This document shows, piece after piece, positions 1 to 32,000 of a stretch of DNA of 32,000 nt. Position numbers and translations under genes: made by a program. How positions within the stretch are numbered: position 1 is the stretch's first letter; each line of letters opens with the position of its first letter. Below the pieces are notes generated by a model, which saw only the letters and a list, made by a program, of their open reading frames with translations, had not been told where the DNA came from and searched no databases. Origin of the DNA: Candidatus Babelota bacterium (lineage in GTDB: Bacteria > Babelota > Babeliae > Babelales > Vermiphilaceae); contig JBDHVY010000001.1 of the NCBI GenBank assembly GCA_039809905.1, forward strand, positions 1 to 32,000, written 5' to 3'.

Positions 1-346
1 TGAGTGCATTAAGTTCTCGGATTATTTTTTTAGAAATCTGTTTTTTATAGAGCTTACGCATTTTTTGCAACAATTTCTGCGAATAATCTATTACCTCTGC
101 TATATCATCATATGATTCTATAGATAACCCACTTTCAATATATTTACAAAAATCATGCAACGGAGAATTGTCATCGGAATCTAATCGACTTATTTCTAAC
201 ATAATCTCATAAAGATCATTATGCTCTTCATCAGGATACACAGATTTTGTACTATCTACATTTCTAGGATTTGATAACAAAAGCGGTGAAGGAAACATTA
301 AAGATAAAGAAATAAAAATTGTACTATATCTTTTGAAATAAGCCAT
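1..346 (-). CDS. hypothetical leader-bearing protein (C-terminal part lies outside the window)
   Basis: Absent from the supplied track because it runs off the window edge. Reverse-strand ATG at 346-344. My translation MAYFKRYSTIFISLSLMFPSPLLLSNPRNVDSTKSVYPDEEHNDLYEIMLEISRLDSDDNSPLHDF... stays open to base 2. Hydrophobic N-terminal segment. Starts about 85 nt after the terminator of the upstream fibre gene. Confidence 0.5.
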   Translation of the reverse strand, partial: MAYFKRYSTIFISLSLMFPSPLLLSNPRNVDSTKSVYPDEEHNDLYEIMLEISRLDSDDNSPLHDFCKYIESGLSIESYDDIAEVIDYSQKLLQKMRKLYKKQISKKIIRELNAL

Positions 347-430
347 ATCTATGCCCAATCATTTAATTAATCTCTACAAAGTCCTTTATTTTTTTAACAA
401 AAGAAACTTGATTAAATCAATGAATAATAT

Positions 431-485
431 AAAAAGCAAAGCAGGTCAGACAAAATTTTATTGTCTGACCTGCTTTGCTTTTTAT
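431..485 (-). terminator. rho-independent terminator of the fibre gene
   Basis: Perfect 21-bp inverted repeat AAAGCAAAGCAGGTCAGACAA (433-453) / TTGTCTGACCTGCTTTGCTTT (461-481) with a 7-nt loop and a T-rich tail on the minus-strand transcript. Begins about 11 nt downstream of the stop at 496. Confidence 0.85.
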
Positions 486-495
486 AACAAAATAT

Positions 496-3258
496 TTATT
501 GTGTTAACATATCCAATCGAGCCATTACTTTTTGCATTGCCTGATTAATTGTAGCATTGTCCGTAACTAATTGATTAATTACTTGTGCTTGATCCTGAAC
601 TGTAGCATGTAATTTTTGAAGCTCATTCAATAATAGTTGTGGTAGTAAATGATAGCGTACAGTATACGGTTGTCCTTCTGAATCTTTTACCACCAAATCA
701 GGAAACACTTGATTAACTTCCTCTGCAATCAAACCATATTGCACTGCTTCTTCTAGATCATTATTGTAAACAAAAGTAACTGGTCTGAGTTTCATAATAT
801 CATTTGATGCATCATTCATATCTTGTATATCATGTTTAAATCTTTGCGAAGAAACAACTGTTCCCAGCTGCCCGTTAGCATCGACAAAGGTCAATATCCC
901 TGTACCCCCTACAGCTGTACCAAAAATACCTTGAATAAATGTTGCTATATGTGTTGCTGGAGTACCTATACGAATAACACCTGTTTCAGATGATACACCA
1001 GGATTTGATATGTAAATATTATCATCACCTGTTGTTAAACTCAGTCCAGAATTATACCCTACCATAACATTAGTAAATCCAGTAGTAAGATTTAAAGCTG
1101 CATTGTTTCCAACAAAAGTATTATTATTACCTGTTGCCAAGGTAAATCCACCCTGGAATCCAACTGCTGTGTTTCCTATTCCAGTTGTATTGCTTGCTAA
1201 AGTAAAATTACCTAGAGCTGTATTATCGTTTCCTTGAATGTTATTTACTAATGCAAAAGCTCCGTATGCAGCATTATTAGCACCAATTGTATTGGTATTC
1301 ATAGAGAACGCACCAACAGATGTATCATTAAATCCTGTTGTATTTGAGAATAATGCATTACGTCCAACACCAACATTTTCAGCGCCAGTAGTAGCAAAAT
1401 TACCCGCATTTATTCCAACAAATGTGTTATCTGTTCCAAAATTATGAATAAATCTATTGCCGGCTTTCATAATATTACCGACAGTTGGACTTGTGCTATT
1501 ATTCATAAATATATTGCAGTCAACAATCAAATCGCAGAGAGACAAACTACCCGCAAAAATATCAGTAGCAGATAAATCAACTACACAAAGATTGTCCATG
1601 CAACTTAGTACTGTTAAATCGGTTACGGTAATCGTTTGTGCAATTTCTTCATTCACTGATAATGTACCACTAATGCTTGCATCAACAGCTGAAAAATTAT
1701 TAACACACAAGCTATTCATACAATTTAAAACAACTAAATCTGTAACTGATAAATCAGTAACACACAAATTATCAATACAGCTTAAAACAACCAAATCGGT
1801 AACTGATAGATTTCGAATTACACCATCTGTAGCAGATAATGTAGTTGTCGTAATATTTTGTACAATTTCATCATTGACTGATAATGTACCACTTATGCTT
1901 GCATCAACAGCCGATAATGTATTCACACACAAACTATCCAAGCAACTTAAAATAACTATTTCGCCTACAGAAAGCTCAGTAACACAGAGGCTATCTATAC
2001 AACTCAAAACTACTAAATCAGTAACTGATAGATTTGTAATAGCTGCATCAGTTGCAGATAGATTTTGAATTACGGTATCAGTTGCAGATAGATTTTGAAT
2101 TACGGCATCGGTTGCAGACAGTGTTGTTGCCGTAATATTTTGTACAATTTCATCATTAACTGATAATGTACCACTTACTGTTTCATCAACAGCGGATAAA
2201 GAATTAACACACAAGCTATCCAAGCAGCTTATAATAGTTAAATCAGTTACTGATAAATTAGTGACACACAGATTATCTATGCAGCTTGCTACAGCTAAGT
2301 CAGTAACTGAAAGATTAGTAACACACAAATTATCAATACAGCTTGCAACAACTAAATCAGTGACAGATAAATCATTCACGCACAAGCTATCCATACAACT
2401 TAATACAACTAAATCGGTCACTGATAAATTTTCAATCACAACATCTGTTGCAGAAAGAACTTCAATAACTACATCAATGATTGTTAGACCAGCAATTGGG
2501 CCGTTAAAGGTTACTGTTCCATCAACGGTTAAATCACCTTTTATGAAAACATCATCTTTGAATTTAACATCGTCTTTGAAGCATACATCATCGTCAAAAC
2601 GAACTTTATTTTTGAAAACAGATTTTCCATAAACTTTAAGTTTACCATCTATTTCAACATTTTTTTTAAATGCAGCATCACCGAAAACCTCCAGTGGTGC
2701 TCTGACCTTAACAACTTTAACAGGACTTGGAGAAGGGCAACATTGATTATTAGATGGATCATTTCGATAAATCATACCGCTTTCAGGTAATTCATATTGA
2801 GTTGCCGAAACTGGTAATAATTTTTTTGCATTGATAGTAAGAGATTCATTAATTACTTGATTAATCACAGTGATAAGCGCATCAGAAATTTCTTCTGATT
2901 CATCAGGATTTATTTCTGAACTATATTCATCAAGTGTTCTTTCAGCATATTCAAGAGCATCTAGAACAGCACTATGCAACCCTATAGAAAAACCTTCTTC
3001 GATATGTCTTTTTAATTCTGCCAAAACAGAATCCGCATTATTTTCTAATCGATTTATACGAGATATTACATCATATAAATTACTAAACTCTTTTCCCAGA
3101 TAAACATAATGCATATCAGCATTATCTAAAATTTCATGTAATTCCTCTTTTGAAATATATGCTTGATGTCTTTCTATTGATTGCAACTGCGATGTTACAA
3201 ATAAAAGACTCATTGTTAAAAAATTGATGGAACAATTTATGAACCGAAAATTCTTCAT
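496..3258 (-). CDS. repeat-rich fibre/adhesin-like protein with C-terminal tail-fibre intramolecular chaperone (peptidase S74) module
   Basis: 922-aa ORF. The track start is TTG at 3264; ATG at 3258 has AAAGGG 6 nt upstream. The C-terminus GQLGTVVSSQRFKHDIQDM...LRPVTFVYNND...YGLIAEEVNQVFPDLV matches the autoproteolytic chaperone-of-endosialidase module (approx 499-852). Upstream of it are N/G/T-rich NTxxG-type repeats (NTAVGFQGG, NNTFVGNNA), then roughly 30 copies of a 10-aa LSxTDxxIxN / LSCIDSLCV repeat, then a K/D-rich beta-helix-like stretch (VFKNKVRFDDDVCFKDDVKFKDDVFIKGDLTVDG). The N-terminal region is likely helical and starts with a hydrophobic leader. Confidence 0.85.
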   Translation of the reverse strand: MKNFRFINCSINFLTMSLLFVTSQLQSIERHQAYISKEELHEILDNADMHYVYLGKEFSNLYDVISRINRLENNADSVLAELKRHIEEGFSIGLHSAVLDALEYAERTLDEYSSEINPDESEEISDALITVINQVINESLTINAKKLLPVSATQYELPESGMIYRNDPSNNQCCPSPSPVKVVKVRAPLEVFGDAAFKKNVEIDGKLKVYGKSVFKNKVRFDDDVCFKDDVKFKDDVFIKGDLTVDGTVTFNGPIAGLTIIDVVIEVLSATDVVIENLSVTDLVVLSCMDSLCVNDLSVTDLVVASCIDNLCVTNLSVTDLAVASCIDNLCVTNLSVTDLTIISCLDSLCVNSLSAVDETVSGTLSVNDEIVQNITATTLSATDAVIQNLSATDTVIQNLSATDAAITNLSVTDLVVLSCIDSLCVTELSVGEIVILSCLDSLCVNTLSAVDASISGTLSVNDEIVQNITTTTLSATDGVIRNLSVTDLVVLSCIDNLCVTDLSVTDLVVLNCMNSLCVNNFSAVDASISGTLSVNEEIAQTITVTDLTVLSCMDNLCVVDLSATDIFAGSLSLCDLIVDCNIFMNNSTSPTVGNIMKAGNRFIHNFGTDNTFVGINAGNFATTGAENVGVGRNALFSNTTGFNDTSVGAFSMNTNTIGANNAAYGAFALVNNIQGNDNTALGNFTLASNTTGIGNTAVGFQGGFTLATGNNNTFVGNNAALNLTTGFTNVMVGYNSGLSLTTGDDNIYISNPGVSSETGVIRIGTPATHIATFIQGIFGTAVGGTGILTFVDANGQLGTVVSSQRFKHDIQDMNDASNDIMKLRPVTFVYNNDLEEAVQYGLIAEEVNQVFPDLVVKDSEGQPYTVRYHLLPQLLLNELQKLHATVQDQAQVINQLVTDNATINQAMQKVMARLDMLTQ
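1510..2487 (-). repeat. in-frame coding tandem repeats (30-nt / 10-aa period with 57-60-nt and ~220-280-nt super-periods) inside the fibre gene
   Basis: Recurring DNA blocks such as atcagtaac(a/t)ga(t/c)a(a/g)att... Three longer units encode LSAVD(A/E)(S/T)(I/V)SGTLSVN(D/E)EI(V/A)Q. Two adjacent 30-mers at 2047-2076 and 2077-2106 are 29/30 identical. Confidence 0.9.
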
Positions 3259-3340
3259 ACACAACCCTTTTTTTTATACTTTTCCCACCGTTTTTATGTA
3301 ACAAAAATAGAGTAATGGTGTCAATAAAAGGATCGATAAC

Positions 3341-3372
3341 AAAAAAGATCTTTTAAACAAAGATCTTTTTTT
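3341..3372 (-). terminator. rho-independent terminator downstream of ruvC
   Basis: AAAAAGATCTTT / AAAGATCTTTTT inverted repeat with a T-run on both strands, about 30 nt after the ruvC stop (3400). Confidence 0.7.
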
Positions 3373-3399
3373 GTTGTTATAAATTGTCCTACTGAATTT

Positions 3400-3891
3400 T
3401 TATTTTGCTAAAATGTTATTTTGATTAATCGCCCATAGACCACACAAAGTAACTGCTAAAGCATCCGTAACATCTTCTTTTTTTGGCATCTCCATTCCGG
3501 GAAATAGTTGTAAAACAACACGCGCAACTTGATCTTTTGTTGCACCGCCAAAACCGGTTACTGATTGTTTAACTTCAGTTGGTGCAAATTCTTGTAATAC
3601 TGTTTTATGTTTATGTGCAAGAAGATACAATATGCCACGTAAATAACCAAGTTTTAAAAAATTCTGAGCATTTTTTCCTAAAAAAGGAGTTTCTAGAGAT
3701 ATTACGGTAACACCATGTGTTATGATTTTTTCTTCAAAAAATTGATGAAATTGACCAATACGATCAGAAATGCTATCAGATGAGGACATAGTTAAATGGC
3801 CATAATCAAGAAGAAGGGCTTGTCGCCCTTCTTTTTTTAGAATTCCAAATCCGGCATATCTAAAGCCCGGATCAACGCCTAATATTACCAC
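3400..3891 (-). CDS. ruvC: crossover junction endodeoxyribonuclease RuvC
   Basis: 163 aa. VILGVDPGFRYAGFGIL N-terminal catalytic Asp motif, ISLETPF (catalytic Glu), C-terminal DVTDALAV. GTG start with AAAGGAAG upstream. Confidence 0.93.
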   Translation of the reverse strand: MVILGVDPGFRYAGFGILKKEGRQALLLDYGHLTMSSSDSISDRIGQFHQFFEEKIITHGVTVISLETPFLGKNAQNFLKLGYLRGILYLLAHKHKTVLQEFAPTEVKQSVTGFGGATKDQVARVVLQLFPGMEMPKKEDVTDALAVTLCGLWAINQNNILAK

Positions 3892-3960
3892 CAGACTTCC
3901 TTTCAGTTTTTAACAATTTTTTAATCAAAGCATAGCATGATTGCACTGAAAGTGTATTAA

Positions 3961-4006
3961 AAAAAGCTTACGATCACCACTTTGACGGCAATCATAAGCT
4001 TTTTTA
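3961..4006 (-). terminator. candidate terminator closing the rplI-dnaB transcription unit
   Basis: AAAAAGCTTACGAT (3961-3974) / ATCATAAGCTTTTT (3991-4004), 13/14 complementary, T-run on the minus transcript. The loop is large (16 nt), hence moderate confidence. Confidence 0.4.
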
Positions 4007-4019
4007 TACAATAATAGAT

Positions 4020-4184
4020 TTATCTTTTAGATATTGTACCAGCAGTACTTTTTCGAAAAATTGAATGATCGCTATCACCTTTTACGAGTGAGGAAAAACC
4101 AAAATGAACCAATGCCATAACAACAACCGCTGTCATCGTACTTAAAACAACTTCGTCTTTTCTTGGAAAAAATCCGCTCTTCAT
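4020..4184 (-). CDS. small hypothetical membrane protein (54 aa)
   Basis: The track ORF is 4020-4220. The internal ATG at 4184 (MKSGFFPRKDEVVLSTMTAVVVMALVHFGF...) is preceded by GGAAGGGA. One hydrophobic helix and no recognisable family. Confidence 0.3.
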   Translation of the reverse strand: MKSGFFPRKDEVVLSTMTAVVVMALVHFGFSSLVKGDSDHSIFRKSTAGTISKR

Positions 4185-4229
4185 CTTAGTCCCTTCCACT
4201 ATTATTATTTTACCTTGCACACAAAAAAT

Positions 4230-5609
4230 TTATTCAAAATCAGGAGAATCCTCGAACTTTGTAATTTCTCTGATAAAATTCATAAACACAGTTCCTGTTG
4301 GTCCATTACGGTGTTTTCCAATAATAAGTTCTGCCAATGCCGGATTTTCTGTATCTTGATTGTAAACATAATCGCGATATAGAAACATGATAACATCAGC
4401 ATCCTGTTCAATAGCTCCTGATTCACGTAAATCAGATAAAATTGGCCTTTTATCCATACGACTATCAACTGCCCGTGAAAGCTGTGATAACGCAATTATC
4501 GGGATATTAAGTTCCTTTGCTAATGCTTTGAGTGAACGTGAAATTTCAGACACTTCTTGATGTCGGTTTTCATGTTTTTTACTGGAATGTAACAATTGCA
4601 AGTAATCAACCACCAAAAATTGTAACCCATGCTCAATTTTTAATTTGCGCGCCTTTGCCCGCAGATCCATAATAGTAAGCATGGGTGTATCATCAATAAA
4701 AACTTTCATTTCAGCAAGTTGCGCAGCAACATTGGTTAAATCAATCCATTCATCAGACGAAATGGTGGCATTTCTGATATTATGATGACCAATTCCTGAT
4801 TCTGCTGATAAAAGACGCAAAGTCAGCTGTTCTGCAGACATTTCTAGGGAGAATATACCGGTAGCAAATCCATTGCGTGCAGCGGTAAGAGCAATACCAA
4901 GCGATAGTGCAGTTTTACCCATAGAGGGTCGTGCTGCAAGAACGATAAAGTCGCTATTTTGAAAGCCCGATGTCATTTGATCAAGTTGAGCAAAACCAGA
5001 AGGAATACCTGTTATACCTTTTGTATGACTTTTAATATCAGAAAGATGCTGAAATGTTTTTTTTAACCAAATATCAAGTTGTACAAAACTGTTGCTCGAC
5101 CGCTTATTTGAAATATTGAAAATGATTTTCTCTGCATCATCAAGCACTGCATCTATTGAATCCTCATCTTGTGTGTAGCAATTAGAAATAATTGTTGCCG
5201 CAGAACCAATGAGTTGACGCAATACTGATTTTTCTTTAATAATCGTTGCATGCTGAATAATTAATCCAACAGAAGGTATATCTTCCTGTAGCGTAAGAAG
5301 GTATACAATACCTCCAATGGCATCTAATTGATCTCGCTTAGTCAATTCATCTTGTAAGGTAACAATATCGATTCGTTTATGCTTTTGACTAAGATCAACT
5401 ATAGCCTGATAGATCATTTTATGGGCAACATTATAAAAATCATCAGGAGTAATAACTTCTGCAACCGCACTGATATATTCATCATTTAATAATAATGCTC
5501 CTAAAACAGCTTTCTCTGCATCAATATTGGCAGGAAGACTTTTACCAAGAACCCCTTCAATAGAAGGTTTTTTTGGTACAATGTTATTGTAAGAAGCATT
5601 TTTATTCAT
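4230..5609 (-). CDS. dnaB: replicative DNA helicase DnaB
   Basis: 459 aa. N-terminal AEKAVLGALLLN, Walker A AARPSMGKTALSLG, Walker B FLVVDYLQL, and SQLSRAVDSR / ESGAIEQDAD motifs typical of DnaB. Confidence 0.97.
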   Translation of the reverse strand: MNKNASYNNIVPKKPSIEGVLGKSLPANIDAEKAVLGALLLNDEYISAVAEVITPDDFYNVAHKMIYQAIVDLSQKHKRIDIVTLQDELTKRDQLDAIGGIVYLLTLQEDIPSVGLIIQHATIIKEKSVLRQLIGSAATIISNCYTQDEDSIDAVLDDAEKIIFNISNKRSSNSFVQLDIWLKKTFQHLSDIKSHTKGITGIPSGFAQLDQMTSGFQNSDFIVLAARPSMGKTALSLGIALTAARNGFATGIFSLEMSAEQLTLRLLSAESGIGHHNIRNATISSDEWIDLTNVAAQLAEMKVFIDDTPMLTIMDLRAKARKLKIEHGLQFLVVDYLQLLHSSKKHENRHQEVSEISRSLKALAKELNIPIIALSQLSRAVDSRMDKRPILSDLRESGAIEQDADVIMFLYRDYVYNQDTENPALAELIIGKHRNGPTGTVFMNFIREITKFEDSPDFE

Positions 5610-5617
5610 AATAATAA

Positions 5618-6061
5618 CTACTCAGCAATAATGGTTACTGTTATGCTCGGCTTTAAACGTGTTGATAATTTAATATGGACTTTGAATGAGCCCTTTGATT
5701 TGATAGATTTATCAAATTCTACCTGGCCTTTAGTGATGCTTATGCCTTGTTGAGCAAGTGCCTCAACTACTTCTGATGCATTGACTGAACCATACAATTG
5801 ACCATCATCATGCATTTTCTTTTTGAGAGTAATAGCAACAGTGTTCAGTTTTTCAGCAAACATAGATGTCTGAGAAGCAATTACTTCTTTACGATTTTCA
5901 ACTTTGCGAATTTTAGAAAGGTATTGGCCTTTATTATGAGGTGTTATTTCAACAGCCAATCCCTGGGGGATAAGGAAATTACGAGCAAAACCGTCTCCTA
6001 CTTTGATAATTTCTCCAGCCAACCCTATTTTTTCAACGTCTTTACGTAGGTATACTTCCAT
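5618..6061 (-). CDS. rplI: 50S ribosomal protein L9
   Basis: 147 aa. MEVYLRKDVEKIGLAGEIIKVGDGFARNFLIPQGLA is the L9 N-terminal signature. AAGGAG precedes the ATG. Classical rplI-dnaB adjacency. Confidence 0.96.
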   Translation of the reverse strand: MEVYLRKDVEKIGLAGEIIKVGDGFARNFLIPQGLAVEITPHNKGQYLSKIRKVENRKEVIASQTSMFAEKLNTVAITLKKKMHDDGQLYGSVNASEVVEALAQQGISITKGQVEFDKSIKSKGSFKVHIKLSTRLKPSITVTIIAE

Positions 6062-6204
6062 CTCATGCTCCTTTACAGCACCATGTTACATTACATCTCA
6101 CATGGAGACCCCAATAAAACCTGGGGGGATAAATTTTGTATTTCCATCCTTTAATACACAGTTTTCAGTATATCCTAAAAAAAAAGACTTGAGAATAAAG
6201 GTTT

Positions 6205-6348
6205 TTAACTCTTTTCACGTTCCAAGGCTAAAGCACTTAAATAGAAACTAGAACGACCCATTGAATGGATAATAAGGATTAAAGCAGTCATAACAATTAA
6301 TACCATAAGAATTAGTGATCCAGAAGGATTTCTAGTCCCTTTTTTCAT
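6205..6348 (-). CDS. possible truncated minor pseudopilin (47 aa, GspK/PilX/ComGG-like N-terminal segment only)
   Basis: Below the ORF-track size cutoff. ATG at 6348 is preceded by GAGGAAAACAGTC and overlaps the end of the upstream pseudopilin gene by 17 nt. My translation is MKKGTRNPSGSLILMVLIVMTALILIIHSMGRSSFYLSALALEREKS. Too short for a complete pseudopilin, and the downstream 140 nt is closed in all frames. Confidence 0.3.
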   Translation of the reverse strand: MKKGTRNPSGSLILMVLIVMTALILIIHSMGRSSFYLSALALEREKS

Positions 6349-6841
6349 GACTGTTTTCCTCTTTTTTTAATGAAACATAGCAGGTAATCGGTTTTACATG
6401 AGCATATTGGGATGTCATAATAAGACTTATTCCGATAAGAACATCTCCATTCTTTTCAGTTGTAAAAATAAGATGGGCAATATCTTTAGCAATAATACTC
6501 ACAATTGTCTTATGCCACGTATGATCTTTATAAATACCCTCTCTTCTTTCGAGAGAATTTTGATAAAAACGCCACCCAATAGCAAAACCTTCCCTTTCCC
6601 ATATAAGTTCTTGTGGTGAAATTAATTTCCATGCATGTGTACCATTTCTCATCGAACGTATATCACGGACAAAAAAATCTGATGCAATATGAAGAGCTAC
6701 AATTGATTGATTTTTTCTCATAACAGCAAAAGAAGGAATAATGAATACAGTTATAATATGGCAGAAAAATAATGTAACTATAGAAAAAATCATAAGATAC
6801 ATAAGAAAAGATAATAATGAAAATCCTTTTTTATGATGCAT
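6332..6841 (-). CDS. pseudopilin-like protein (GspJ/ComGF-like) with atypical N-terminal methylation motif lacking Glu5
   Basis: 169 aa. MHHKKGFSLLSFLMYLMIFSIVTLFF resembles the prepilin leader G|F-x-L-x-E plus hydrophobic helix, but has Ser where the Glu is expected. 11-nt overlap with the upstream pseudopilin gene. Confidence 0.65.
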   Translation of the reverse strand: MHHKKGFSLLSFLMYLMIFSIVTLFFCHIITVFIIPSFAVMRKNQSIVALHIASDFFVRDIRSMRNGTHAWKLISPQELIWEREGFAIGWRFYQNSLERREGIYKDHTWHKTIVSIIAKDIAHLIFTTEKNGDVLIGISLIMTSQYAHVKPITCYVSLKKEENSHEKRD

Positions 6842-7100
6842 ATAATTCTCTATTATAGCCCCAATCTCTATTGCATGCTGACTGGGGACCCCAAATTAGG
6901 AGGTTTTTTGGTATTATTTTTTGTGAAAGTTTTTTTTCTGTTTTGTTACGCTTTGTAGAAAAATTTTCAATTTTTTTAAGCGCTTTCTGTTGCGTGCTAT
7001 GCACTTCAATTATATAATGGGTAATAATTAGAATGAAAAAAATTGACACAACCAAACCCATCATCAACTCAACAAGAAGGAATCCATTTTTAGTTTTCAT
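6831..7100 (-). CDS. prepilin-type N-terminal cleavage/methylation domain protein (minor pseudopilin)
   Basis: The track ORF starts at 7160. ATG at 7100 gives MKTKNG|FLLVELMMGLVVSIFFILII, a canonical type IV pilin / T2SS pseudopilin leader (G-F-x-L-x-E plus hydrophobic helix). 89 aa. Confidence 0.8.
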   Translation of the reverse strand: MKTKNGFLLVELMMGLVVSIFFILIITHYIIEVHSTQQKALKKIENFSTKRNKTEKKLSQKIIPKNLLIWGPQSACNRDWGYNRELYAS

Positions 7101-7190
7101 TTGATTATATTCTTTTAAGTTCTTTACTGAGTTTTTCATGCAGCATATAATAGACAACATGAAAGATATAATAATAATAAAAGGTACGCT

Positions 7191-9080
7191 ATGACATATC
7201 GCAATCTATTTTTTTCTGGGCTAATGAGCATGTTTTGCTTCATTTCATTACCTATGTTGGCAGGTATGATGCCAAATATGGAAGATTTTGAAAAAGAACT
7301 TTTAGAAGCAAATAGAGCAATTGAAGAATACGTCGCAAGTCTTTCACCAGAAGAACAAGCAGCATTCAACAAACAAGTAGAAGAATTTTCACAACTGTTT
7401 GAAAATATGAGCGAGGATGAATTTGAACAGTTTTTAGGCGAAATGTTTGCTGATGAGCCAATGATGATGGAACCAAATCCATTTGATGTTCCTCAACCAA
7501 CACCACAAGAAGAAGTGGTTGAAGTTGTTTTAAGTACTGAAGATAAAAAGAAAGCAGAAACTGCTCTTGCCGTGCTTGATGATATTATTAAACAATCTAA
7601 CCTCTTTATGGTAATGATAAATAGTTCTTCAGATTTGCCAAACCGCATCAATCAATGGGCAAAAAAAGGTGACTTGCTTCACTGGCAAAGTGGAGCAGAT
7701 TGGGTAGCTTTCAAACTAGAACTTGATACATTTATTCAAAAGCTTTATAAAGCAGAAGAACAAGATTTAACAACTAAAAAATACAAATATCTTCTTGAAT
7801 TAATTGCTGATGAAAGTTTGTATAACAACCTTATTCAATTACAGACCGAGCTTAAAAAACTAATCCCAACAATCGAAATTCCAGAATTCAGTATCCAGAA
7901 ATTAAGTTCTGATACAAAAAAAGCAATAAAAAATGTTTTAGGTACCTATACAGAAAGTTTCTATTTACTCGGAACTCCTAAAGCACTTGATACTCTTTTT
8001 GAAAAATATGCACCAGAAGAAGAGAAAATACGTACCGCAGAAGAAGCGGCAAACAAAAGATCCCTTGAAGCCTCCAGAATGACGAGAACTCCTGCGGGAG
8101 AAACCCATGCTGGTATGGACGAGGATATGGGATATGGTGATTATGGTTATGGATACGATAATTACTATGGCGGCGGTTATGGATCTCCTTATGGTTATGA
8201 TAATTATGGCTATGACAATTATGGTGGTTATTCACCTGATTATGGCTCATATGGTTCTGATTATGGTACGGGCCGCAGTAATTCAGGTGGAAGAAGTGGT
8301 GGTGGCAGCGGTAGTTCCGGATCACGCGGCGAATCAGATTCTGAAAAATCAAAAAAAGATAAAGAAGATGAAGATAAAAAAGACAAAAAATCTAAGCCAG
8401 CACGATTTATACCTAACTATGATGTTGAACTAGCATTTGCAGATATCAAAAGTAATTTTAAAGATATCAACAGTCTTTTTGTAGATGAAGAAGAAAATAA
8501 AACCAAATTAGCTGATATTGCAAGCCATCTCAATGACGATAAAGAAGTGAATGTTATTCTTGCGGGAGCTACATTACCAACAGTAGAAAAAAAGCTTACT
8601 GCTATTTATGATGATCTTAAAAAAATCAATGAAAAAGTTGATGATAAAAAACTTAAAGCTGATGAATTAAGCTATTATCAGAAAGAAATCAACAAATTTT
8701 TTGATGACAATAAAAAAGAAGTGGAAAGCTTACGCACAGGCATAAATTCTTTTGAAGAAAAAACTGACGAACAAAAAGAAGCAGCAAAAAAAGAAGAAGA
8801 AGCTAATCCTTCTCCTGCAGAAAAACCTAAAAAAACCGATATTTCTGATCTTTCAGAAGAAAAACGATGGGCATATTTTGGTAAAGAAGTACCAGGTATA
8901 GATGAAAAACTTCAAGAAGCTATCACCTCAAAAGTATCACTGTTTGATATCAGAAGTAAAATTACTGACATTTTTGATGAACTAAAGAAATTTATGTCAA
9001 AAAAAATAGCTGTTCCAAAGAAAAAAGCTGAAACTCCAAAAGAATCCAGTTCTCCGGATAAAACTTTTGATCTTGATTAA
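7191..9080 (+). CDS. secreted acidic low-complexity protein with central G/Y-rich domain
   Basis: 629 aa. AAAGG lies upstream of the ATG. Leader MTYRNLFFSGLMSMFCFISLPMLAG. Acidic helical N-terminal half, a G/Y/S-rich block (approx 8112-8330), K/D/E-rich spacers and a K/E-rich C-terminal half. A strong terminator follows. Confidence 0.85.
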   Translation: MTYRNLFFSGLMSMFCFISLPMLAGMMPNMEDFEKELLEANRAIEEYVASLSPEEQAAFNKQVEEFSQLFENMSEDEFEQFLGEMFADEPMMMEPNPFDVPQPTPQEEVVEVVLSTEDKKKAETALAVLDDIIKQSNLFMVMINSSSDLPNRINQWAKKGDLLHWQSGADWVAFKLELDTFIQKLYKAEEQDLTTKKYKYLLELIADESLYNNLIQLQTELKKLIPTIEIPEFSIQKLSSDTKKAIKNVLGTYTESFYLLGTPKALDTLFEKYAPEEEKIRTAEEAANKRSLEASRMTRTPAGETHAGMDEDMGYGDYGYGYDNYYGGGYGSPYGYDNYGYDNYGGYSPDYGSYGSDYGTGRSNSGGRSGGGSGSSGSRGESDSEKSKKDKEDEDKKDKKSKPARFIPNYDVELAFADIKSNFKDINSLFVDEEENKTKLADIASHLNDDKEVNVILAGATLPTVEKKLTAIYDDLKKINEKVDDKKLKADELSYYQKEINKFFDDNKKEVESLRTGINSFEEKTDEQKEAAKKEEEANPSPAEKPKKTDISDLSEEKRWAYFGKEVPGIDEKLQEAITSKVSLFDIRSKITDIFDELKKFMSKKIAVPKKKAETPKESSSPDKTFDLD

Positions 9081-9106
9081 AAGATAACAAGCTCATCCGC
9101 TATGTT

Positions 9107-9137
9107 AAAGAGGCCTGCATATGCAGGCCTCTTTTTT
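9107..9137 (+). terminator. rho-independent terminator
   Basis: Palindrome AAAGAGGCCTGCAT|ATGCAGGCCTCTTT followed by TTTT, 27 nt after the stop at 9080. Confidence 0.9.
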
Positions 9138-9204
9138 GTTGCTGAAAGCTTTTCATAATATAGCAAGAATCATCAAGATAACCTTGTCTATTTTTTGTGT
9201 TTTT

Positions 9205-9335
9205 GCGCTCGCCCTTCAACGAGTTCCTACTTCGCCAAGGCTACGTCGGACACGTCAGAGCGAGCGCGGGATAAGACTTAAATCGGGTAATTTTAGCGGT
9301 GTACGCTATAGCACGAAAGCTATGTTTCTTTTTGA
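9205..9335. other. isolated GC-rich nested-hairpin element (candidate small structured RNA or relic of a GC-rich palindromic repeat)
   Basis: The 66 nt at 9205-9270 are 43/66 G+C by my count, against a ~30% background. GCGCTCGC (9205-9212) pairs with GCGAGCGC (9260-9267). This stem encloses CCTT..AAGG (9213-9216/9237-9240) and ACGT-CGGAC-ACGT hairpins. A small ATAGC/GCTAT hairpin plus T-run lies at ~9308-9335. No family recognised. Confidence 0.3.
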
Positions 9336-9430
9336 CAATATTAATTTGATTTTGTATTATTTTATTATAAACAATTAATTATAAATAGTTTATATTTGTA
9401 AAATCAAATCTAAAATTGAGAGGTTGCGCC

Positions 9431-9688
9431 ATGAACACATTAACTAAAATGACCATCGGATTATTGATATTTTATACGGCAGGATTCTTTGCAATGGATC
9501 GAGCTAATAATGCACTTAATCAATACAATGAACGAGTAAATAAAAGAGCATTTTTTGTTCAAAGAGCTATGAATACCATTAACAATCAAAATGAATCCAG
9601 AGAAAAACAAGGATTACCACGTCTTACTCCAGAAGAGATGTGCGTTATTTTTGAAACGCGAGAAAGCGATTCTGAAAAGCAAATCTAA
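9431..9688 (+). CDS. small secreted hypothetical protein (85 aa)
   Basis: The track ORF starts at 9416. ATG at 9431 follows GAGAGG. Leader MNTLTKMTIGLLIFYTAGFFA|MD. Confidence 0.7.
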   Translation: MNTLTKMTIGLLIFYTAGFFAMDRANNALNQYNERVNKRAFFVQRAMNTINNQNESREKQGLPRLTPEEMCVIFETRESDSEKQI

Positions 9689-9702
9689 GATAGGACCATA
9701 CT

Positions 9703-10830
9703 ATGAAAAAAATAGCTGCAATAACTTATGCCATTGCCTTGATGGTATGTGTTAATCTCACATGTTCAGAATTAAAGACTTTTAATGCCAAATCAAAAAG
9801 CTCTAATAAACCACTCAGTTTTGCTGAAAAAAAACTAGGTGATCATGCAAAAAGAATGGTTGAAACAACAACATATCAGCATGGCTCTTTTGAACACATT
9901 CGCGATTTAGCAATTTTAAGCGTATTACCTACTCCAATATCACAAGGAATATTGTCTCAACAAAGAAACAATATGCTAACATTTTTGGAAAAAAATGAAA
10001 AACAAGCACTGGAGGGAGTTAAAAATTATTGGGGTTTTGATTCAGCGACATGGTCAAATATTCTAGAAAAAAATAAAAAAGAACATGAATTTAATCTTGC
10101 AGAAATGAGAAAAAATACTGATAATCGAGCTACTTATCACAATCCATCTTTGCCTGCTGCATTCATGGTGGGAGTACAACGCGAATGTCTTCGGTATGGT
10201 TTTAATAAAAACAATTTTAACCTCGGAACAACGGATAATGTGCATGAATTAGCTCATTGCTTTGAACACAAACAGCTTGCGCCAAATATGTATACTCCTG
10301 CAAATGTTAACTTTAACTTACGTTATGCATGGCGTCCCCAAGAATCAATTGATGGCACAGCAACTCATGAATTTACCCACATAATAAAAGGTCATAGCTT
10401 GTTAAGGCAAAATATCGTCTATGGAGGCGGCGAGCAAATGATTAATAATATAAATGAGTACTGGCAACAAAATAAGCCAAGCTTTCTCGTTTTATTTAAT
10501 CCTTTTTATTCTATAGATGAAGACTTGAGAAAATTAGAACAATATTCTACAACGCAAATAGAGAAAATAGAGACTTATTCAGGTTCCTGTGAGGAAATGA
10601 ATCTTACCGCTGCTCAAGAAAAAACTGCCGATACTTATGTAATCTGTATCGATCCGCAAGCAGCAAAAAATGTTCCCTCTATTGTCCAATATTCAGGATA
10701 CACAGACAATCATAATGATATGAAAGTAATACACAGAAATTGGCAAGCAACTAGAGCGATCGAGGCTTCAAAACCATTGCGTCGAGCAATCGGCTCTGCG
10801 TGTGGCCAACAAGAATGTACTATTTTATAG
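9703..10830 (+). CDS. secreted hypothetical protein with two HExxH motifs (possible zinc metallopeptidase)
   Basis: 375 aa. Leader MKKIAAITYAIALMVCVNLTCS. Motifs NVHELAHCFEH and ATHEFTHIIKGHS. Family not recognised beyond the motif. Confidence 0.8.
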   Translation: MKKIAAITYAIALMVCVNLTCSELKTFNAKSKSSNKPLSFAEKKLGDHAKRMVETTTYQHGSFEHIRDLAILSVLPTPISQGILSQQRNNMLTFLEKNEKQALEGVKNYWGFDSATWSNILEKNKKEHEFNLAEMRKNTDNRATYHNPSLPAAFMVGVQRECLRYGFNKNNFNLGTTDNVHELAHCFEHKQLAPNMYTPANVNFNLRYAWRPQESIDGTATHEFTHIIKGHSLLRQNIVYGGGEQMINNINEYWQQNKPSFLVLFNPFYSIDEDLRKLEQYSTTQIEKIETYSGSCEEMNLTAAQEKTADTYVICIDPQAAKNVPSIVQYSGYTDNHNDMKVIHRNWQATRAIEASKPLRRAIGSACGQQECTIL

Positions 10831-10870
10831 TAATAAATTACGGTAAATCATTTCGATTAAAATTTTAGAG

Positions 10871-10902
10871 GCCTGCTGCTATTAAAGCAGGCTTCTTTTT
10901 TT
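10871..10902. terminator. terminator between convergent genes (9703-10830 and argR)
   Basis: GCCTGCT (10871-10877) / AGCAGGC (10886-10892), followed by TTCTTTTTTT on the plus strand. Confidence 0.75.
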
Positions 10903-11359
10903 ATCTCATTTTTAAATATGGAAAAAGCGATTCAAAGAGAGCAATAACTTCTTTGAGCGCAATTTTATTTTTTACAATAACCATAACAGTATCATCTCCT
11001 GCTATAGTACCCAAAATTAATGATTTTTGCTCATCATGAAGATCATAAGAAACATATTTTTGATCTATAAAATAAGCTAAGCTATTTGCATTACCTGGGT
11101 GAGTATGCAGAATAATCAATCCGGAATCGGAAGCCTTCATATTCAACACAACAGGCAAAGAAAATGAACTAAAATCAATAATCTTATAAACCCCATCGAC
11201 CTTAGCAATATTTAGTTTTTTGAGCTTTCTTGATAAGGTTGCTTGAGGCACATCGCATCCACGCAACTTCAATAACTCCTGTAGATCAGCTTGTTCTCGC
11301 ACTTGTTCATTCTGAATTATATTCATTATATGGTTTTCTACCATCTTTTTTGATTCCAT
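10901..11359 (-). CDS. argR: arginine repressor ArgR
   Basis: 152 aa. N-terminal winged-helix (QADLQELLKLRGCDVPQATLSRKLKKLNI) and C-terminal GTIAGDDTVMVIVKN oligomerisation/arginine-binding motif. Confidence 0.9.
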   Translation of the reverse strand: MESKKMVENHIMNIIQNEQVREQADLQELLKLRGCDVPQATLSRKLKKLNIAKVDGVYKIIDFSSFSLPVVLNMKASDSGLIILHTHPGNANSLAYFIDQKYVSYDLHDEQKSLILGTIAGDDTVMVIVKNKIALKEVIALFESLFPYLKMR

Positions 11360-11392
11360 TTTTTACTTTCTATATTCAAATTAAGCATATAT

Positions 11393-11410
11393 TTTGAAAA
11401 TATATTCAAA
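11393..11410. promoter_or_regulatory. ARG-box-like operator proximal to argR
   Basis: ttTGAAAatatATTCAaa compared with the E. coli ARG box consensus TNTGAATWWWWATTCANW. Lies 34-51 nt upstream of the argR ATG. Confidence 0.5.
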
Positions 11411-11415
11411 GCTGA

Positions 11416-11444
11416 TTGACTTGTCAAATATCTATTGCTATATT
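11416..11444 (+). promoter_or_regulatory. sigma70-like promoter for the DIT1/PvcA-like gene pair
   Basis: TTGACT (11416-11421), 17-nt spacer, TATATT (11439-11444), counted base by base. About 95 nt upstream of the ATG at 11541. Confidence 0.5.
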
Positions 11445-11449
11445 CATTA

Positions 11450-11478
11450 AGTGAATATTTATTGAATGCGCATTCATT
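11450..11478. promoter_or_regulatory. two overlapping ARG-box-like operators at the predicted transcription start
   Basis: agTGAATatttATTGAat (11450-11467) and atTGAATgcgcATTCAtt (11461-11478, perfect TGAAT/ATTCA palindrome), immediately downstream of the -10 element. Confidence 0.5.
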
Positions 11479-11540
11479 TTAGATAAAAACACGATTTTTT
11501 AACAATATCATCTAAATTCTGATCAATTATAAGGATTATA

Positions 11541-12707
11541 ATGAAATTTTATATAAAAGTTATGGCGATCCTTGGAGCTCTAACTATCTATAACAGCAAC
11601 TATTCGAGTGAATTACCTGGTTTTATTCAAAAATATCATAGCTCTATTCCGTCTCTCGAATATGATTCAAATAAAAGCTTTTCTCCAAAAGATCAGGCTT
11701 CCATTATTGGAAACTATCTTTGTAAGTTTATTCCACAAATCAAAACTTTATCCTTGAATGGGCATGATAAATTAGAAAACAAACTTGAATATCTGATCAC
11801 TAATCAAAAGCAGATACAGCTTGTTATTTTAGGTTTTCCTTTTAAATCAACTAATCATGAAAAAAAATGTTTGAGCTCAGAAGCTGACTTGGGAGAATAT
11901 TTAGGACTTACTACGCTTAATCAACTTGTGTACAACATTAAATTATTATATCCAAATACCCATTGCGCTATTATCTCAGATGGTCTTGCCTATCATATCA
12001 ATAATTATGATCCTTCTTATGAAGAAATTCATAATTATCATGCAAGAATAAACGATTTAACAACTCATTTTAAAAATGTATCATTTATACCATGGAAAAT
12101 TAACAACAAGTTGGGTTCGTATCAAGAATTACAAGAAGCTGTTGCTGCTGTTCCATTAGAAAATGAGGAAAATAGCGATCAAAAGCGCTATCAAGAAATG
12201 AAAGCTTTTGCTTCTAGTGAATTCAAGTGTACTCATTGGGAAAATTTTTTTCTCAATAAAGCTCTTAATTCATATAATGAAAGACAACAGTTTGAACAAA
12301 AAGAACTAAAGCAAAAAAACAAAGATCAAGCAATCAAAACTGAAAAAAATACTCTCATTGCAGAAAATATGAAGTTGATTATTCCTCAGCTTGTATATAA
12401 AGGAAAACAGTTTTCTACTTTAGTAAGCACGCAGTGGCCTGATTATGATGAATGCATACGTCTTTCTGTGCACTGTGATAAAAATGTTGTTGATGTATCA
12501 ACCAAAATACCCATAAATATTATATATGGACATTCAGGAACACCATGGCATAATGCAATAGTCATTGATAATACTGATACGCAAGTGAAAGGATTTGCTA
12601 AAGATATTTTCAAAAAAAATGATCTCAATCTTTTAGCTAAGTCCAAAAAAACATTTTCGTTAAAAACTCCCGCAGGTATACTACCATTATCATATATTGC
12701 TCATTAA
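11541..12707 (+). CDS. DIT1/PvcA family protein (isonitrile synthase-like), paralogue 1
   Basis: 388 aa. LVILGFPFKSTNHEKKCLSSEADLGEYLGL...LLYPNTHCAIISDGLAY matches the conserved core of the pyoverdine/dityrosine biosynthesis family (PvcA: FPAKSPN..KVLG..PD.AE...Y.PGA...I.SDG.VF). Hydrophobic N-terminus MKFYIKVMAILGALTIYNS. AAGGA SD. Confidence 0.8.
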   Translation: MKFYIKVMAILGALTIYNSNYSSELPGFIQKYHSSIPSLEYDSNKSFSPKDQASIIGNYLCKFIPQIKTLSLNGHDKLENKLEYLITNQKQIQLVILGFPFKSTNHEKKCLSSEADLGEYLGLTTLNQLVYNIKLLYPNTHCAIISDGLAYHINNYDPSYEEIHNYHARINDLTTHFKNVSFIPWKINNKLGSYQELQEAVAAVPLENEENSDQKRYQEMKAFASSEFKCTHWENFFLNKALNSYNERQQFEQKELKQKNKDQAIKTEKNTLIAENMKLIIPQLVYKGKQFSTLVSTQWPDYDECIRLSVHCDKNVVDVSTKIPINIIYGHSGTPWHNAIVIDNTDTQVKGFAKDIFKKNDLNLLAKSKKTFSLKTPAGILPLSYIAH

Positions 12708-12719
12708 TACGGATTTATC

Positions 12720-13739
12720 ATGCACATTAAAAAAATAGTCATTATCTTTACGGTTGTTTGTTTATCATTTTTTTTACAAGAACATTCGTATGTACCAAAA
12801 AATCATGCTTTATGTGATAGCAAAACAATAAAAAATATAGTTAATATTTTTCAACAACATACGTTAACATATGATATTGATAAAAAAAGTGTTAACGATA
12901 CAGATATTGCATTACATATACGCACGATAGATGAATATGCAGAATTATCCAGAAAGCTTGCTTATTTTATCAAAGAAGAAAAACCAATTATTCTTACTAT
13001 GGTAGGATTTCCATATAAGTCATCTAATACACAGGATAAAGTCATATCTTCTTGTGCAGATGCCGCCGAACGATATTCACTGGTCTATCTACAAAATTTC
13101 TTAAACCACATTAAATCCATTTATAAACCTGGTATAAAACTGCGCATTTTTACTGATGGGATAGCATTTTGCGATATAGAACAGGTGCCAGATGATATTG
13201 TAATGCAATACGAAGATACACTAAAAATCATAACGCAGGATCTTCCTGATATAGAAATATGTACCATGCGTGATTTATGTTCAAAACAATCCCCTATAGA
13301 AATACGAAAAAAAATATCAAACATGTATCCATCTCTTGAAGAATTTCATACTATGCTTGAAAATGATAAAAAGTTACAGGATGACACCAATATTCTTACG
13401 CAAAGAATGGATTTTGAGTTAGCTCTTTTATCATTGAGTGATGAACAAATCGCAAATATTGGATTACAAGAAATGCACAGAAGTCTTCAATATAGCACTT
13501 TTTTGAAACAATTTCGCCCAGAAGAAACTATTTCATGCTCTGTACACTACCAAAAAGATCTTTCCAAAAAAATTGGATTGAAATTATCTGATTCATGCGT
13601 AACTGCATGGCATGGAGTTCTTGTTGAAACAAATGGTAATTTTATTATTGAACACTTAAAAGATATTGATCTATCAAAGTATCAACGAACAGAATGGATG
13701 GTGAATGGCGTATCACTTCCATACTTGAAAAATACATAA
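12720..13739 (+). CDS. DIT1/PvcA family protein (isonitrile synthase-like), paralogue 2
   Basis: 339 aa. ILTMVGFPYKSSNTQDKVISSCADAAERYSLVYLQNFLNHIKSIYKPGIKLRIFTDGIAFCD is a closer match to the PvcA/Dit1 core. Hydrophobic N-terminus MHIKKIVIIFTVVCLSFFL. Starts 12 nt after paralogue 1. Confidence 0.85.
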   Translation: MHIKKIVIIFTVVCLSFFLQEHSYVPKNHALCDSKTIKNIVNIFQQHTLTYDIDKKSVNDTDIALHIRTIDEYAELSRKLAYFIKEEKPIILTMVGFPYKSSNTQDKVISSCADAAERYSLVYLQNFLNHIKSIYKPGIKLRIFTDGIAFCDIEQVPDDIVMQYEDTLKIITQDLPDIEICTMRDLCSKQSPIEIRKKISNMYPSLEEFHTMLENDKKLQDDTNILTQRMDFELALLSLSDEQIANIGLQEMHRSLQYSTFLKQFRPEETISCSVHYQKDLSKKIGLKLSDSCVTAWHGVLVETNGNFIIEHLKDIDLSKYQRTEWMVNGVSLPYLKNT

Positions 13740-13825
13740 ATATGGTTGCTTTTGAAATTTTTTACATTTTTTTATGGCTTTGCTATAGTAACAGCGAATT
13801 ATACGTCAAACAAAAGGAGTATTGC

Positions 13826-14500
13826 ATGTCTATACAAAAATTATGTCTTTTTCTATCGCTATTTAGCTTATGGACACATCACAGTTATTGCGCTATGAAT
13901 GAGATAGAACCCATTAAAATTGATAATGGATTATTAACAGAAGTACCAAAAATACTTCTTGCTACTAAAGGATATTTCTTCGATGGGGCTCGGCGTGTTA
14001 ATAAGGGTGTTTTGCGAGCAGATACTACATCTACTTTAGCAGAGTTAATGGCTATAAATCGTACAGAAATAGAGTTTGATCCTCTACAAAGAGGCATTCC
14101 CTATCTACTATTTTTTCCTACGGTAGTAAAAGCAATTGATAACAATCTCATAAATCTTGGCTCATATTGTAAAGCAAAACACAAAGAAGCAAAAGAAGCT
14201 TGTCGTCAAAACAAAGCTATTTTTTATCCTTTTCAACAAGGATTAATTATTTATAGTAACCAATTATCAGATTTTAAATTTTTTAGAGAAAAGAAAAAAG
14301 AATTAGAGGATATGGCTCATCACAATTTAGAGCAAAAGTTTCTTGCTTACACTTCTTTATTGCATGTTATTTCTGTTGAACCTGATTTTTCTGTTAAGCC
14401 TAAAAAAGACAATACAACTGTCGAAGAAAATAATGTGAATGCAACAACTAATAGCTTGGCACAAAGCGTTTTGAATTTCTTTGGAATTAACCCGAATTAA
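13826..14500 (+). CDS. secreted hypothetical protein (224 aa)
   Basis: The track ORF starts at 13694 and overlaps the previous gene. ATG at 13826 follows AAGGAG. Leader MSIQKLCLFLSLFSLWTHHSYCA|MN. Confidence 0.8.
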   Translation: MSIQKLCLFLSLFSLWTHHSYCAMNEIEPIKIDNGLLTEVPKILLATKGYFFDGARRVNKGVLRADTTSTLAELMAINRTEIEFDPLQRGIPYLLFFPTVVKAIDNNLINLGSYCKAKHKEAKEACRQNKAIFYPFQQGLIIYSNQLSDFKFFREKKKELEDMAHHNLEQKFLAYTSLLHVISVEPDFSVKPKKDNTTVEENNVNATTNSLAQSVLNFFGINPN

Positions 14501-14521
14501 AATTTAAATTTTTTCAAAGAT

Positions 14522-14558
14522 AAAAGAAGGGCCTGTAATTTACAGGCCCTTCTTTTAT
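14522..14558 (+). terminator. rho-independent terminator
   Basis: Perfect 16-bp stem AAAAGAAGGGCCTGTA (14522-14537) / TACAGGCCCTTCTTTT (14541-14556) with a 3-nt loop. Confidence 0.9.
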
Positions 14559-14698
14559 TGCTATGTAACTATTGGTGATTCATTTTACCTGATTTTTGAA
14601 TACTTCAGAAAAATTAAATTAAACTGTTTACTTTTGCCCTACTTGTAAAATATACTCAAATAGAGTATATTTGTTTAAAAAAAAAAGGGAGACGTGTC

Positions 14699-14989
14699 AT
14701 GAAAAAAATGATACTGATAGCTATTATAGCAGCAACAACTGCTTGCCAGATAGATGCAAAACTGACCCAAGCCGCACTTGCCAAGATAACCAGCACAGAT
14801 TTTGATACAATAATGGGATCTTCTTCAAGAGAAATGTCACAGCAAAGACTGAATAGATCTTGGCGTAATTTTTCATCATATCAAAAAAAGGATATTCTTT
14901 TGCATATGTATGAAGAAGGCGCATTATCTGAAGATGATGTAGTTAATTGGAATCTGAATCAGATACCACAAATCACTATCGGTGGATAA
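14699..14989 (+). CDS. small secreted protein, paralogue A (96 aa)
   Basis: GGGAGA SD. Leader MKKMILIAIIAATTACQIDA. The C-terminal 38 aa are nearly identical to paralogue B. Candidate promoter TTGTAA (14643-14648), 17-nt spacer, TATATT (14666-14671). Confidence 0.85.
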   Translation: MKKMILIAIIAATTACQIDAKLTQAALAKITSTDFDTIMGSSSREMSQQRLNRSWRNFSSYQKKDILLHMYEEGALSEDDVVNWNLNQIPQITIGG

Positions 14990-14999
14990 TATTGAGAAC

Positions 15000-15037
15000 A
15001 ATAAAGGATGAGATAATTGATTATCTCATCCTTTATT
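15000..15037 (+). terminator. hairpin terminator after paralogue A
   Basis: Perfect 17-bp stem AATAAAGGATGAGATAA (15000-15016) / TTATCTCATCCTTTATT (15021-15037) with a 4-nt loop. The T-tail is modest. Confidence 0.65.
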
Positions 15038-15041
15038 GTTC

Positions 15042-15138
15042 TTATCTTACTATCTTTCGACATCTTCTACATAAATTATTAGGATCACCTTTTCCCCGCT
15101 GCATGTTCAACAAAAGTAAACAATTCTTGTAATTCCGT
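15042..15138 (-). pseudogene. relic of the ileS 3' end (duplication remnant, internally deleted)
   Basis: My hand alignment with 15546-15673: TTATCTTACTATCTTT(C/T)GACATCTTCT... and ...TTCCCCGCTGCATGTTCAACA..AAACAAT(T/C)CTTGTAATTCCGT. About 31-33 nt encoding the CPRCW zinc-knuckle segment are missing. The track ORF 15085-15297 ends ELQELFTFVEHAAGKR, compared with ileS ELQGLFARVEHAAGKK. Confidence 0.8.
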
Positions 15139-15159
15139 ATAGAGTAAGGGAGACGTATC

Positions 15160-15456
15160 ATGAAAAAAATGATACTGATAGCTATTATAGCAGCAACAAC
15201 TGTCTGCCAAGTACATGCAAAACAGCCACAAAATGTGTTTGAAAACAGAATAAAGACAGATTTTAATGCAATAATGAACTCTTCTGCACGAGAACAAAAA
15301 ATGTCACAACAACGCCTGGATAGATCTTGGCCTTATTTTTCATCGTATCAAAAAAAAGACATTCTTTTGCATATGTATGAAGAAGGCGCATTATCTGAAG
15401 ATGATATAGTTAATTGGGATCTGAATCAGATACCACAATTCACTATTGGTGGATAG
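15160..15456 (+). CDS. small secreted protein, paralogue B (98 aa)
   Basis: Same SD and leader as paralogue A (MKKMILIAIIAATTVCQVHA). C-terminus SYQKKDILLHMYEEGALSEDDIVNWDLNQIPQFTIGG. Confidence 0.85.
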   Translation: MKKMILIAIIAATTVCQVHAKQPQNVFENRIKTDFNAIMNSSAREQKMSQQRLDRSWPYFSSYQKKDILLHMYEEGALSEDDIVNWDLNQIPQFTIGG

Positions 15457-15501
15457 TATTGTGACTTGGAATGGATTCAGATTATGATTTTTTTAGATAA
15501 T

Positions 15502-15536
15502 AAAAAAAGGATCTGTAGCTTACAGATCCTTTTTTT
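15502..15536. terminator. bidirectional terminator between paralogue B and ileS
   Basis: AAAAAAAGGATCTGTA (15502-15517) / TACAGATCCTTTTTTT (15521-15536) with a 3-nt loop and A/T runs on both sides. Located between convergent stops at 15456 and 15546. Confidence 0.9.
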
Positions 15537-15545
15537 CATGTTAAT

Positions 15546-18461
15546 TTATCTTACTATCTTTTGACATCTTCTGCACAAATCATCAGGGTCACTTGTTATG
15601 TCCCATTGCCAACAGCGAGGGCATTTTTTCCCCGCTGCATGTTCAACACGAGCAAACAATCCTTGTAATTCCGTTTCTTCGAGATTTGTTGCATCATGGG
15701 CAATGGTACATTGCGAAACAATTAAAAATTCTCGCAAGAAATCTTCAACTGCTTCACCCTTGTCTTCAAGCATTACAAAGAAATCATTTATTTGTTTGTA
15801 ATGTTCTGCTGTTGGGTCAAGATATAAAGTAACTTGTGCTTCCAAGGAATGTTTTACAATGTGTTTTTCACGCTGTAATTCAATTGCTTTAAGCAATGAC
15901 GAACGAACATCTTTGAGTATTTCCCAAACATCTTCTTGCGCATGACGCGATCCAATTTCTTCTACTTTATACATTGTTTCAGTAAATGTGCGACGCCCTA
16001 TTGCATCAGGCTGAGCTACATATTTTCTTTGTGCCAATGTCTCCCAAACATTTTCAACAACAGCAAACTGTTGCAAATGAATGGAATCAGTTTTATTTTT
16101 CTGATATTCATCTGATAATTGCTCGGCTGTAAATGATAAAATTGGTGCCATGAGCTTGGTTAATGTATCAAGAATTGCATAACATACTGTTTGTGCTGAA
16201 CGCCGTGCAATCCCATCATTCTTTTCAACATATAACCTATCTTTAATGATGTCTAAGTAAAATGCGCTCAAAGTAACGGAGCAATAATTACTCAGTAATT
16301 GAGAAACACGTGTAAAATTATATTCATCATATGCCTGAAGAACTTCTTGATTGAGGACAAACAACTCTTGCAACGCATACTGATCAATTACGTGCATTCT
16401 TTCAACTAAAACAGCATCTTTGGATATATCAAAATCATTGATGTTGGAAATTAAGAACCGACACGTATTACGAATCTTTCTAAATACCTCTTGTACATTT
16501 TTTAGCAATACTTCGGAAACAACCGCATCACCAGCATTATCAATTGTTGATGCCCATAGACGCAAACCATCAGTGCCTAATTTTTCAATCATTTCACCAG
16601 GAGATACAACATTGCCTAATGATTTAGACATTTTACGCCCTTGCGCATCAACAGTAAAACCATGAGTTACAATTGTTTTTGTACATGGCGTTTCTTCAAG
16701 AATCATACTTGTCAGCAATGAACTCTGGAACCATCCACGATGCTGATCTTTACCTTCAAGATACATATCAGCAGGATATGCTAGTGCAGGATTTTGTTTG
16801 AGTACTGCATAATGACTAACTCCAGAATCAAACCATACATCAAGAATATCGGTTTCTTTACGGAGACAACCCGTTATACATTGCGGACATGTAGAATTAT
16901 CTACCAATAAATCAACCGATGCAGTATCCCAATATTCTATGCCTTTTTGGGTAACGTGTTGTGCAACATTATCAATGAATTCTTTGTTTGTATGTACATA
17001 ATCGCAACTATCGCAAATTAATGCTGGTATTGGAACCCCCCATTCTCGCTGACGAGAAAGACACCATTCGAGTCTTCCTTCTATAGTTGCTTCAAAACGA
17101 TTATGAGATGCAGCAGGAAGCATAGTAATGCGTGAAACTGCTTGGCATGCATTTTCTTTAAGATTATTTTTTGATAAATCACAAAACCACTGCTTGGTTG
17201 CACGGAATATTAATCCGCCGCGGCAACGCCAGCAATGAGGATAAGAATGCTTAATGCTTGTTTTTAATAATAATGTATTACGATCAAGTAGCTTTTGAAT
17301 TACCCATCCTTGTGCGCTTGCAACAGACATTCCAATAAGCTCAATTGGTTTAATATCACGTGTATAATGCCCATCAGGAGTAATTGGCGAATAAATTTCT
17401 AAGCCGTTCTTTACACCAACTTCATAATCAATAGGCCCAACACCTGGAGCACTATGTACACATGCAGTACCATCATCAGTTGAAACTGAATCATCAACTA
17501 AAACAGGAACAAAAAAATCATCTATAAATGGATGTGCTACTTGTGCCTGTGCATCTATAAGTAATTGTGAATCGAAAGTAATTGCTATATTTGCTTCAAT
17601 ACCAAGTAATTGAGCAACTTTATCAGCGAGAGATTTTCCGACAACAATATAATTATTAGCTGTTTCCAAAATAGCGTATTCAGTATGTGGTTTTAATAAA
17701 ACTGCTCGGTTAAGTGGCAATGTCCATGGTGTTGTTGTCCAGACAAGCAAACTAATTGGCTTATTGTTCAGCTCTGGAAAGAGCTCAATTTGGGTGCTTT
17801 TTTTCAAAGAAAAAAGTACATAAATTGATGGATCCTTGCGATCATTGTATTCAATTTCAGCCGATGCTAAAACTGTTTGGCACGTTGGGCACCAAGGCAC
17901 TGTTTTATTTTTTCGTTCAATATAGCCACGCTCAACGAGCACTCCAAAAGAACGTAAAATATTGGCTTCATAACCAAAATCCATGGTCAAATAAGGATTG
18001 TCCCAATCCATTATTACGCCAAGTTGTTTAAATTCTTGTCGTTGCACATTGATCCATTTATTGGCATATTCACGACATGCTTTTTTTAATGCATCTCCTT
18101 GCAGTTGTGGAGTCTCTTTTTTCACTGCAAATTCAATGGGCAATCCGTGACAATCCCATCCTGGAGTGACGGGAACGTGTTTCCCCATCATGCGCTGGGA
18201 CTTGGTAACAATATCTTTTAAAATCTTGTTATATGCGTGTCCTATGTGCGTATGGCCATTAGCATAGGGAGGACCATCATGTAAAATAAATTTTTCTTGA
18301 CCTTTATGCATATTGAATGCTCGCTGGTACAAATCCTTGCTATTCCAGCGTTCGATCATTTTTGGATCATCTTCCTTATGATTTGGTCGAATTGGAAAAT
18401 CGGTATGAGGCAGATTAAGTGTGTCTTTAAAGCTTTTTTTCTCATTAGTATCTTGGGACAT
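15546..18461 (-). CDS. ileS: isoleucine--tRNA ligase
   Basis: 971 aa. Class I HIGH motif (PYANGHTHIGHAYN), KMSKS motif (RKMSKSLGN), editing-domain insertion, C-terminal CPRCW...CRRC zinc knuckle. Confidence 0.98.
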   Translation of the reverse strand: MSQDTNEKKSFKDTLNLPHTDFPIRPNHKEDDPKMIERWNSKDLYQRAFNMHKGQEKFILHDGPPYANGHTHIGHAYNKILKDIVTKSQRMMGKHVPVTPGWDCHGLPIEFAVKKETPQLQGDALKKACREYANKWINVQRQEFKQLGVIMDWDNPYLTMDFGYEANILRSFGVLVERGYIERKNKTVPWCPTCQTVLASAEIEYNDRKDPSIYVLFSLKKSTQIELFPELNNKPISLLVWTTTPWTLPLNRAVLLKPHTEYAILETANNYIVVGKSLADKVAQLLGIEANIAITFDSQLLIDAQAQVAHPFIDDFFVPVLVDDSVSTDDGTACVHSAPGVGPIDYEVGVKNGLEIYSPITPDGHYTRDIKPIELIGMSVASAQGWVIQKLLDRNTLLLKTSIKHSYPHCWRCRGGLIFRATKQWFCDLSKNNLKENACQAVSRITMLPAASHNRFEATIEGRLEWCLSRQREWGVPIPALICDSCDYVHTNKEFIDNVAQHVTQKGIEYWDTASVDLLVDNSTCPQCITGCLRKETDILDVWFDSGVSHYAVLKQNPALAYPADMYLEGKDQHRGWFQSSLLTSMILEETPCTKTIVTHGFTVDAQGRKMSKSLGNVVSPGEMIEKLGTDGLRLWASTIDNAGDAVVSEVLLKNVQEVFRKIRNTCRFLISNINDFDISKDAVLVERMHVIDQYALQELFVLNQEVLQAYDEYNFTRVSQLLSNYCSVTLSAFYLDIIKDRLYVEKNDGIARRSAQTVCYAILDTLTKLMAPILSFTAEQLSDEYQKNKTDSIHLQQFAVVENVWETLAQRKYVAQPDAIGRRTFTETMYKVEEIGSRHAQEDVWEILKDVRSSLLKAIELQREKHIVKHSLEAQVTLYLDPTAEHYKQINDFFVMLEDKGEAVEDFLREFLIVSQCTIAHDATNLEETELQGLFARVEHAAGKKCPRCWQWDITSDPDDLCRRCQKIVR

Positions 18462-18550
18462 TATTTTTCCTCAGTCATGGAAACGTTTATCTACATAGGT
18501 AGAGAGTATTACTTTTTTTAAAAAAAACAGAGTTTTATTGGCAGAAATAG

Positions 18551-18596
18551 AAAAAAAGAACAGCGGATAAACAAACCTGCGGATTCATTTATCCGC
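18551..18596 (-). promoter_or_regulatory. terminator-like hairpin with competing pairing inside the ileS leader (candidate attenuator)
   Basis: On the minus strand GCGGATAAA (comp. 18596-18588) pairs with TTTATCCGC (comp. 18571-18563) and is followed by TGTTCTTTTTTT. An internal ATCCGC (comp. 18584-18579) can pair with the same GCGGAT instead. About 90 nt upstream of the ileS ATG. Confidence 0.35.
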
Positions 18597-18942
18597 ATAT
18601 AATCGATATACAAAGAAATATGCTATGGGCAAAAAGTGTGACAAAATAATTCAAGAAAGATCCTTTTCTTGTTTTTTGAAATAATATATGTATAAATTAT
18701 ACATTTTTTTTTGAAAATGGACAATAACCATAAAAAATTATATAACTCAAAATGTGATCCATAGGTTATTTAAACCCCATGTTCCACTCCGTTTCACACG
18801 GGGACCCCGGCGTAGAGTAATGAAGCTGGAGAGTGAAATATACAAACTCATAATAATCTTTACATGAGAAAAGGAGTACAATAAAAATATAAATCAAAAA
18901 AAGTAGCCAGAGTAGTTTTGTCTTAAAATAAAAAGGTTTAAA

Positions 18943-20715
18943 ATGTTGCACAAAATCTTCTTAAAACAATCCAGTATCTTGATGGCTGGTGCTACGTTGC
19001 TATCGTTTTCGTCTATCAAATCTGAAAATGATATATTAAGATCAAATCTCTTTGATGTTCGAGATAAAAATATTGGTGTTAATAACAGCCCCAATTCAGA
19101 TCTTAGTAATAGTTGCTTATCTGATTTGGCTGTTACTGGTGATACCGCAACCATTTTCCGTAATTCAGTGGCAGAACCATCCCTTGCTGTTAATCCCTTA
19201 AATAAAAAACAAGTAATAGCTGTATACGAACAAGATATTATAGGCAGCAACGAAATTGGCAATTTGGGTTCTTTAAGCATAGGTATTGCTCGTTCTGAAA
19301 ATGGTGGTAAAACCTGGATTACAAGTGATTCTTTAAACACTCAAATATGCAATGGTGGATTTGCACAAACTGTTGGCAATGCCCGTATCACCTATGCAAA
19401 TAATGGAATAGCATACTTAACTGCTACCTTTGCAAATGTTCAAAACAATCCGAATAACCTTAATCAATCAGGCGTTTTTGTATCACAATCAGAAGATAAT
19501 GGTAAAACATGGAGTTTTCCAATTATTTTGGATGCAAGTTCAAATAACTTAAATGATCAAACAAGTACTTCTCCATTCAGCACTATATCAAATGTTTCTG
19601 TAGATCCTAATAATGCAAATAATGTGTATGTTACTTGGGGACGCACTCCTAATGATGCTTCTTTAAGTTCTAATGCTATTATCAGTTTCTCAAGAGATGG
19701 CGGACTAACGTGGTCAGATAATGCCGTGTTATATAATCCATTTTTAGATACAACATTTGCAGCTATAAATAATGGTATTGCTAACAATATGAGCGTAACT
19801 AATAATACTATTATAACTCAGCCAAATGGTAATGTTTTAAATTTCATGACACGCACCTATGCAGCACCAGGAACAACTAACATGCAATTTGTTAATGATG
19901 TATGGCCATATCAATATCGTTTATTTGATATTGCATTTACCAGCTCAACTGATAATGGAGTAACATTTAATACAAGTGCACGAGTAGTGACGACTATTGA
20001 TGGTAATTCAACATTTACTGGTGGATATACGTATAGTGGTGCTGACATTACTGGTGGCGTTGGTGCACAAATAAGCACCGAAGGAAGCAATCAGTTTTTT
20101 GATGTTGCAATTAATCCAGAAAATGGTTATCTCTATGTAGCTTACCAAACAGGAGAGTTTACTGCTAACCAACTTCCTCAAATCGCTCTTGTTACTTCAC
20201 GCGATGGTGGTTTAACATGGTCTCAACCTGCACGCGTAAGTAGAACACCGGTTAATTCACCAAATCCTCAAGCATTTACCCCAGCTATTGCTATAGCAGA
20301 ATGTGGCGTTGTAGGAGTTCTGTATCAAGATTTCCGTAAATCTAATGTAAGCATTCCCACTACTAATACTAATACCAAAACAAATGTATGGTTTGCTCAG
20401 TATCAAGAAAAAAACAATCCTACTGGCGGTAGCACTGGCATAGGGTTAGATTTTGTTAATGAAGTGCTTGTTTCTAAGCATTCTTATAATATACAAACAG
20501 GACCTGCTGTTGAAGGTGGTATTTTAACTAATGGCAATTTTGCCAGCGTAGATGCTCTTGGTGATGATTTTTATGCCGCATATATTAAAACTAATAATAT
20601 TCAAATCATACCAGCACAACCGCTTGTTGATAATCCTGAAACAGAAACTATTTTGTTACTTGAAAACAATAGAAGAACATCTCCGTTCTTTAGCAGAATA
20701 GATGCAAAACATTAA
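18943..20715 (+). CDS. secreted BNR/Asp-box repeat beta-propeller protein (sialidase-like fold)
   Basis: 590 aa. Five Asp-boxes (S-x-D-x-G-x-T-W/F): SENGGKTW, SEDNGKTW, SRDGGLTW, STDNGVTF, SRDGGLTW. Leader MLHKIFLKQSSILMAGATLLSFSS. No clear FRIP catalytic motif seen (only IFRNS). Confidence 0.85.
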   Translation: MLHKIFLKQSSILMAGATLLSFSSIKSENDILRSNLFDVRDKNIGVNNSPNSDLSNSCLSDLAVTGDTATIFRNSVAEPSLAVNPLNKKQVIAVYEQDIIGSNEIGNLGSLSIGIARSENGGKTWITSDSLNTQICNGGFAQTVGNARITYANNGIAYLTATFANVQNNPNNLNQSGVFVSQSEDNGKTWSFPIILDASSNNLNDQTSTSPFSTISNVSVDPNNANNVYVTWGRTPNDASLSSNAIISFSRDGGLTWSDNAVLYNPFLDTTFAAINNGIANNMSVTNNTIITQPNGNVLNFMTRTYAAPGTTNMQFVNDVWPYQYRLFDIAFTSSTDNGVTFNTSARVVTTIDGNSTFTGGYTYSGADITGGVGAQISTEGSNQFFDVAINPENGYLYVAYQTGEFTANQLPQIALVTSRDGGLTWSQPARVSRTPVNSPNPQAFTPAIAIAECGVVGVLYQDFRKSNVSIPTTNTNTKTNVWFAQYQEKNNPTGGSTGIGLDFVNEVLVSKHSYNIQTGPAVEGGILTNGNFASVDALGDDFYAAYIKTNNIQIIPAQPLVDNPETETILLLENNRRTSPFFSRIDAKH

Positions 20716-20732
20716 TTATATAAGTAAGCAAT

Positions 20733-20767
20733 AAAAAAAGGGCTCCAAAAATGGGGCCCTTTTTTTA
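20733..20767 (+). terminator. rho-independent terminator
   Basis: AAAAAAAGGGCTCC / GGGGCCCTTTTTTT hairpin (one G-U pair) followed by a T-run, 18 nt after the stop. Confidence 0.85.
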
Positions 20768-20850
20768 TTGCTTTTTGCTTTCTGATTGTTTTATATTCAT
20801 GTTGAAATAATTTTCAAGGTGTCACAGATAAAAAACAAGGATTATTTTAT

Positions 20851-21714
20851 ATGAAAAGAACATGGCATTATCTCATCATTATTTCTTTGATGGGAACCAT
20901 AATGGCACTAGAAGCAATGCTTACTACACAACAAGTAGCCAGAAGAGCTCCATCACAAACAGGTCGTCGTTTGATTTCAACAACTCCAGTTATGGCAGCA
21001 AAAAAACAACCAAAAGACAATACGCAAAACTTAAAAACACCCGGTGCCCCTAAAATAAAAAAATCTAAAACATTTGATAATTTAAGCGATAATTCCAATA
21101 ATCCAACGACTGTTTCTCAACCTCGCAAATCATCATGGTTATATCGTCTTTTTTTTGGTAAACCAATAGAAGAATCAAGAAGTGAATTAAGCGATCTTAT
21201 CGCTATGCCTACATTTAACAAAAATAATGTAGAAGAGGGAATAACATTAGTTAAAGAAATTAATTCAAAAAATCCAGCATATTTGAATGATAGCGGATTA
21301 CTTGATGAAATAGTACTTACAAGTTTTAATCTTCCGATTTTTTCAGAAAAACAAACTAATCTGATAACCTTAGCCAATTTTGTGGAAAGTCGTGATGGTC
21401 GTTTTAATAAAAGTATCGAATCATATATTGATCGTTATGAAAATTTAGTAGAAAGAGTATATCCACGATTACTGAGTGCAAAATTCAACAAAAAAGATCC
21501 TGTGGCGATAAAGCCTCGTTACAAAGCTGCTAAGCAGGTGATATTTATAGAAAATTTTTTTGATAGTCTTGATCAATTTTTAGGTAAATTTGTTCAAAAT
21601 GATTCGCAATTGTCAAAAAAACTAAAAGACATAACCAAAAAAAGAACGGTATTAAAAGAAGCCTTTATGAGAAAGGATGAAAAAAAGAAAAACGAAAGAT
21701 TAGCTACTGAATAA
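20851..21714 (+). CDS. secreted hypothetical protein (287 aa)
   Basis: AAGGA SD. Leader MKRTWHYLIIISLMGTIMALEA|ML, followed by a basic/polar low-complexity stretch. No recognisable domain. Confidence 0.8.
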   Translation: MKRTWHYLIIISLMGTIMALEAMLTTQQVARRAPSQTGRRLISTTPVMAAKKQPKDNTQNLKTPGAPKIKKSKTFDNLSDNSNNPTTVSQPRKSSWLYRLFFGKPIEESRSELSDLIAMPTFNKNNVEEGITLVKEINSKNPAYLNDSGLLDEIVLTSFNLPIFSEKQTNLITLANFVESRDGRFNKSIESYIDRYENLVERVYPRLLSAKFNKKDPVAIKPRYKAAKQVIFIENFFDSLDQFLGKFVQNDSQLSKKLKDITKKRTVLKEAFMRKDEKKKNERLATE

Positions 21715-21730
21715 AAGATTGTTAGTTAAG

Positions 21731-21762
21731 AAAAAGAACAGGCCGTAGCCTGTTCTTTTTTT
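21731..21762. terminator. bidirectional terminator between convergent genes
   Basis: AAAAAGAACAGGC (21731-21743) / GCCTGTTCTTTTT (21748-21760) with a CGTA loop. Confidence 0.9.
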
Positions 21763-21764
21763 GG

Positions 21765-21953
21765 TTATTCGATTGGCGGCATTGGAGGACGTTTTCCACG
21801 AAAAACACTACTAATAAGGGATAAAATAAACAATACTATGAATATGAAGAATAATATTTTTGCGATATCCATAGACATGCCTTCTACCGTGTAAAATCCA
21901 AAGTAGCCAGCAATGATTGAAAGAATAAGAAACGTAATAACTAAATGCAACAT
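21765..21953 (-). CDS. UPF0391/DUF1328-family small membrane protein
   Basis: 62 aa with two hydrophobic helices. MLHLVITFLILSIIAGYFGF...DIAKILFFIFIVLFILSLI resembles YtjA-type proteins. AAGGAG SD. Confidence 0.75.
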   Translation of the reverse strand: MLHLVITFLILSIIAGYFGFYTVEGMSMDIAKILFFIFIVLFILSLISSVFRGKRPPMPPIE

Positions 21954-22059
21954 GCAACACTCCTTAAAAATAATAAAATTTGTATAACAACTAACATAAA
22001 ACTAAAACAAAACAATAAGCAATTTTTTCTTAATGATAATTCATTATGAGAAAATACTT

Positions 22060-23106
22060 TCAACCTAGGCGCACTTTAGAAAAAAACTTTTTCGTTCGGG
22101 ACTTATTAATCTGTTCGTTTTTTGCTAATTCTGCTAACTCTTTTACTGTTTTTGCTCCATTCTTGAGTAATATTTCCTCAATTTTCTTAACAAAATCTTC
22201 ACCATATTTACTTTCGAGCAATTTCTTTTCTCCCTCAAACACATCTCGAACTGTTCTGACCACCACTGTTTCAATTTCAGGGTTCATCATCATCACAAAA
22301 CCATCCATAGTTTCGATTGCTTGTATGTTTTCTTGGTTTATATCACAAAGTTCACTGGCGATCAGTGAGTTGAATGATGGTAAACTTCCACAGAGTAAAG
22401 CCTGTATGATGAGAGAAGCTCCATTGTTTTTAATATAAGACTGTGTCTTTTCATGATTAATAAATACATCAAGCGTTTGTGTATCGTTATTATTTATTAC
22501 AACATTAAGCCCATGTAACAACGAGGTATCATCTGAAAGATTTTCTGGAAATTCGATAAGAGCTTTTTTAACACGTTCATTATTTCGCGATATACATCCA
22601 ATTAAAAATGGATTAATCGTGCATTCAGAAGGATCTCCCATACATCTGTGTTTTATGAAATGTTTTTTTAACGAACACATCCTTTCATTCTTAAGGTCAA
22701 TAATTTCATAAGGATAAACTGCATAATTAGTCCCAGGGATTCTGTACCATCTATGATTAACAGCACTATTACTACTCAAAATTTGTGCAATCTCATAGTT
22801 ACTATCATATAAAGCCGTAATCAAAATGCTTTTATAATCTCTTTTGTATACATATGGATTATTACAATCAATAAAACCAAGAGATGGCTGACAGAACGAA
22901 AAAAAGATACTTAATTGTTTTGACGTTTTACGTAATACATTGATTTCTTTAGGATGAAGCAATGCAAAAATAATTTTGCGCTCATCAGCACGCTCTTGAA
23001 GTAATAAACTATCCAATACACCACTTGGCTTATCCATTGAAAAAGAAACAGCAGTCATTAAAAGTGCTAATGACTGCTGTTTTAGTAACGAAAAAAATAA
23101 ATTCAT
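22060..23106 (-). CDS. F-box-like protein with degenerate ankyrin-like repeats, paralogue 1
   Basis: 348 aa. AAAGGAAAG SD. Leader ...LALLMTAVSFS|MD. F-box-like ERKIIFALLHPKEINVLRKTSKQL. C-terminal NPFLIGCISRNNERVKKAL / LLHGLNVVINNNDTQTLDVFI helical repeats align with paralogue 2. Confidence 0.7.
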   Translation of the reverse strand: MNLFFSLLKQQSLALLMTAVSFSMDKPSGVLDSLLLQERADERKIIFALLHPKEINVLRKTSKQLSIFFSFCQPSLGFIDCNNPYVYKRDYKSILITALYDSNYEIAQILSSNSAVNHRWYRIPGTNYAVYPYEIIDLKNERMCSLKKHFIKHRCMGDPSECTINPFLIGCISRNNERVKKALIEFPENLSDDTSLLHGLNVVINNNDTQTLDVFINHEKTQSYIKNNGASLIIQALLCGSLPSFNSLIASELCDINQENIQAIETMDGFVMMMNPEIETVVVRTVRDVFEGEKKLLESKYGEDFVKKIEEILLKNGAKTVKELAELAKNEQINKSRTKKFFSKVRLG

Positions 23107-23271
23107 AACTTTCCTTTTGCTTTATACCATTTTTTTTCAAAAACATATATTTAAGCATAAAAACAAAACAGAAAAGTTTATATATTTTTTCTTAATGATA
23201 AATCATTTTAAATTTTCTTTATTTCTTTTTTTGTTTTACATAATAAGCAAAAGCATTATGCGACGACTTTT

Positions 23272-24369
23272 TTATTTCTTATTCTTAATGCTTTTTTTAG
23301 TCTTTTTTTCATCCAAGCATTTAAATTTTTTTAATATCCCTAATTGTTCTTTGTCAATTACCGGAACTGGGGGATTAAACTTCGATAATTCTTTTTTTCT
23401 TTTACCAACTACTATGTTTAAACATCGATAATATCGAGGCAAATTATTCTCATTGCTATTTATTAAATCGTGGTGATAAAGTTTTGTCAATTGAGCGCAA
23501 CTGCCATCTTTTATAGGACTTTTTTTATCTAAAAACTTGTAAAAATAATCCATATTTTTTTCTATACTAATTCTTTCCATCTTGCATTGTGTTAAAAATG
23601 CTTTGTAAGAATTATTTATTAAAAACATAACTTTATCGCTTCCATTAAATAGAGCGCATTGCAGTAATCGCACAGACATAGAACTCATCTTTTGTCTATT
23701 TTCCCTGTCTTTCAAAAGATTATATAAAGATTTGATATCATTGTTTTGAATAAGAATATGTAATCCTAGTTCAAAATTATAATTGCGCAAATCTTTGGGA
23801 ATGGCTTTGAATGCTGTTTCAACCAAAGCAGAATTGCCTATAATGCATGAAGCTATGAATGGGTTTACTGGTTCTGATTTTTTATTCTTATTAATACATA
23901 CAATTTTAAATGCATCTTGTGTGTTATCAGGAAAAATCCATCCTATACGCTCAAATTTTCCGGATATGGAATAAAAACACTCATTCTGGAGCTTGTGTTC
24001 GGATACATACGTAATAAATTCAAGTTTTTTATCTCTAGATGTGAAAGTACCTTCATGTTCACAAATAGCTTGAATAATAATACGCGCAAAATCACGCTTA
24101 CTTGCGCATAAAGCTTTACAGATCATAAAATCTTGTACTGTTTGCCGAGATAGCTCATCACTGAAATATTTGTTTGTTAAACGCAAAGCATTTTTTGTAG
24201 AAGGATCAAGACTAGGCAACATATAACGAATTATCTCTTTAGGAAAAAAATCAAAAACGCCATTTCCTTGAGACGAATCCATTGACAATATAATAGAAGA
24301 AAAAAAAGTAACAAAGAATATAAAAGGTATTCGAAAATAAGAGGTAAGCATCTGTGTATAGTCTTTCAT
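23272..24369 (-). CDS. F-box-like protein with degenerate ankyrin-like repeats, paralogue 2
   Basis: 365 aa. FFPKEIIRYMLPSLDPSTKNALRLTNKYFSDEL fits the F-box pattern LPxEIxxxIxxxLxxxxxxxLxLVxKxW. NPFIASCIIGNSALVETAF / ELGLHILIQNNDIKSLYNLL are ankyrin-like. The start could instead be Met7. Confidence 0.7.
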   Translation of the reverse strand: MKDYTQMLTSYFRIPFIFFVTFFSSIILSMDSSQGNGVFDFFPKEIIRYMLPSLDPSTKNALRLTNKYFSDELSRQTVQDFMICKALCASKRDFARIIIQAICEHEGTFTSRDKKLEFITYVSEHKLQNECFYSISGKFERIGWIFPDNTQDAFKIVCINKNKKSEPVNPFIASCIIGNSALVETAFKAIPKDLRNYNFELGLHILIQNNDIKSLYNLLKDRENRQKMSSMSVRLLQCALFNGSDKVMFLINNSYKAFLTQCKMERISIEKNMDYFYKFLDKKSPIKDGSCAQLTKLYHHDLINSNENNLPRYYRCLNIVVGKRKKELSKFNPPVPVIDKEQLGILKKFKCLDEKKTKKSIKNKK

Positions 24370-24651
24370 GTTGAGAGTTATTTATCATTTGCATATAGCT
24401 TACAGTGTTTTATGTTTTTTGTAAAAATTTCTTATGGAATTTTAGCTCTTTTGCTCTATAAAATAATGCATTTTTCTTTAACATCACAACCCTTTTACAT
24501 AAATGATTAACATCAAGCTCCGTTAATCATGGGATATATTTATTAAACGATCAACGATATATTTATGCAAAAATAAAAAATGCGATGTATAAAGGCTTTT
24601 CTTTCCATTTCTATGTCAACAAACTTAAATTTTTTAACATGCTTTAAAAAA

Positions 24652-24710
24652 ACTTAAAAAAAATGCCACAATCAATGAAATTTTTATTCTTTTTTTCATC
24701 AATTGTGGCA
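24652..24710 (-). terminator. candidate terminator of the 24868-25527 gene
   Basis: Imperfect 17-bp inverted repeat TGCCACAATCAATGAAA (24664-24680) / TTTCATCAATTGTGGCA (24694-24710), 15/17, followed on the minus transcript by T8. Confidence 0.55.
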
Positions 24711-24867
24711 AACGTTTTTTACTAATGCCTAGAAAAATATTGCTGGAATAATTCTTGCAAAATAAGGTTAAATTTAAATGCGTTTTTGTTTTTTTTAAAA
24801 AAATATTTTTATTTTTTTTTTTTATAAAAACAAAAATTGTGATATATGCGAACTCATTTTTTTATCT

Positions 24868-25527
24868 TCACTCTTTCGACAATCGCACTCGCTCTTCTTC
24901 TATTTCTCGTGCTCGTTTACGGGTGAGCTCATCTCGCTCTTTTTGTTCTTGTGTTTTTGCCTCTCGTCGTATTGTAGCAATTCGCTCTTGCTCAGCTTCT
25001 TTAAGCTGTCGATCCCAAAACGCAGCTGTTTTTGCTTTTTCTAATTCTAATTCTGCTTGTTCATCTGCAGCAATTAACTTGTTGACTTCTCCCATATGCT
25101 CAGTTTGCATGTCACTTGCCGCTTTCTTTTTAGCTTCACGCATTTTTTGAGTTTGAAACAGATCAATAATAAAACCTTTAAAATTTTGCCAACCTAAAGA
25201 AATCCTTGTCATTAAATTATTTTGTTGAGGTTCAAAAGAATTGATAGGCACTGCATTTTTGGGCTCCTTTTTGCTGAACTCAGTTACTGGCTGGCTAGGC
25301 ACAAGCCCAAGTTTTTTAAATTCTTCATTTATCTTTTCTTCAGCTTCTTTTCTTTTTTTTTCTTGCAATCGTTGTTCTTCTCCACGTGAAGGATAAGGCC
25401 AACGAACATATCCTCTTCTTCCTACAGTGGTTGCTCTTTGCGCCGATCTTGTTGCTAGCATTGCATAGGAATTGATAGCACCAAAAACAGATACTCCTGC
25501 GATACTGTACATAACATATTTTTTCAT
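24868..25527 (-). CDS. secreted K/E-rich coiled-coil hypothetical protein
   Basis: The track ORF starts at 25539. ATG at 25527 follows GGGAG. Leader MKKYVMYSIAGVSVFGAINSYA|ML. The C-terminal half is charged heptad-like sequence (EAKKKAASDMQTEHMGEVNKLIAADEQAELELEKAK...). Confidence 0.8.
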   Translation of the reverse strand: MKKYVMYSIAGVSVFGAINSYAMLATRSAQRATTVGRRGYVRWPYPSRGEEQRLQEKKRKEAEEKINEEFKKLGLVPSQPVTEFSKKEPKNAVPINSFEPQQNNLMTRISLGWQNFKGFIIDLFQTQKMREAKKKAASDMQTEHMGEVNKLIAADEQAELELEKAKTAAFWDRQLKEAEQERIATIRREAKTQEQKERDELTRKRAREIEEERVRLSKE

Positions 25528-25654
25528 AACATCTCCCATTATTTTTATTACATCCTCAAGTATATAATAAAAACAAATATGAGCTCAATAAACTATTGTT
25601 ATTTATTTTTGGCCAAAAATACAATTATGATATATCACGATATGCTATAATCCA

Positions 25655-25692
25655 AACAAAAAACCCTTTTATCGTTGTATAGATAAAAGGAT
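25655..25692 (-). terminator. rho-independent terminator
   Basis: CCTTTTATC (25665-25673) / GATAAAAGG (25682-25690). The minus transcript continues GTTTTTTGTTT. Confidence 0.75.
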
Positions 25693-25715
25693 TTTATAAA
25701 AAATTTAAGTCTAAA

Positions 25716-26303
25716 TTATGAGTTCGCTGCTTTCATTTGCTCTTGTTTTTTAAATGCTCTTACTTTTCTATTAAAAGCAAGCCCTTCTTCTCGCTTAAGC
25801 AATAGGCATTCTCCACTGACAGCATTGTTATAAAGATTGGTCATTGTACCTTTTAGCTTTACTATTGCATCACGCTGAAATGAAGTTATTTTACCTAATG
25901 CAACTTTATAATCTAATTTTGCATCAGTATTTTTCGTCATAAAACTACGAAAAACTTTAACTGTATTCACTATACATGGATTAGCAAAAGAATTAACTAA
26001 AAAACCAAGATATCCTGAATGCCCCAAAGCATCAATATCACAGTCGTTAAGTTTTGCTCCTTCAGAACGAAGCATATTGATATGTAATCCTGGTGCTTTA
26101 TCTATAATCGCATCATAGAGCACTGTATGGCCATCTTCATCTATGTCATTAATCCTACTCGTATCTTTTGGAGAGCGTTTTGGGCCGAAAGGTTTTATTT
26201 TTATTGCCTTAGTAATGAGCCGAGCAGGATTCATACCATGCACTAAAGCCATATTACCGAATAAAGCAACAATAATTGCTAATAATATTTTAATTTTTTT
26301 CAT
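25716..26303 (-). CDS. secreted protein with one ankyrin-like repeat
   Basis: The track ORF starts at 26333. ATG at 26303 follows TAGGAGG. Leader MKKIKILLAIIVALFGNMALVHG|MN. DEDGHTVLYDAIIDKAPGLHINMLRSEGAKLND fits the ANK consensus (D.dG.T.L..A......v..Ll..GA..n). Confidence 0.75.
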   Translation of the reverse strand: MKKIKILLAIIVALFGNMALVHGMNPARLITKAIKIKPFGPKRSPKDTSRINDIDEDGHTVLYDAIIDKAPGLHINMLRSEGAKLNDCDIDALGHSGYLGFLVNSFANPCIVNTVKVFRSFMTKNTDAKLDYKVALGKITSFQRDAIVKLKGTMTNLYNNAVSGECLLLKREEGLAFNRKVRAFKKQEQMKAANS

Positions 26304-26442
26304 AATGCCTCCTAAAAATTGCCTATTATTCATATTTAATTATGCGAGAATATTTGCAATTTGTCAAATGCGGCTATTTTGATGCTTTATAGCATTATTC
26401 CCGCGCTAATTGCTCGTTTTTCTTGATCTGCTCAAGCTGAGC

Positions 26443-27369
26443 TTAGACATCCAACAAATTACTCATTTTTCTTTCAGGAGAAGCTTCCAATCGCTTAATT
26501 CGCTCAATATCTCCTAAATAAAGCTGGGTAGTAGTAGGAGCAGTGTGACGCATGGCAAGTTGTACTTCATAAAGCGAAGCCCCTGCTTGCATAGAAAGAA
26601 CACCAAAAGTGTGCCGAAGACTGTGGGCAGTAATACGCTTACTATCAAATCCTGCCGCACGCAAACGACTTTTAATAATGCGAGAAAGAGAATATATCGT
26701 TAAACGCTTACCATAATTACGATCACTTAAAGAAATAAAGAGCGGTTCTCGCTCACTTTTTACCACTCGCATTTGAAGATATTCATATAACGAGGTAAGT
26801 GTTTGTGGAGTTAGCAATACAAATTCATCTTTACTTGATCGCCCTTTTCCGTGAATCCATAATAACATTTCACCTCGCTGCTCATACATATCTTCTAATA
26901 ATGCTGATGCAACTTCTTTTAACCGCAATCCAGTACGCACCAAAATATTAATCAATGCAAAATCACGTTTACCGCACAGATCAGAACGATCAATTGAATC
27001 AAGCAATTTTTTAAGTGCATCAATTGATAACGATTCTTTTTGATGACTTTTTGAATAGCGTTTAATCCCTTTTACTCCTCGTGAAATATTAGGATACAAA
27101 TCACTTTCTTCTGTCCATAAAAAAAATCGCCGAACTACTACAATATACATTGCTTTAGTATATGAGCTGAGCTGTTTTGAATCGAGCCAGAATTTATATG
27201 ATAAAATTGTTTCTTTCTTAGGACTCAGTATTTGTTTTTCTTTGCACCAACGAGCAAATTGAACCAATGCATTGAGATACGATGAACGAGATGCAAGGGA
27301 AATATCTTGCGATGCAATAAAAGGATGGATAAATTCATCTATATTAAATGGTGTTGAAGTAGCATTCAT
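26443..27369 (-). CDS. tyrosine site-specific recombinase (XerC/XerD / phage-integrase family)
   Basis: The track ORF starts at 27402. ATG at 27369 follows AAAAGGA. Catalytic residues lie in TGLRLKEV (Arg), AHSLRHTFG (His-x-x-Arg) and AMRHTAPTTTQLYL (His...Tyr). N-terminal SAM-like core-binding domain. Confidence 0.9.
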   Translation of the reverse strand: MNATSTPFNIDEFIHPFIASQDISLASRSSYLNALVQFARWCKEKQILSPKKETILSYKFWLDSKQLSSYTKAMYIVVVRRFFLWTEESDLYPNISRGVKGIKRYSKSHQKESLSIDALKKLLDSIDRSDLCGKRDFALINILVRTGLRLKEVASALLEDMYEQRGEMLLWIHGKGRSSKDEFVLLTPQTLTSLYEYLQMRVVKSEREPLFISLSDRNYGKRLTIYSLSRIIKSRLRAAGFDSKRITAHSLRHTFGVLSMQAGASLYEVQLAMRHTAPTTTQLYLGDIERIKRLEASPERKMSNLLDV

Positions 27370-27408
27370 AAAAATCCTTTTTCTATACAGATATGATAAC
27401 AAAAAAAA

Positions 27409-27445
27409 TTGACCTATAACAGCATTGTTATGTAATCTATAGGTC
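27409..27445. promoter_or_regulatory. nested inverted repeat overlapping a sigma70-like promoter in the recombinase / zinc-finger divergent spacer
   Basis: Outer inverted repeat GACCTATA (27411-27418) / TATAGGTC (27438-27445). Inner inverted repeat ATAACA (27416-27421) / TGTTAT (27426-27431). TTGACC (27409-27414), 18-nt spacer, TAATCT (27433-27438) on the plus strand. Confidence 0.35.
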
Positions 27446-27491
27446 GTTATACCAGCACTAGTAATTTTTAACCAAAAAAGAAAAACCTATA

Positions 27492-28208
27492 ATGAAAAAA
27501 ATAGTAGCATATTCTTACCTATTCTTTTTTGCATGTTCGATTCAGCAACATTTATACAGTTCCATGCAAAAACCAAAACAAAAAGATCTCATGGTGGCTC
27601 TACAGGCAATGAAACGACCAAGAACAGAATATCTTGCAACACAAAACCCAAAAAAAGAAGATCTTGTACCAGCACTGCAAGCAATGAAAAGACCAAGACC
27701 TGAGTTTGTTGTAAATGAAAAAGCACCCAAAAGACAAAAAATAACAGCCAAAACTTTTGAACATGATAAAAATAAACATATAGAAAAGAAACGATATCCA
27801 TGCAATTTATGCCCTTCATCTTTTGATCAATCAAAATCTCTTGAAATACATACGAGAATTCATACAGGAGAAAGACCCTTCTCGTGTACTGAGTGCACAG
27901 ATTCGTTTATACGCAAGGAACATCTGACAAGACATATGAATATTCATACAGGAAAAAAGCCTTATGAATGTGCAACCTGTTTCAAATCATTTGCACTAAA
28001 GCAAACTCTCAAAGAACATATAAGAATTCATACAGGAGAAAAGCCATATAAGTGTGATTTATGCCCAAGATCATTTACGAAACTATACGGTTTAAATATT
28101 CATCGTGATACCCATAACGATGAAAAAAAATTCCCCTGTAATCTGTGTGATGAAAGATTTACCACGCATGGTAGTCGATCAAAGCATATAGAAAGAAAAC
28201 ATTCTTAA
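27492..28208 (+). CDS. eukaryote-type C2H2 (Krueppel-like) zinc-finger protein with five tandem fingers, Sec-like leader and NLS-like repeats
   Basis: 238 aa. Five C-x2-C-x12-H-x3/4-H units joined by HTGERPF / HTGKKPY / HTGEKPY linkers. N-terminus MKKIVAYSYLFFFACSIQQHLYSS|MQ, then two 23-aa repeats containing ALQAMKRPR. Stop lies 3 nt before the murD ATG. Confidence 0.9.
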   Translation: MKKIVAYSYLFFFACSIQQHLYSSMQKPKQKDLMVALQAMKRPRTEYLATQNPKKEDLVPALQAMKRPRPEFVVNEKAPKRQKITAKTFEHDKNKHIEKKRYPCNLCPSSFDQSKSLEIHTRIHTGERPFSCTECTDSFIRKEHLTRHMNIHTGKKPYECATCFKSFALKQTLKEHIRIHTGEKPYKCDLCPRSFTKLYGLNIHRDTHNDEKKFPCNLCDERFTTHGSRSKHIERKHS

Positions 28209-28211
28209 ATT

Positions 28212-29588
28212 ATGAAAACATTATATCAACACAGGCGCTTTGGTATTTGGGGATTTGGAATAGTGGGTAAAGCTGCAGCATGTTATCTGCATGAACAAGG
28301 ATATAACATAAGCATAATGGATAAGCGCACGCCAACACCAGAAGAACAACTTTTTTTACAAGAAAAAAAGATTACCTGGTACACAGAGCATGAACAAGAA
28401 TTATTTTTTAATTCTTCTGATTTCATTATTCCTTCTCCTGGTATTAACATAAGCCAAATGTGTTACGCGACACATAAAACAAAATGGATATCTGAGTTAG
28501 ATTTCTTTTATCAGAATTTTCACAAACCAATTATTGCCATTACGGGCAGCATTGGTAAAACTTCTACCACACATATCCTTGCAAATATTTTTAAAGAATT
28601 ATCCATTCCTATTGCAGTTGGTGGAAATATTGGAACACCAACTTTTGATCTTATTAATCAACAGAACAATGTTGATTACGCATTATTAGAAGTTTCAAGC
28701 TTTCAGTTAATGCATTGCACCGTTTTTGCACCAACAATTGCGATATGGACTAATTTTTATCCTAATCATCTTGATTATCACGAAACAGAAGATGAATATT
28801 TTTTGGCAAAATATAAAATTATAGAACAACAATCATCTCATACTTTTTCTTGTGTACCATTATCATTTCACAAAAGAATTCCTCACCCACCAACAAACCA
28901 TACCCGAGCATATTTCATATCTCATGAGCCAGAATTTGACCTTTCTATTTTGAATGACAATGAAGCACTGTATTACCAAAAAAATAATTTTATATGGCAA
29001 TATAGATCGGGAAATCACACTCCCCTTTTATTACTTACATCAGAAATACGCAATCTTTCTTTTATTGAAAATATAATCATAATTACTGCAATATGCGACA
29101 CAATGAATTTAGACATTGCAGCATTACAAAAAGTTGCCGTAAGCACTGCATTACCTGCTCATCGATTAGAAAACATTGGAAGTATAAATAATATAACTTT
29201 TTATAACGATTCTAAGGCAACAACTACGGCTTCCACTCTTGCTGCAGTTGAAAAATTAAAATCTTATCCTCTTCATCTTTTTCTTGGTGGATTAAGCAAA
29301 GGTGTTGATCGCGCACCTTTTATTGCTCAGTTAAAAGGCCACACAAAACATATTTATTGTTTTGGAGCAGAAGCAGAACAATTATATAGTATGTGTATAA
29401 ACAATAACATTTCTGCTATGCACTATGCTACTCTTTCTGATGCAATTGAAGCGTGTTTGATTCTTGCAGAACCTCATGATTATGTATTATTTTCACCGGC
29501 AGGAAGCAGCTATGATTTATATAAAAATTATGAAGAACGTGGCAATCATTTCAAAGAATTGATTGCCAGTCTTAGCCCCATCCTTTAA
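28212..29588 (+). CDS. murD: UDP-N-acetylmuramoylalanine--D-glutamate ligase
   Basis: 458 aa. N-terminal Rossmann-like GFGIVGKAAA, ATP-binding ITGSIGKTSTT, GGNIGTP, C-terminal Mur-ligase domain (FYNDSKATT). Confidence 0.95.
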   Translation: MKTLYQHRRFGIWGFGIVGKAAACYLHEQGYNISIMDKRTPTPEEQLFLQEKKITWYTEHEQELFFNSSDFIIPSPGINISQMCYATHKTKWISELDFFYQNFHKPIIAITGSIGKTSTTHILANIFKELSIPIAVGGNIGTPTFDLINQQNNVDYALLEVSSFQLMHCTVFAPTIAIWTNFYPNHLDYHETEDEYFLAKYKIIEQQSSHTFSCVPLSFHKRIPHPPTNHTRAYFISHEPEFDLSILNDNEALYYQKNNFIWQYRSGNHTPLLLLTSEIRNLSFIENIIIITAICDTMNLDIAALQKVAVSTALPAHRLENIGSINNITFYNDSKATTTASTLAAVEKLKSYPLHLFLGGLSKGVDRAPFIAQLKGHTKHIYCFGAEAEQLYSMCINNNISAMHYATLSDAIEACLILAEPHDYVLFSPAGSSYDLYKNYEERGNHFKELIASLSPIL

Positions 29589-29601
29589 TGGAGTGTGTTG
29601 T

Positions 29602-30714
29602 ATGTTTTCAAAAAAATTACCTTTATATGCTGATTTACGAGTCTTTCTGATAATAACGGCAACTCTTATTTTGATCGGATGTTTATTTGTATATTCTTCA
29701 AGCTCAGTCTATGCGCTTGAAACGTTTGGATCATCCTTATTTTTTGTAAAACGACAACTCGTAGGACTCGGCATTGGACTGATTGCATTGTGTATTGGAC
29801 GATCATTATCAATCAATTTTATTAAACAGTCTGCTCCATTTTTATTCTTAGGATCTCTTGCTTTAGTTGCTATGACCTTTTTTTCACCATTTTCACGCAC
29901 TATTCATGGTTCTAGCAGATGGCTTTCGTGTGCTGGTTTTTCATTTCAACCAAGTGAACTCCTTAAAATAACCTTACTTTTTTATGTCGCTTATTTTTTA
30001 GACAAAAAATCACAAAAAAAAACAATCTCTCTCAAGCACTATATTCCTTTTTGCACCTTGATCGCACTTATGTGTATAGCATTGTTAAAACAACCAGATT
30101 TTGGCATGACAATCACACTATTGCTCACGACTATCATTTTATTTTTTTGTGCACATGCAAACATCAAACATATAATTGTTACACTTATCGGACTTGCCAT
30201 GAGCGCTGCAGTACTCATTCTTTTTAGACCATATCGTTTACAACGTGTATTAACATTTTTAGACCCTTGGCAAGATCCAAAAGGTGCTGGCTTTCAAATC
30301 ATTCAATCTTTAATTGCTATTGGATCCGGTAACTGGCTTGGCACGGGCATTGCGCATTCACGTCAAAAATTCTTCTATTTACCTATGCAACATACTGATT
30401 TTATTTTCTCAATTATTGCAGAAGAAACAGGATTGATTGGATGCATATTTTTAATCACCCTTTTCATTTTATTATTATATTTTGGTATTCGTATTGCACA
30501 CCAACTTACCAACACTTTTAGTACGTTGGTTATTCTTGGGTTCATGATTCTTATTCATCTACAAACAGTAATGAATATGGCCGTTGCAACAGGGCTCGCT
30601 CCTACAAAAGGAGTTGGCATGCCATTTATTAGTTATGGAAACACATCACTTGTCTGTTATCTTTTTATGATTGGTGTTATTATAAATATGGTTCATGAAA
30701 AGAGAATTTCTTAA
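29602..30714 (+). CDS. ftsW: SEDS-family peptidoglycan polymerase / cell-division protein FtsW
   Basis: The track ORF starts at 29563 and overlaps murD. ATG at 29602 has GGAG upstream. Multi-pass membrane protein with QPSELLKI and LPMQHTDFIFSIIAEETGLIG motifs. murD-ftsW synteny. Confidence 0.93.
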   Translation: MFSKKLPLYADLRVFLIITATLILIGCLFVYSSSSVYALETFGSSLFFVKRQLVGLGIGLIALCIGRSLSINFIKQSAPFLFLGSLALVAMTFFSPFSRTIHGSSRWLSCAGFSFQPSELLKITLLFYVAYFLDKKSQKKTISLKHYIPFCTLIALMCIALLKQPDFGMTITLLLTTIILFFCAHANIKHIIVTLIGLAMSAAVLILFRPYRLQRVLTFLDPWQDPKGAGFQIIQSLIAIGSGNWLGTGIAHSRQKFFYLPMQHTDFIFSIIAEETGLIGCIFLITLFILLLYFGIRIAHQLTNTFSTLVILGFMILIHLQTVMNMAVATGLAPTKGVGMPFISYGNTSLVCYLFMIGVIINMVHEKRIS

Positions 30715-30775
30715 CTCATACATCATTTTCAAGAACTCAACAGAGTCTAGAAACAATAAAAATTTAAGGCAAAAC

Positions 30776-31549
30776 ATGGAACAAATTACTCAAAAAATTG
30801 ATGCTCAAACAGAATACATTGCACCAGAAAACAGCTTAGATCCACTTGGTGATGGTATCAGTTCAGTTGAATTAGTTCGCGTATCAGGATCTGATCTTGA
30901 TGTTGTTAATGCCGCGCGAGTTTCCTATGGTAAAGTCTCAACAGAAGTCTCTGAACGAGATAAAAAATTAATCAGTTTCTTAATGGAACATAATCATACA
31001 AGCCCATTTGAACATAATCAATTTTCATTTCGTATCAAAGCACCTATTTTTGTTGTACGCCAATGGATGCGTCATCGCATGAATTCTTATAATGAAATTA
31101 GTTACCGTTATGTAAAAGCAGCTCTTGAATTTTATGTTCCACCAAAATGGCGCTCACAAGATCTTAAAAATAAACAGGCCTCTATCGGCTCTTTTGATAA
31201 TGCTGAATTTACTGCAAAATTTAAAGAATCAATTGCTCAAAGCGTACAAACATATGAATATTTGCTTGAAAATAGTGTAGGCAGAGAAATTGCACGGAGC
31301 GTATTACCTCTGTGCACATATACAGAATTTATTTTTACCTGCAATTTACATTCACTCATGCATTTTTTAAAACTACGTTTACACGCAGGGGCACAATTTG
31401 AAATTCGGATGTACGCGCAAACATTGCTTAAACTTGCGCTACCCCATTTTCCAATTTCTTTGGGTGAATGGAAACGTATTCATGCTGCAGAATTAGAAAT
31501 TGAAGAAGATCTATTTACTAAAAACTTTACAGCAGCTGTTGAACAATAA
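30776..31549 (+). CDS. thyX: flavin-dependent thymidylate synthase ThyX
   Basis: The track ORF starts at 30695 and overlaps ftsW. ATG at 30776 (MEQITQ...) follows AAGG. RHRMNSYNEISYRY is the ThyX signature RHRxxSxxxxSxR. Confidence 0.93.
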   Translation: MEQITQKIDAQTEYIAPENSLDPLGDGISSVELVRVSGSDLDVVNAARVSYGKVSTEVSERDKKLISFLMEHNHTSPFEHNQFSFRIKAPIFVVRQWMRHRMNSYNEISYRYVKAALEFYVPPKWRSQDLKNKQASIGSFDNAEFTAKFKESIAQSVQTYEYLLENSVGREIARSVLPLCTYTEFIFTCNLHSLMHFLKLRLHAGAQFEIRMYAQTLLKLALPHFPISLGEWKRIHAAELEIEEDLFTKNFTAAVEQ

Positions 31550-31630
31550 AATAATTACTATTGATTTTGTTAAAAATAAAATAATAATCTGTGTTTTTGT
31601 AAGTGTTTTATTAAAACAAGGAGATTATCT

Positions 31631-32000
31631 ATGTCAGCAAAATCAACTGCAGCTACTGCCAAAAAAAAATCGAGCACAAAAAAAACTACTGCTAAGAAAA
31701 CTACTGCAAAAAAAACAGCTGTAAAAAAGAAAAGTGCTCCAAAAAAAGCTACCGCTAAAAAAGCTGTTGCTAAAAAAAAATCAGCTCCTGCAAAAAAAGC
31801 TGCTCCTAAGAAAAAAACAGTTAAAAAAGCAGTAGCAAAACGTAAGCCAGCAGCAAAAAAAGCTGCTCCTAAACGAAAAGTAGCAGCAAAAAAACCAAGT
31901 GCTGCTAAAACAACAAAAAAAAGCTCGGCTAAAAAGCCAAGTTCAGCTAAAAAATCAACACCCAAATATGGCCCAGCTGCAGGAAAAGAAGTAGAAAAAG
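31631..32000 (+). CDS. histone H1-like Lys/Ala-rich nucleoid protein (3' end outside window)
   Basis: Not in the track as such. ATG at 31631 follows AAGGAG. My translation MSAKSTAATAKKKSSTKKTTAKKTTAKKTAVKKKSAPKKATAKKAVAKKKSAPAKKAAPKKK...KSTPKYGPAAGKEVEK stays open to the window end. 45 of 123 residues are Lys by my count. The 131-aa minus-strand track ORF here is its antisense shadow. Confidence 0.8.
   Translation, partial: MSAKSTAATAKKKSSTKKTTAKKTTAKKTAVKKKSAPKKATAKKAVAKKKSAPAKKAAPKKKTVKKAVAKRKPAAKKAAPKRKVAAKKPSAAKTTKKSSAKKPSSAKKSTPKYGPAAGKEVEK

Follow-up and report, generated by a model that had tools for sequence, protein, structure and literature searches.

In the Bacteroidetes, glutamine is over-represented at the first mature position (+1) of signal peptidase I (SPase I) substrates, where it is cyclised to pyroglutamate (PMC5837995, PMC10653852). 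This Q-rule emerged when +1 residues were tabulated, with stabilisation of exported proteins as its proposed role, and the same holds for the pattern described here, in which Met takes the +1 position in exported proteins of the Dependentiae; both are lineage-specific over-representations of one first mature residue after a type I signal peptide. The Dependentiae proteins are nevertheless not members of the Q-rule, since their +1 residue is Met and their rule is class-restricted: it is absent from housekeeping periplasmic proteins, is concentrated in accessory and effector families and implies no modifying enzyme, whereas Gln is found on most SPase I substrates, including those retained in the periplasm. 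Anthrax edema factor, a Sec-secreted protein of the host cytosol, matures to MNEHYTES, and its N-terminal residue sets host stability and toxin potency under the N-end rule (PMC3755998), a comparison made likewise for lethal factor (PMC2518864). Its mature Met-Asn start, in which Met is stabilising, is predicted likewise for two proteins of our locus (VHG/MN and YCA/MN; the slash marks the predicted cut), but edema factor is one toxin, from a Gram-positive bacterium, and has a translocation system of its own, whereas the Met-first pattern covers hundreds of unrelated proteins across a whole phylum. In Plasmodium, the mature N-terminus x-E/Q/D of PEXEL effectors confers export (PMC10653839). 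There, as may be the case here, an intracellular parasite marks its host-directed proteins by the mature N-terminus, with an acidic residue or Gln adjoining the new terminus; the PEXEL system is, however, eukaryotic, with ER plasmepsin V processing, an RxLxE/Q/D motif and N-acetylation, and it has no sequence or machinery homology to the Met-first pattern, so that the likeness would be one of analogy only. For the Dependentiae themselves, the signal-peptide and secretion passages of the papers on Babela massiliensis (PMC4378268) and Chromulinavorax destructans (PMC6561590) report Sec leaders on ANK effectors and eukaryote-like proteins, and a type II secretion system (T2SS) as the only secretion system detected; those passages do not mention the +1 residue, and we found no description of a Met-first pattern of Dependentiae exported proteins in the literature searched.

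The DNA analysed here (the window) is a stretch of 32,000 nt from a Babeliales (Dependentiae/TM6) genome. The Dependentiae are an uncultured lineage of amoeba parasites. A first-pass annotation had pointed to nine proteins of this window whose leaders end small-x-small and run directly into Met (Table 1). All nine Met codons are indeed ATG and lie, where they had been placed, directly after an uncharged hydrophobic leader. The leader length of 21–29 aa also holds, given SD-supported starts, because four of the nine ORFs begin at Shine-Dalgarno (SD)-supported ATGs (9431, 13826, 25527 and 26303) downstream of the longest-ORF start. The description of the leader end is correct for position -1, which is A, G or S in 9/9 (G, A, A, A, S, S, A, G, S), but not for -3 (L, F, Y, L, S, I, S, V, Y), which is aliphatic or small in 6/9 and aromatic (F or Y) in 3/9. 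Seventeen leader-type proteins had been counted, and our recount gives 15 leader-bearing ORFs within 7191–28208; leader-type proteins also occur in the window outside that interval, one of 922 aa and two that resemble type IV pilins. Two of the nine (the ORFs ending at 23106 and 24369) are paralogs, and the nine junctions are therefore not nine independent events. The exported proteins of the window without Met are DIT1_PvcA and BNR enzymes.

Table 1. The nine leader-bearing ORFs with a Met junction, 7191–28208 of the 32,000-nt window. SD values are duplex energies (dG); L numbers denote related loci.
Protein	Coordinates	Strand	Length (aa)	Leader	Junction	Met codon	Start and SD	Relatives
FAM2, conserved Dependentiae exported protein	7191..9080	+	629	residues 1-25	LAG/MM	7266	-4.0 at start, -1.5 at junction	Leader in all orthologs; +1 Met in window, L071, L072, L039, L004; +1 Gln in L005, L006, L065, L003
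Orphan	9431..9688	+	85	21 aa	FFA/MD	9494	ATG 9431, not TTG 9416; -7.0	No homolog found in close loci
FAM25 exported protein	13826..14500	+	224	23 aa	YCA/MN	13895	True start 13826; strong SD, -8.4	Three homologs (L005 x2, L039) read CYA/AE; Met in 1/4 members, leader in 4/4
Orphan	20851..21714	+	287	22 aa	LEA/ML	20917	-5.0	L068 ortholog retains ALEA/ML
Accessory protein, weak sub-threshold ANK-like match	22060..23106	-	348	23 aa	SFS/MD	23037-23035	-5.8	Met kept 6/6 at 27-70% identity (SFS/MD, SFS/MD, AFS/MD, IWG/MQ, ALN/ME, VFG/MQ)
Paralog of 22060..23106 protein	23272..24369	-	365	29 aa	ILS/MD	24282-24280	No SD before either candidate start	Orthologs L068 LLP/MD, L071 LFS/MN
Lys/Glu-rich orphan	24868..25527	-	219	22 aa	SYA/ML	25461-25459	True start 25527, also that of the gene caller; -7.3	
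Orphan	25716..26303	-	195	23 aa	VHG/MN	26234-26232	True start 26303; AGGAGG, -10.2	L071 homolog reads VSS/MG
Eukaryote-type tandem C2H2 zinc-finger protein (zf-H2C2_2 5.6e-36, zf-C2H2 3.3e-22)	27492..28208	+	238	24 aa	YSS/MQ	27564		Met in L006 SAT/ME and L005 NAA/MK, LNA/MK, LHP/MK; C2H2 family junction Met 8/9 across 6 loci

We measured the frequency of the junction in 138 related loci, whose leader-bearing proteins number about 740. All of the sampled DNA surrounds two anchor genes, ileS inside the window and an M17 peptidase just past its right edge, which in the window genome lie about 17 kb from each other. A junction was scored when [AGSCT]-Met fell 2–12 residues after the hydrophobic core, and the expectation was taken from local shuffles. 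By this measure 205 of the ~740 leader proteins have a junction Met, against ~60 expected. The window alone gives 9/19 against 1.8 expected (z 6.0; the highest of 500 shuffles was 5), which bears out the claim that its nine junctions exceed chance. The annotation had proposed a genome-wide tabulation against shuffled controls; in the related loci the count gives, with ileS as anchor, 30/60 against 6.4 (z 9.5) in the close clade minus the window and 91/364 against 29.2 (z 13) in other Dependentiae. A second, independent dataset anchored on the M17 gene repeats the result, with 39/111 against 9.5 (z 11.4) and 36/186 against 13.3 (z 6.9). The same test showed no enrichment in leaderless proteins or in an Aeromonadales outgroup. 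Junction proteins are spread over 86 of 242 leader-bearing families; the Met-first pattern is real and lineage-wide, reaching far past the window.

A type I signal peptide has a positive n-region, an uncharged h-region of ~7–15 residues and a total length of ~18–30 aa, and its cleavage context is a small residue at -1, a small or aliphatic one at -3 and no Pro at +1. The nine leaders fit this Sec/SPase I form in their basic n-region and uncharged hydrophobic h-region, and over 130 junction proteins the leader has a median length of 22 aa (IQR 19–25). Across the junction set, G, A and C are over-represented at -1 (not imposed beforehand), positions -6 to -3 carry no charge, and 79% of 188 junctions have an SPase-compatible residue (I/L/A/S/T/C/V) at -3; Met is the sole residue enriched, at 2.1-fold, behind (-3,-1)-compatible positions. 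At a few junctions the -1 residue is Pro, Asn or Arg (L068 LLP/MD, L005 LHP/MK, ALN/ME), and there an SPase I cut is unexpected. We tentatively take the nine leaders, from their sequence form, to be ordinary cleavable Sec (type I) signal peptides with the cleavage position predicted as in Table 1. Two other leader types were rejected. The SPase II lipobox reads L-[AS]-[GA]-C with Cys as +1; Cys occupies +1 in 0/9, and the true lipobox protein of related loci (LLPSC/G) never has the junction Met. Type IV prepilins have a short basic leader that is cut after Gly before Phe/Met, with Glu at +5 and then a hydrophobic segment, whereas in all nine proteins the hydrophobic segment precedes Met and does not follow the cut. 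The neighbouring pilin-like ORFs 6332-6841 and 6831-7160 show KxGF(S/L)L and form a class distinct from the nine; the former matches N_methyl weakly and below threshold (E 0.006). A shared leader cassette is ruled out as well, since the nine genes, which the annotation had proposed to compare for common ancestry of their leaders, have no leader DNA similarity (the longest exact word common to any pair is 11 nt), and no nucleotide motif was found around the junctions beyond the codons themselves.

The leaders are genuine, in that their starts are SD-supported. The SD duplex energy is -5.0 at junction-positive and -4.8 at junction-negative leader starts, against -1.2 at junction ATGs and -1.7 at random internal ATGs, and values of -5 or below occur at 52% of leader starts, 12% of junction ATGs and 11% of random internal ATGs. 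For 23272..24369 the upstream start is supported because the N-terminal MKDYxxMLT is conserved as peptide. These energies confirm that the internal ATGs have no SD motif, as had been noticed by eye. They bear also on dual initiation, in which the junction ATG would be a second start giving a leaderless cytoplasmic isoform. Eukaryotic dual-targeted genes classically show such a layout, a conserved in-frame ATG right behind the targeting peptide; we nonetheless reject dual initiation as barely credible, because the junction ATGs, at -1.2 against -4.9 for leader starts, have no more SD than random internal ATGs. The residue after Met is also unlike that of a true N-terminus (below), and a C2H2 or ANK effector isoform would have no evident use in the bacterial cytoplasm.

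The distribution of the junction among protein classes is uneven. In rare accessory or eukaryote-like families (C2H2, ANK, WD40 and orphans) 51–90% of members have Met (45/89 proteins, over 41/78 families, for the rare families), and the Pfam content of junction proteins is enriched for C2H2, ANK and WD40; conversely, 10% to 50% of accessory exported proteins lack it. Among housekeeping-type exported families the counts are 2/20 for a thioredoxin-like protein, 0/9 for an 850-aa protein and 0/8 for a lipoprotein; the C2H2 family has 8/9 (Fisher p = 0.0016), and HtrA orthologs mostly read xYA/Q. Because housekeeping exported proteins (HtrA, thioredoxin-like, lipoprotein) are thus at chance, the pattern is not a general signal-peptidase preference, as one of the annotation's three readings would have it. 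It might still reflect a preference for P1' Met on the part of the lineage's SPase I or of a dedicated paralog, in the way that B. subtilis SipW serves TasA. There are dedicated peptidases whose P' preferences are distinct (PMC10269814), and the strength of the rule varies by lineage (47–50% in the window clade, with 47% in the window and 50% in its ileS-anchored relatives, and 35% in the M17-anchored replicate, against 19–25% elsewhere in the phylum), but we regard such a specificity as quite improbable given that housekeeping substrates of the same genomes have no Met preference. No SPase I gene was found within the sampled loci.

Strong constraint on Met is seen only in particular effector families. 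Homologs of window effectors keep Met in 6/6, 3/3, 5/5, 2/2 and 2/2 cases while the flanks have diverged, whereas the mean conservation of the junction Met over 26 families is 0.25, no better than that of its neighbours (~0.3). The residue after Met is D/E/N/Q in 41% of cases against 23% in the local background (p 1e-7), acidic in 28% against 11% (OR 3.2, p 1e-9) and basic in 4% against 14%; small residues that permit MetAP are depleted (26% against 37%, p 0.002), hydrophobic residues are not enriched over the local background, and Lys makes up 2–3% against 10–37% at true position 2. The acidic bias may be a general Sec bias of the early mature region. These figures can be set against another of the earlier readings, that a leader was grafted before an old start codon: a leaderless ORF, acquired or newborn, would have been extended at its 5' end, the added part turning into a signal peptide and Met staying behind as a passive remnant. 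Some acquired families, e.g. C2H2, may have arisen by such a history, and it fits the enrichment in eukaryote-type domain families and orphans, the start-like look of some post-junction sequences (L005 /MKRARPE, /MKTRSR, /MKRFRN) and the T-rich leaders, which could come from upstream DNA. It fails as a general account, and we think it unlikely. A neutral fossil start codon is a poor fit because Met survives where flanks are randomised and is followed by acidic residues instead of Lys; the junction ATGs carry no SD relic, the nine leaders have no DNA in common, some orthologs lack Met in families whose members all have leaders (FAM25, BNR, HtrA of the L065 lineage and an M17-linked hydrolase), and among the homologs compared we found no leaderless one starting at Met.

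Alternatively, a free N-terminal Met-(acidic) might be read inside the bacterium as a sorting tag that parts cargo of an outer-membrane route (T2S or vesicles) from periplasmic residents. This would account for the conservation of Met specifically and for the contrast between housekeeping periplasmic proteins at chance and accessory proteins at 51–90%, and it would suit a phylum with hundreds of effectors of unrelated folds and, in the secretion passages of one genome paper, a single secretion system (PMC4378268). The lipoprotein +2 rule offers a precedent, and so does the PEXEL-derived mature N-terminus in Plasmodium, whose effectors owe their export specificity to mature N-termini (PMC10653839). 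However, a single residue with a charge bias holds very little information, many accessory exported proteins lack Met, and we identified no candidate for a receptor. The T2SS signals known to date are, moreover, conformational. We judge a sorting tag possible, though on the unlikely side.

The reading that we prefer, with a probability of roughly 0.4, is that selection favours Met at +1 in one class, the exported accessory and effector repertoire, in the form of a Met-(Asp/Glu/Asn/Gln) mature N-terminus. It builds on the observed junction, enrichment, lineage and class distribution, SD pattern and effector-family conservation, and on this reading Met at +1 is neither a start codon in use, nor a neutral relic, nor a general peptidase requirement. 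SPase I would cut after a small residue (A/S/G), leaving a mature protein that begins with Met, behind which usually stands Asp, Glu, Gln or Asn, and the carriers would be accessory, largely host-directed proteins of a Babeliales intracellular parasite. Sec export would favour an acidic, non-basic early mature region. By eukaryotic N-degron rules, an exposed Asp/Glu/Asn/Gln or bulky residue would be destabilising in the host cytosol, which the proteins may reach via the T2SS reported for the phylum; a Met retained before such residues, which host methionine aminopeptidase would leave on, would give a stabilising, eukaryote-like N-terminus. Ala, Ser and Gly are also stabilising, and N-degron logic leaves the choice of Met over them unexplained.

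The annotation had proposed mimicry of acetylated host proteins. NatB substrates begin with Met then D/E/N/Q, and NatC substrates with Met then a bulky hydrophobic residue. The eukaryote-like Met-Asp/Glu/Asn/Gln terminus agrees with the residue-after-Met statistics and has a precedent in a Sec-secreted toxin, but the NatC class is not enriched. Literal NatB/NatC acetylation mimicry is doubtful because these enzymes normally act co-translationally, and N-degron avoidance is the more defensible form of the proposal. Met is the predicted first mature residue of a large fraction of Dependentiae exported accessory proteins, and the Met-first junction may tag the host-directed set.

All nine junctions reported in the window by the first-pass annotation, each a small residue ending the leader and then Met at the predicted first mature position (+1), proved real: 9/9 of the Met codons (see table) are ATG and lie directly after an uncharged hydrophobic segment. 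The leader lengths of 21–29 aa also agree once downstream starts supported by Shine-Dalgarno (SD) sequences are used, because the true starts of four of these ORFs are the downstream ATGs at 9431, 13826, 25527 and 26303. The accompanying description of a small-x-small leader ending is correct at -1, which is always A, G or S, but not at -3, where the residues are L, F, Y, L, S, I, S, V and Y. Two of the nine proteins are paralogs.

Relatives were gathered by an IleRS-anchored scan of species-representative genomes, in which the window falls in Candidatus Dependentiae (TM6), order Babeliales, with 68–79% IleRS identity to the nearest genomes (L002–L006, L039 and L065); ten Aeromonadales loci picked up in the same scan served as outgroup. 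A crude (-3,-1) cleavage predictor blind to +1 recovered 4/9 window junctions and mis-registered many sites, and it was therefore replaced by a statistic independent of cleavage prediction: A, G, S, C or T followed by Met 2–12 residues past the best hydrophobic 8-mer, with local shuffles of the 44 residues following the hydrophobic core as null model. The window has 9/19 such proteins against a shuffle mean of 1.8 (z 6.0), so the nine are indeed beyond chance. The close clade without the window has 30/60 (mean 6.4, z 9.5; the maximum of 500 shuffles was 14) and other Dependentiae 91/364 (mean 29.2, z 13), and the small Aeromonadales sample is not enriched (4/32, mean 3.0). Leaderless proteins show little or no excess (z -0.6 to 2.9), and what remains there probably reflects leaders missed by the filter. 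When tallied by absolute position, Met frequency peaks at residues 21–27, only in close-clade leader proteins. Since HtrA neighbourhoods lie within the same ileS-DnaB-RuvC block, they were left out as a replicate; in their place a second set, made up of 80 metagenome loci around M17 aminopeptidase and largely non-overlapping with the first, gave 39/111 vs 9.5 expected in close relatives (z 11.4) and 36/186 vs 13.3 in other loci (z 6.9). The junction is present in most exported ORFs of three still closer syntenic contigs, and junction proteins are spread over 86/242 leader-bearing BLAST families, so the cases are largely independent. The sampled DNA is the surroundings of two anchor genes, and gene calling and leader detection used our own heuristics. 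Some heuristic junctions are false (in the L041 homolog of the 629-aa window protein Met aligns to -3, MHA↓A, and in HtrA P0010 to -4 of xEYG↓QE), so the percentages quoted include a noise floor of about 8–10%, equal to the shuffle expectation.

The flanks were reanalysed without requiring a small residue at -1. Before Met, G (2.3-fold), A (2.1-fold) and also C are enriched and F, D, E and W depleted; positions -6 to -3 are uncharged, and E, D and Q are enriched after it. Following (-3,-1)-compatible positions, Met alone is over-represented, and -3 is I/L/A/S/T/C/V in 79% of 188 non-redundant junctions. From this sequence context we infer signal-peptidase cleavage just before Met.

A general signal-peptidase preference, one form of a first-pass reading, is contradicted, as housekeeping exported families lie at the noise floor and HtrA orthologs mostly lack Met at +1 (the 33 nearest in Dependentiae have mostly Q, S, A, D or H). 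Within the strong-rule clade the junction occurs in 2/20 members of a thioredoxin-like family, 0/9 of an 850-aa protein, 0/8 of a lipoprotein and 1/6 of a pilin-like protein; rare families have it in 45/89 (41/78 families) and the C2H2 family in 8/9 (Fisher p = 0.0016). C2H2, ANK and WD40 domains are enriched among junction-positive proteins. Exported window proteins that lack the Met comprise a BNR protein, a pair of DIT1/PvcA enzymes and one uncharacterised protein. The SPase I motif GDNRxxSxDS had no match in any sampled locus.

Leader starts have similar anti-SD energies in junction-positive genes (mean dG -5.0; 51% at or below -5) and junction-negative genes (-4.8; 52%); junction ATGs (-1.2; 12%) resemble random internal ATGs (-1.7; 11%), in keeping with the earlier remark that no consistent SD motif precedes them. 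Leaders are also kept in frame, as peptides, among orthologs. These energies and this conservation lead us to reject both an ORF-extension artefact and dual initiation at the junction ATG. Five results stand against the proposal, taken as a general account, that a leader was grafted before the original start codon, with Met as its remnant. There is no SD relic before junction ATGs; Lys follows Met in only 2–3% vs 10–37% at real position 2, and the following residue is acidic in 28% vs 11% locally; family breadth hardly lowers junction frequency; families with a leader in every member have Met in some orthologs only; and the longest DNA word common to any pair of the nine leaders is 11 nt, which also speaks against shared ancestry of the leader DNA. 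No nucleotide motif was found around the junctions of the nine leaders. Among the families with Met in some orthologs only, that of the 224-aa exported protein has YCA↓MN in the window and CYA↓AE in its three other members, the BNR family has Met in 2/4, HtrA has VQC↓MQES in the L065 lineage and VQC↓VQES or xYA↓QE elsewhere, and an M17-linked hydrolase has it in about 4/9.

Family-averaged conservation of the junction Met (0.25 vs about 0.3 for neighbouring residues) is ambiguous: broad repeat-domain clusters diluted it, as did membrane-anchored families (pseudopilins, Lnt-like, FtsW) in which junctions were falsely called. Per-family ortholog alignments are more informative. In the window's effector families the Met stays while its flanks wholly diverge: it is kept in 6/6 members of the family of the 348-aa protein (SFS↓MD twice, AFS↓MD, IWG↓MQ, ALN↓ME, VFG↓MQ), 3/3 of that of its 365-aa paralog, 5/5 of the C2H2 alignment and 2/2 each of the 20851 and 26303 families. 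An F-box identity of the 348-/365-aa paralogs, suspected by eye, is unsupported by Pfam even at E<=1. The Met is also kept despite Pro at -1 in L068 (1886–3013, LLP↓MD), L005 (2321–3049, LHP↓MK) and L072 (1–363, NSP↓M); a cut by signal peptidase I would be unexpected after Pro, so these orthologs would be cut elsewhere or by another protease.

Most ANK effectors of cultured phylum members are reported to carry Sec leaders (PMC4378268; PMC6561590), and a type II system is the sole secretion system detected in Babela (PMC4378268); on these grounds we read the nine as substrates of Sec and SPase I with a predicted mature N-terminus of Met-(D/E/N/Q/...), which would be a selected mark of the host-directed class. 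The rationale we prefer, suggested by sequence, is a "Met cap", in which the N-terminal Met would shield the effector from host N-degron machinery. This fits the acidic-rich and basic-poor residue after Met, the latter being favoured early in the mature protein by Sec export, and the depletion of small residues there (26% vs 37%, p 0.002), which let methionine aminopeptidase take Met off. [quoted passage not shown] The main rival, by analogy with PEXEL-derived mature N-termini (PMC10653839), is a bacterial sorting signal, the mature N-terminus perhaps being read by the parasite's outer-membrane export route. That free N-terminal Met-(Asp/Glu/Gln/Asn) is a functional code marking the phylum's host-directed effector repertoire, whichever of host N-degron machinery or export route reads it, we hold to be slightly favoured (probability about 0.55).

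The window is AT-rich (GC about 33%), with many small hydrophobic-leader ORFs scattered between the housekeeping genes RuvC, DnaB, L9, IleRS, MurD, FtsW and ThyX. Endosialidases and phage tail fibres typically carry the Peptidase_S74 module present in the 922-aa protein; homologs of this protein adjoin RuvC in L075, L077 and L078. Between DnaB and RuvC the compared relatives (L073, L075, L077) have one or two HtrA/DegP genes, and the window's interval is only about 340 bp, so HtrA was either lost here or relocated. The pilin-like pair, probably pseudopilins of a type II secretion or type IV pilus apparatus, adjoins the 629-aa protein across the whole clade; the latter is conserved and exported Dependentiae-wide, always beside pilin-like genes, and its orthologs switch between Met and Gln at +1 of a Met/Gln-rich mature N-terminus. 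DIT1_PvcA proteins are isonitrile/dityrosine-type enzymes, for which the exported location implied by signal-peptide-like N-termini is unusual. Behind the leader of the C2H2 protein a basic segment occurs twice (…ALQAMKRPRTEY… / …ALQAMKRPRPEF…) and resembles a nuclear localisation signal; the protein's L005 paralogs start ↓MKRARPE, ↓MKTRSR and ↓MKRFRN. In two chromosomes of long-read MAGs (L073 391–3200, L077 2072–4908) gene calling splits IleRS into several pieces, through either assembly frameshift errors or pseudogenisation, and protein N-termini from such MAGs call for caution.

Features of the window (↓ marks the junction)
Feature	Position	Strand	Description
922-aa leader-bearing protein	496-3264	-	extended tract of degenerate ~20-aa repeats (…LSVTDLVVLSC(I/M)D(N/S)LCV(T/N)…); C-terminal Peptidase_S74 intramolecular-chaperone domain, E 1.7e-12
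DnaB-RuvC interval	3891-4230		66-aa ORF
Two overlapping pilin-like genes	6332-7160	-	type IV prepilin motifs KKGFSLLSFL (N_methyl match weak, sub-threshold) and KNGFLLVEL
629-aa exported protein	7191-9080		Tyr/Gly/Asp-rich low-complexity stretch GYGDYGYGYDNYYGGGYGSPYGYDNYGYDNYGGYSPDYGSYGSDYG at 8100-8350
Two tandem DIT1_PvcA-family proteins	11541-13739		E about 1e-32; each with signal-peptide-like N-terminus
Two tandem paralogous ~97-aa proteins	14699-14989, 15160-15456		near-identical leaders MKKMILIAIIAATT(A/V)C↓Q… resembling lipobox; conserved C-terminal halves …YQKKDILLHMYEEGALSEDD…; no Pfam match
Tandem C2H2 zinc-finger protein	27492-28208		eukaryote-type; Sec leader in bacterial gene
Nine junction Met codons	7266, 9494, 13895, 20917, 23037-23035, 24282-24280, 25461-25459, 26234-26232, 27564		ATG

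Secretion leaders occur on up to 44% of genes in Dependentiae, a phylum of protist parasites that is widespread and has hardly any cultured members, and to our knowledge there has so far been no way to separate their host-directed effectors from ordinary periplasmic proteins. The accessible literature reports Dependentiae effector leaders, and in it we came across neither a Met(+1) rule nor any comment on the +1 residue. Of the phenomena already described, the Bacteroidetes Q-rule comes nearest; it differs in residue and chemistry and covers periplasmic proteins too (PMC5837995); that paper has nothing on Met, TM6 or Dependentiae. If true, Met-(Asp/Glu/Gln/Asn) would be the first sequence tag picking effectors out of Dependentiae genomes, and the second lineage-specific "+1 rule", after the Q-rule, in an otherwise universal Sec/SPase I pathway. 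A class-specific Met(+1) would offer a simple, testable mark for effector prediction and would connect the design of signal peptides in bacteria with the rules of N-terminal protein stability in eukaryotes, a link testable in amoeba co-cultures by N-terminomics and half-life assays.

Follow-up and report, generated by a model that had tools for sequence, protein, structure and literature searches.

The locus considered here raises the question of why, in a parasite of the Babeliales (Dependentiae), a gene for an arginine repressor should stand back to back with two adjacent genes of the isonitrile-synthase family, and of whether the spacer between them places isonitrile-type chemistry under the control of arginine. 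An earlier note on the same 32-kb stretch of DNA (hereafter the window) had proposed arginine-responsive control of such a pair without an adjacent oxygenase, and that proposal is supported in silico by the half-site enrichment, the conserved boxes and the synteny reported below. The explanation that we favour, in which our confidence is modest but outweighs our doubt, is that the two genes form an operon which is repressed by ArgR, induced by arginine limitation, and encodes an extracytoplasmic pair of isonitrile-synthase-family proteins, the whole constituting one regulatory module. The features involved are collected in Table 1.

Table 1. Features of the argR/A-B locus; positions refer to the window, and a dot marks features without strand.
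Feature	Position	Strand	Remarks
Hairpin resembling a terminator, separating the upstream 375-aa gene from the argR 3' end	10867..10896	+	11-pair stem, then T run
argR, full-length arginine repressor, 152 aa	10901..11359	-	Pfam
ARG box 1, TTTGAAAATATATTCAAA	11393..11410	.	17/18 match to E. coli ARG-box consensus
argR promoter, TTGACA-17-TATATT	11399..11427	-	11/12 consensus positions
Palindrome TTGACTTGTCAA, two back-to-back -35 hexamers	11416..11427	.	common to both promoters; direct reading
A-B promoter, TTGACT-17-(TG)TATATT	11416..11444	+	10/12 positions, with extended -10 TG
ARG box 2, AGTGAATATTTATTGAAT	11450..11467	.	2 mismatches to consensus; over predicted A-B transcription start
ARG box 3, ATTGAATGCGCATTCATT	11461..11478	.	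overlaps box 2
A, A-type DIT1_PvcA protein, 388 aa	11541..12707	+	PF05141
A signal-peptide-like N-terminus, about residues 1-23	11541..11609	+	short h-region, then polar ...YS/SELP junction
B, B-type DIT1_PvcA protein, 339 aa	12720..13739	+	PF05141
B hydrophobic N-terminus, about residues 1-22	12720..12785	+	MHIKK, then hydrophobic stretch of about 15 residues

The divergent gene is argR, as had been claimed: its product contains both ArgR domains of Pfam (PF01316 Arg_repressor, E 6.6e-13; PF02863 Arg_repressor_C, E 7e-15), scores 89 bits against TIGR01529, under the cut-off of 130, and, when aligned to the PDB ArgR 5cj9, keeps the arginine-binding motif GTIAGDDT and the wing-helix motif QATLSR. 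The argR genes that occupy this place in L003, L006 and L007 (L numbers designate related loci) share 69-77% identity with it, and the hairpin beyond the 3' end of the window's argR marks the left boundary of the module. A spacer of 181 bp separates argR from the two genes on the other strand, here called A and B, whose products both match PF05141 (112.7 bits, E 3e-32 for A; 119.2 bits, E 2.9e-34 for B; Pfam cut-off 26.4) and contain the core GFP(F/Y)KS...DG.A(F/Y) that had suggested the family. The overlap of a 268-aa ORF with the end of B is only apparent; the true start of this ORF lies at 13826, with an AAGGAG Shine-Dalgarno sequence, and it is a separate gene.

The AF2 models of both proteins find their best matches in PIsnA and PvcA. 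For B (pLDDT 90.9), Foldseek returns 9dhm, 9dh4 and 3e59 with E 6e-20 and TM 0.75-0.83, and phmmer matches PIsnA 9dh4 at 2e-23 and PvcA 3e59 at 2e-17, whereas for A (pLDDT 88.7), the divergent partner, which carries a helical insertion of about 60 residues, Foldseek gives E 2e-13 and TM 0.5-0.7; B is nearer than A to the canonical isonitrile synthases. Nearly all of the invariant PvcA-type residues are present in the alignment, with at least 15 family-invariant positions retained in both proteins: A keeps those that include R307-L-S309-x-H311 and carries N at a position where Gly is near-invariant, while B departs from the invariant set at the canonical Arg position, two residues ahead of S-x-H, where it has S272. 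Against the NCBI PvcA equivalog, A and B score 46 and 85 bits, far under the cut-off of 600, so that their substrate and product may differ from Tyr or Trp isonitrile. A and B share only some 22% identity, and an A-type gene adjoins a B-type gene in every locus uncut by a contig end (about 18-20 distinct loci), in the order A-B or B-A; even the degenerate A-types in L021 and L024 still pair with B. The genes are adjacent, as had been described, yet they are not recent paralogues; their pairing is ancient, and they are obligately inherited together. The absence of a PvcB partner from the window was also borne out, as none of its roughly 30 substantial ORFs, all of which were scanned, is TauD/PvcB-like, and no Fe/2OG oxygenase partner was found in about 20 related neighbourhoods scanned. 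By analogy with PvcA and IsnA, the pair, possibly as a heteromer, would form an isonitrile from the alpha-amine of an amino acid and a keto-sugar phosphate, hydrolysis of this isonitrile could yield an N-formyl amino acid, and the pair would act without a follow-up Fe/2OG oxygenase.

Both proteins begin with a hydrophobic segment (MKFYIKVMAILGALTIY... in A and MHIKKIVIIFTVVCLSFFL... in B), a feature that had been called odd for enzymes with cytosolic substrates and that proves to be real and shared across the clade: such N-termini occur in 42/56 B-type and 14/16 A-type proteins as against 9/70 other family members, and they define the whole A/B clade. The N-termini were judged from the sequence and the AF2 models, without a dedicated signal-peptide or topology predictor. 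In A, the junction is conserved in orthologues (IYS/SELP, NHA/SESP, IYT/AELL, the slash marking the junction) and the N-terminus is modelled as a separate helix on a low-confidence linker; in B, a helix of residues 2-23 is followed by a linker (residues 24-29) with pLDDT below 50, and the segment may be a signal that stays uncleaved or may anchor the protein in the membrane. Distant B-type members have classic cleavable or lipoprotein-type signals (for example ...LQA/AEV, ...LTAC and ...FLSSC), and several B-types have more positive charges after the hydrophobic segment than before it, which would fit a cytoplasm-facing anchor. Since both A and B bear Sec-type signals or anchors, they are most likely to be exported and to work extracytoplasmically, whether in the periplasm, at the membrane surface or possibly beyond. 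In an intracellular parasite, amino acids and sugar phosphates of the host could reach the periplasm across the outer membrane. That ribulose-5-phosphate is not normally a metabolite of this compartment counts against an extracytoplasmic site of action.

Within 3.9 kb, the two top-scoring sigma-70-like sequences both lie in the spacer, as mirror images of each other. One is the TTGACT-17-TATATT promoter that had been described upstream of A, and the other, the best promoter-like match in 10800-14700, belongs to argR. The overlapping ARG-box-like palindromes reported at 11450-11478 are likewise present, as boxes 2 and 3, the latter with TGAATGCGCATTCA, whose 14 bp are perfectly palindromic around a GC centre. 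The third box had been placed near argR; it is present but is more than near, because it spans the -10 hexamer (11399-11404) of the second, argR promoter, and with a single mismatch to the E. coli consensus TNTGAATWWWWATTCANW, against which the boxes were scored, it is the best match of the window.

The arrangement of argR divergent from A-B is found in four lineages (the window, L003-5, L006/L013 and L007/8), with proteins about 50-60% identical and A orthologues 47-52% identical in L003, L006 and L007. Across these lineages 13 of the 18 columns of box 1 (72%) are invariant, as are 8/12 columns of the -35 palindrome (67%; TTGACnnGyCA in the window, L003, L006 and L007) and 7-8/18 columns of boxes 2 and 3 (about 40%; 7/18 for box 2), while the rest of the spacer has 0-17% invariant columns, the stretches beside boxes 2 and 3 having 0/11 and 6/62. 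The counterpart of box 3 in the alignment is GTTGAATATATATTCATA in L003 (1 mismatch) and AATGAATATATATCCACG in L007, the box 3 variant GAATGCGCATTC / TTTGAATGTGCATTCAAA is found again in L035 and L015, and the ARG boxes of L006 are degenerate. L015, L033 and L035 have no adjacent argR and keep ARG boxes upstream of A-B in the same box-promoter-box layout, as in L035, where boxes lie on both sides of a TTGACT-17-CATAAT promoter. In the distant L017, the gene string argR-SBP_bac_3-B-A-BPD_transp_1-ABC_tran is preceded by TTGACT and by a pair of ARG boxes that are separated by 4 bp and have 0 and 1 mismatch; L016 has the order permease-ATPase-B-A, and in L006 and L011 the same importer type lies less than 5 kb from the pair, with no ARG box found upstream of it in either. 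With conserved ARG boxes on both flanks of the promoter, arginine supply thus appears to act as the switch for an isonitrile-type chemistry.

Relatives of the pair without ArgR have, in 10 lineages, a conserved upstream leader ORF of 11-16 codons that ends in ...W-R-W (for example MNNLFLHWWRW or MNILHLHCWRW, followed by the stop) and is absent from the window. It has no Rfam family match, no consensus terminator or antiterminator was found with it, and the gap between leader and gene is only 35-60 nt, a distance that suggests attenuation at the level of translation and not of the classical transcriptional kind. Its composition resembles that of Trp/Arg-sensing leaders, known examples of which are E. 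coli TrpL, TnaC (MNILHICVTSKW...) and the fungal arginine attenuator peptide, and we propose that it provides an independent amino-acid-responsive control in these relatives.

In the favoured explanation, the spacer would hold two back-to-back sigma-70-type promoters with a common -35 palindrome, one serving argR and the other A-B. When arginine is plentiful, hexameric ArgR-arginine is predicted to fill the boxes, possibly bridging them across the common -35 region, and to turn both promoters off; when arginine is short, both would be derepressed, and the pair would belong to an arginine-limitation regulon alongside a polar-amino-acid (Art/Gln-type) ABC importer. If this is true, the isonitrile-type chemistry of a small parasitic bacterium is switched by its arginine supply, a link that had been thought undescribed; in the literature searched for Dependentiae, no paper was found that ties the group to ArgR or to isonitrile.

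Two other readings concern the operators. It is highly improbable that the ARG-like words are the product of chance in an AT-rich spacer and the promoter call spurious, even though the spacer has a GC content of 21%, promoter-like hexamers number 26 over 3.9 kb versus 23 in shuffles, and the loose 18-mer ARG consensus is not enriched across the window (10 matches versus 7 expected). The half-sites TGAAT/ATTCA occur 6 times in the 181-bp spacer as against 12 times in the 17 remaining intergenic regions, which total 4098 bp, an 11-fold enrichment (Poisson P = 2e-5), and composition-matched shuffled spacers contained at least 6 of them in 9/20000 cases; this enrichment and the block-wise conservation in four lineages contradict a chance origin, and the two top promoters form an exact mirror pair inside the spacer. 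A somewhat better case can be made for boxes that serve argR autoregulation alone, with A-B adjacent by history and outside arginine control, since box 1, which lies on the argR -10 and could act solely in autoregulation, is both the best match and the best conserved, while the greater divergence of boxes 2 and 3 from the consensus and their lower conservation count against control of A-B. These two boxes nevertheless cover the A-B start and are footprinted relative to the neighbouring stretches, the three loci without an adjacent argR keep boxes on either side of the A-B promoter, and L017 has the pair on the downstream side of argR within one gene string, so that this reading, too, is quite improbable.

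The remaining alternatives concern what A and B do. It is unlikely, though worth weighing, that they run a canonical isonitrile pathway in the cytosol, their N-termini only tethering them to the inner membrane on its cytoplasmic side, possibly next to an amino-acid importer; bacterial ribulose-5-phosphate would then feed the synthesis of Tyr or Trp isonitrile, another part of the genome would encode a tailoring enzyme such as a PvcB/IsnB-type oxygenase, and the product would serve metal binding or host antagonism, like paerucumarin, rhabduscin and xanthocillin. B is clearly related to the Tyr-binding PIsnA and to PvcA, the charge pattern around the B-type segment is ambiguous, cyanobacterial hapalindole clusters have the tandem IsnA homologues AmbI1/I2, and in L006 the pair adjoins a COMT-like O-methyltransferase of a kind typical of phenolic natural-product tailoring. 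That methyltransferase, however, also has a signal-like N-terminus, the A-type N-termini resemble short cleavable signal peptides, distant B-types have classic AXA or lipobox signals, and both the lack of an oxygenase in the neighbourhoods scanned and the low equivalog scores speak against a canonical pathway. Rather unlikely as well is the possibility that the pair has abandoned isonitrile chemistry and become a periplasmic accessory of an Art/Gln-type importer, where it would free importable arginine, and perhaps tryptophan, from a host-derived compound (for example a glycated or N-substituted amino acid) or produce it by converting that compound. Such a role would explain co-repression of the pair with arginine uptake, and it agrees with the arginine-supply genes classically held by ArgR-repressed regulons, with the location of the pair between binding-protein and permease genes in L017 and after the permease-ATPase in L016, with the clade-wide export signals, with the starvation-type logic of the Trp/Arg-codon leader ORF, and with the very low similarity to the PvcA equivalog. 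The retention of nearly all canonical invariant residues in A and B argues instead for conserved chemistry, PF05141 offers no precedent for such an activity, and neither the window nor several of the other lineages show the transporter link.

If A and B are taken, as we prefer, to be an ArgR-repressed pair acting outside the cytoplasm, they can be set beside several known systems. They share with PvcA, IsnA and PIsnA (PF05141; 3E59, 9DH4, 9DHM) the Pfam family, the fold and the near-invariant FPxKS, K, D..E, Y, DG, Y, SxH, K and PWH, but are only 15-23% identical to them; the canonical enzymes are cytosolic, whereas A and B have an export signal or anchor, always occur as a pair, have no adjacent PvcB/IsnB oxygenase, glycosyltransferase or other biosynthetic-cluster genes, and are under predicted ArgR control rather than that of iron, quorum or LysR (PtxR-type) regulators. 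Adjacent PF05141 genes are also seen in AmbI1/AmbI2 and WelI1/WelI2, the tandem IsnA homologues of cyanobacterial hapalindole/welwitindolinone clusters, but those duplicates are cytosolic, nearly identical in sequence, and have an IsnB homologue after them in a large biosynthetic cluster, whereas A and B are anciently diverged, signal-bearing and stand-alone. The pvcA/pvcB genes of Legionella are canonical and cytosolic, and we are not aware that ArgR has been reported to regulate them. In Legionella pneumophila, according to the summary of Hovel-Miner 2010 given in PMC12341379, ArgR controls non-biosynthetic, host-related genes and acts as a host-niche sensor in an arginine auxotroph growing in protists, a likeness to the present case, although the targets named there are type IV secretion components and effectors. 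Yeast Dit1, which makes N-formyl-tyrosine for spore-wall dityrosine, and the fungal stand-alone isocyanide synthases (PMC5974471, PMC10153163) are PF05141 enzymes that likewise work without a PvcB-type oxygenase and whose product may end as a formamide, but they are eukaryotic and cytosolic, lack ArgR control, and either have a partner P450 (Dit2) or carry NRPS-like or dioxygenase domains in a fusion. Chromulinavorax, a cultured member of the Dependentiae, has no amino-acid biosynthesis and carries signal peptides on 44% of its proteins (PMC6561590). In Chlamydia pneumoniae, which is obligately intracellular and lacks arginine biosynthesis, ArgR represses the glnPQ arginine importer through tandem ARG boxes (PMC2175317); the chlamydial regulon has no PF05141 genes, and the regulated genes of the window are an enzyme pair with no transporter in 32 kb, but L017 has exactly this type of operon, with the A/B pair inserted into it.

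The adjacent genes A and B encode proteins of the DIT1/PvcA family, as the earlier note had proposed: they score 112.7 bits (A) and 119.2 bits (B) against PF05141, the model named there as a check, and both scores are above the Pfam cut-off of 26.4. In a PDB sequence search, B matches the recently solved PIsnA (9DH4 and 9DHM, which are complexes with L-tyrosine and with an isonitrile product) at 2e-23 and PvcA (3E59) at 2e-17, and A matches these proteins more weakly, at 9e-8. Comparison of the structural models with PvcA yields the PvcA/PIsnA fold for both: the AlphaFold2 models (pLDDT 90.9 for B and 88.7 for A) have PIsnA (9dhm/9dh4) and PvcA (3e59) as their sole significant PDB fold matches, with TM values of 0.75-0.83 for B and 0.5-0.7 for A, which carries an additional helical insertion relative to these structures. 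Membership of the family is not new, because database annotation already names the homologues “L-tyrosine/L-tryptophan isonitrile synthase family protein”. Since the scores of A (46.3 bits) and B (84.9 bits) fall far under the cut-off of 600 for the PvcA equivalog level (NCBIfam NF045653), the two proteins are classed from their sequences as family members and not as PvcA orthologues.

The possibility that conserved residues had been lost was evaluated in an alignment with 38 signal-less family members, drawn from an exhaustive representative search (740 clusters, E <= 1e-3), in which columns invariant across the family served as a stand-in for the literature-defined catalytic residues of PIsnA and PvcA. 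The near-invariant positions (F-P-x-K-S, K, D...E, Y, D-G, Y, (R-L)-S-x-H, K and P-W-H) are kept in both A and B save two: the Arg located two residues before S-x-H is R307 in A and S272 in B, and a near-invariant Gly is N139 in A. Because the invariant residues are retained, both proteins look catalytically competent. The Arg before S-x-H is 97% conserved in canonical isonitrile synthases; in the Babeliales B-types it is replaced by Ser or Thr (ISCSVH, ITCSVH), and their A-type partners have an invariant Arg (IRLSVH). S272 of B and R307 of A may thus complement one another within a heteromer.

A shares only about 22% identity with B, and orthologue identity over four Babeliales lineages is 47-52% for the A-type and 54-59% for the B-type. 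Among the database loci that hold relatives of the pair (numbered L003 upwards), one B-type and one A-type gene stand side by side, in either order, in L009, L011, L014-L019, L025, L033, L035 and L040; the distant pair loci carry the submitter labels Alphaproteobacteria, Pseudomonadota or plain “bacterium”. No lone A or B was found among the complete loci examined. Judged by this distribution, the pairing of A and B is ancient and obligate, and because no complete locus has a lone member, the constancy of the pairing suggests a heteromer or a two-step function. In one sub-clade (L021, L022, L024, L036 and L039) B has next to it a heavily degenerated A-type protein of 377-433 aa, which is recognised by profile-profile comparison alone (hhalign probability 94% for L021 and 82% for L024, the two compared). 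The two that were scanned, again L021 and L024, have no Pfam match, and the degenerate motifs read GSAFKS for GFPFKS and IRD for SDG; these proteins may be pseudoenzyme partners.

The hydrophobic N-termini to which the earlier note drew attention are present in A and B and prove to mark the clade. They occur in 12 of the 12 proteins first examined, and a simple hydropathy heuristic finds them in 42 of 56 B-clade and 14 of 16 A-type proteins versus 9 of 70 other family members. A-type N-termini resemble short cleavable signal peptides (...IYS before and SELP after the putative cleavage site), those of the Babeliales B-types resemble longer uncleaved signals or anchors, and signals of the classic AXA or lipobox type occur in the distant B-types. 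In the AlphaFold2 models of A and B the segments form separate helices on low-confidence linkers. It is from such features that we infer the topology and export of the two proteins. The cultured Dependentiae member Chromulinavorax destructans bears signal peptides on 44% of its proteins and is without amino-acid biosynthesis (PMC6561590).

The reported lack of a PvcB partner holds over the range that was searched: no TauD/PvcB-like ORF is present among all of the roughly 30 substantial ORFs of the 32-kb window, and no Fe(II)/2-oxoglutarate oxygenase occurs among the neighbours examined at about 18-20 distinct related loci (the ORFs of L014-L046 being scanned in part). In the L006 lineage only, a COMT-like O-methyltransferase gene lies beside the pair; its product may be a tailoring enzyme, and it hints at a phenolic (Tyr-derived) product.

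The ArgR encoded divergently from A exceeds the Pfam cut-offs for both of its domains (PF01316, 48.7 bits; PF02863, 55.1 bits) and misses the equivalog level (TIGR01529, 89 bits versus a cut-off of 130.45). Aligned to the PDB ArgR 5cj9 it is full length, with the arginine-binding motif GTIAGDDT and the recognition motif QATLSR intact, and it is a divergent member of the ArgR family. The top two sigma-70-like matches in 10800-14700 form a mirror-image pair in the spacer between argR and A, and the abutting -35 hexamers of these divergent promoters form the palindrome TTGACTTGTCAA. When the spacer is scored against the 18-bp ARG-box consensus TNTGAATWWWWATTCANW, three boxes are found to lie on the -10 or +1 of the two promoters, which bears out the promoter and the ARG-box-like sites described from the sequence. 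ARG boxes in ArgR-operated promoters overlap the promoter and usually number two or more, with a usual spacing of 3 bp; the spacing of boxes 2 and 3 is atypical, because they share 7 bp of sequence.

Matches to a loose 18-mer ARG consensus are not enriched window-wide (10 versus 7 expected, and 2 versus 1.2 in a second scan), and the window-wide scan was replaced by a half-site test against other intergenic regions combined with phylogenetic footprinting. The half-sites TGAAT/ATTCA occur 6 times in the spacer, against 12 occurrences in the 4098 bases of the remaining intergenic sequence (P = 2e-5; 9/20000 shuffles in a shuffle test of the count), and this enrichment removes the objection, anticipated in the earlier note, that ARG-like words might be no commoner here than in other intergenic regions. 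The divergent arrangement of argR and A-B is repeated, with the same flanking genes, in three other lineages (L003-5, L006/L013 and L007/8), and in the four aligned spacers invariant columns make up 72% of box 1, 67% of the -35 palindrome, about 40% of boxes 2 and 3 and 0-17% of the remainder. Three further A-B lineages, L015, L033 and L035, have no adjacent argR, yet they have ARG boxes with 1-3 mismatches; the layout in L035 (box, TTGACT-17-CATAAT, further boxes) matches that of the window, and the unusual GAATGCGCATTC core of the window recurs among these boxes. Because boxes persist in these lineages, the A-B promoter, beyond that of argR alone, is a predicted ARG-box target. The explanation that the ARG words are due to chance and the explanation that the boxes serve argR autoregulation alone are both opposed by the half-site enrichment, by the footprint of the spacer across four lineages and by the boxes kept without an adjacent argR, and both are disfavoured.

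In L017 a single gene string runs from the gene of a sequence-divergent ArgR through those of an SBP_bac_3 binding protein, of B and A, and of a GlnP-like permease and its GlnQ-like ATPase. The string is preceded by TTGACT and by two ARG boxes, separated by 4 bp, that have 0 and 1 mismatch; in this MAG the reading frame of B shows a one-nucleotide problem at an A7 run close to the start of the gene. Between the binding-protein gene and B, L017 has a 333-bp gap with a long and almost perfect inverted repeat (CGTCATCCTCGCGAATGCGGAGATCCAGG ... CCTGGATCCCCGCATACGCGAGGATGACG), possibly a REP/MITE-like insertion or else a strong hairpin. The order in L016 is permease-ATPase-B-A, an importer of the L017 type lies less than 5 kb from the pair in L006 and L011, and a LysE-type exporter and an aminotransferase adjoin the pair in L014. 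The best models for the binding proteins are lysine/arginine/ornithine and GlnH. Co-regulation of the L006 and L011 importers is not supported, because no ARG box is present upstream of them at <=2 mismatches.

Ten B-A lineages without ArgR, all of them outside the window, have a short ORF 35-60 nt ahead of B, equipped with a good Shine-Dalgarno site. This ORF has 11-16 codons and the consensus hydrophobic-x-W-(x)-R-W (TGG CGA TGG), as in the peptides MSIKFNTWRWYSV, MRNLYLQCWRWQFTF, MIILYIHWGRWQLNA, MNNLFLHWWRW, MHILQLHWWRW and MNILHLHCWRW, each followed directly by the stop codon. Its composition recalls the TrpL/TnaC-type or arginine-attenuator leaders, and it is a candidate Trp/Arg-responsive leader (an attenuator or arrest peptide). 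The leader matches no Rfam family and yields no consensus structure in RNAalifold; a short TCAAC/GTTGA hairpin is visible by eye after it in six loci and is not claimed because it shows no covariation. Taken together, the ArgR boxes of one group and the W-R-W leaders of another are the reason that the pair appears tied to amino-acid sensing in every lineage, and arginine is the signal that the operators and the candidate leader would have in common.

The window has a GC content of 29-38%, and the nearest relatives of its proteins are encoded in MAGs submitter-labelled Candidatus Babeliales (Dependentiae/TM6). A recent horizontal-transfer island is rejected, because the module has the same flanks (RuvC-DnaB-L9 ... 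IleRS) in the window, L003 and L007. A 268-aa ORF that seems to overlap the end of B was considered as an operon member and rejected: it has its own Shine-Dalgarno site (AAGGAG), a later true start and no Pfam match, and relatives have different genes at the equivalent position. The gene read from that true start is signal-bearing and unrelated to the pair. Farther downstream, a tandem duplication of about 460 bp holds two small paralogous ORFs of 96 and 98 aa, both signal-bearing, and carries a copy of the last ~40 ileS codons, upstream of the intact ileS. The window also encodes a signal-bearing protein of 629 aa that has no Pfam match and whose low-complexity core is rich in Gly, Tyr, Ser and Asp (YGYDNYYGGGYGSPYGYDNYGYDNYGGYSPDYGSYGSDYG...); at its position beside argR, L003 and L007 have a protein of similar length without a recorded Pfam hit. 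Two large probable surface or secreted proteins are both conserved in L007, one with Peptidase_S74 (intramolecular chaperone/tailspike-like) and the other with a BNR/sialidase-like domain. Just upstream of murD lies a gene for a 238-aa protein of eukaryote-type C2H2 zinc fingers (zf-H2C2_2, 5.6e-36; zf-C2H2, 3e-22), with a homologue at the same place in L003; the protein may act as a host-directed effector, or its gene may have been acquired horizontally from a eukaryote.

Coordinates of features in the window and at related database loci
Feature	Locus	Position	Strand	Remarks
Large probable surface/secreted protein	window	496-3264	-	
629-aa signal-bearing protein	window	7191-9080	+	
argR	window	10901-11359	-	Arg_repressor + Arg_repressor_C; ORF listing and Pfam
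ARG box 1	window	11393-11410		1 mismatch (17/18 positions); window's best match; contains argR -10 element
argR promoter	window	11427-11399	-	TTGACA-17-TATATT; sigma-70-like scan
A-B promoter	window	11416-11444	+	TTGACT-17-TATATT, extended -10 TG; sigma-70-like scan
ARG box 2	window	11450-11467		2 mismatches; covers predicted A-B start
ARG box 3	window	11461-11478		palindromic core; covers predicted A-B start
A	window	11541-12707	+	DIT1_PvcA, 388 aa, divergent from argR; ORF listing and Pfam
B	window	12720-13739	+	DIT1_PvcA, 339 aa, 12 nt after A; ORF listing and Pfam
True start of 268-aa ORF	window	13826		
Tandem duplication	window	14699-15456		
IleRS C-terminal fragment	window	15045-15162		tblastn
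ileS, intact	window	15546-18461		
Large probable surface/secreted protein	window	18943-20715	+	
Zinc-finger protein	window	27492-28208	+	
COMT-like O-methyltransferase	L006	8977-10083	-	Methyltransf_2 5e-31 + dimerisation domain; signal-like N-terminus; convergent to A-B
Gap with inverted repeat	L017	4188-4520		
W-R-W leader ORF	L018	5860-5901		
W-R-W leader ORF	L019	5794-5835		
W-R-W leader ORF	L020	5767-5814		
W-R-W leader ORF	L021	2323-2370		
W-R-W leader ORF	L022	2797-2844		
W-R-W leader ORF	L024	5756-5791		
W-R-W leader ORF	L036	5907-5954		
W-R-W leader ORF	L039	5865-5900		
W-R-W leader ORF	L041	875-910		
W-R-W leader ORF	L011	7913-8026		
W-R-W leader ORF	L009	7916-		
Degenerate A-type partner	L021	3361-4662		
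Degenerate A-type partner	L022	3835-5136		
Degenerate A-type partner	L024	7020-8153		
Degenerate A-type partner	L036	6986-8242		
Degenerate A-type partner	L039	7013-8287		

In the mechanism all of whose functional steps we infer, ArgR-arginine would sit on the boxes flanking the shared -35 region and repress the argR and A-B promoters, both of which would be derepressed by arginine shortage; the location of the boxes on -10 and +1 argues for repression rather than activation by ArgR. The A/B proteins, probably as a heteromer, would then work outside the cytoplasm. The periplasm of an intracellular parasite can be reached by amino acids and sugar phosphates of the host by way of the outer membrane, which makes PvcA-like chemistry conceivable at that site; it would yield an amino-acid isonitrile, or the N-formyl compound to which this hydrolyses, and would involve no oxidative decarboxylation. 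This mechanism has two rivals, one placing a canonical pathway, membrane-tethered, on the cytoplasmic face with its tailoring genes elsewhere, and the other assigning the pair a periplasmic arginine-salvage activity in which isonitrile chemistry has been abandoned. ArgR as a sensor of host nutrients is supported by two precedents: ArgR of Chlamydia pneumoniae acts at ARG boxes to repress glnPQ (PMC2175317), and in the arginine auxotroph Legionella pneumophila, when it lives inside amoebae, ArgR has secretion-system genes and further non-biosynthetic genes under its control (PMC12341379).

A more specific, host-directed reading of the periplasmic mechanism is a long shot in our estimation: on Arg/Trp shortage, sensed by ArgR operators or by the W-R-W leader, a periplasmic or host-secreted A/B heteromer would make isonitriles from host ribulose-5-phosphate and amino acids (possibly Arg/Trp, not Tyr), and these would be directed against the host. 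Because isonitriles bind strongly to haem and copper, they would be expected to block amino-acid-consuming or defence enzymes of the host. If this were true, the module would be a starvation-triggered counter-measure against the host, and ArgR operators and W-R-W arrest or attenuator leaders would be interchangeable sensors of the same module across lineages.

In the literature searched there is no description of the signal-bearing A/B subfamily, its ArgR operators, its embedding in importer operons or the alternative W-R-W leader, and these appear to be new; nor did a description emerge of the link between ArgR and isonitrile-type genes, of which the earlier note also knew none. To our knowledge the Dependentiae have almost no assigned regulators or small-molecule chemistry. 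If the proposed mechanism is right, they gain a concrete, testable circuit, the role of ArgR as a host-niche sensor in Chlamydia and Legionella gains a new output, and either extracytoplasmic isonitrile chemistry or a new activity would be added to PF05141. Isonitrile synthases are known from secondary-metabolite clusters of free-living bacteria and fungi, where they are cytosolic, and what appears here in genome-reduced, probably host-dependent bacteria is a distinct and widely distributed subfamily, set apart by A/B pairing, N-terminal signals, amino-acid-sensing control, recurrent arginine-type ABC importer operons and no oxygenase seen. The PvcA-PvcB and IsnA-IsnB pathways have an adjacent oxygenase, whereas none is seen beside the A/B pair in the window or among the neighbours examined, and their enzymes are cytosolic and signal-less, whereas by the hydropathy heuristic the members of the A/B clade mostly carry hydrophobic N-termini.

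Follow-up and report, generated by a model that had tools for sequence, protein, structure and literature searches.

A leader-bearing five-finger C2H2 protein beside murD in a Dependentiae genome and its tandem family: candidate secreted DNA-reading effectors

Bacterial proteins of the Ros/MucR type also have a Cys2His2 zinc site; it belongs to one atypical finger, embedded in a larger globular domain, and the proteins are cytoplasmic. The C2H2 proteins MoHTR1, MoHTR2 and MoHTR3 of Magnaporthe oryzae are experimentally studied fungal nuclear effectors. MoHTR3 was reported in the nucleus of host cells, and the promoters of host genes were reported to contain effector-binding elements to which MoHTR1 and MoHTR2 bind (PMC10189765). 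Among bacterial effectors, an analysis of 2017 that cites the TAL effectors knew of only one family targeting host DNA directly (PMC5570926), and Kistimonas genomes have been reported, at the level of annotation, to be enriched in zinc-finger proteins (PMC12491435). The Dependentiae are a widespread phylum represented mostly by metagenome data and few cultured isolates; in C. destructans signal peptides are found on 44% of the CDS and on 78% of the ankyrin proteins, and Sec plus vesicles is the proposed export route, outer-membrane vesicles having been put forward for Chromulinavorax (PMC6561590). The gene described here lies in a window (the whole stretch of DNA analysed) of 32 000 nucleotides and encodes a Sec-type leader, a basic region and five C2H2 fingers. 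Our literature search found no paper on the family to which it belongs.

The zinc-finger gene and its array

The gene occupies positions 27492–28208 on the + strand and is complete according to the list of open reading frames, Pfam and an independent assembly. Direct reading of the sequence gave a product of 238 amino acids, in agreement with the open reading frame of the initial annotation. Its TAA ends at 28208 and the ATG of murD is found at 28212, so that the gap of 3 nt reported earlier is correct. GC content (0.338), GC3 (0.213) and synonymous-codon likelihood (−0.924) all fall within the range of the other 21 genes of the window (GC3, 0.17–0.28; likelihood, −0.85 to −1.06), bearing out the statement that codon usage is like that of the neighbours. 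The gene has no introns, and an independent Logan assembly carries it in identical form and with identical junctions. A scan for sigma-70 promoters, which is uninformative for Dependentiae, gave none upstream on the + strand and a single, weak terminator-like site inside the gene.

This gene is native to a Dependentiae (TM6/Babeliales) chromosome and is neither contamination, which had already been judged unlikely, nor an assembly artefact. The latter was rejected because of the junctions in the independent assembly, the native codon usage and the occupation of the same chromosomal slot in L001–L003 and in at least 17 metagenome loci. The best 120 database matches are mostly metazoan ZNFs (25–50% identity, over the fingers only) and could be taken as a sign of a chimeric assembly or of eukaryotic contamination. 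We regard such an origin as having a negligible chance of being correct and as effectively refuted already by the independent assembly, by orthologues with the same neighbours in several unrelated metagenomes and by a codon usage, an intron-free structure and a distance of 3 nt from murD that all speak against it. No eukaryotic donor lineage can be named, since the identity to eukaryotic ZNFs (40–49%) is at the level of the finger framework only and a synthetic consensus finger also matches the protein (1.5e-21). Several metagenome matches on long contigs (P0048, P0050, P0056, P0061, P0091 and others) lack leaders and are eukaryotic in appearance.

The five classical fingers proposed in the initial annotation were all recovered, at 27795–27863 (residues 102–124; helix positions −1/2/3/6 being Q/K/S/I), 27879–27947 (residues 130–152; R/E/H/R), 27963–28031 (residues 158–180; L/Q/T/E), 28047–28115 (residues 186–208; K/Y/G/I) and 28131–28202 (residues 214–237; T/G/S/K), each on the + strand. 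Fingers 1–4 display the spacing C-X2-C-X12-H-X3-H and a complete hydrophobic core, with an aromatic residue before Cys1, Phe after Cys2 and Leu at helix position +4; finger 5 has H-X4-H and an Arg that replaces the Leu at core position +4. The linkers HTGERPF, HTGKKPY and HTGEKPY are present as described, and a fourth linker after finger 4 (THNDEKKF, with NDEKK at its centre) is degenerate, the string HRDTHNDEK formed by the end of finger 4 and this linker being conserved among the orthologues. The helix of finger 2 (RxEHxxR) is presumably Zif268-like and would read a G-rich triplet under the recognition code, a reading that we take to be weak for the other fingers.

Matches of the fingers to Pfam are far beyond chance, both for zf-H2C2_2 (PF13465; E = 5.6e-36, five stretches, 121.3 bits against a gathering cut-off of 40) and for zf-C2H2 (PF00096; E = 3.3e-22, 78 bits against a gathering cut-off of 25.2), the model with which a search had been suggested. 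In the PDB sequence search the best matches were ZNF568, PRDM9, CTCF and Aart. The AlphaFold model predicts an E-E-H pattern in every finger (pLDDT 93–98), and Foldseek placed the predicted array on the DNA complexes of CTCF, Aart and ZNF410 with a probability of 1.00 and a rmsd of 1.4–2.0 Å over 136–147 aligned columns. By sequence and by predicted fold, the fingers are thus of the eukaryotic classical C2H2 type, as first thought, Pfam, PDB matches, AlphaFold and Foldseek agreeing on this point. Membership of Ros/MucR was rejected, as the protein has five tandem classical fingers and ROS_MUCR was absent among the Pfam families listed for it at E ≤ 0.01.

Leader and basic region

The Sec-type leader, at 27492–27563 (+), comprises residues 1–24, the length first given for it, and is directly followed by Met25. 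It has the layout of a signal peptide, with a basic n-region (MKK), a hydrophobic h-region (IVAYSYLFFFACSI) within the 7–15 residues expected of one, and a polar c-region (QQHLYSS), and residues 2–25 are predicted to be helical in the AlphaFold model. M1, K2, L10, F12, C15, I17, Y22, S23 and M25 are invariant among the leaders of the orthologues, and a hydrophobic leader with an immediately following Met was found in 24 of the 26 family genes, even though the family proteins are only about 30% identical. Because it is conserved across the family genes, the leader must be translated. Two orthologues (P0123 and P0124) appear leaderless since two gene callers chose the internal Met as their start; this is a gene-calling artefact, as both have leaders in frame upstream.

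In the orthogroup of the window protein the predicted cleavage site is imperfect: a cut before Met25 would leave Ser at −1 and Tyr at −3, and a cut one residue before S24|M25 would give Leu and Ser at −3 and −1, respectively. Most paralogues have good candidate cleavage sites, e.g. VSNA|M, LINA|M and PVAA|M. The leader-then-Met junction is common to many unrelated leader-bearing, putatively exported proteins of the lineage, and the leader-bearing proteins in the neighbourhood have mature N-termini resembling mitochondrial presequences. Judged from these sequences, the junction followed by an NLS-like or presequence-like N-terminus may constitute a rule that predicts effectors and their host destinations across the phylum.

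Between leader and finger 1 lies a disordered basic region (27564–27794, +; residues 25–101), disorder being predicted by AlphaFold with a mean pLDDT of 45–60 in the ten-residue blocks of residues 41–100 and values below 50 at residues 46–55, 57–67 and 83–86; a short helix is predicted at residues 30–40. Two tandem units, KQKDLMVALQAMKRPRTEYLATQNP and KKEDLVPALQAMKRPRPEFVVNEKA, span 27576–27725 (+) and share 69% nucleotide identity. The tandem repeats claimed in the initial annotation are real, but their period is 25 aa (75 nt) and not 23 aa. The orthologues have one, two or three such units, and the 75-nt N-terminal repeat was not scored by Tandem Repeats Finder.

Three basic patches were located on the + strand: KRPR at 27612–27623 (residues 41–44), which fits the pattern K-K/R-X-K/R, KRPRP at 27687–27701 (residues 66–70) and PKRQKI at 27726–27743 (residues 79–84). 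The second of these is identical to the C-terminal nuclear localization signal (NLS) of adenovirus E1a (PMC2289585). QAMKRP is invariant among the orthologues, as are P79, K80, Q82, K83 and I84. KRPR occurs nine times in the family (1.49 per kaa) against none in 709 other ORFs (237 kaa), with 0.009 per kaa expected from composition, so that this motif is family-specific and not compositional, in keeping with the NLS-like character first ascribed to the patches. Lys-rich motifs are common in AT-rich genomes, and the looser pattern K[KR]x[KR] is only 3.6-fold enriched in the family. A word-index search with the N-terminal 101 aa gave no match, and an exhaustive search of 1.84 billion cluster representatives found the N-terminal module in only four related clusters. 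A eukaryotic repeat protein (P0121) matched by the N-terminal search is spurious. The nearest relatives are thus a tiny, clade-restricted family, where a broad bacterial family had been named as the finding that would speak against the initial reading.

A diversifying family in a chromosomal slot

At least 26 genes of the family were found, and the gene of the window is one member of a tandemly expanding, fast-evolving family. Its closest orthologue (L071) is 49% identical, compared with 93% for the flanking recombinase and 70% for MurD. Two near-identical alleles (L088 and L102) differ by exactly 252 nt, i.e. three fingers, with five mismatches. In seven pairs of recent finger duplicates, differences were seen at helix position +6 in six and at +3 in four. 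The helix positions of orthologous fingers are 25–37% identical against 44–53% for the framework, and the highest entropy among 28 positions in 66 fingers falls at helix positions −1 and +6. Recognition positions show only a modest surplus of variation, and few recent duplicates (seven pairs) were available for comparison. A minisatellite-like periodicity of 84 nt, together with the gain and loss of fingers and variable recognition positions, recalls the evolution of PRDM9 and KRAB-ZNF proteins. A second subtype has a family-specific acidic C-terminal tail, DPxLLEW[IL]xxL; this LLEW tail was also considered as a general secretion signal and rejected, as all of its occurrences (11 of 979 ORFs) are in finger proteins.

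The slot is bordered on the left by a Xer-like tyrosine recombinase (26443–27402, − strand; probable ATG at 27369; Pfam Phage_integrase, 2.1e-20), which is divergent from the zinc-finger gene, and on the right by murD (28212–29588, +; Pfam Mur_ligase_M/C and MurD-like_N), followed by ftsW and thyX (Pfam FTSW_RODA_SPOVE and Thy1). Between recombinase and murD, related genomes have zero to five tandem finger genes. In the close relatives L043, L062 and L064 the slot is empty and murD is intact, so the finger gene is accessory and not a core regulator. The recombinase is 55–93% identical across 75 metagenome loci and adjoins murD even where the slot is empty (L043, L062 and L064) and in distant Dependentiae. 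An intergenic A8 run and hairpin (27401–27445; arms GACCTATA at 27411–27418 and TATAGGTC at 27438–27445) forms, when read on the minus strand, a hairpin and then a T-run, just ahead of the start of the recombinase gene; this layout recurs in L045, L057 and L069, with stems that differ but stay complementary.

Capture of cassettes in the manner of an integron was rejected, since the recombinase is Xer-like rather than IntI and is syntenic with murD at empty slots. The best NCBIfam models are of the XerA/XerD type (113–124 bits), and the integron-integrase model reached only 33 bits over a partial stretch (cut-off 265). Integron cassette arrays moreover consist of unrelated genes, whereas those of the recombinase/murD slot consist of paralogues. 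An F-box/ankyrin identity for the neighbours at 22060–24369 was not adopted, Pfam giving sub-threshold matches only (Ank_2, E = 0.003). Their homologue in L003 just passes the F-box cut-off.

Proposed function and comparison with known systems

From the arrangement of sequence features, we consider it fairly probable that this is a Sec-exported effector that is imported into the nucleus of a protist host and binds DNA there, although we infer every step of this, from export and entry into the cytosol of the host to nuclear import and the binding of DNA or chromatin. An obligate protist parasite (Dependentiae/Babeliales) would make such a host-directed effector by translation from the ATG at 27492 into a pre-protein with a Sec-type leader, which would be exported and cleaved near S24|M25. 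Speculatively, the mature protein would then leave through a type II or type IV filament-like system or in outer-membrane vesicles; we know of no dedicated translocation system in Dependentiae. Periplasmic oxidation of the zinc-ligand cysteines could occur along such a route and would count against the export model. Once in the cytosol of the host, the basic region, predicted to be disordered (KRPR, KRPRP and PKRQK), would serve as a classical NLS, and the five TGEKP-linked fingers, given their predicted fold and array geometry, would contact the major groove of DNA over about 15 bp. As the window protein has no other domain, it would most likely act by occupancy, perhaps as a repressor, as a competitor or via its disordered region, while paralogues ending in DPxLLEW[IL]xxL might conceivably be activators. 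At the origin of the family would be a finger array of eukaryote type, long since adapted in codon usage to the genome hosting it. It would diversify by 84-nt unequal recombination (finger gain or loss) and by substitution at recognition positions, a combination that fits the tracking of host targets.

C2H2 arrays can bind RNA or proteins too, and a WT1–RNA complex is found among the structural matches (rank 49). Together with an atypical finger 5 (Arg at +4, H-X4-H) and the absence of an attached effector domain, this is compatible with a secreted host-directed effector that does not read host nuclear DNA, its fingers working on host RNA or proteins or the protein acting in the cytoplasm. We think this unlikely given the three canonical TGEKP-type linkers, a predicted geometry that matches DNA complexes, the concentration of variation at −1, +3 and +6 and the conservation of family-specific NLS-like motifs. 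It is more doubtful still that a secreted DNA binder is aimed at mitochondrial DNA, or at the genome of a giant virus or a rival symbiont in the same host. Dependentiae do remodel host mitochondria (PMC6561590), the presequence-like mature N-termini of neighbouring leader-bearing proteins point the same way and rapid diversification would also fit an arms race with viruses, but the mature N-terminus of the window protein bears KRPR-type motifs and not a presequence, and there is no specific evidence for a viral target.

Retention of the leader frame and its hydrophobicity in 24 of 26 diverged genes is difficult to reconcile with a cytoplasmic transcription factor of the bacterium itself, initiated at Met25 without the leader and possibly regulating the murD–ftsW operon. 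The position 3 nt upstream of murD, the Met that always follows the leader and the choice of the internal Met by gene callers in P0123 and P0124 are in its favour, but the slot is empty in close relatives with an intact murD, copy number ranges from zero to five, finger number is polymorphic and the leader-then-Met junction recurs in many unrelated, putatively exported proteins, so that we rate a role of this kind as improbable, to the same degree as a mitochondrial, viral or symbiont target. A Sec leader by itself reaches the periplasm only, where a protein with five zinc sites, assembled from borrowed finger modules, might bind zinc in the periplasm or envelope to buffer metal or in a structural role. 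Neither the conservation of the TGEKP linkers nor the variability of the recognition helices would be explained by metal storage, nor would the NLS-like repeats and the acidic tails of the paralogues, and we find such a role highly improbable.

With regard to the preferred reading, a nuclear DNA-binding effector, those parts of the initial nucleomodulin proposal that can be tested on sequence held and were strengthened by the comparative data, with the period of the repeats corrected. The tandem family, the polymorphic finger number, the acidic-tail architecture and the lineage-wide leader-Met junction are new with respect to that proposal. The effector reading lends itself to direct testing, as the specificity of C2H2 fingers can be determined in vitro and then looked for in the genomes of candidate hosts. 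Tentatively, we go further and suggest that a clade of protist-infecting Dependentiae may have captured a eukaryotic polydactyl array and made from it a family of secreted effectors that read DNA and can be reprogrammed, a C2H2 equivalent, in bacteria, of the TAL effectors. These proteins would be equipped with nuclear-import repeats or acidic activation-like tails, amplified in tandem at one chromosomal hot spot and re-targeted as fingers are gained or lost and recognition residues change. The same tentative proposal includes a lineage rule by which the Sec leader would be cut exactly before the Met that starts a eukaryote-type sorting signal, NLS-like here and mitochondrial-presequence-like in the neighbours. 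If true, this would be a second, independent bacterial solution for targeting host DNA, from captured eukaryotic C2H2 fingers, and would mean that intracellular bacteria can repurpose the transcription-factor scaffold of their own host. It would also open a way into how Dependentiae manipulate their hosts, and perhaps into which hosts these are, and would provide natural examples of rapid finger-array re-targeting.

Eukaryotic Krueppel-type C2H2 factors (ZNF568, PRDM9, CTCF and Zif268) share with the window protein the finger spacing, hydrophobic core and TGEKP linkers, and their DNA complexes match its predicted beta-beta-alpha fold and array geometry; unlike them, the protein is bacterial, has a Sec-type leader and lacks KRAB, SCAN, BTB and SET domains. 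MoHTR1, MoHTR2 and MoHTR3 combine signal peptide, NLS and C2H2 domain in the architecture that is predicted here, a likeness judged on architecture only, but they are fungal and use a eukaryotic secretion pathway, in contrast to a bacterial protein with five fingers in tandem. With the TAL effectors of Xanthomonas and Ralstonia the window protein shares, in a purely functional comparison, the concept of a variable-length modular DNA-reading array with an NLS, both putative here, and the acidic C-terminal tail of TAL effectors has its parallel in the paralogues. TAL effectors have repeats of 33–35 aa with repeat-variable diresidues, are exported by type III secretion and are directed at plants; the 28-aa C2H2 repeats and Sec-like leader found here, together with a protist host, place the protein outside that family. 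Eukaryote-type domains are likewise present in host-associated bacteria, including Endozoicomonadaceae, and Dependentiae are known for their ankyrin proteins with signal peptides. An Endozoicomonas ‘C2H2-type zinc finger protein’ (P0004) matches the fingers at 43% identity but has neither the leader nor the basic repeats of the window protein. Unlike the C2H2 proteins of Endozoicomonadaceae, which are known at the level of annotation, the present family is defined by a leader, an immediate Met and KRPR repeats or an LLEW tail, in a fixed chromosomal slot.

Authenticity and structure of the zinc-finger protein

The zinc-finger gene (27492-28208(+), 238 amino acids) was recovered exactly as first annotated, with its stop codon 3 nt from the murD ATG. 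Among the other products encoded in the window are RuvC, DnaB, ribosomal protein L9, ArgR, a class I aminoacyl-tRNA synthetase, MurD, FtsW and ThyX; GC content ranges from 29 to 38%, and the closest relatives of the MurD all belong to Dependentiae/TM6/Babeliales MAGs (best 61-63% identity). The GC (0.338), GC3 (0.213) and synonymous-codon likelihood (-0.924) of the zinc-finger gene are mid-range among the other 21 genes, bearing out the native codon usage proposed in the initial annotation. That annotation had also judged contamination unlikely, and a 28-kb contig from an independent assembly (Logan, SRR27308757) was found to encode the exact protein in the gene order of the window (recombinase-ZnF-murD-ftsW-thyX), while orthologues with the same neighbours occur in several unrelated JGI and ENA metagenomes. 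Contamination or chimerism is thus effectively excluded, as is an assembly artefact as the origin of this gene.

All five proposed fingers are Cys2His2 units, fingers 1-4 following C-X2-C-X12-H-X3-H and finger 5 ending in H-X4-H, joined by the expected HTGERPF, HTGKKPY and HTGEKPY linkers and by a degenerate fourth one (THNDEKKF). Pfam models zf-C2H2 (E=3.3e-22) and zf-H2C2_2 (E=5.6e-36, five stretches) matched far over their curated cut-offs and ROS_MUCR was absent among the matches listed for this protein, which classes the fingers with the classical eukaryote-type C2H2 family rather than with Ros/MucR, as had been supposed. The 24-residue leader (residues 1-24, immediately followed by Met25) also stands, as do the two tandem N-terminal repeats, although their period is 25 amino acids (75 nt, 69% nucleotide identity) and not 23.

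An AlphaFold2 model (alignment of 26 rows; mean pLDDT 81) predicted a helix at residues 2-25, corresponding to the leader, a largely low-confidence, disordered region at residues 26-100 (a short predicted helix at 30-40; pLDDT block means of 45-60 over 41-100) and five beta-beta-alpha fingers (pLDDT 93-98). By Foldseek, the modelled array superposes on DNA-bound CTCF ZnF2-7 with an rmsd of 1.4 A over 137 columns, and on Aart and ZNF410 at 1.9 and 2.0 A respectively. Residues at helix positions -1/2/3/6 are, for fingers 1-5, Q/K/S/I, R/E/H/R, L/Q/T/E, K/Y/G/I and T/G/S/K, of which we take only finger 2 to be a textbook G-rich-reading helix under the recognition code.

A clade-restricted family with variable finger arrays

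Related genes were sought in loci anchored on either neighbour of the slot, i.e. the Xer-like recombinase gene (26443..27402, -) and murD (28212..29588, +). Among 40 MurD-anchored loci, C2H2 genes occurred only in the three closest relatives, all within this slot, in numbers of one (L001), three (L003) and five (L002, one frameshifted). Metagenome sampling anchored on the recombinase yielded 75 loci, 17 of which carry ORFs with at least two fingers adjoining the recombinase, on either side; the recombinases of these 17 are 80-93% identical to that of the window, and no such ORF was detected in loci with recombinase identity under ~77%. The slot is empty in L043, where just a few tens of nucleotides separate the recombinase gene (product 91% identical) from murD (MurD 69% identical), and also in L062 and L064. 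Orthologues with the window-type N-terminal module bear eight (L071), six (L088), nine (L102), five (L042/P0125, P0122 and P0123) or three fingers (P0124). The initial annotation had considered that the nearest homologues might form a broad bacterial family; an exhaustive HMMER scan of 1.84 billion representatives with the N-terminal 100 amino acids instead returned only four clusters (P0122-P0125), one further match being a spurious repeat protein, and 'uncharacterized Zn-finger protein' is the sole source name that the collection gives. The family is clade-restricted and tandemly expanding, accessory and fast-evolving.

Public gene calls for P0123 (L117 110-952) and P0124 (L118 505-1005) begin at an internal post-leader Met, with an in-frame leader upstream of the called start, and both contigs encode a second finger gene directly upstream, i.e. 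in tandem. Three metagenome proteins (P0020, P0041 and P0046) contain leaderless arrays of 5-7 fingers and a conserved C-terminal domain of ~170 amino acids (..HVVVEVDEHQH..YNPHAF..), the fingers being their only kinship with the Dependentiae family.

The variable array lies opposite a tyrosine recombinase, which raised the possibility of integron-like capture; this was rejected: Xer-like models scored 113-124 bits versus only 33 for IntI, and the recombinase stays beside murD in genomes lacking the finger array. At 27401-27445, a conserved ATAACAAAAAAAA run is followed by a hairpin, found at the same position in L045, L054, L057, L062, L069 and L071, whose stems vary by locus yet stay complementary (GACCTATA/TATAGGTC, ACGTGCTAA/TTAGCACGT, ACGTCCTAA/TTAGGACGT, GAGGTGTGTAA/TTACACACCTC). 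Read on the minus strand, it is a hairpin plus T-run that immediately precedes the start of the recombinase gene and probably acts as a terminator or attenuator.

The closest orthologue (L071) shares only 49% identity with the window protein, against 93% for the flanking recombinase and 70% for MurD. Finger DNA displays a strong, minisatellite-like 84-nt periodicity (self-identity 0.685 in L102 and 0.517 in the window, versus ~0.25 at neighbouring lags), and the genes at L088 99-998(-) and L102 21-1172(-) are the same allele but for five mismatches and one 252-nt indel, equal to 3 x 84 nt or three fingers. Seven pairs of recent finger duplicates (at least 80% nucleotide identity) differ in amino acid at helix position +6 in six cases and at +3 in four. 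Orthologous first, penultimate and last fingers are 0.25-0.37 identical at helix positions compared with 0.44-0.53 at non-ligand framework positions, and the two highest entropies over 66 unique fingers, 3.75 and 3.69 bits, fall at -1 and +6 respectively (finger columns 11, 13, 14 and 17 being -1, +2, +3 and +6). These effects are modest and the samples small; they are supportive of rapid, array-type evolution with variation at the recognition positions, and not proof of positive selection.

Leaders, basic motifs and tails

Residues M1, K2, L10, F12, C15, I17, Y22, S23 and M25 are invariant across orthologues, followed in order by QAMKRP, P-K-x-Q-K-I and the zinc ligands. A hydrophobic leader running directly into Met is encoded by 24 of 26 family genes (~20 loci; e.g. 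..LNA|MKRAR, ..LINA|MKRTR and ..SYSA|MQPKK) despite an overall protein identity of only ~30%, indicating that the leader is translated and under selection. The NLS-like motif KRPR occurs nine times in 24 family proteins (1.49 per kaa) and never in the 709 other ORFs (237 kaa) of the same loci, the frequency expected from composition being 0.009 per kaa; KR.R is enriched 16-fold and the looser K[KR].[KR] only 3.6-fold. The basic motifs are thus no composition effect. The KRPR-bearing 25-residue unit is present once in L042, twice in the window protein and L071, and three times in L088 and L102. In the window protein the second unit reads KRPRP, identical to the constitutive nuclear localisation signal at the C-terminus of adenovirus E1a (PMC2289585).

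Two architectures were distinguished. The first, which includes the window type, L002a, L002b and L003b, has a long basic N-terminal region (with AQKCPRP repeats in the latter three), 5-9 contiguous fingers and no tail. The second (L001 5250-5972; L002 5279-5998; L003 3307-4287 and 5264-5992; L046, L048, L052, L059, L081 and L109) has a short linker and fewer fingers (1-7), and its C-terminus is formed by a conserved acidic-hydrophobic motif, DPxLLEW[IL]xxL, absent from the window protein, with variants DPNLLEWIERL, DDPLLLEWLKIL, DLSEWLECL, GDLLDWLDLIKCS and AAFLQWIEQ. This tail was found in 11 of 979 ORFs, all of them finger proteins; this makes it a module specific to the family, and a role as a general secretion signal was rejected. 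In eukaryotic transcription factors, it appears to resemble acidic activation or cofactor-binding motifs.

The junction of leader and Met is a general trait of this lineage, whose exported-looking proteins very commonly carry a Met immediately behind the predicted signal-peptide cleavage site: a small residue then Met within 16 amino acids after the hydrophobic core was found in 31% of 307 leader-like ORFs versus 9.7% of 154 controls, with Met reaching a peak frequency of 5-8% at offsets 5-7 (background, 1.85%). Examples include ..ALEA|M, ..NSYA|M, ..LVHG|M and ..LNA|M; window ORFs at 7191, 20851, 22060(-), 23272(-), 24868(-), 25716(-) and 27492 bear it, as do many more in L001-L110. A leader may have been fused onto the original start codon; alternatively, initiation may be dual, or a eukaryote-like Met N-terminus may be needed in the host. 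In 8 of 94 junction proteins an Arg-rich, acid-free, mitochondrial-presequence-like stretch comes next (control, 1.1% of random 20-residue segments), as in window proteins 20851-21714(+) and 24868-25539(-) (..NSYA|MLATRSAQRATTVGRRGY and ..ALEA|MLTTQQVARRAPSQTGRRL) and in L043, L062, L064 and L069. Together with NLS-like mature N-termini (..NA|MKRPR), these stretches suggest nested targeting, with Sec followed by a host organelle in the case of the presequence-like ones, whereby cleavage of a bacterial leader would fall precisely at the Met that opens a eukaryotic sorting signal.

Five leader-bearing proteins lie in a run at 20851-26333, none matching a Pfam family at E<0.001; ORF 22060-23106(-) has an Ank_2 match below threshold (E=0.003) and its relative L003 856-1908(-) an F-box match of 20.7 bits (cut-off 20.5). 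The run and the finger gene together give the impression of a neighbourhood rich in effectors. Two small ORFs, 6332-6841(-) and 6831-7160(-), have prepilin-type N-termini (KNG|FLLVELMMG.. and KKG|FSLLSFLM..) and weak, sub-threshold minor pilin/pseudopilin matches (ComGD, ComGF and HpsC, E 5e-4 to 7e-3); they possibly belong to an apparatus of the type IV filament or type II secretion-like kind and, if so, would be relevant to the export route. Hydrophobic N-termini were also seen in a 922-residue protein with a C-terminal Peptidase_S74 (endosialidase chaperone) domain (496-3264(-)), in a 590-residue BNR/sialidase-like protein (18943-20715(+)) and in the products of tandem DIT1_PvcA-family genes (pyoverdine/dityrosine biosynthesis; 11541-12707(+) and 12720-13739(+), E ~1e-32 to 1e-34), a pair unexpected in a reduced-genome parasite.

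Proposed function and known systems

The gene is native, its fingers are classical, and its leader and basic motifs are at once conserved and specific to the family; the best-supported reading of these sequences is a host-directed effector. We infer that the protein would be exported by Sec, cleaved near S24|M25, released in mature form to the host cytosol and carried into the nucleus, importin-dependently, via the KRPR/KRPRP/PKRQK region, where the five fingers would bind ~15 bp and affect host transcription, most likely by occupancy or competition since no further domain is present. Such a role suits the phylum: in Chromulinavorax destructans, a Dependentiae isolate, signal peptides were reported on 44% of CDS and on 78% of proteins with ankyrin repeats, with Sec as the proposed route and vesicles suggested as carriers (PMC6561590).

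A leaderless bacterial regulator starting at Met25 is disfavoured by conservation of the leader, which argues against Met25 as the only start, by the empty slots and by the polymorphic copy and finger numbers. A periplasmic zinc protein would account for a leader and zinc ligands, leaving the linkers, helix variation, NLS-like repeats and tails unexplained. Two other rivals give the protein different targets: RNA or protein in the case of a host-directed product, or else organelle or viral DNA.

Full-text literature searches joining Dependentiae/TM6/Babela/Babeliales with C2H2 or zinc fingers, or addressing C2H2 nucleomodulins or C2H2 bacterial effectors, returned no description of this family. 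We rate the putative eukaryote-like effector or nucleomodulin, in its predicted DNA-binding module and evolutionary mode, as undescribed for bacteria until now. Other host-associated bacteria also have annotated C2H2 proteins: one of Endozoicomonas (P0004) is 43% identical over the fingers but leaderless, and an enrichment in zinc-finger proteins has been reported for Kistimonas genomes (PMC12491435). TAL effectors are conceptually close, although the window protein lies outside the TAL family. Functionally, the nearest counterparts studied by experiment are MoHTR1-3 (PMC10189765), secreted nuclear effectors of a fungus, whose layout of signal peptide, NLS and C2H2 domain matches the one predicted for the window protein.
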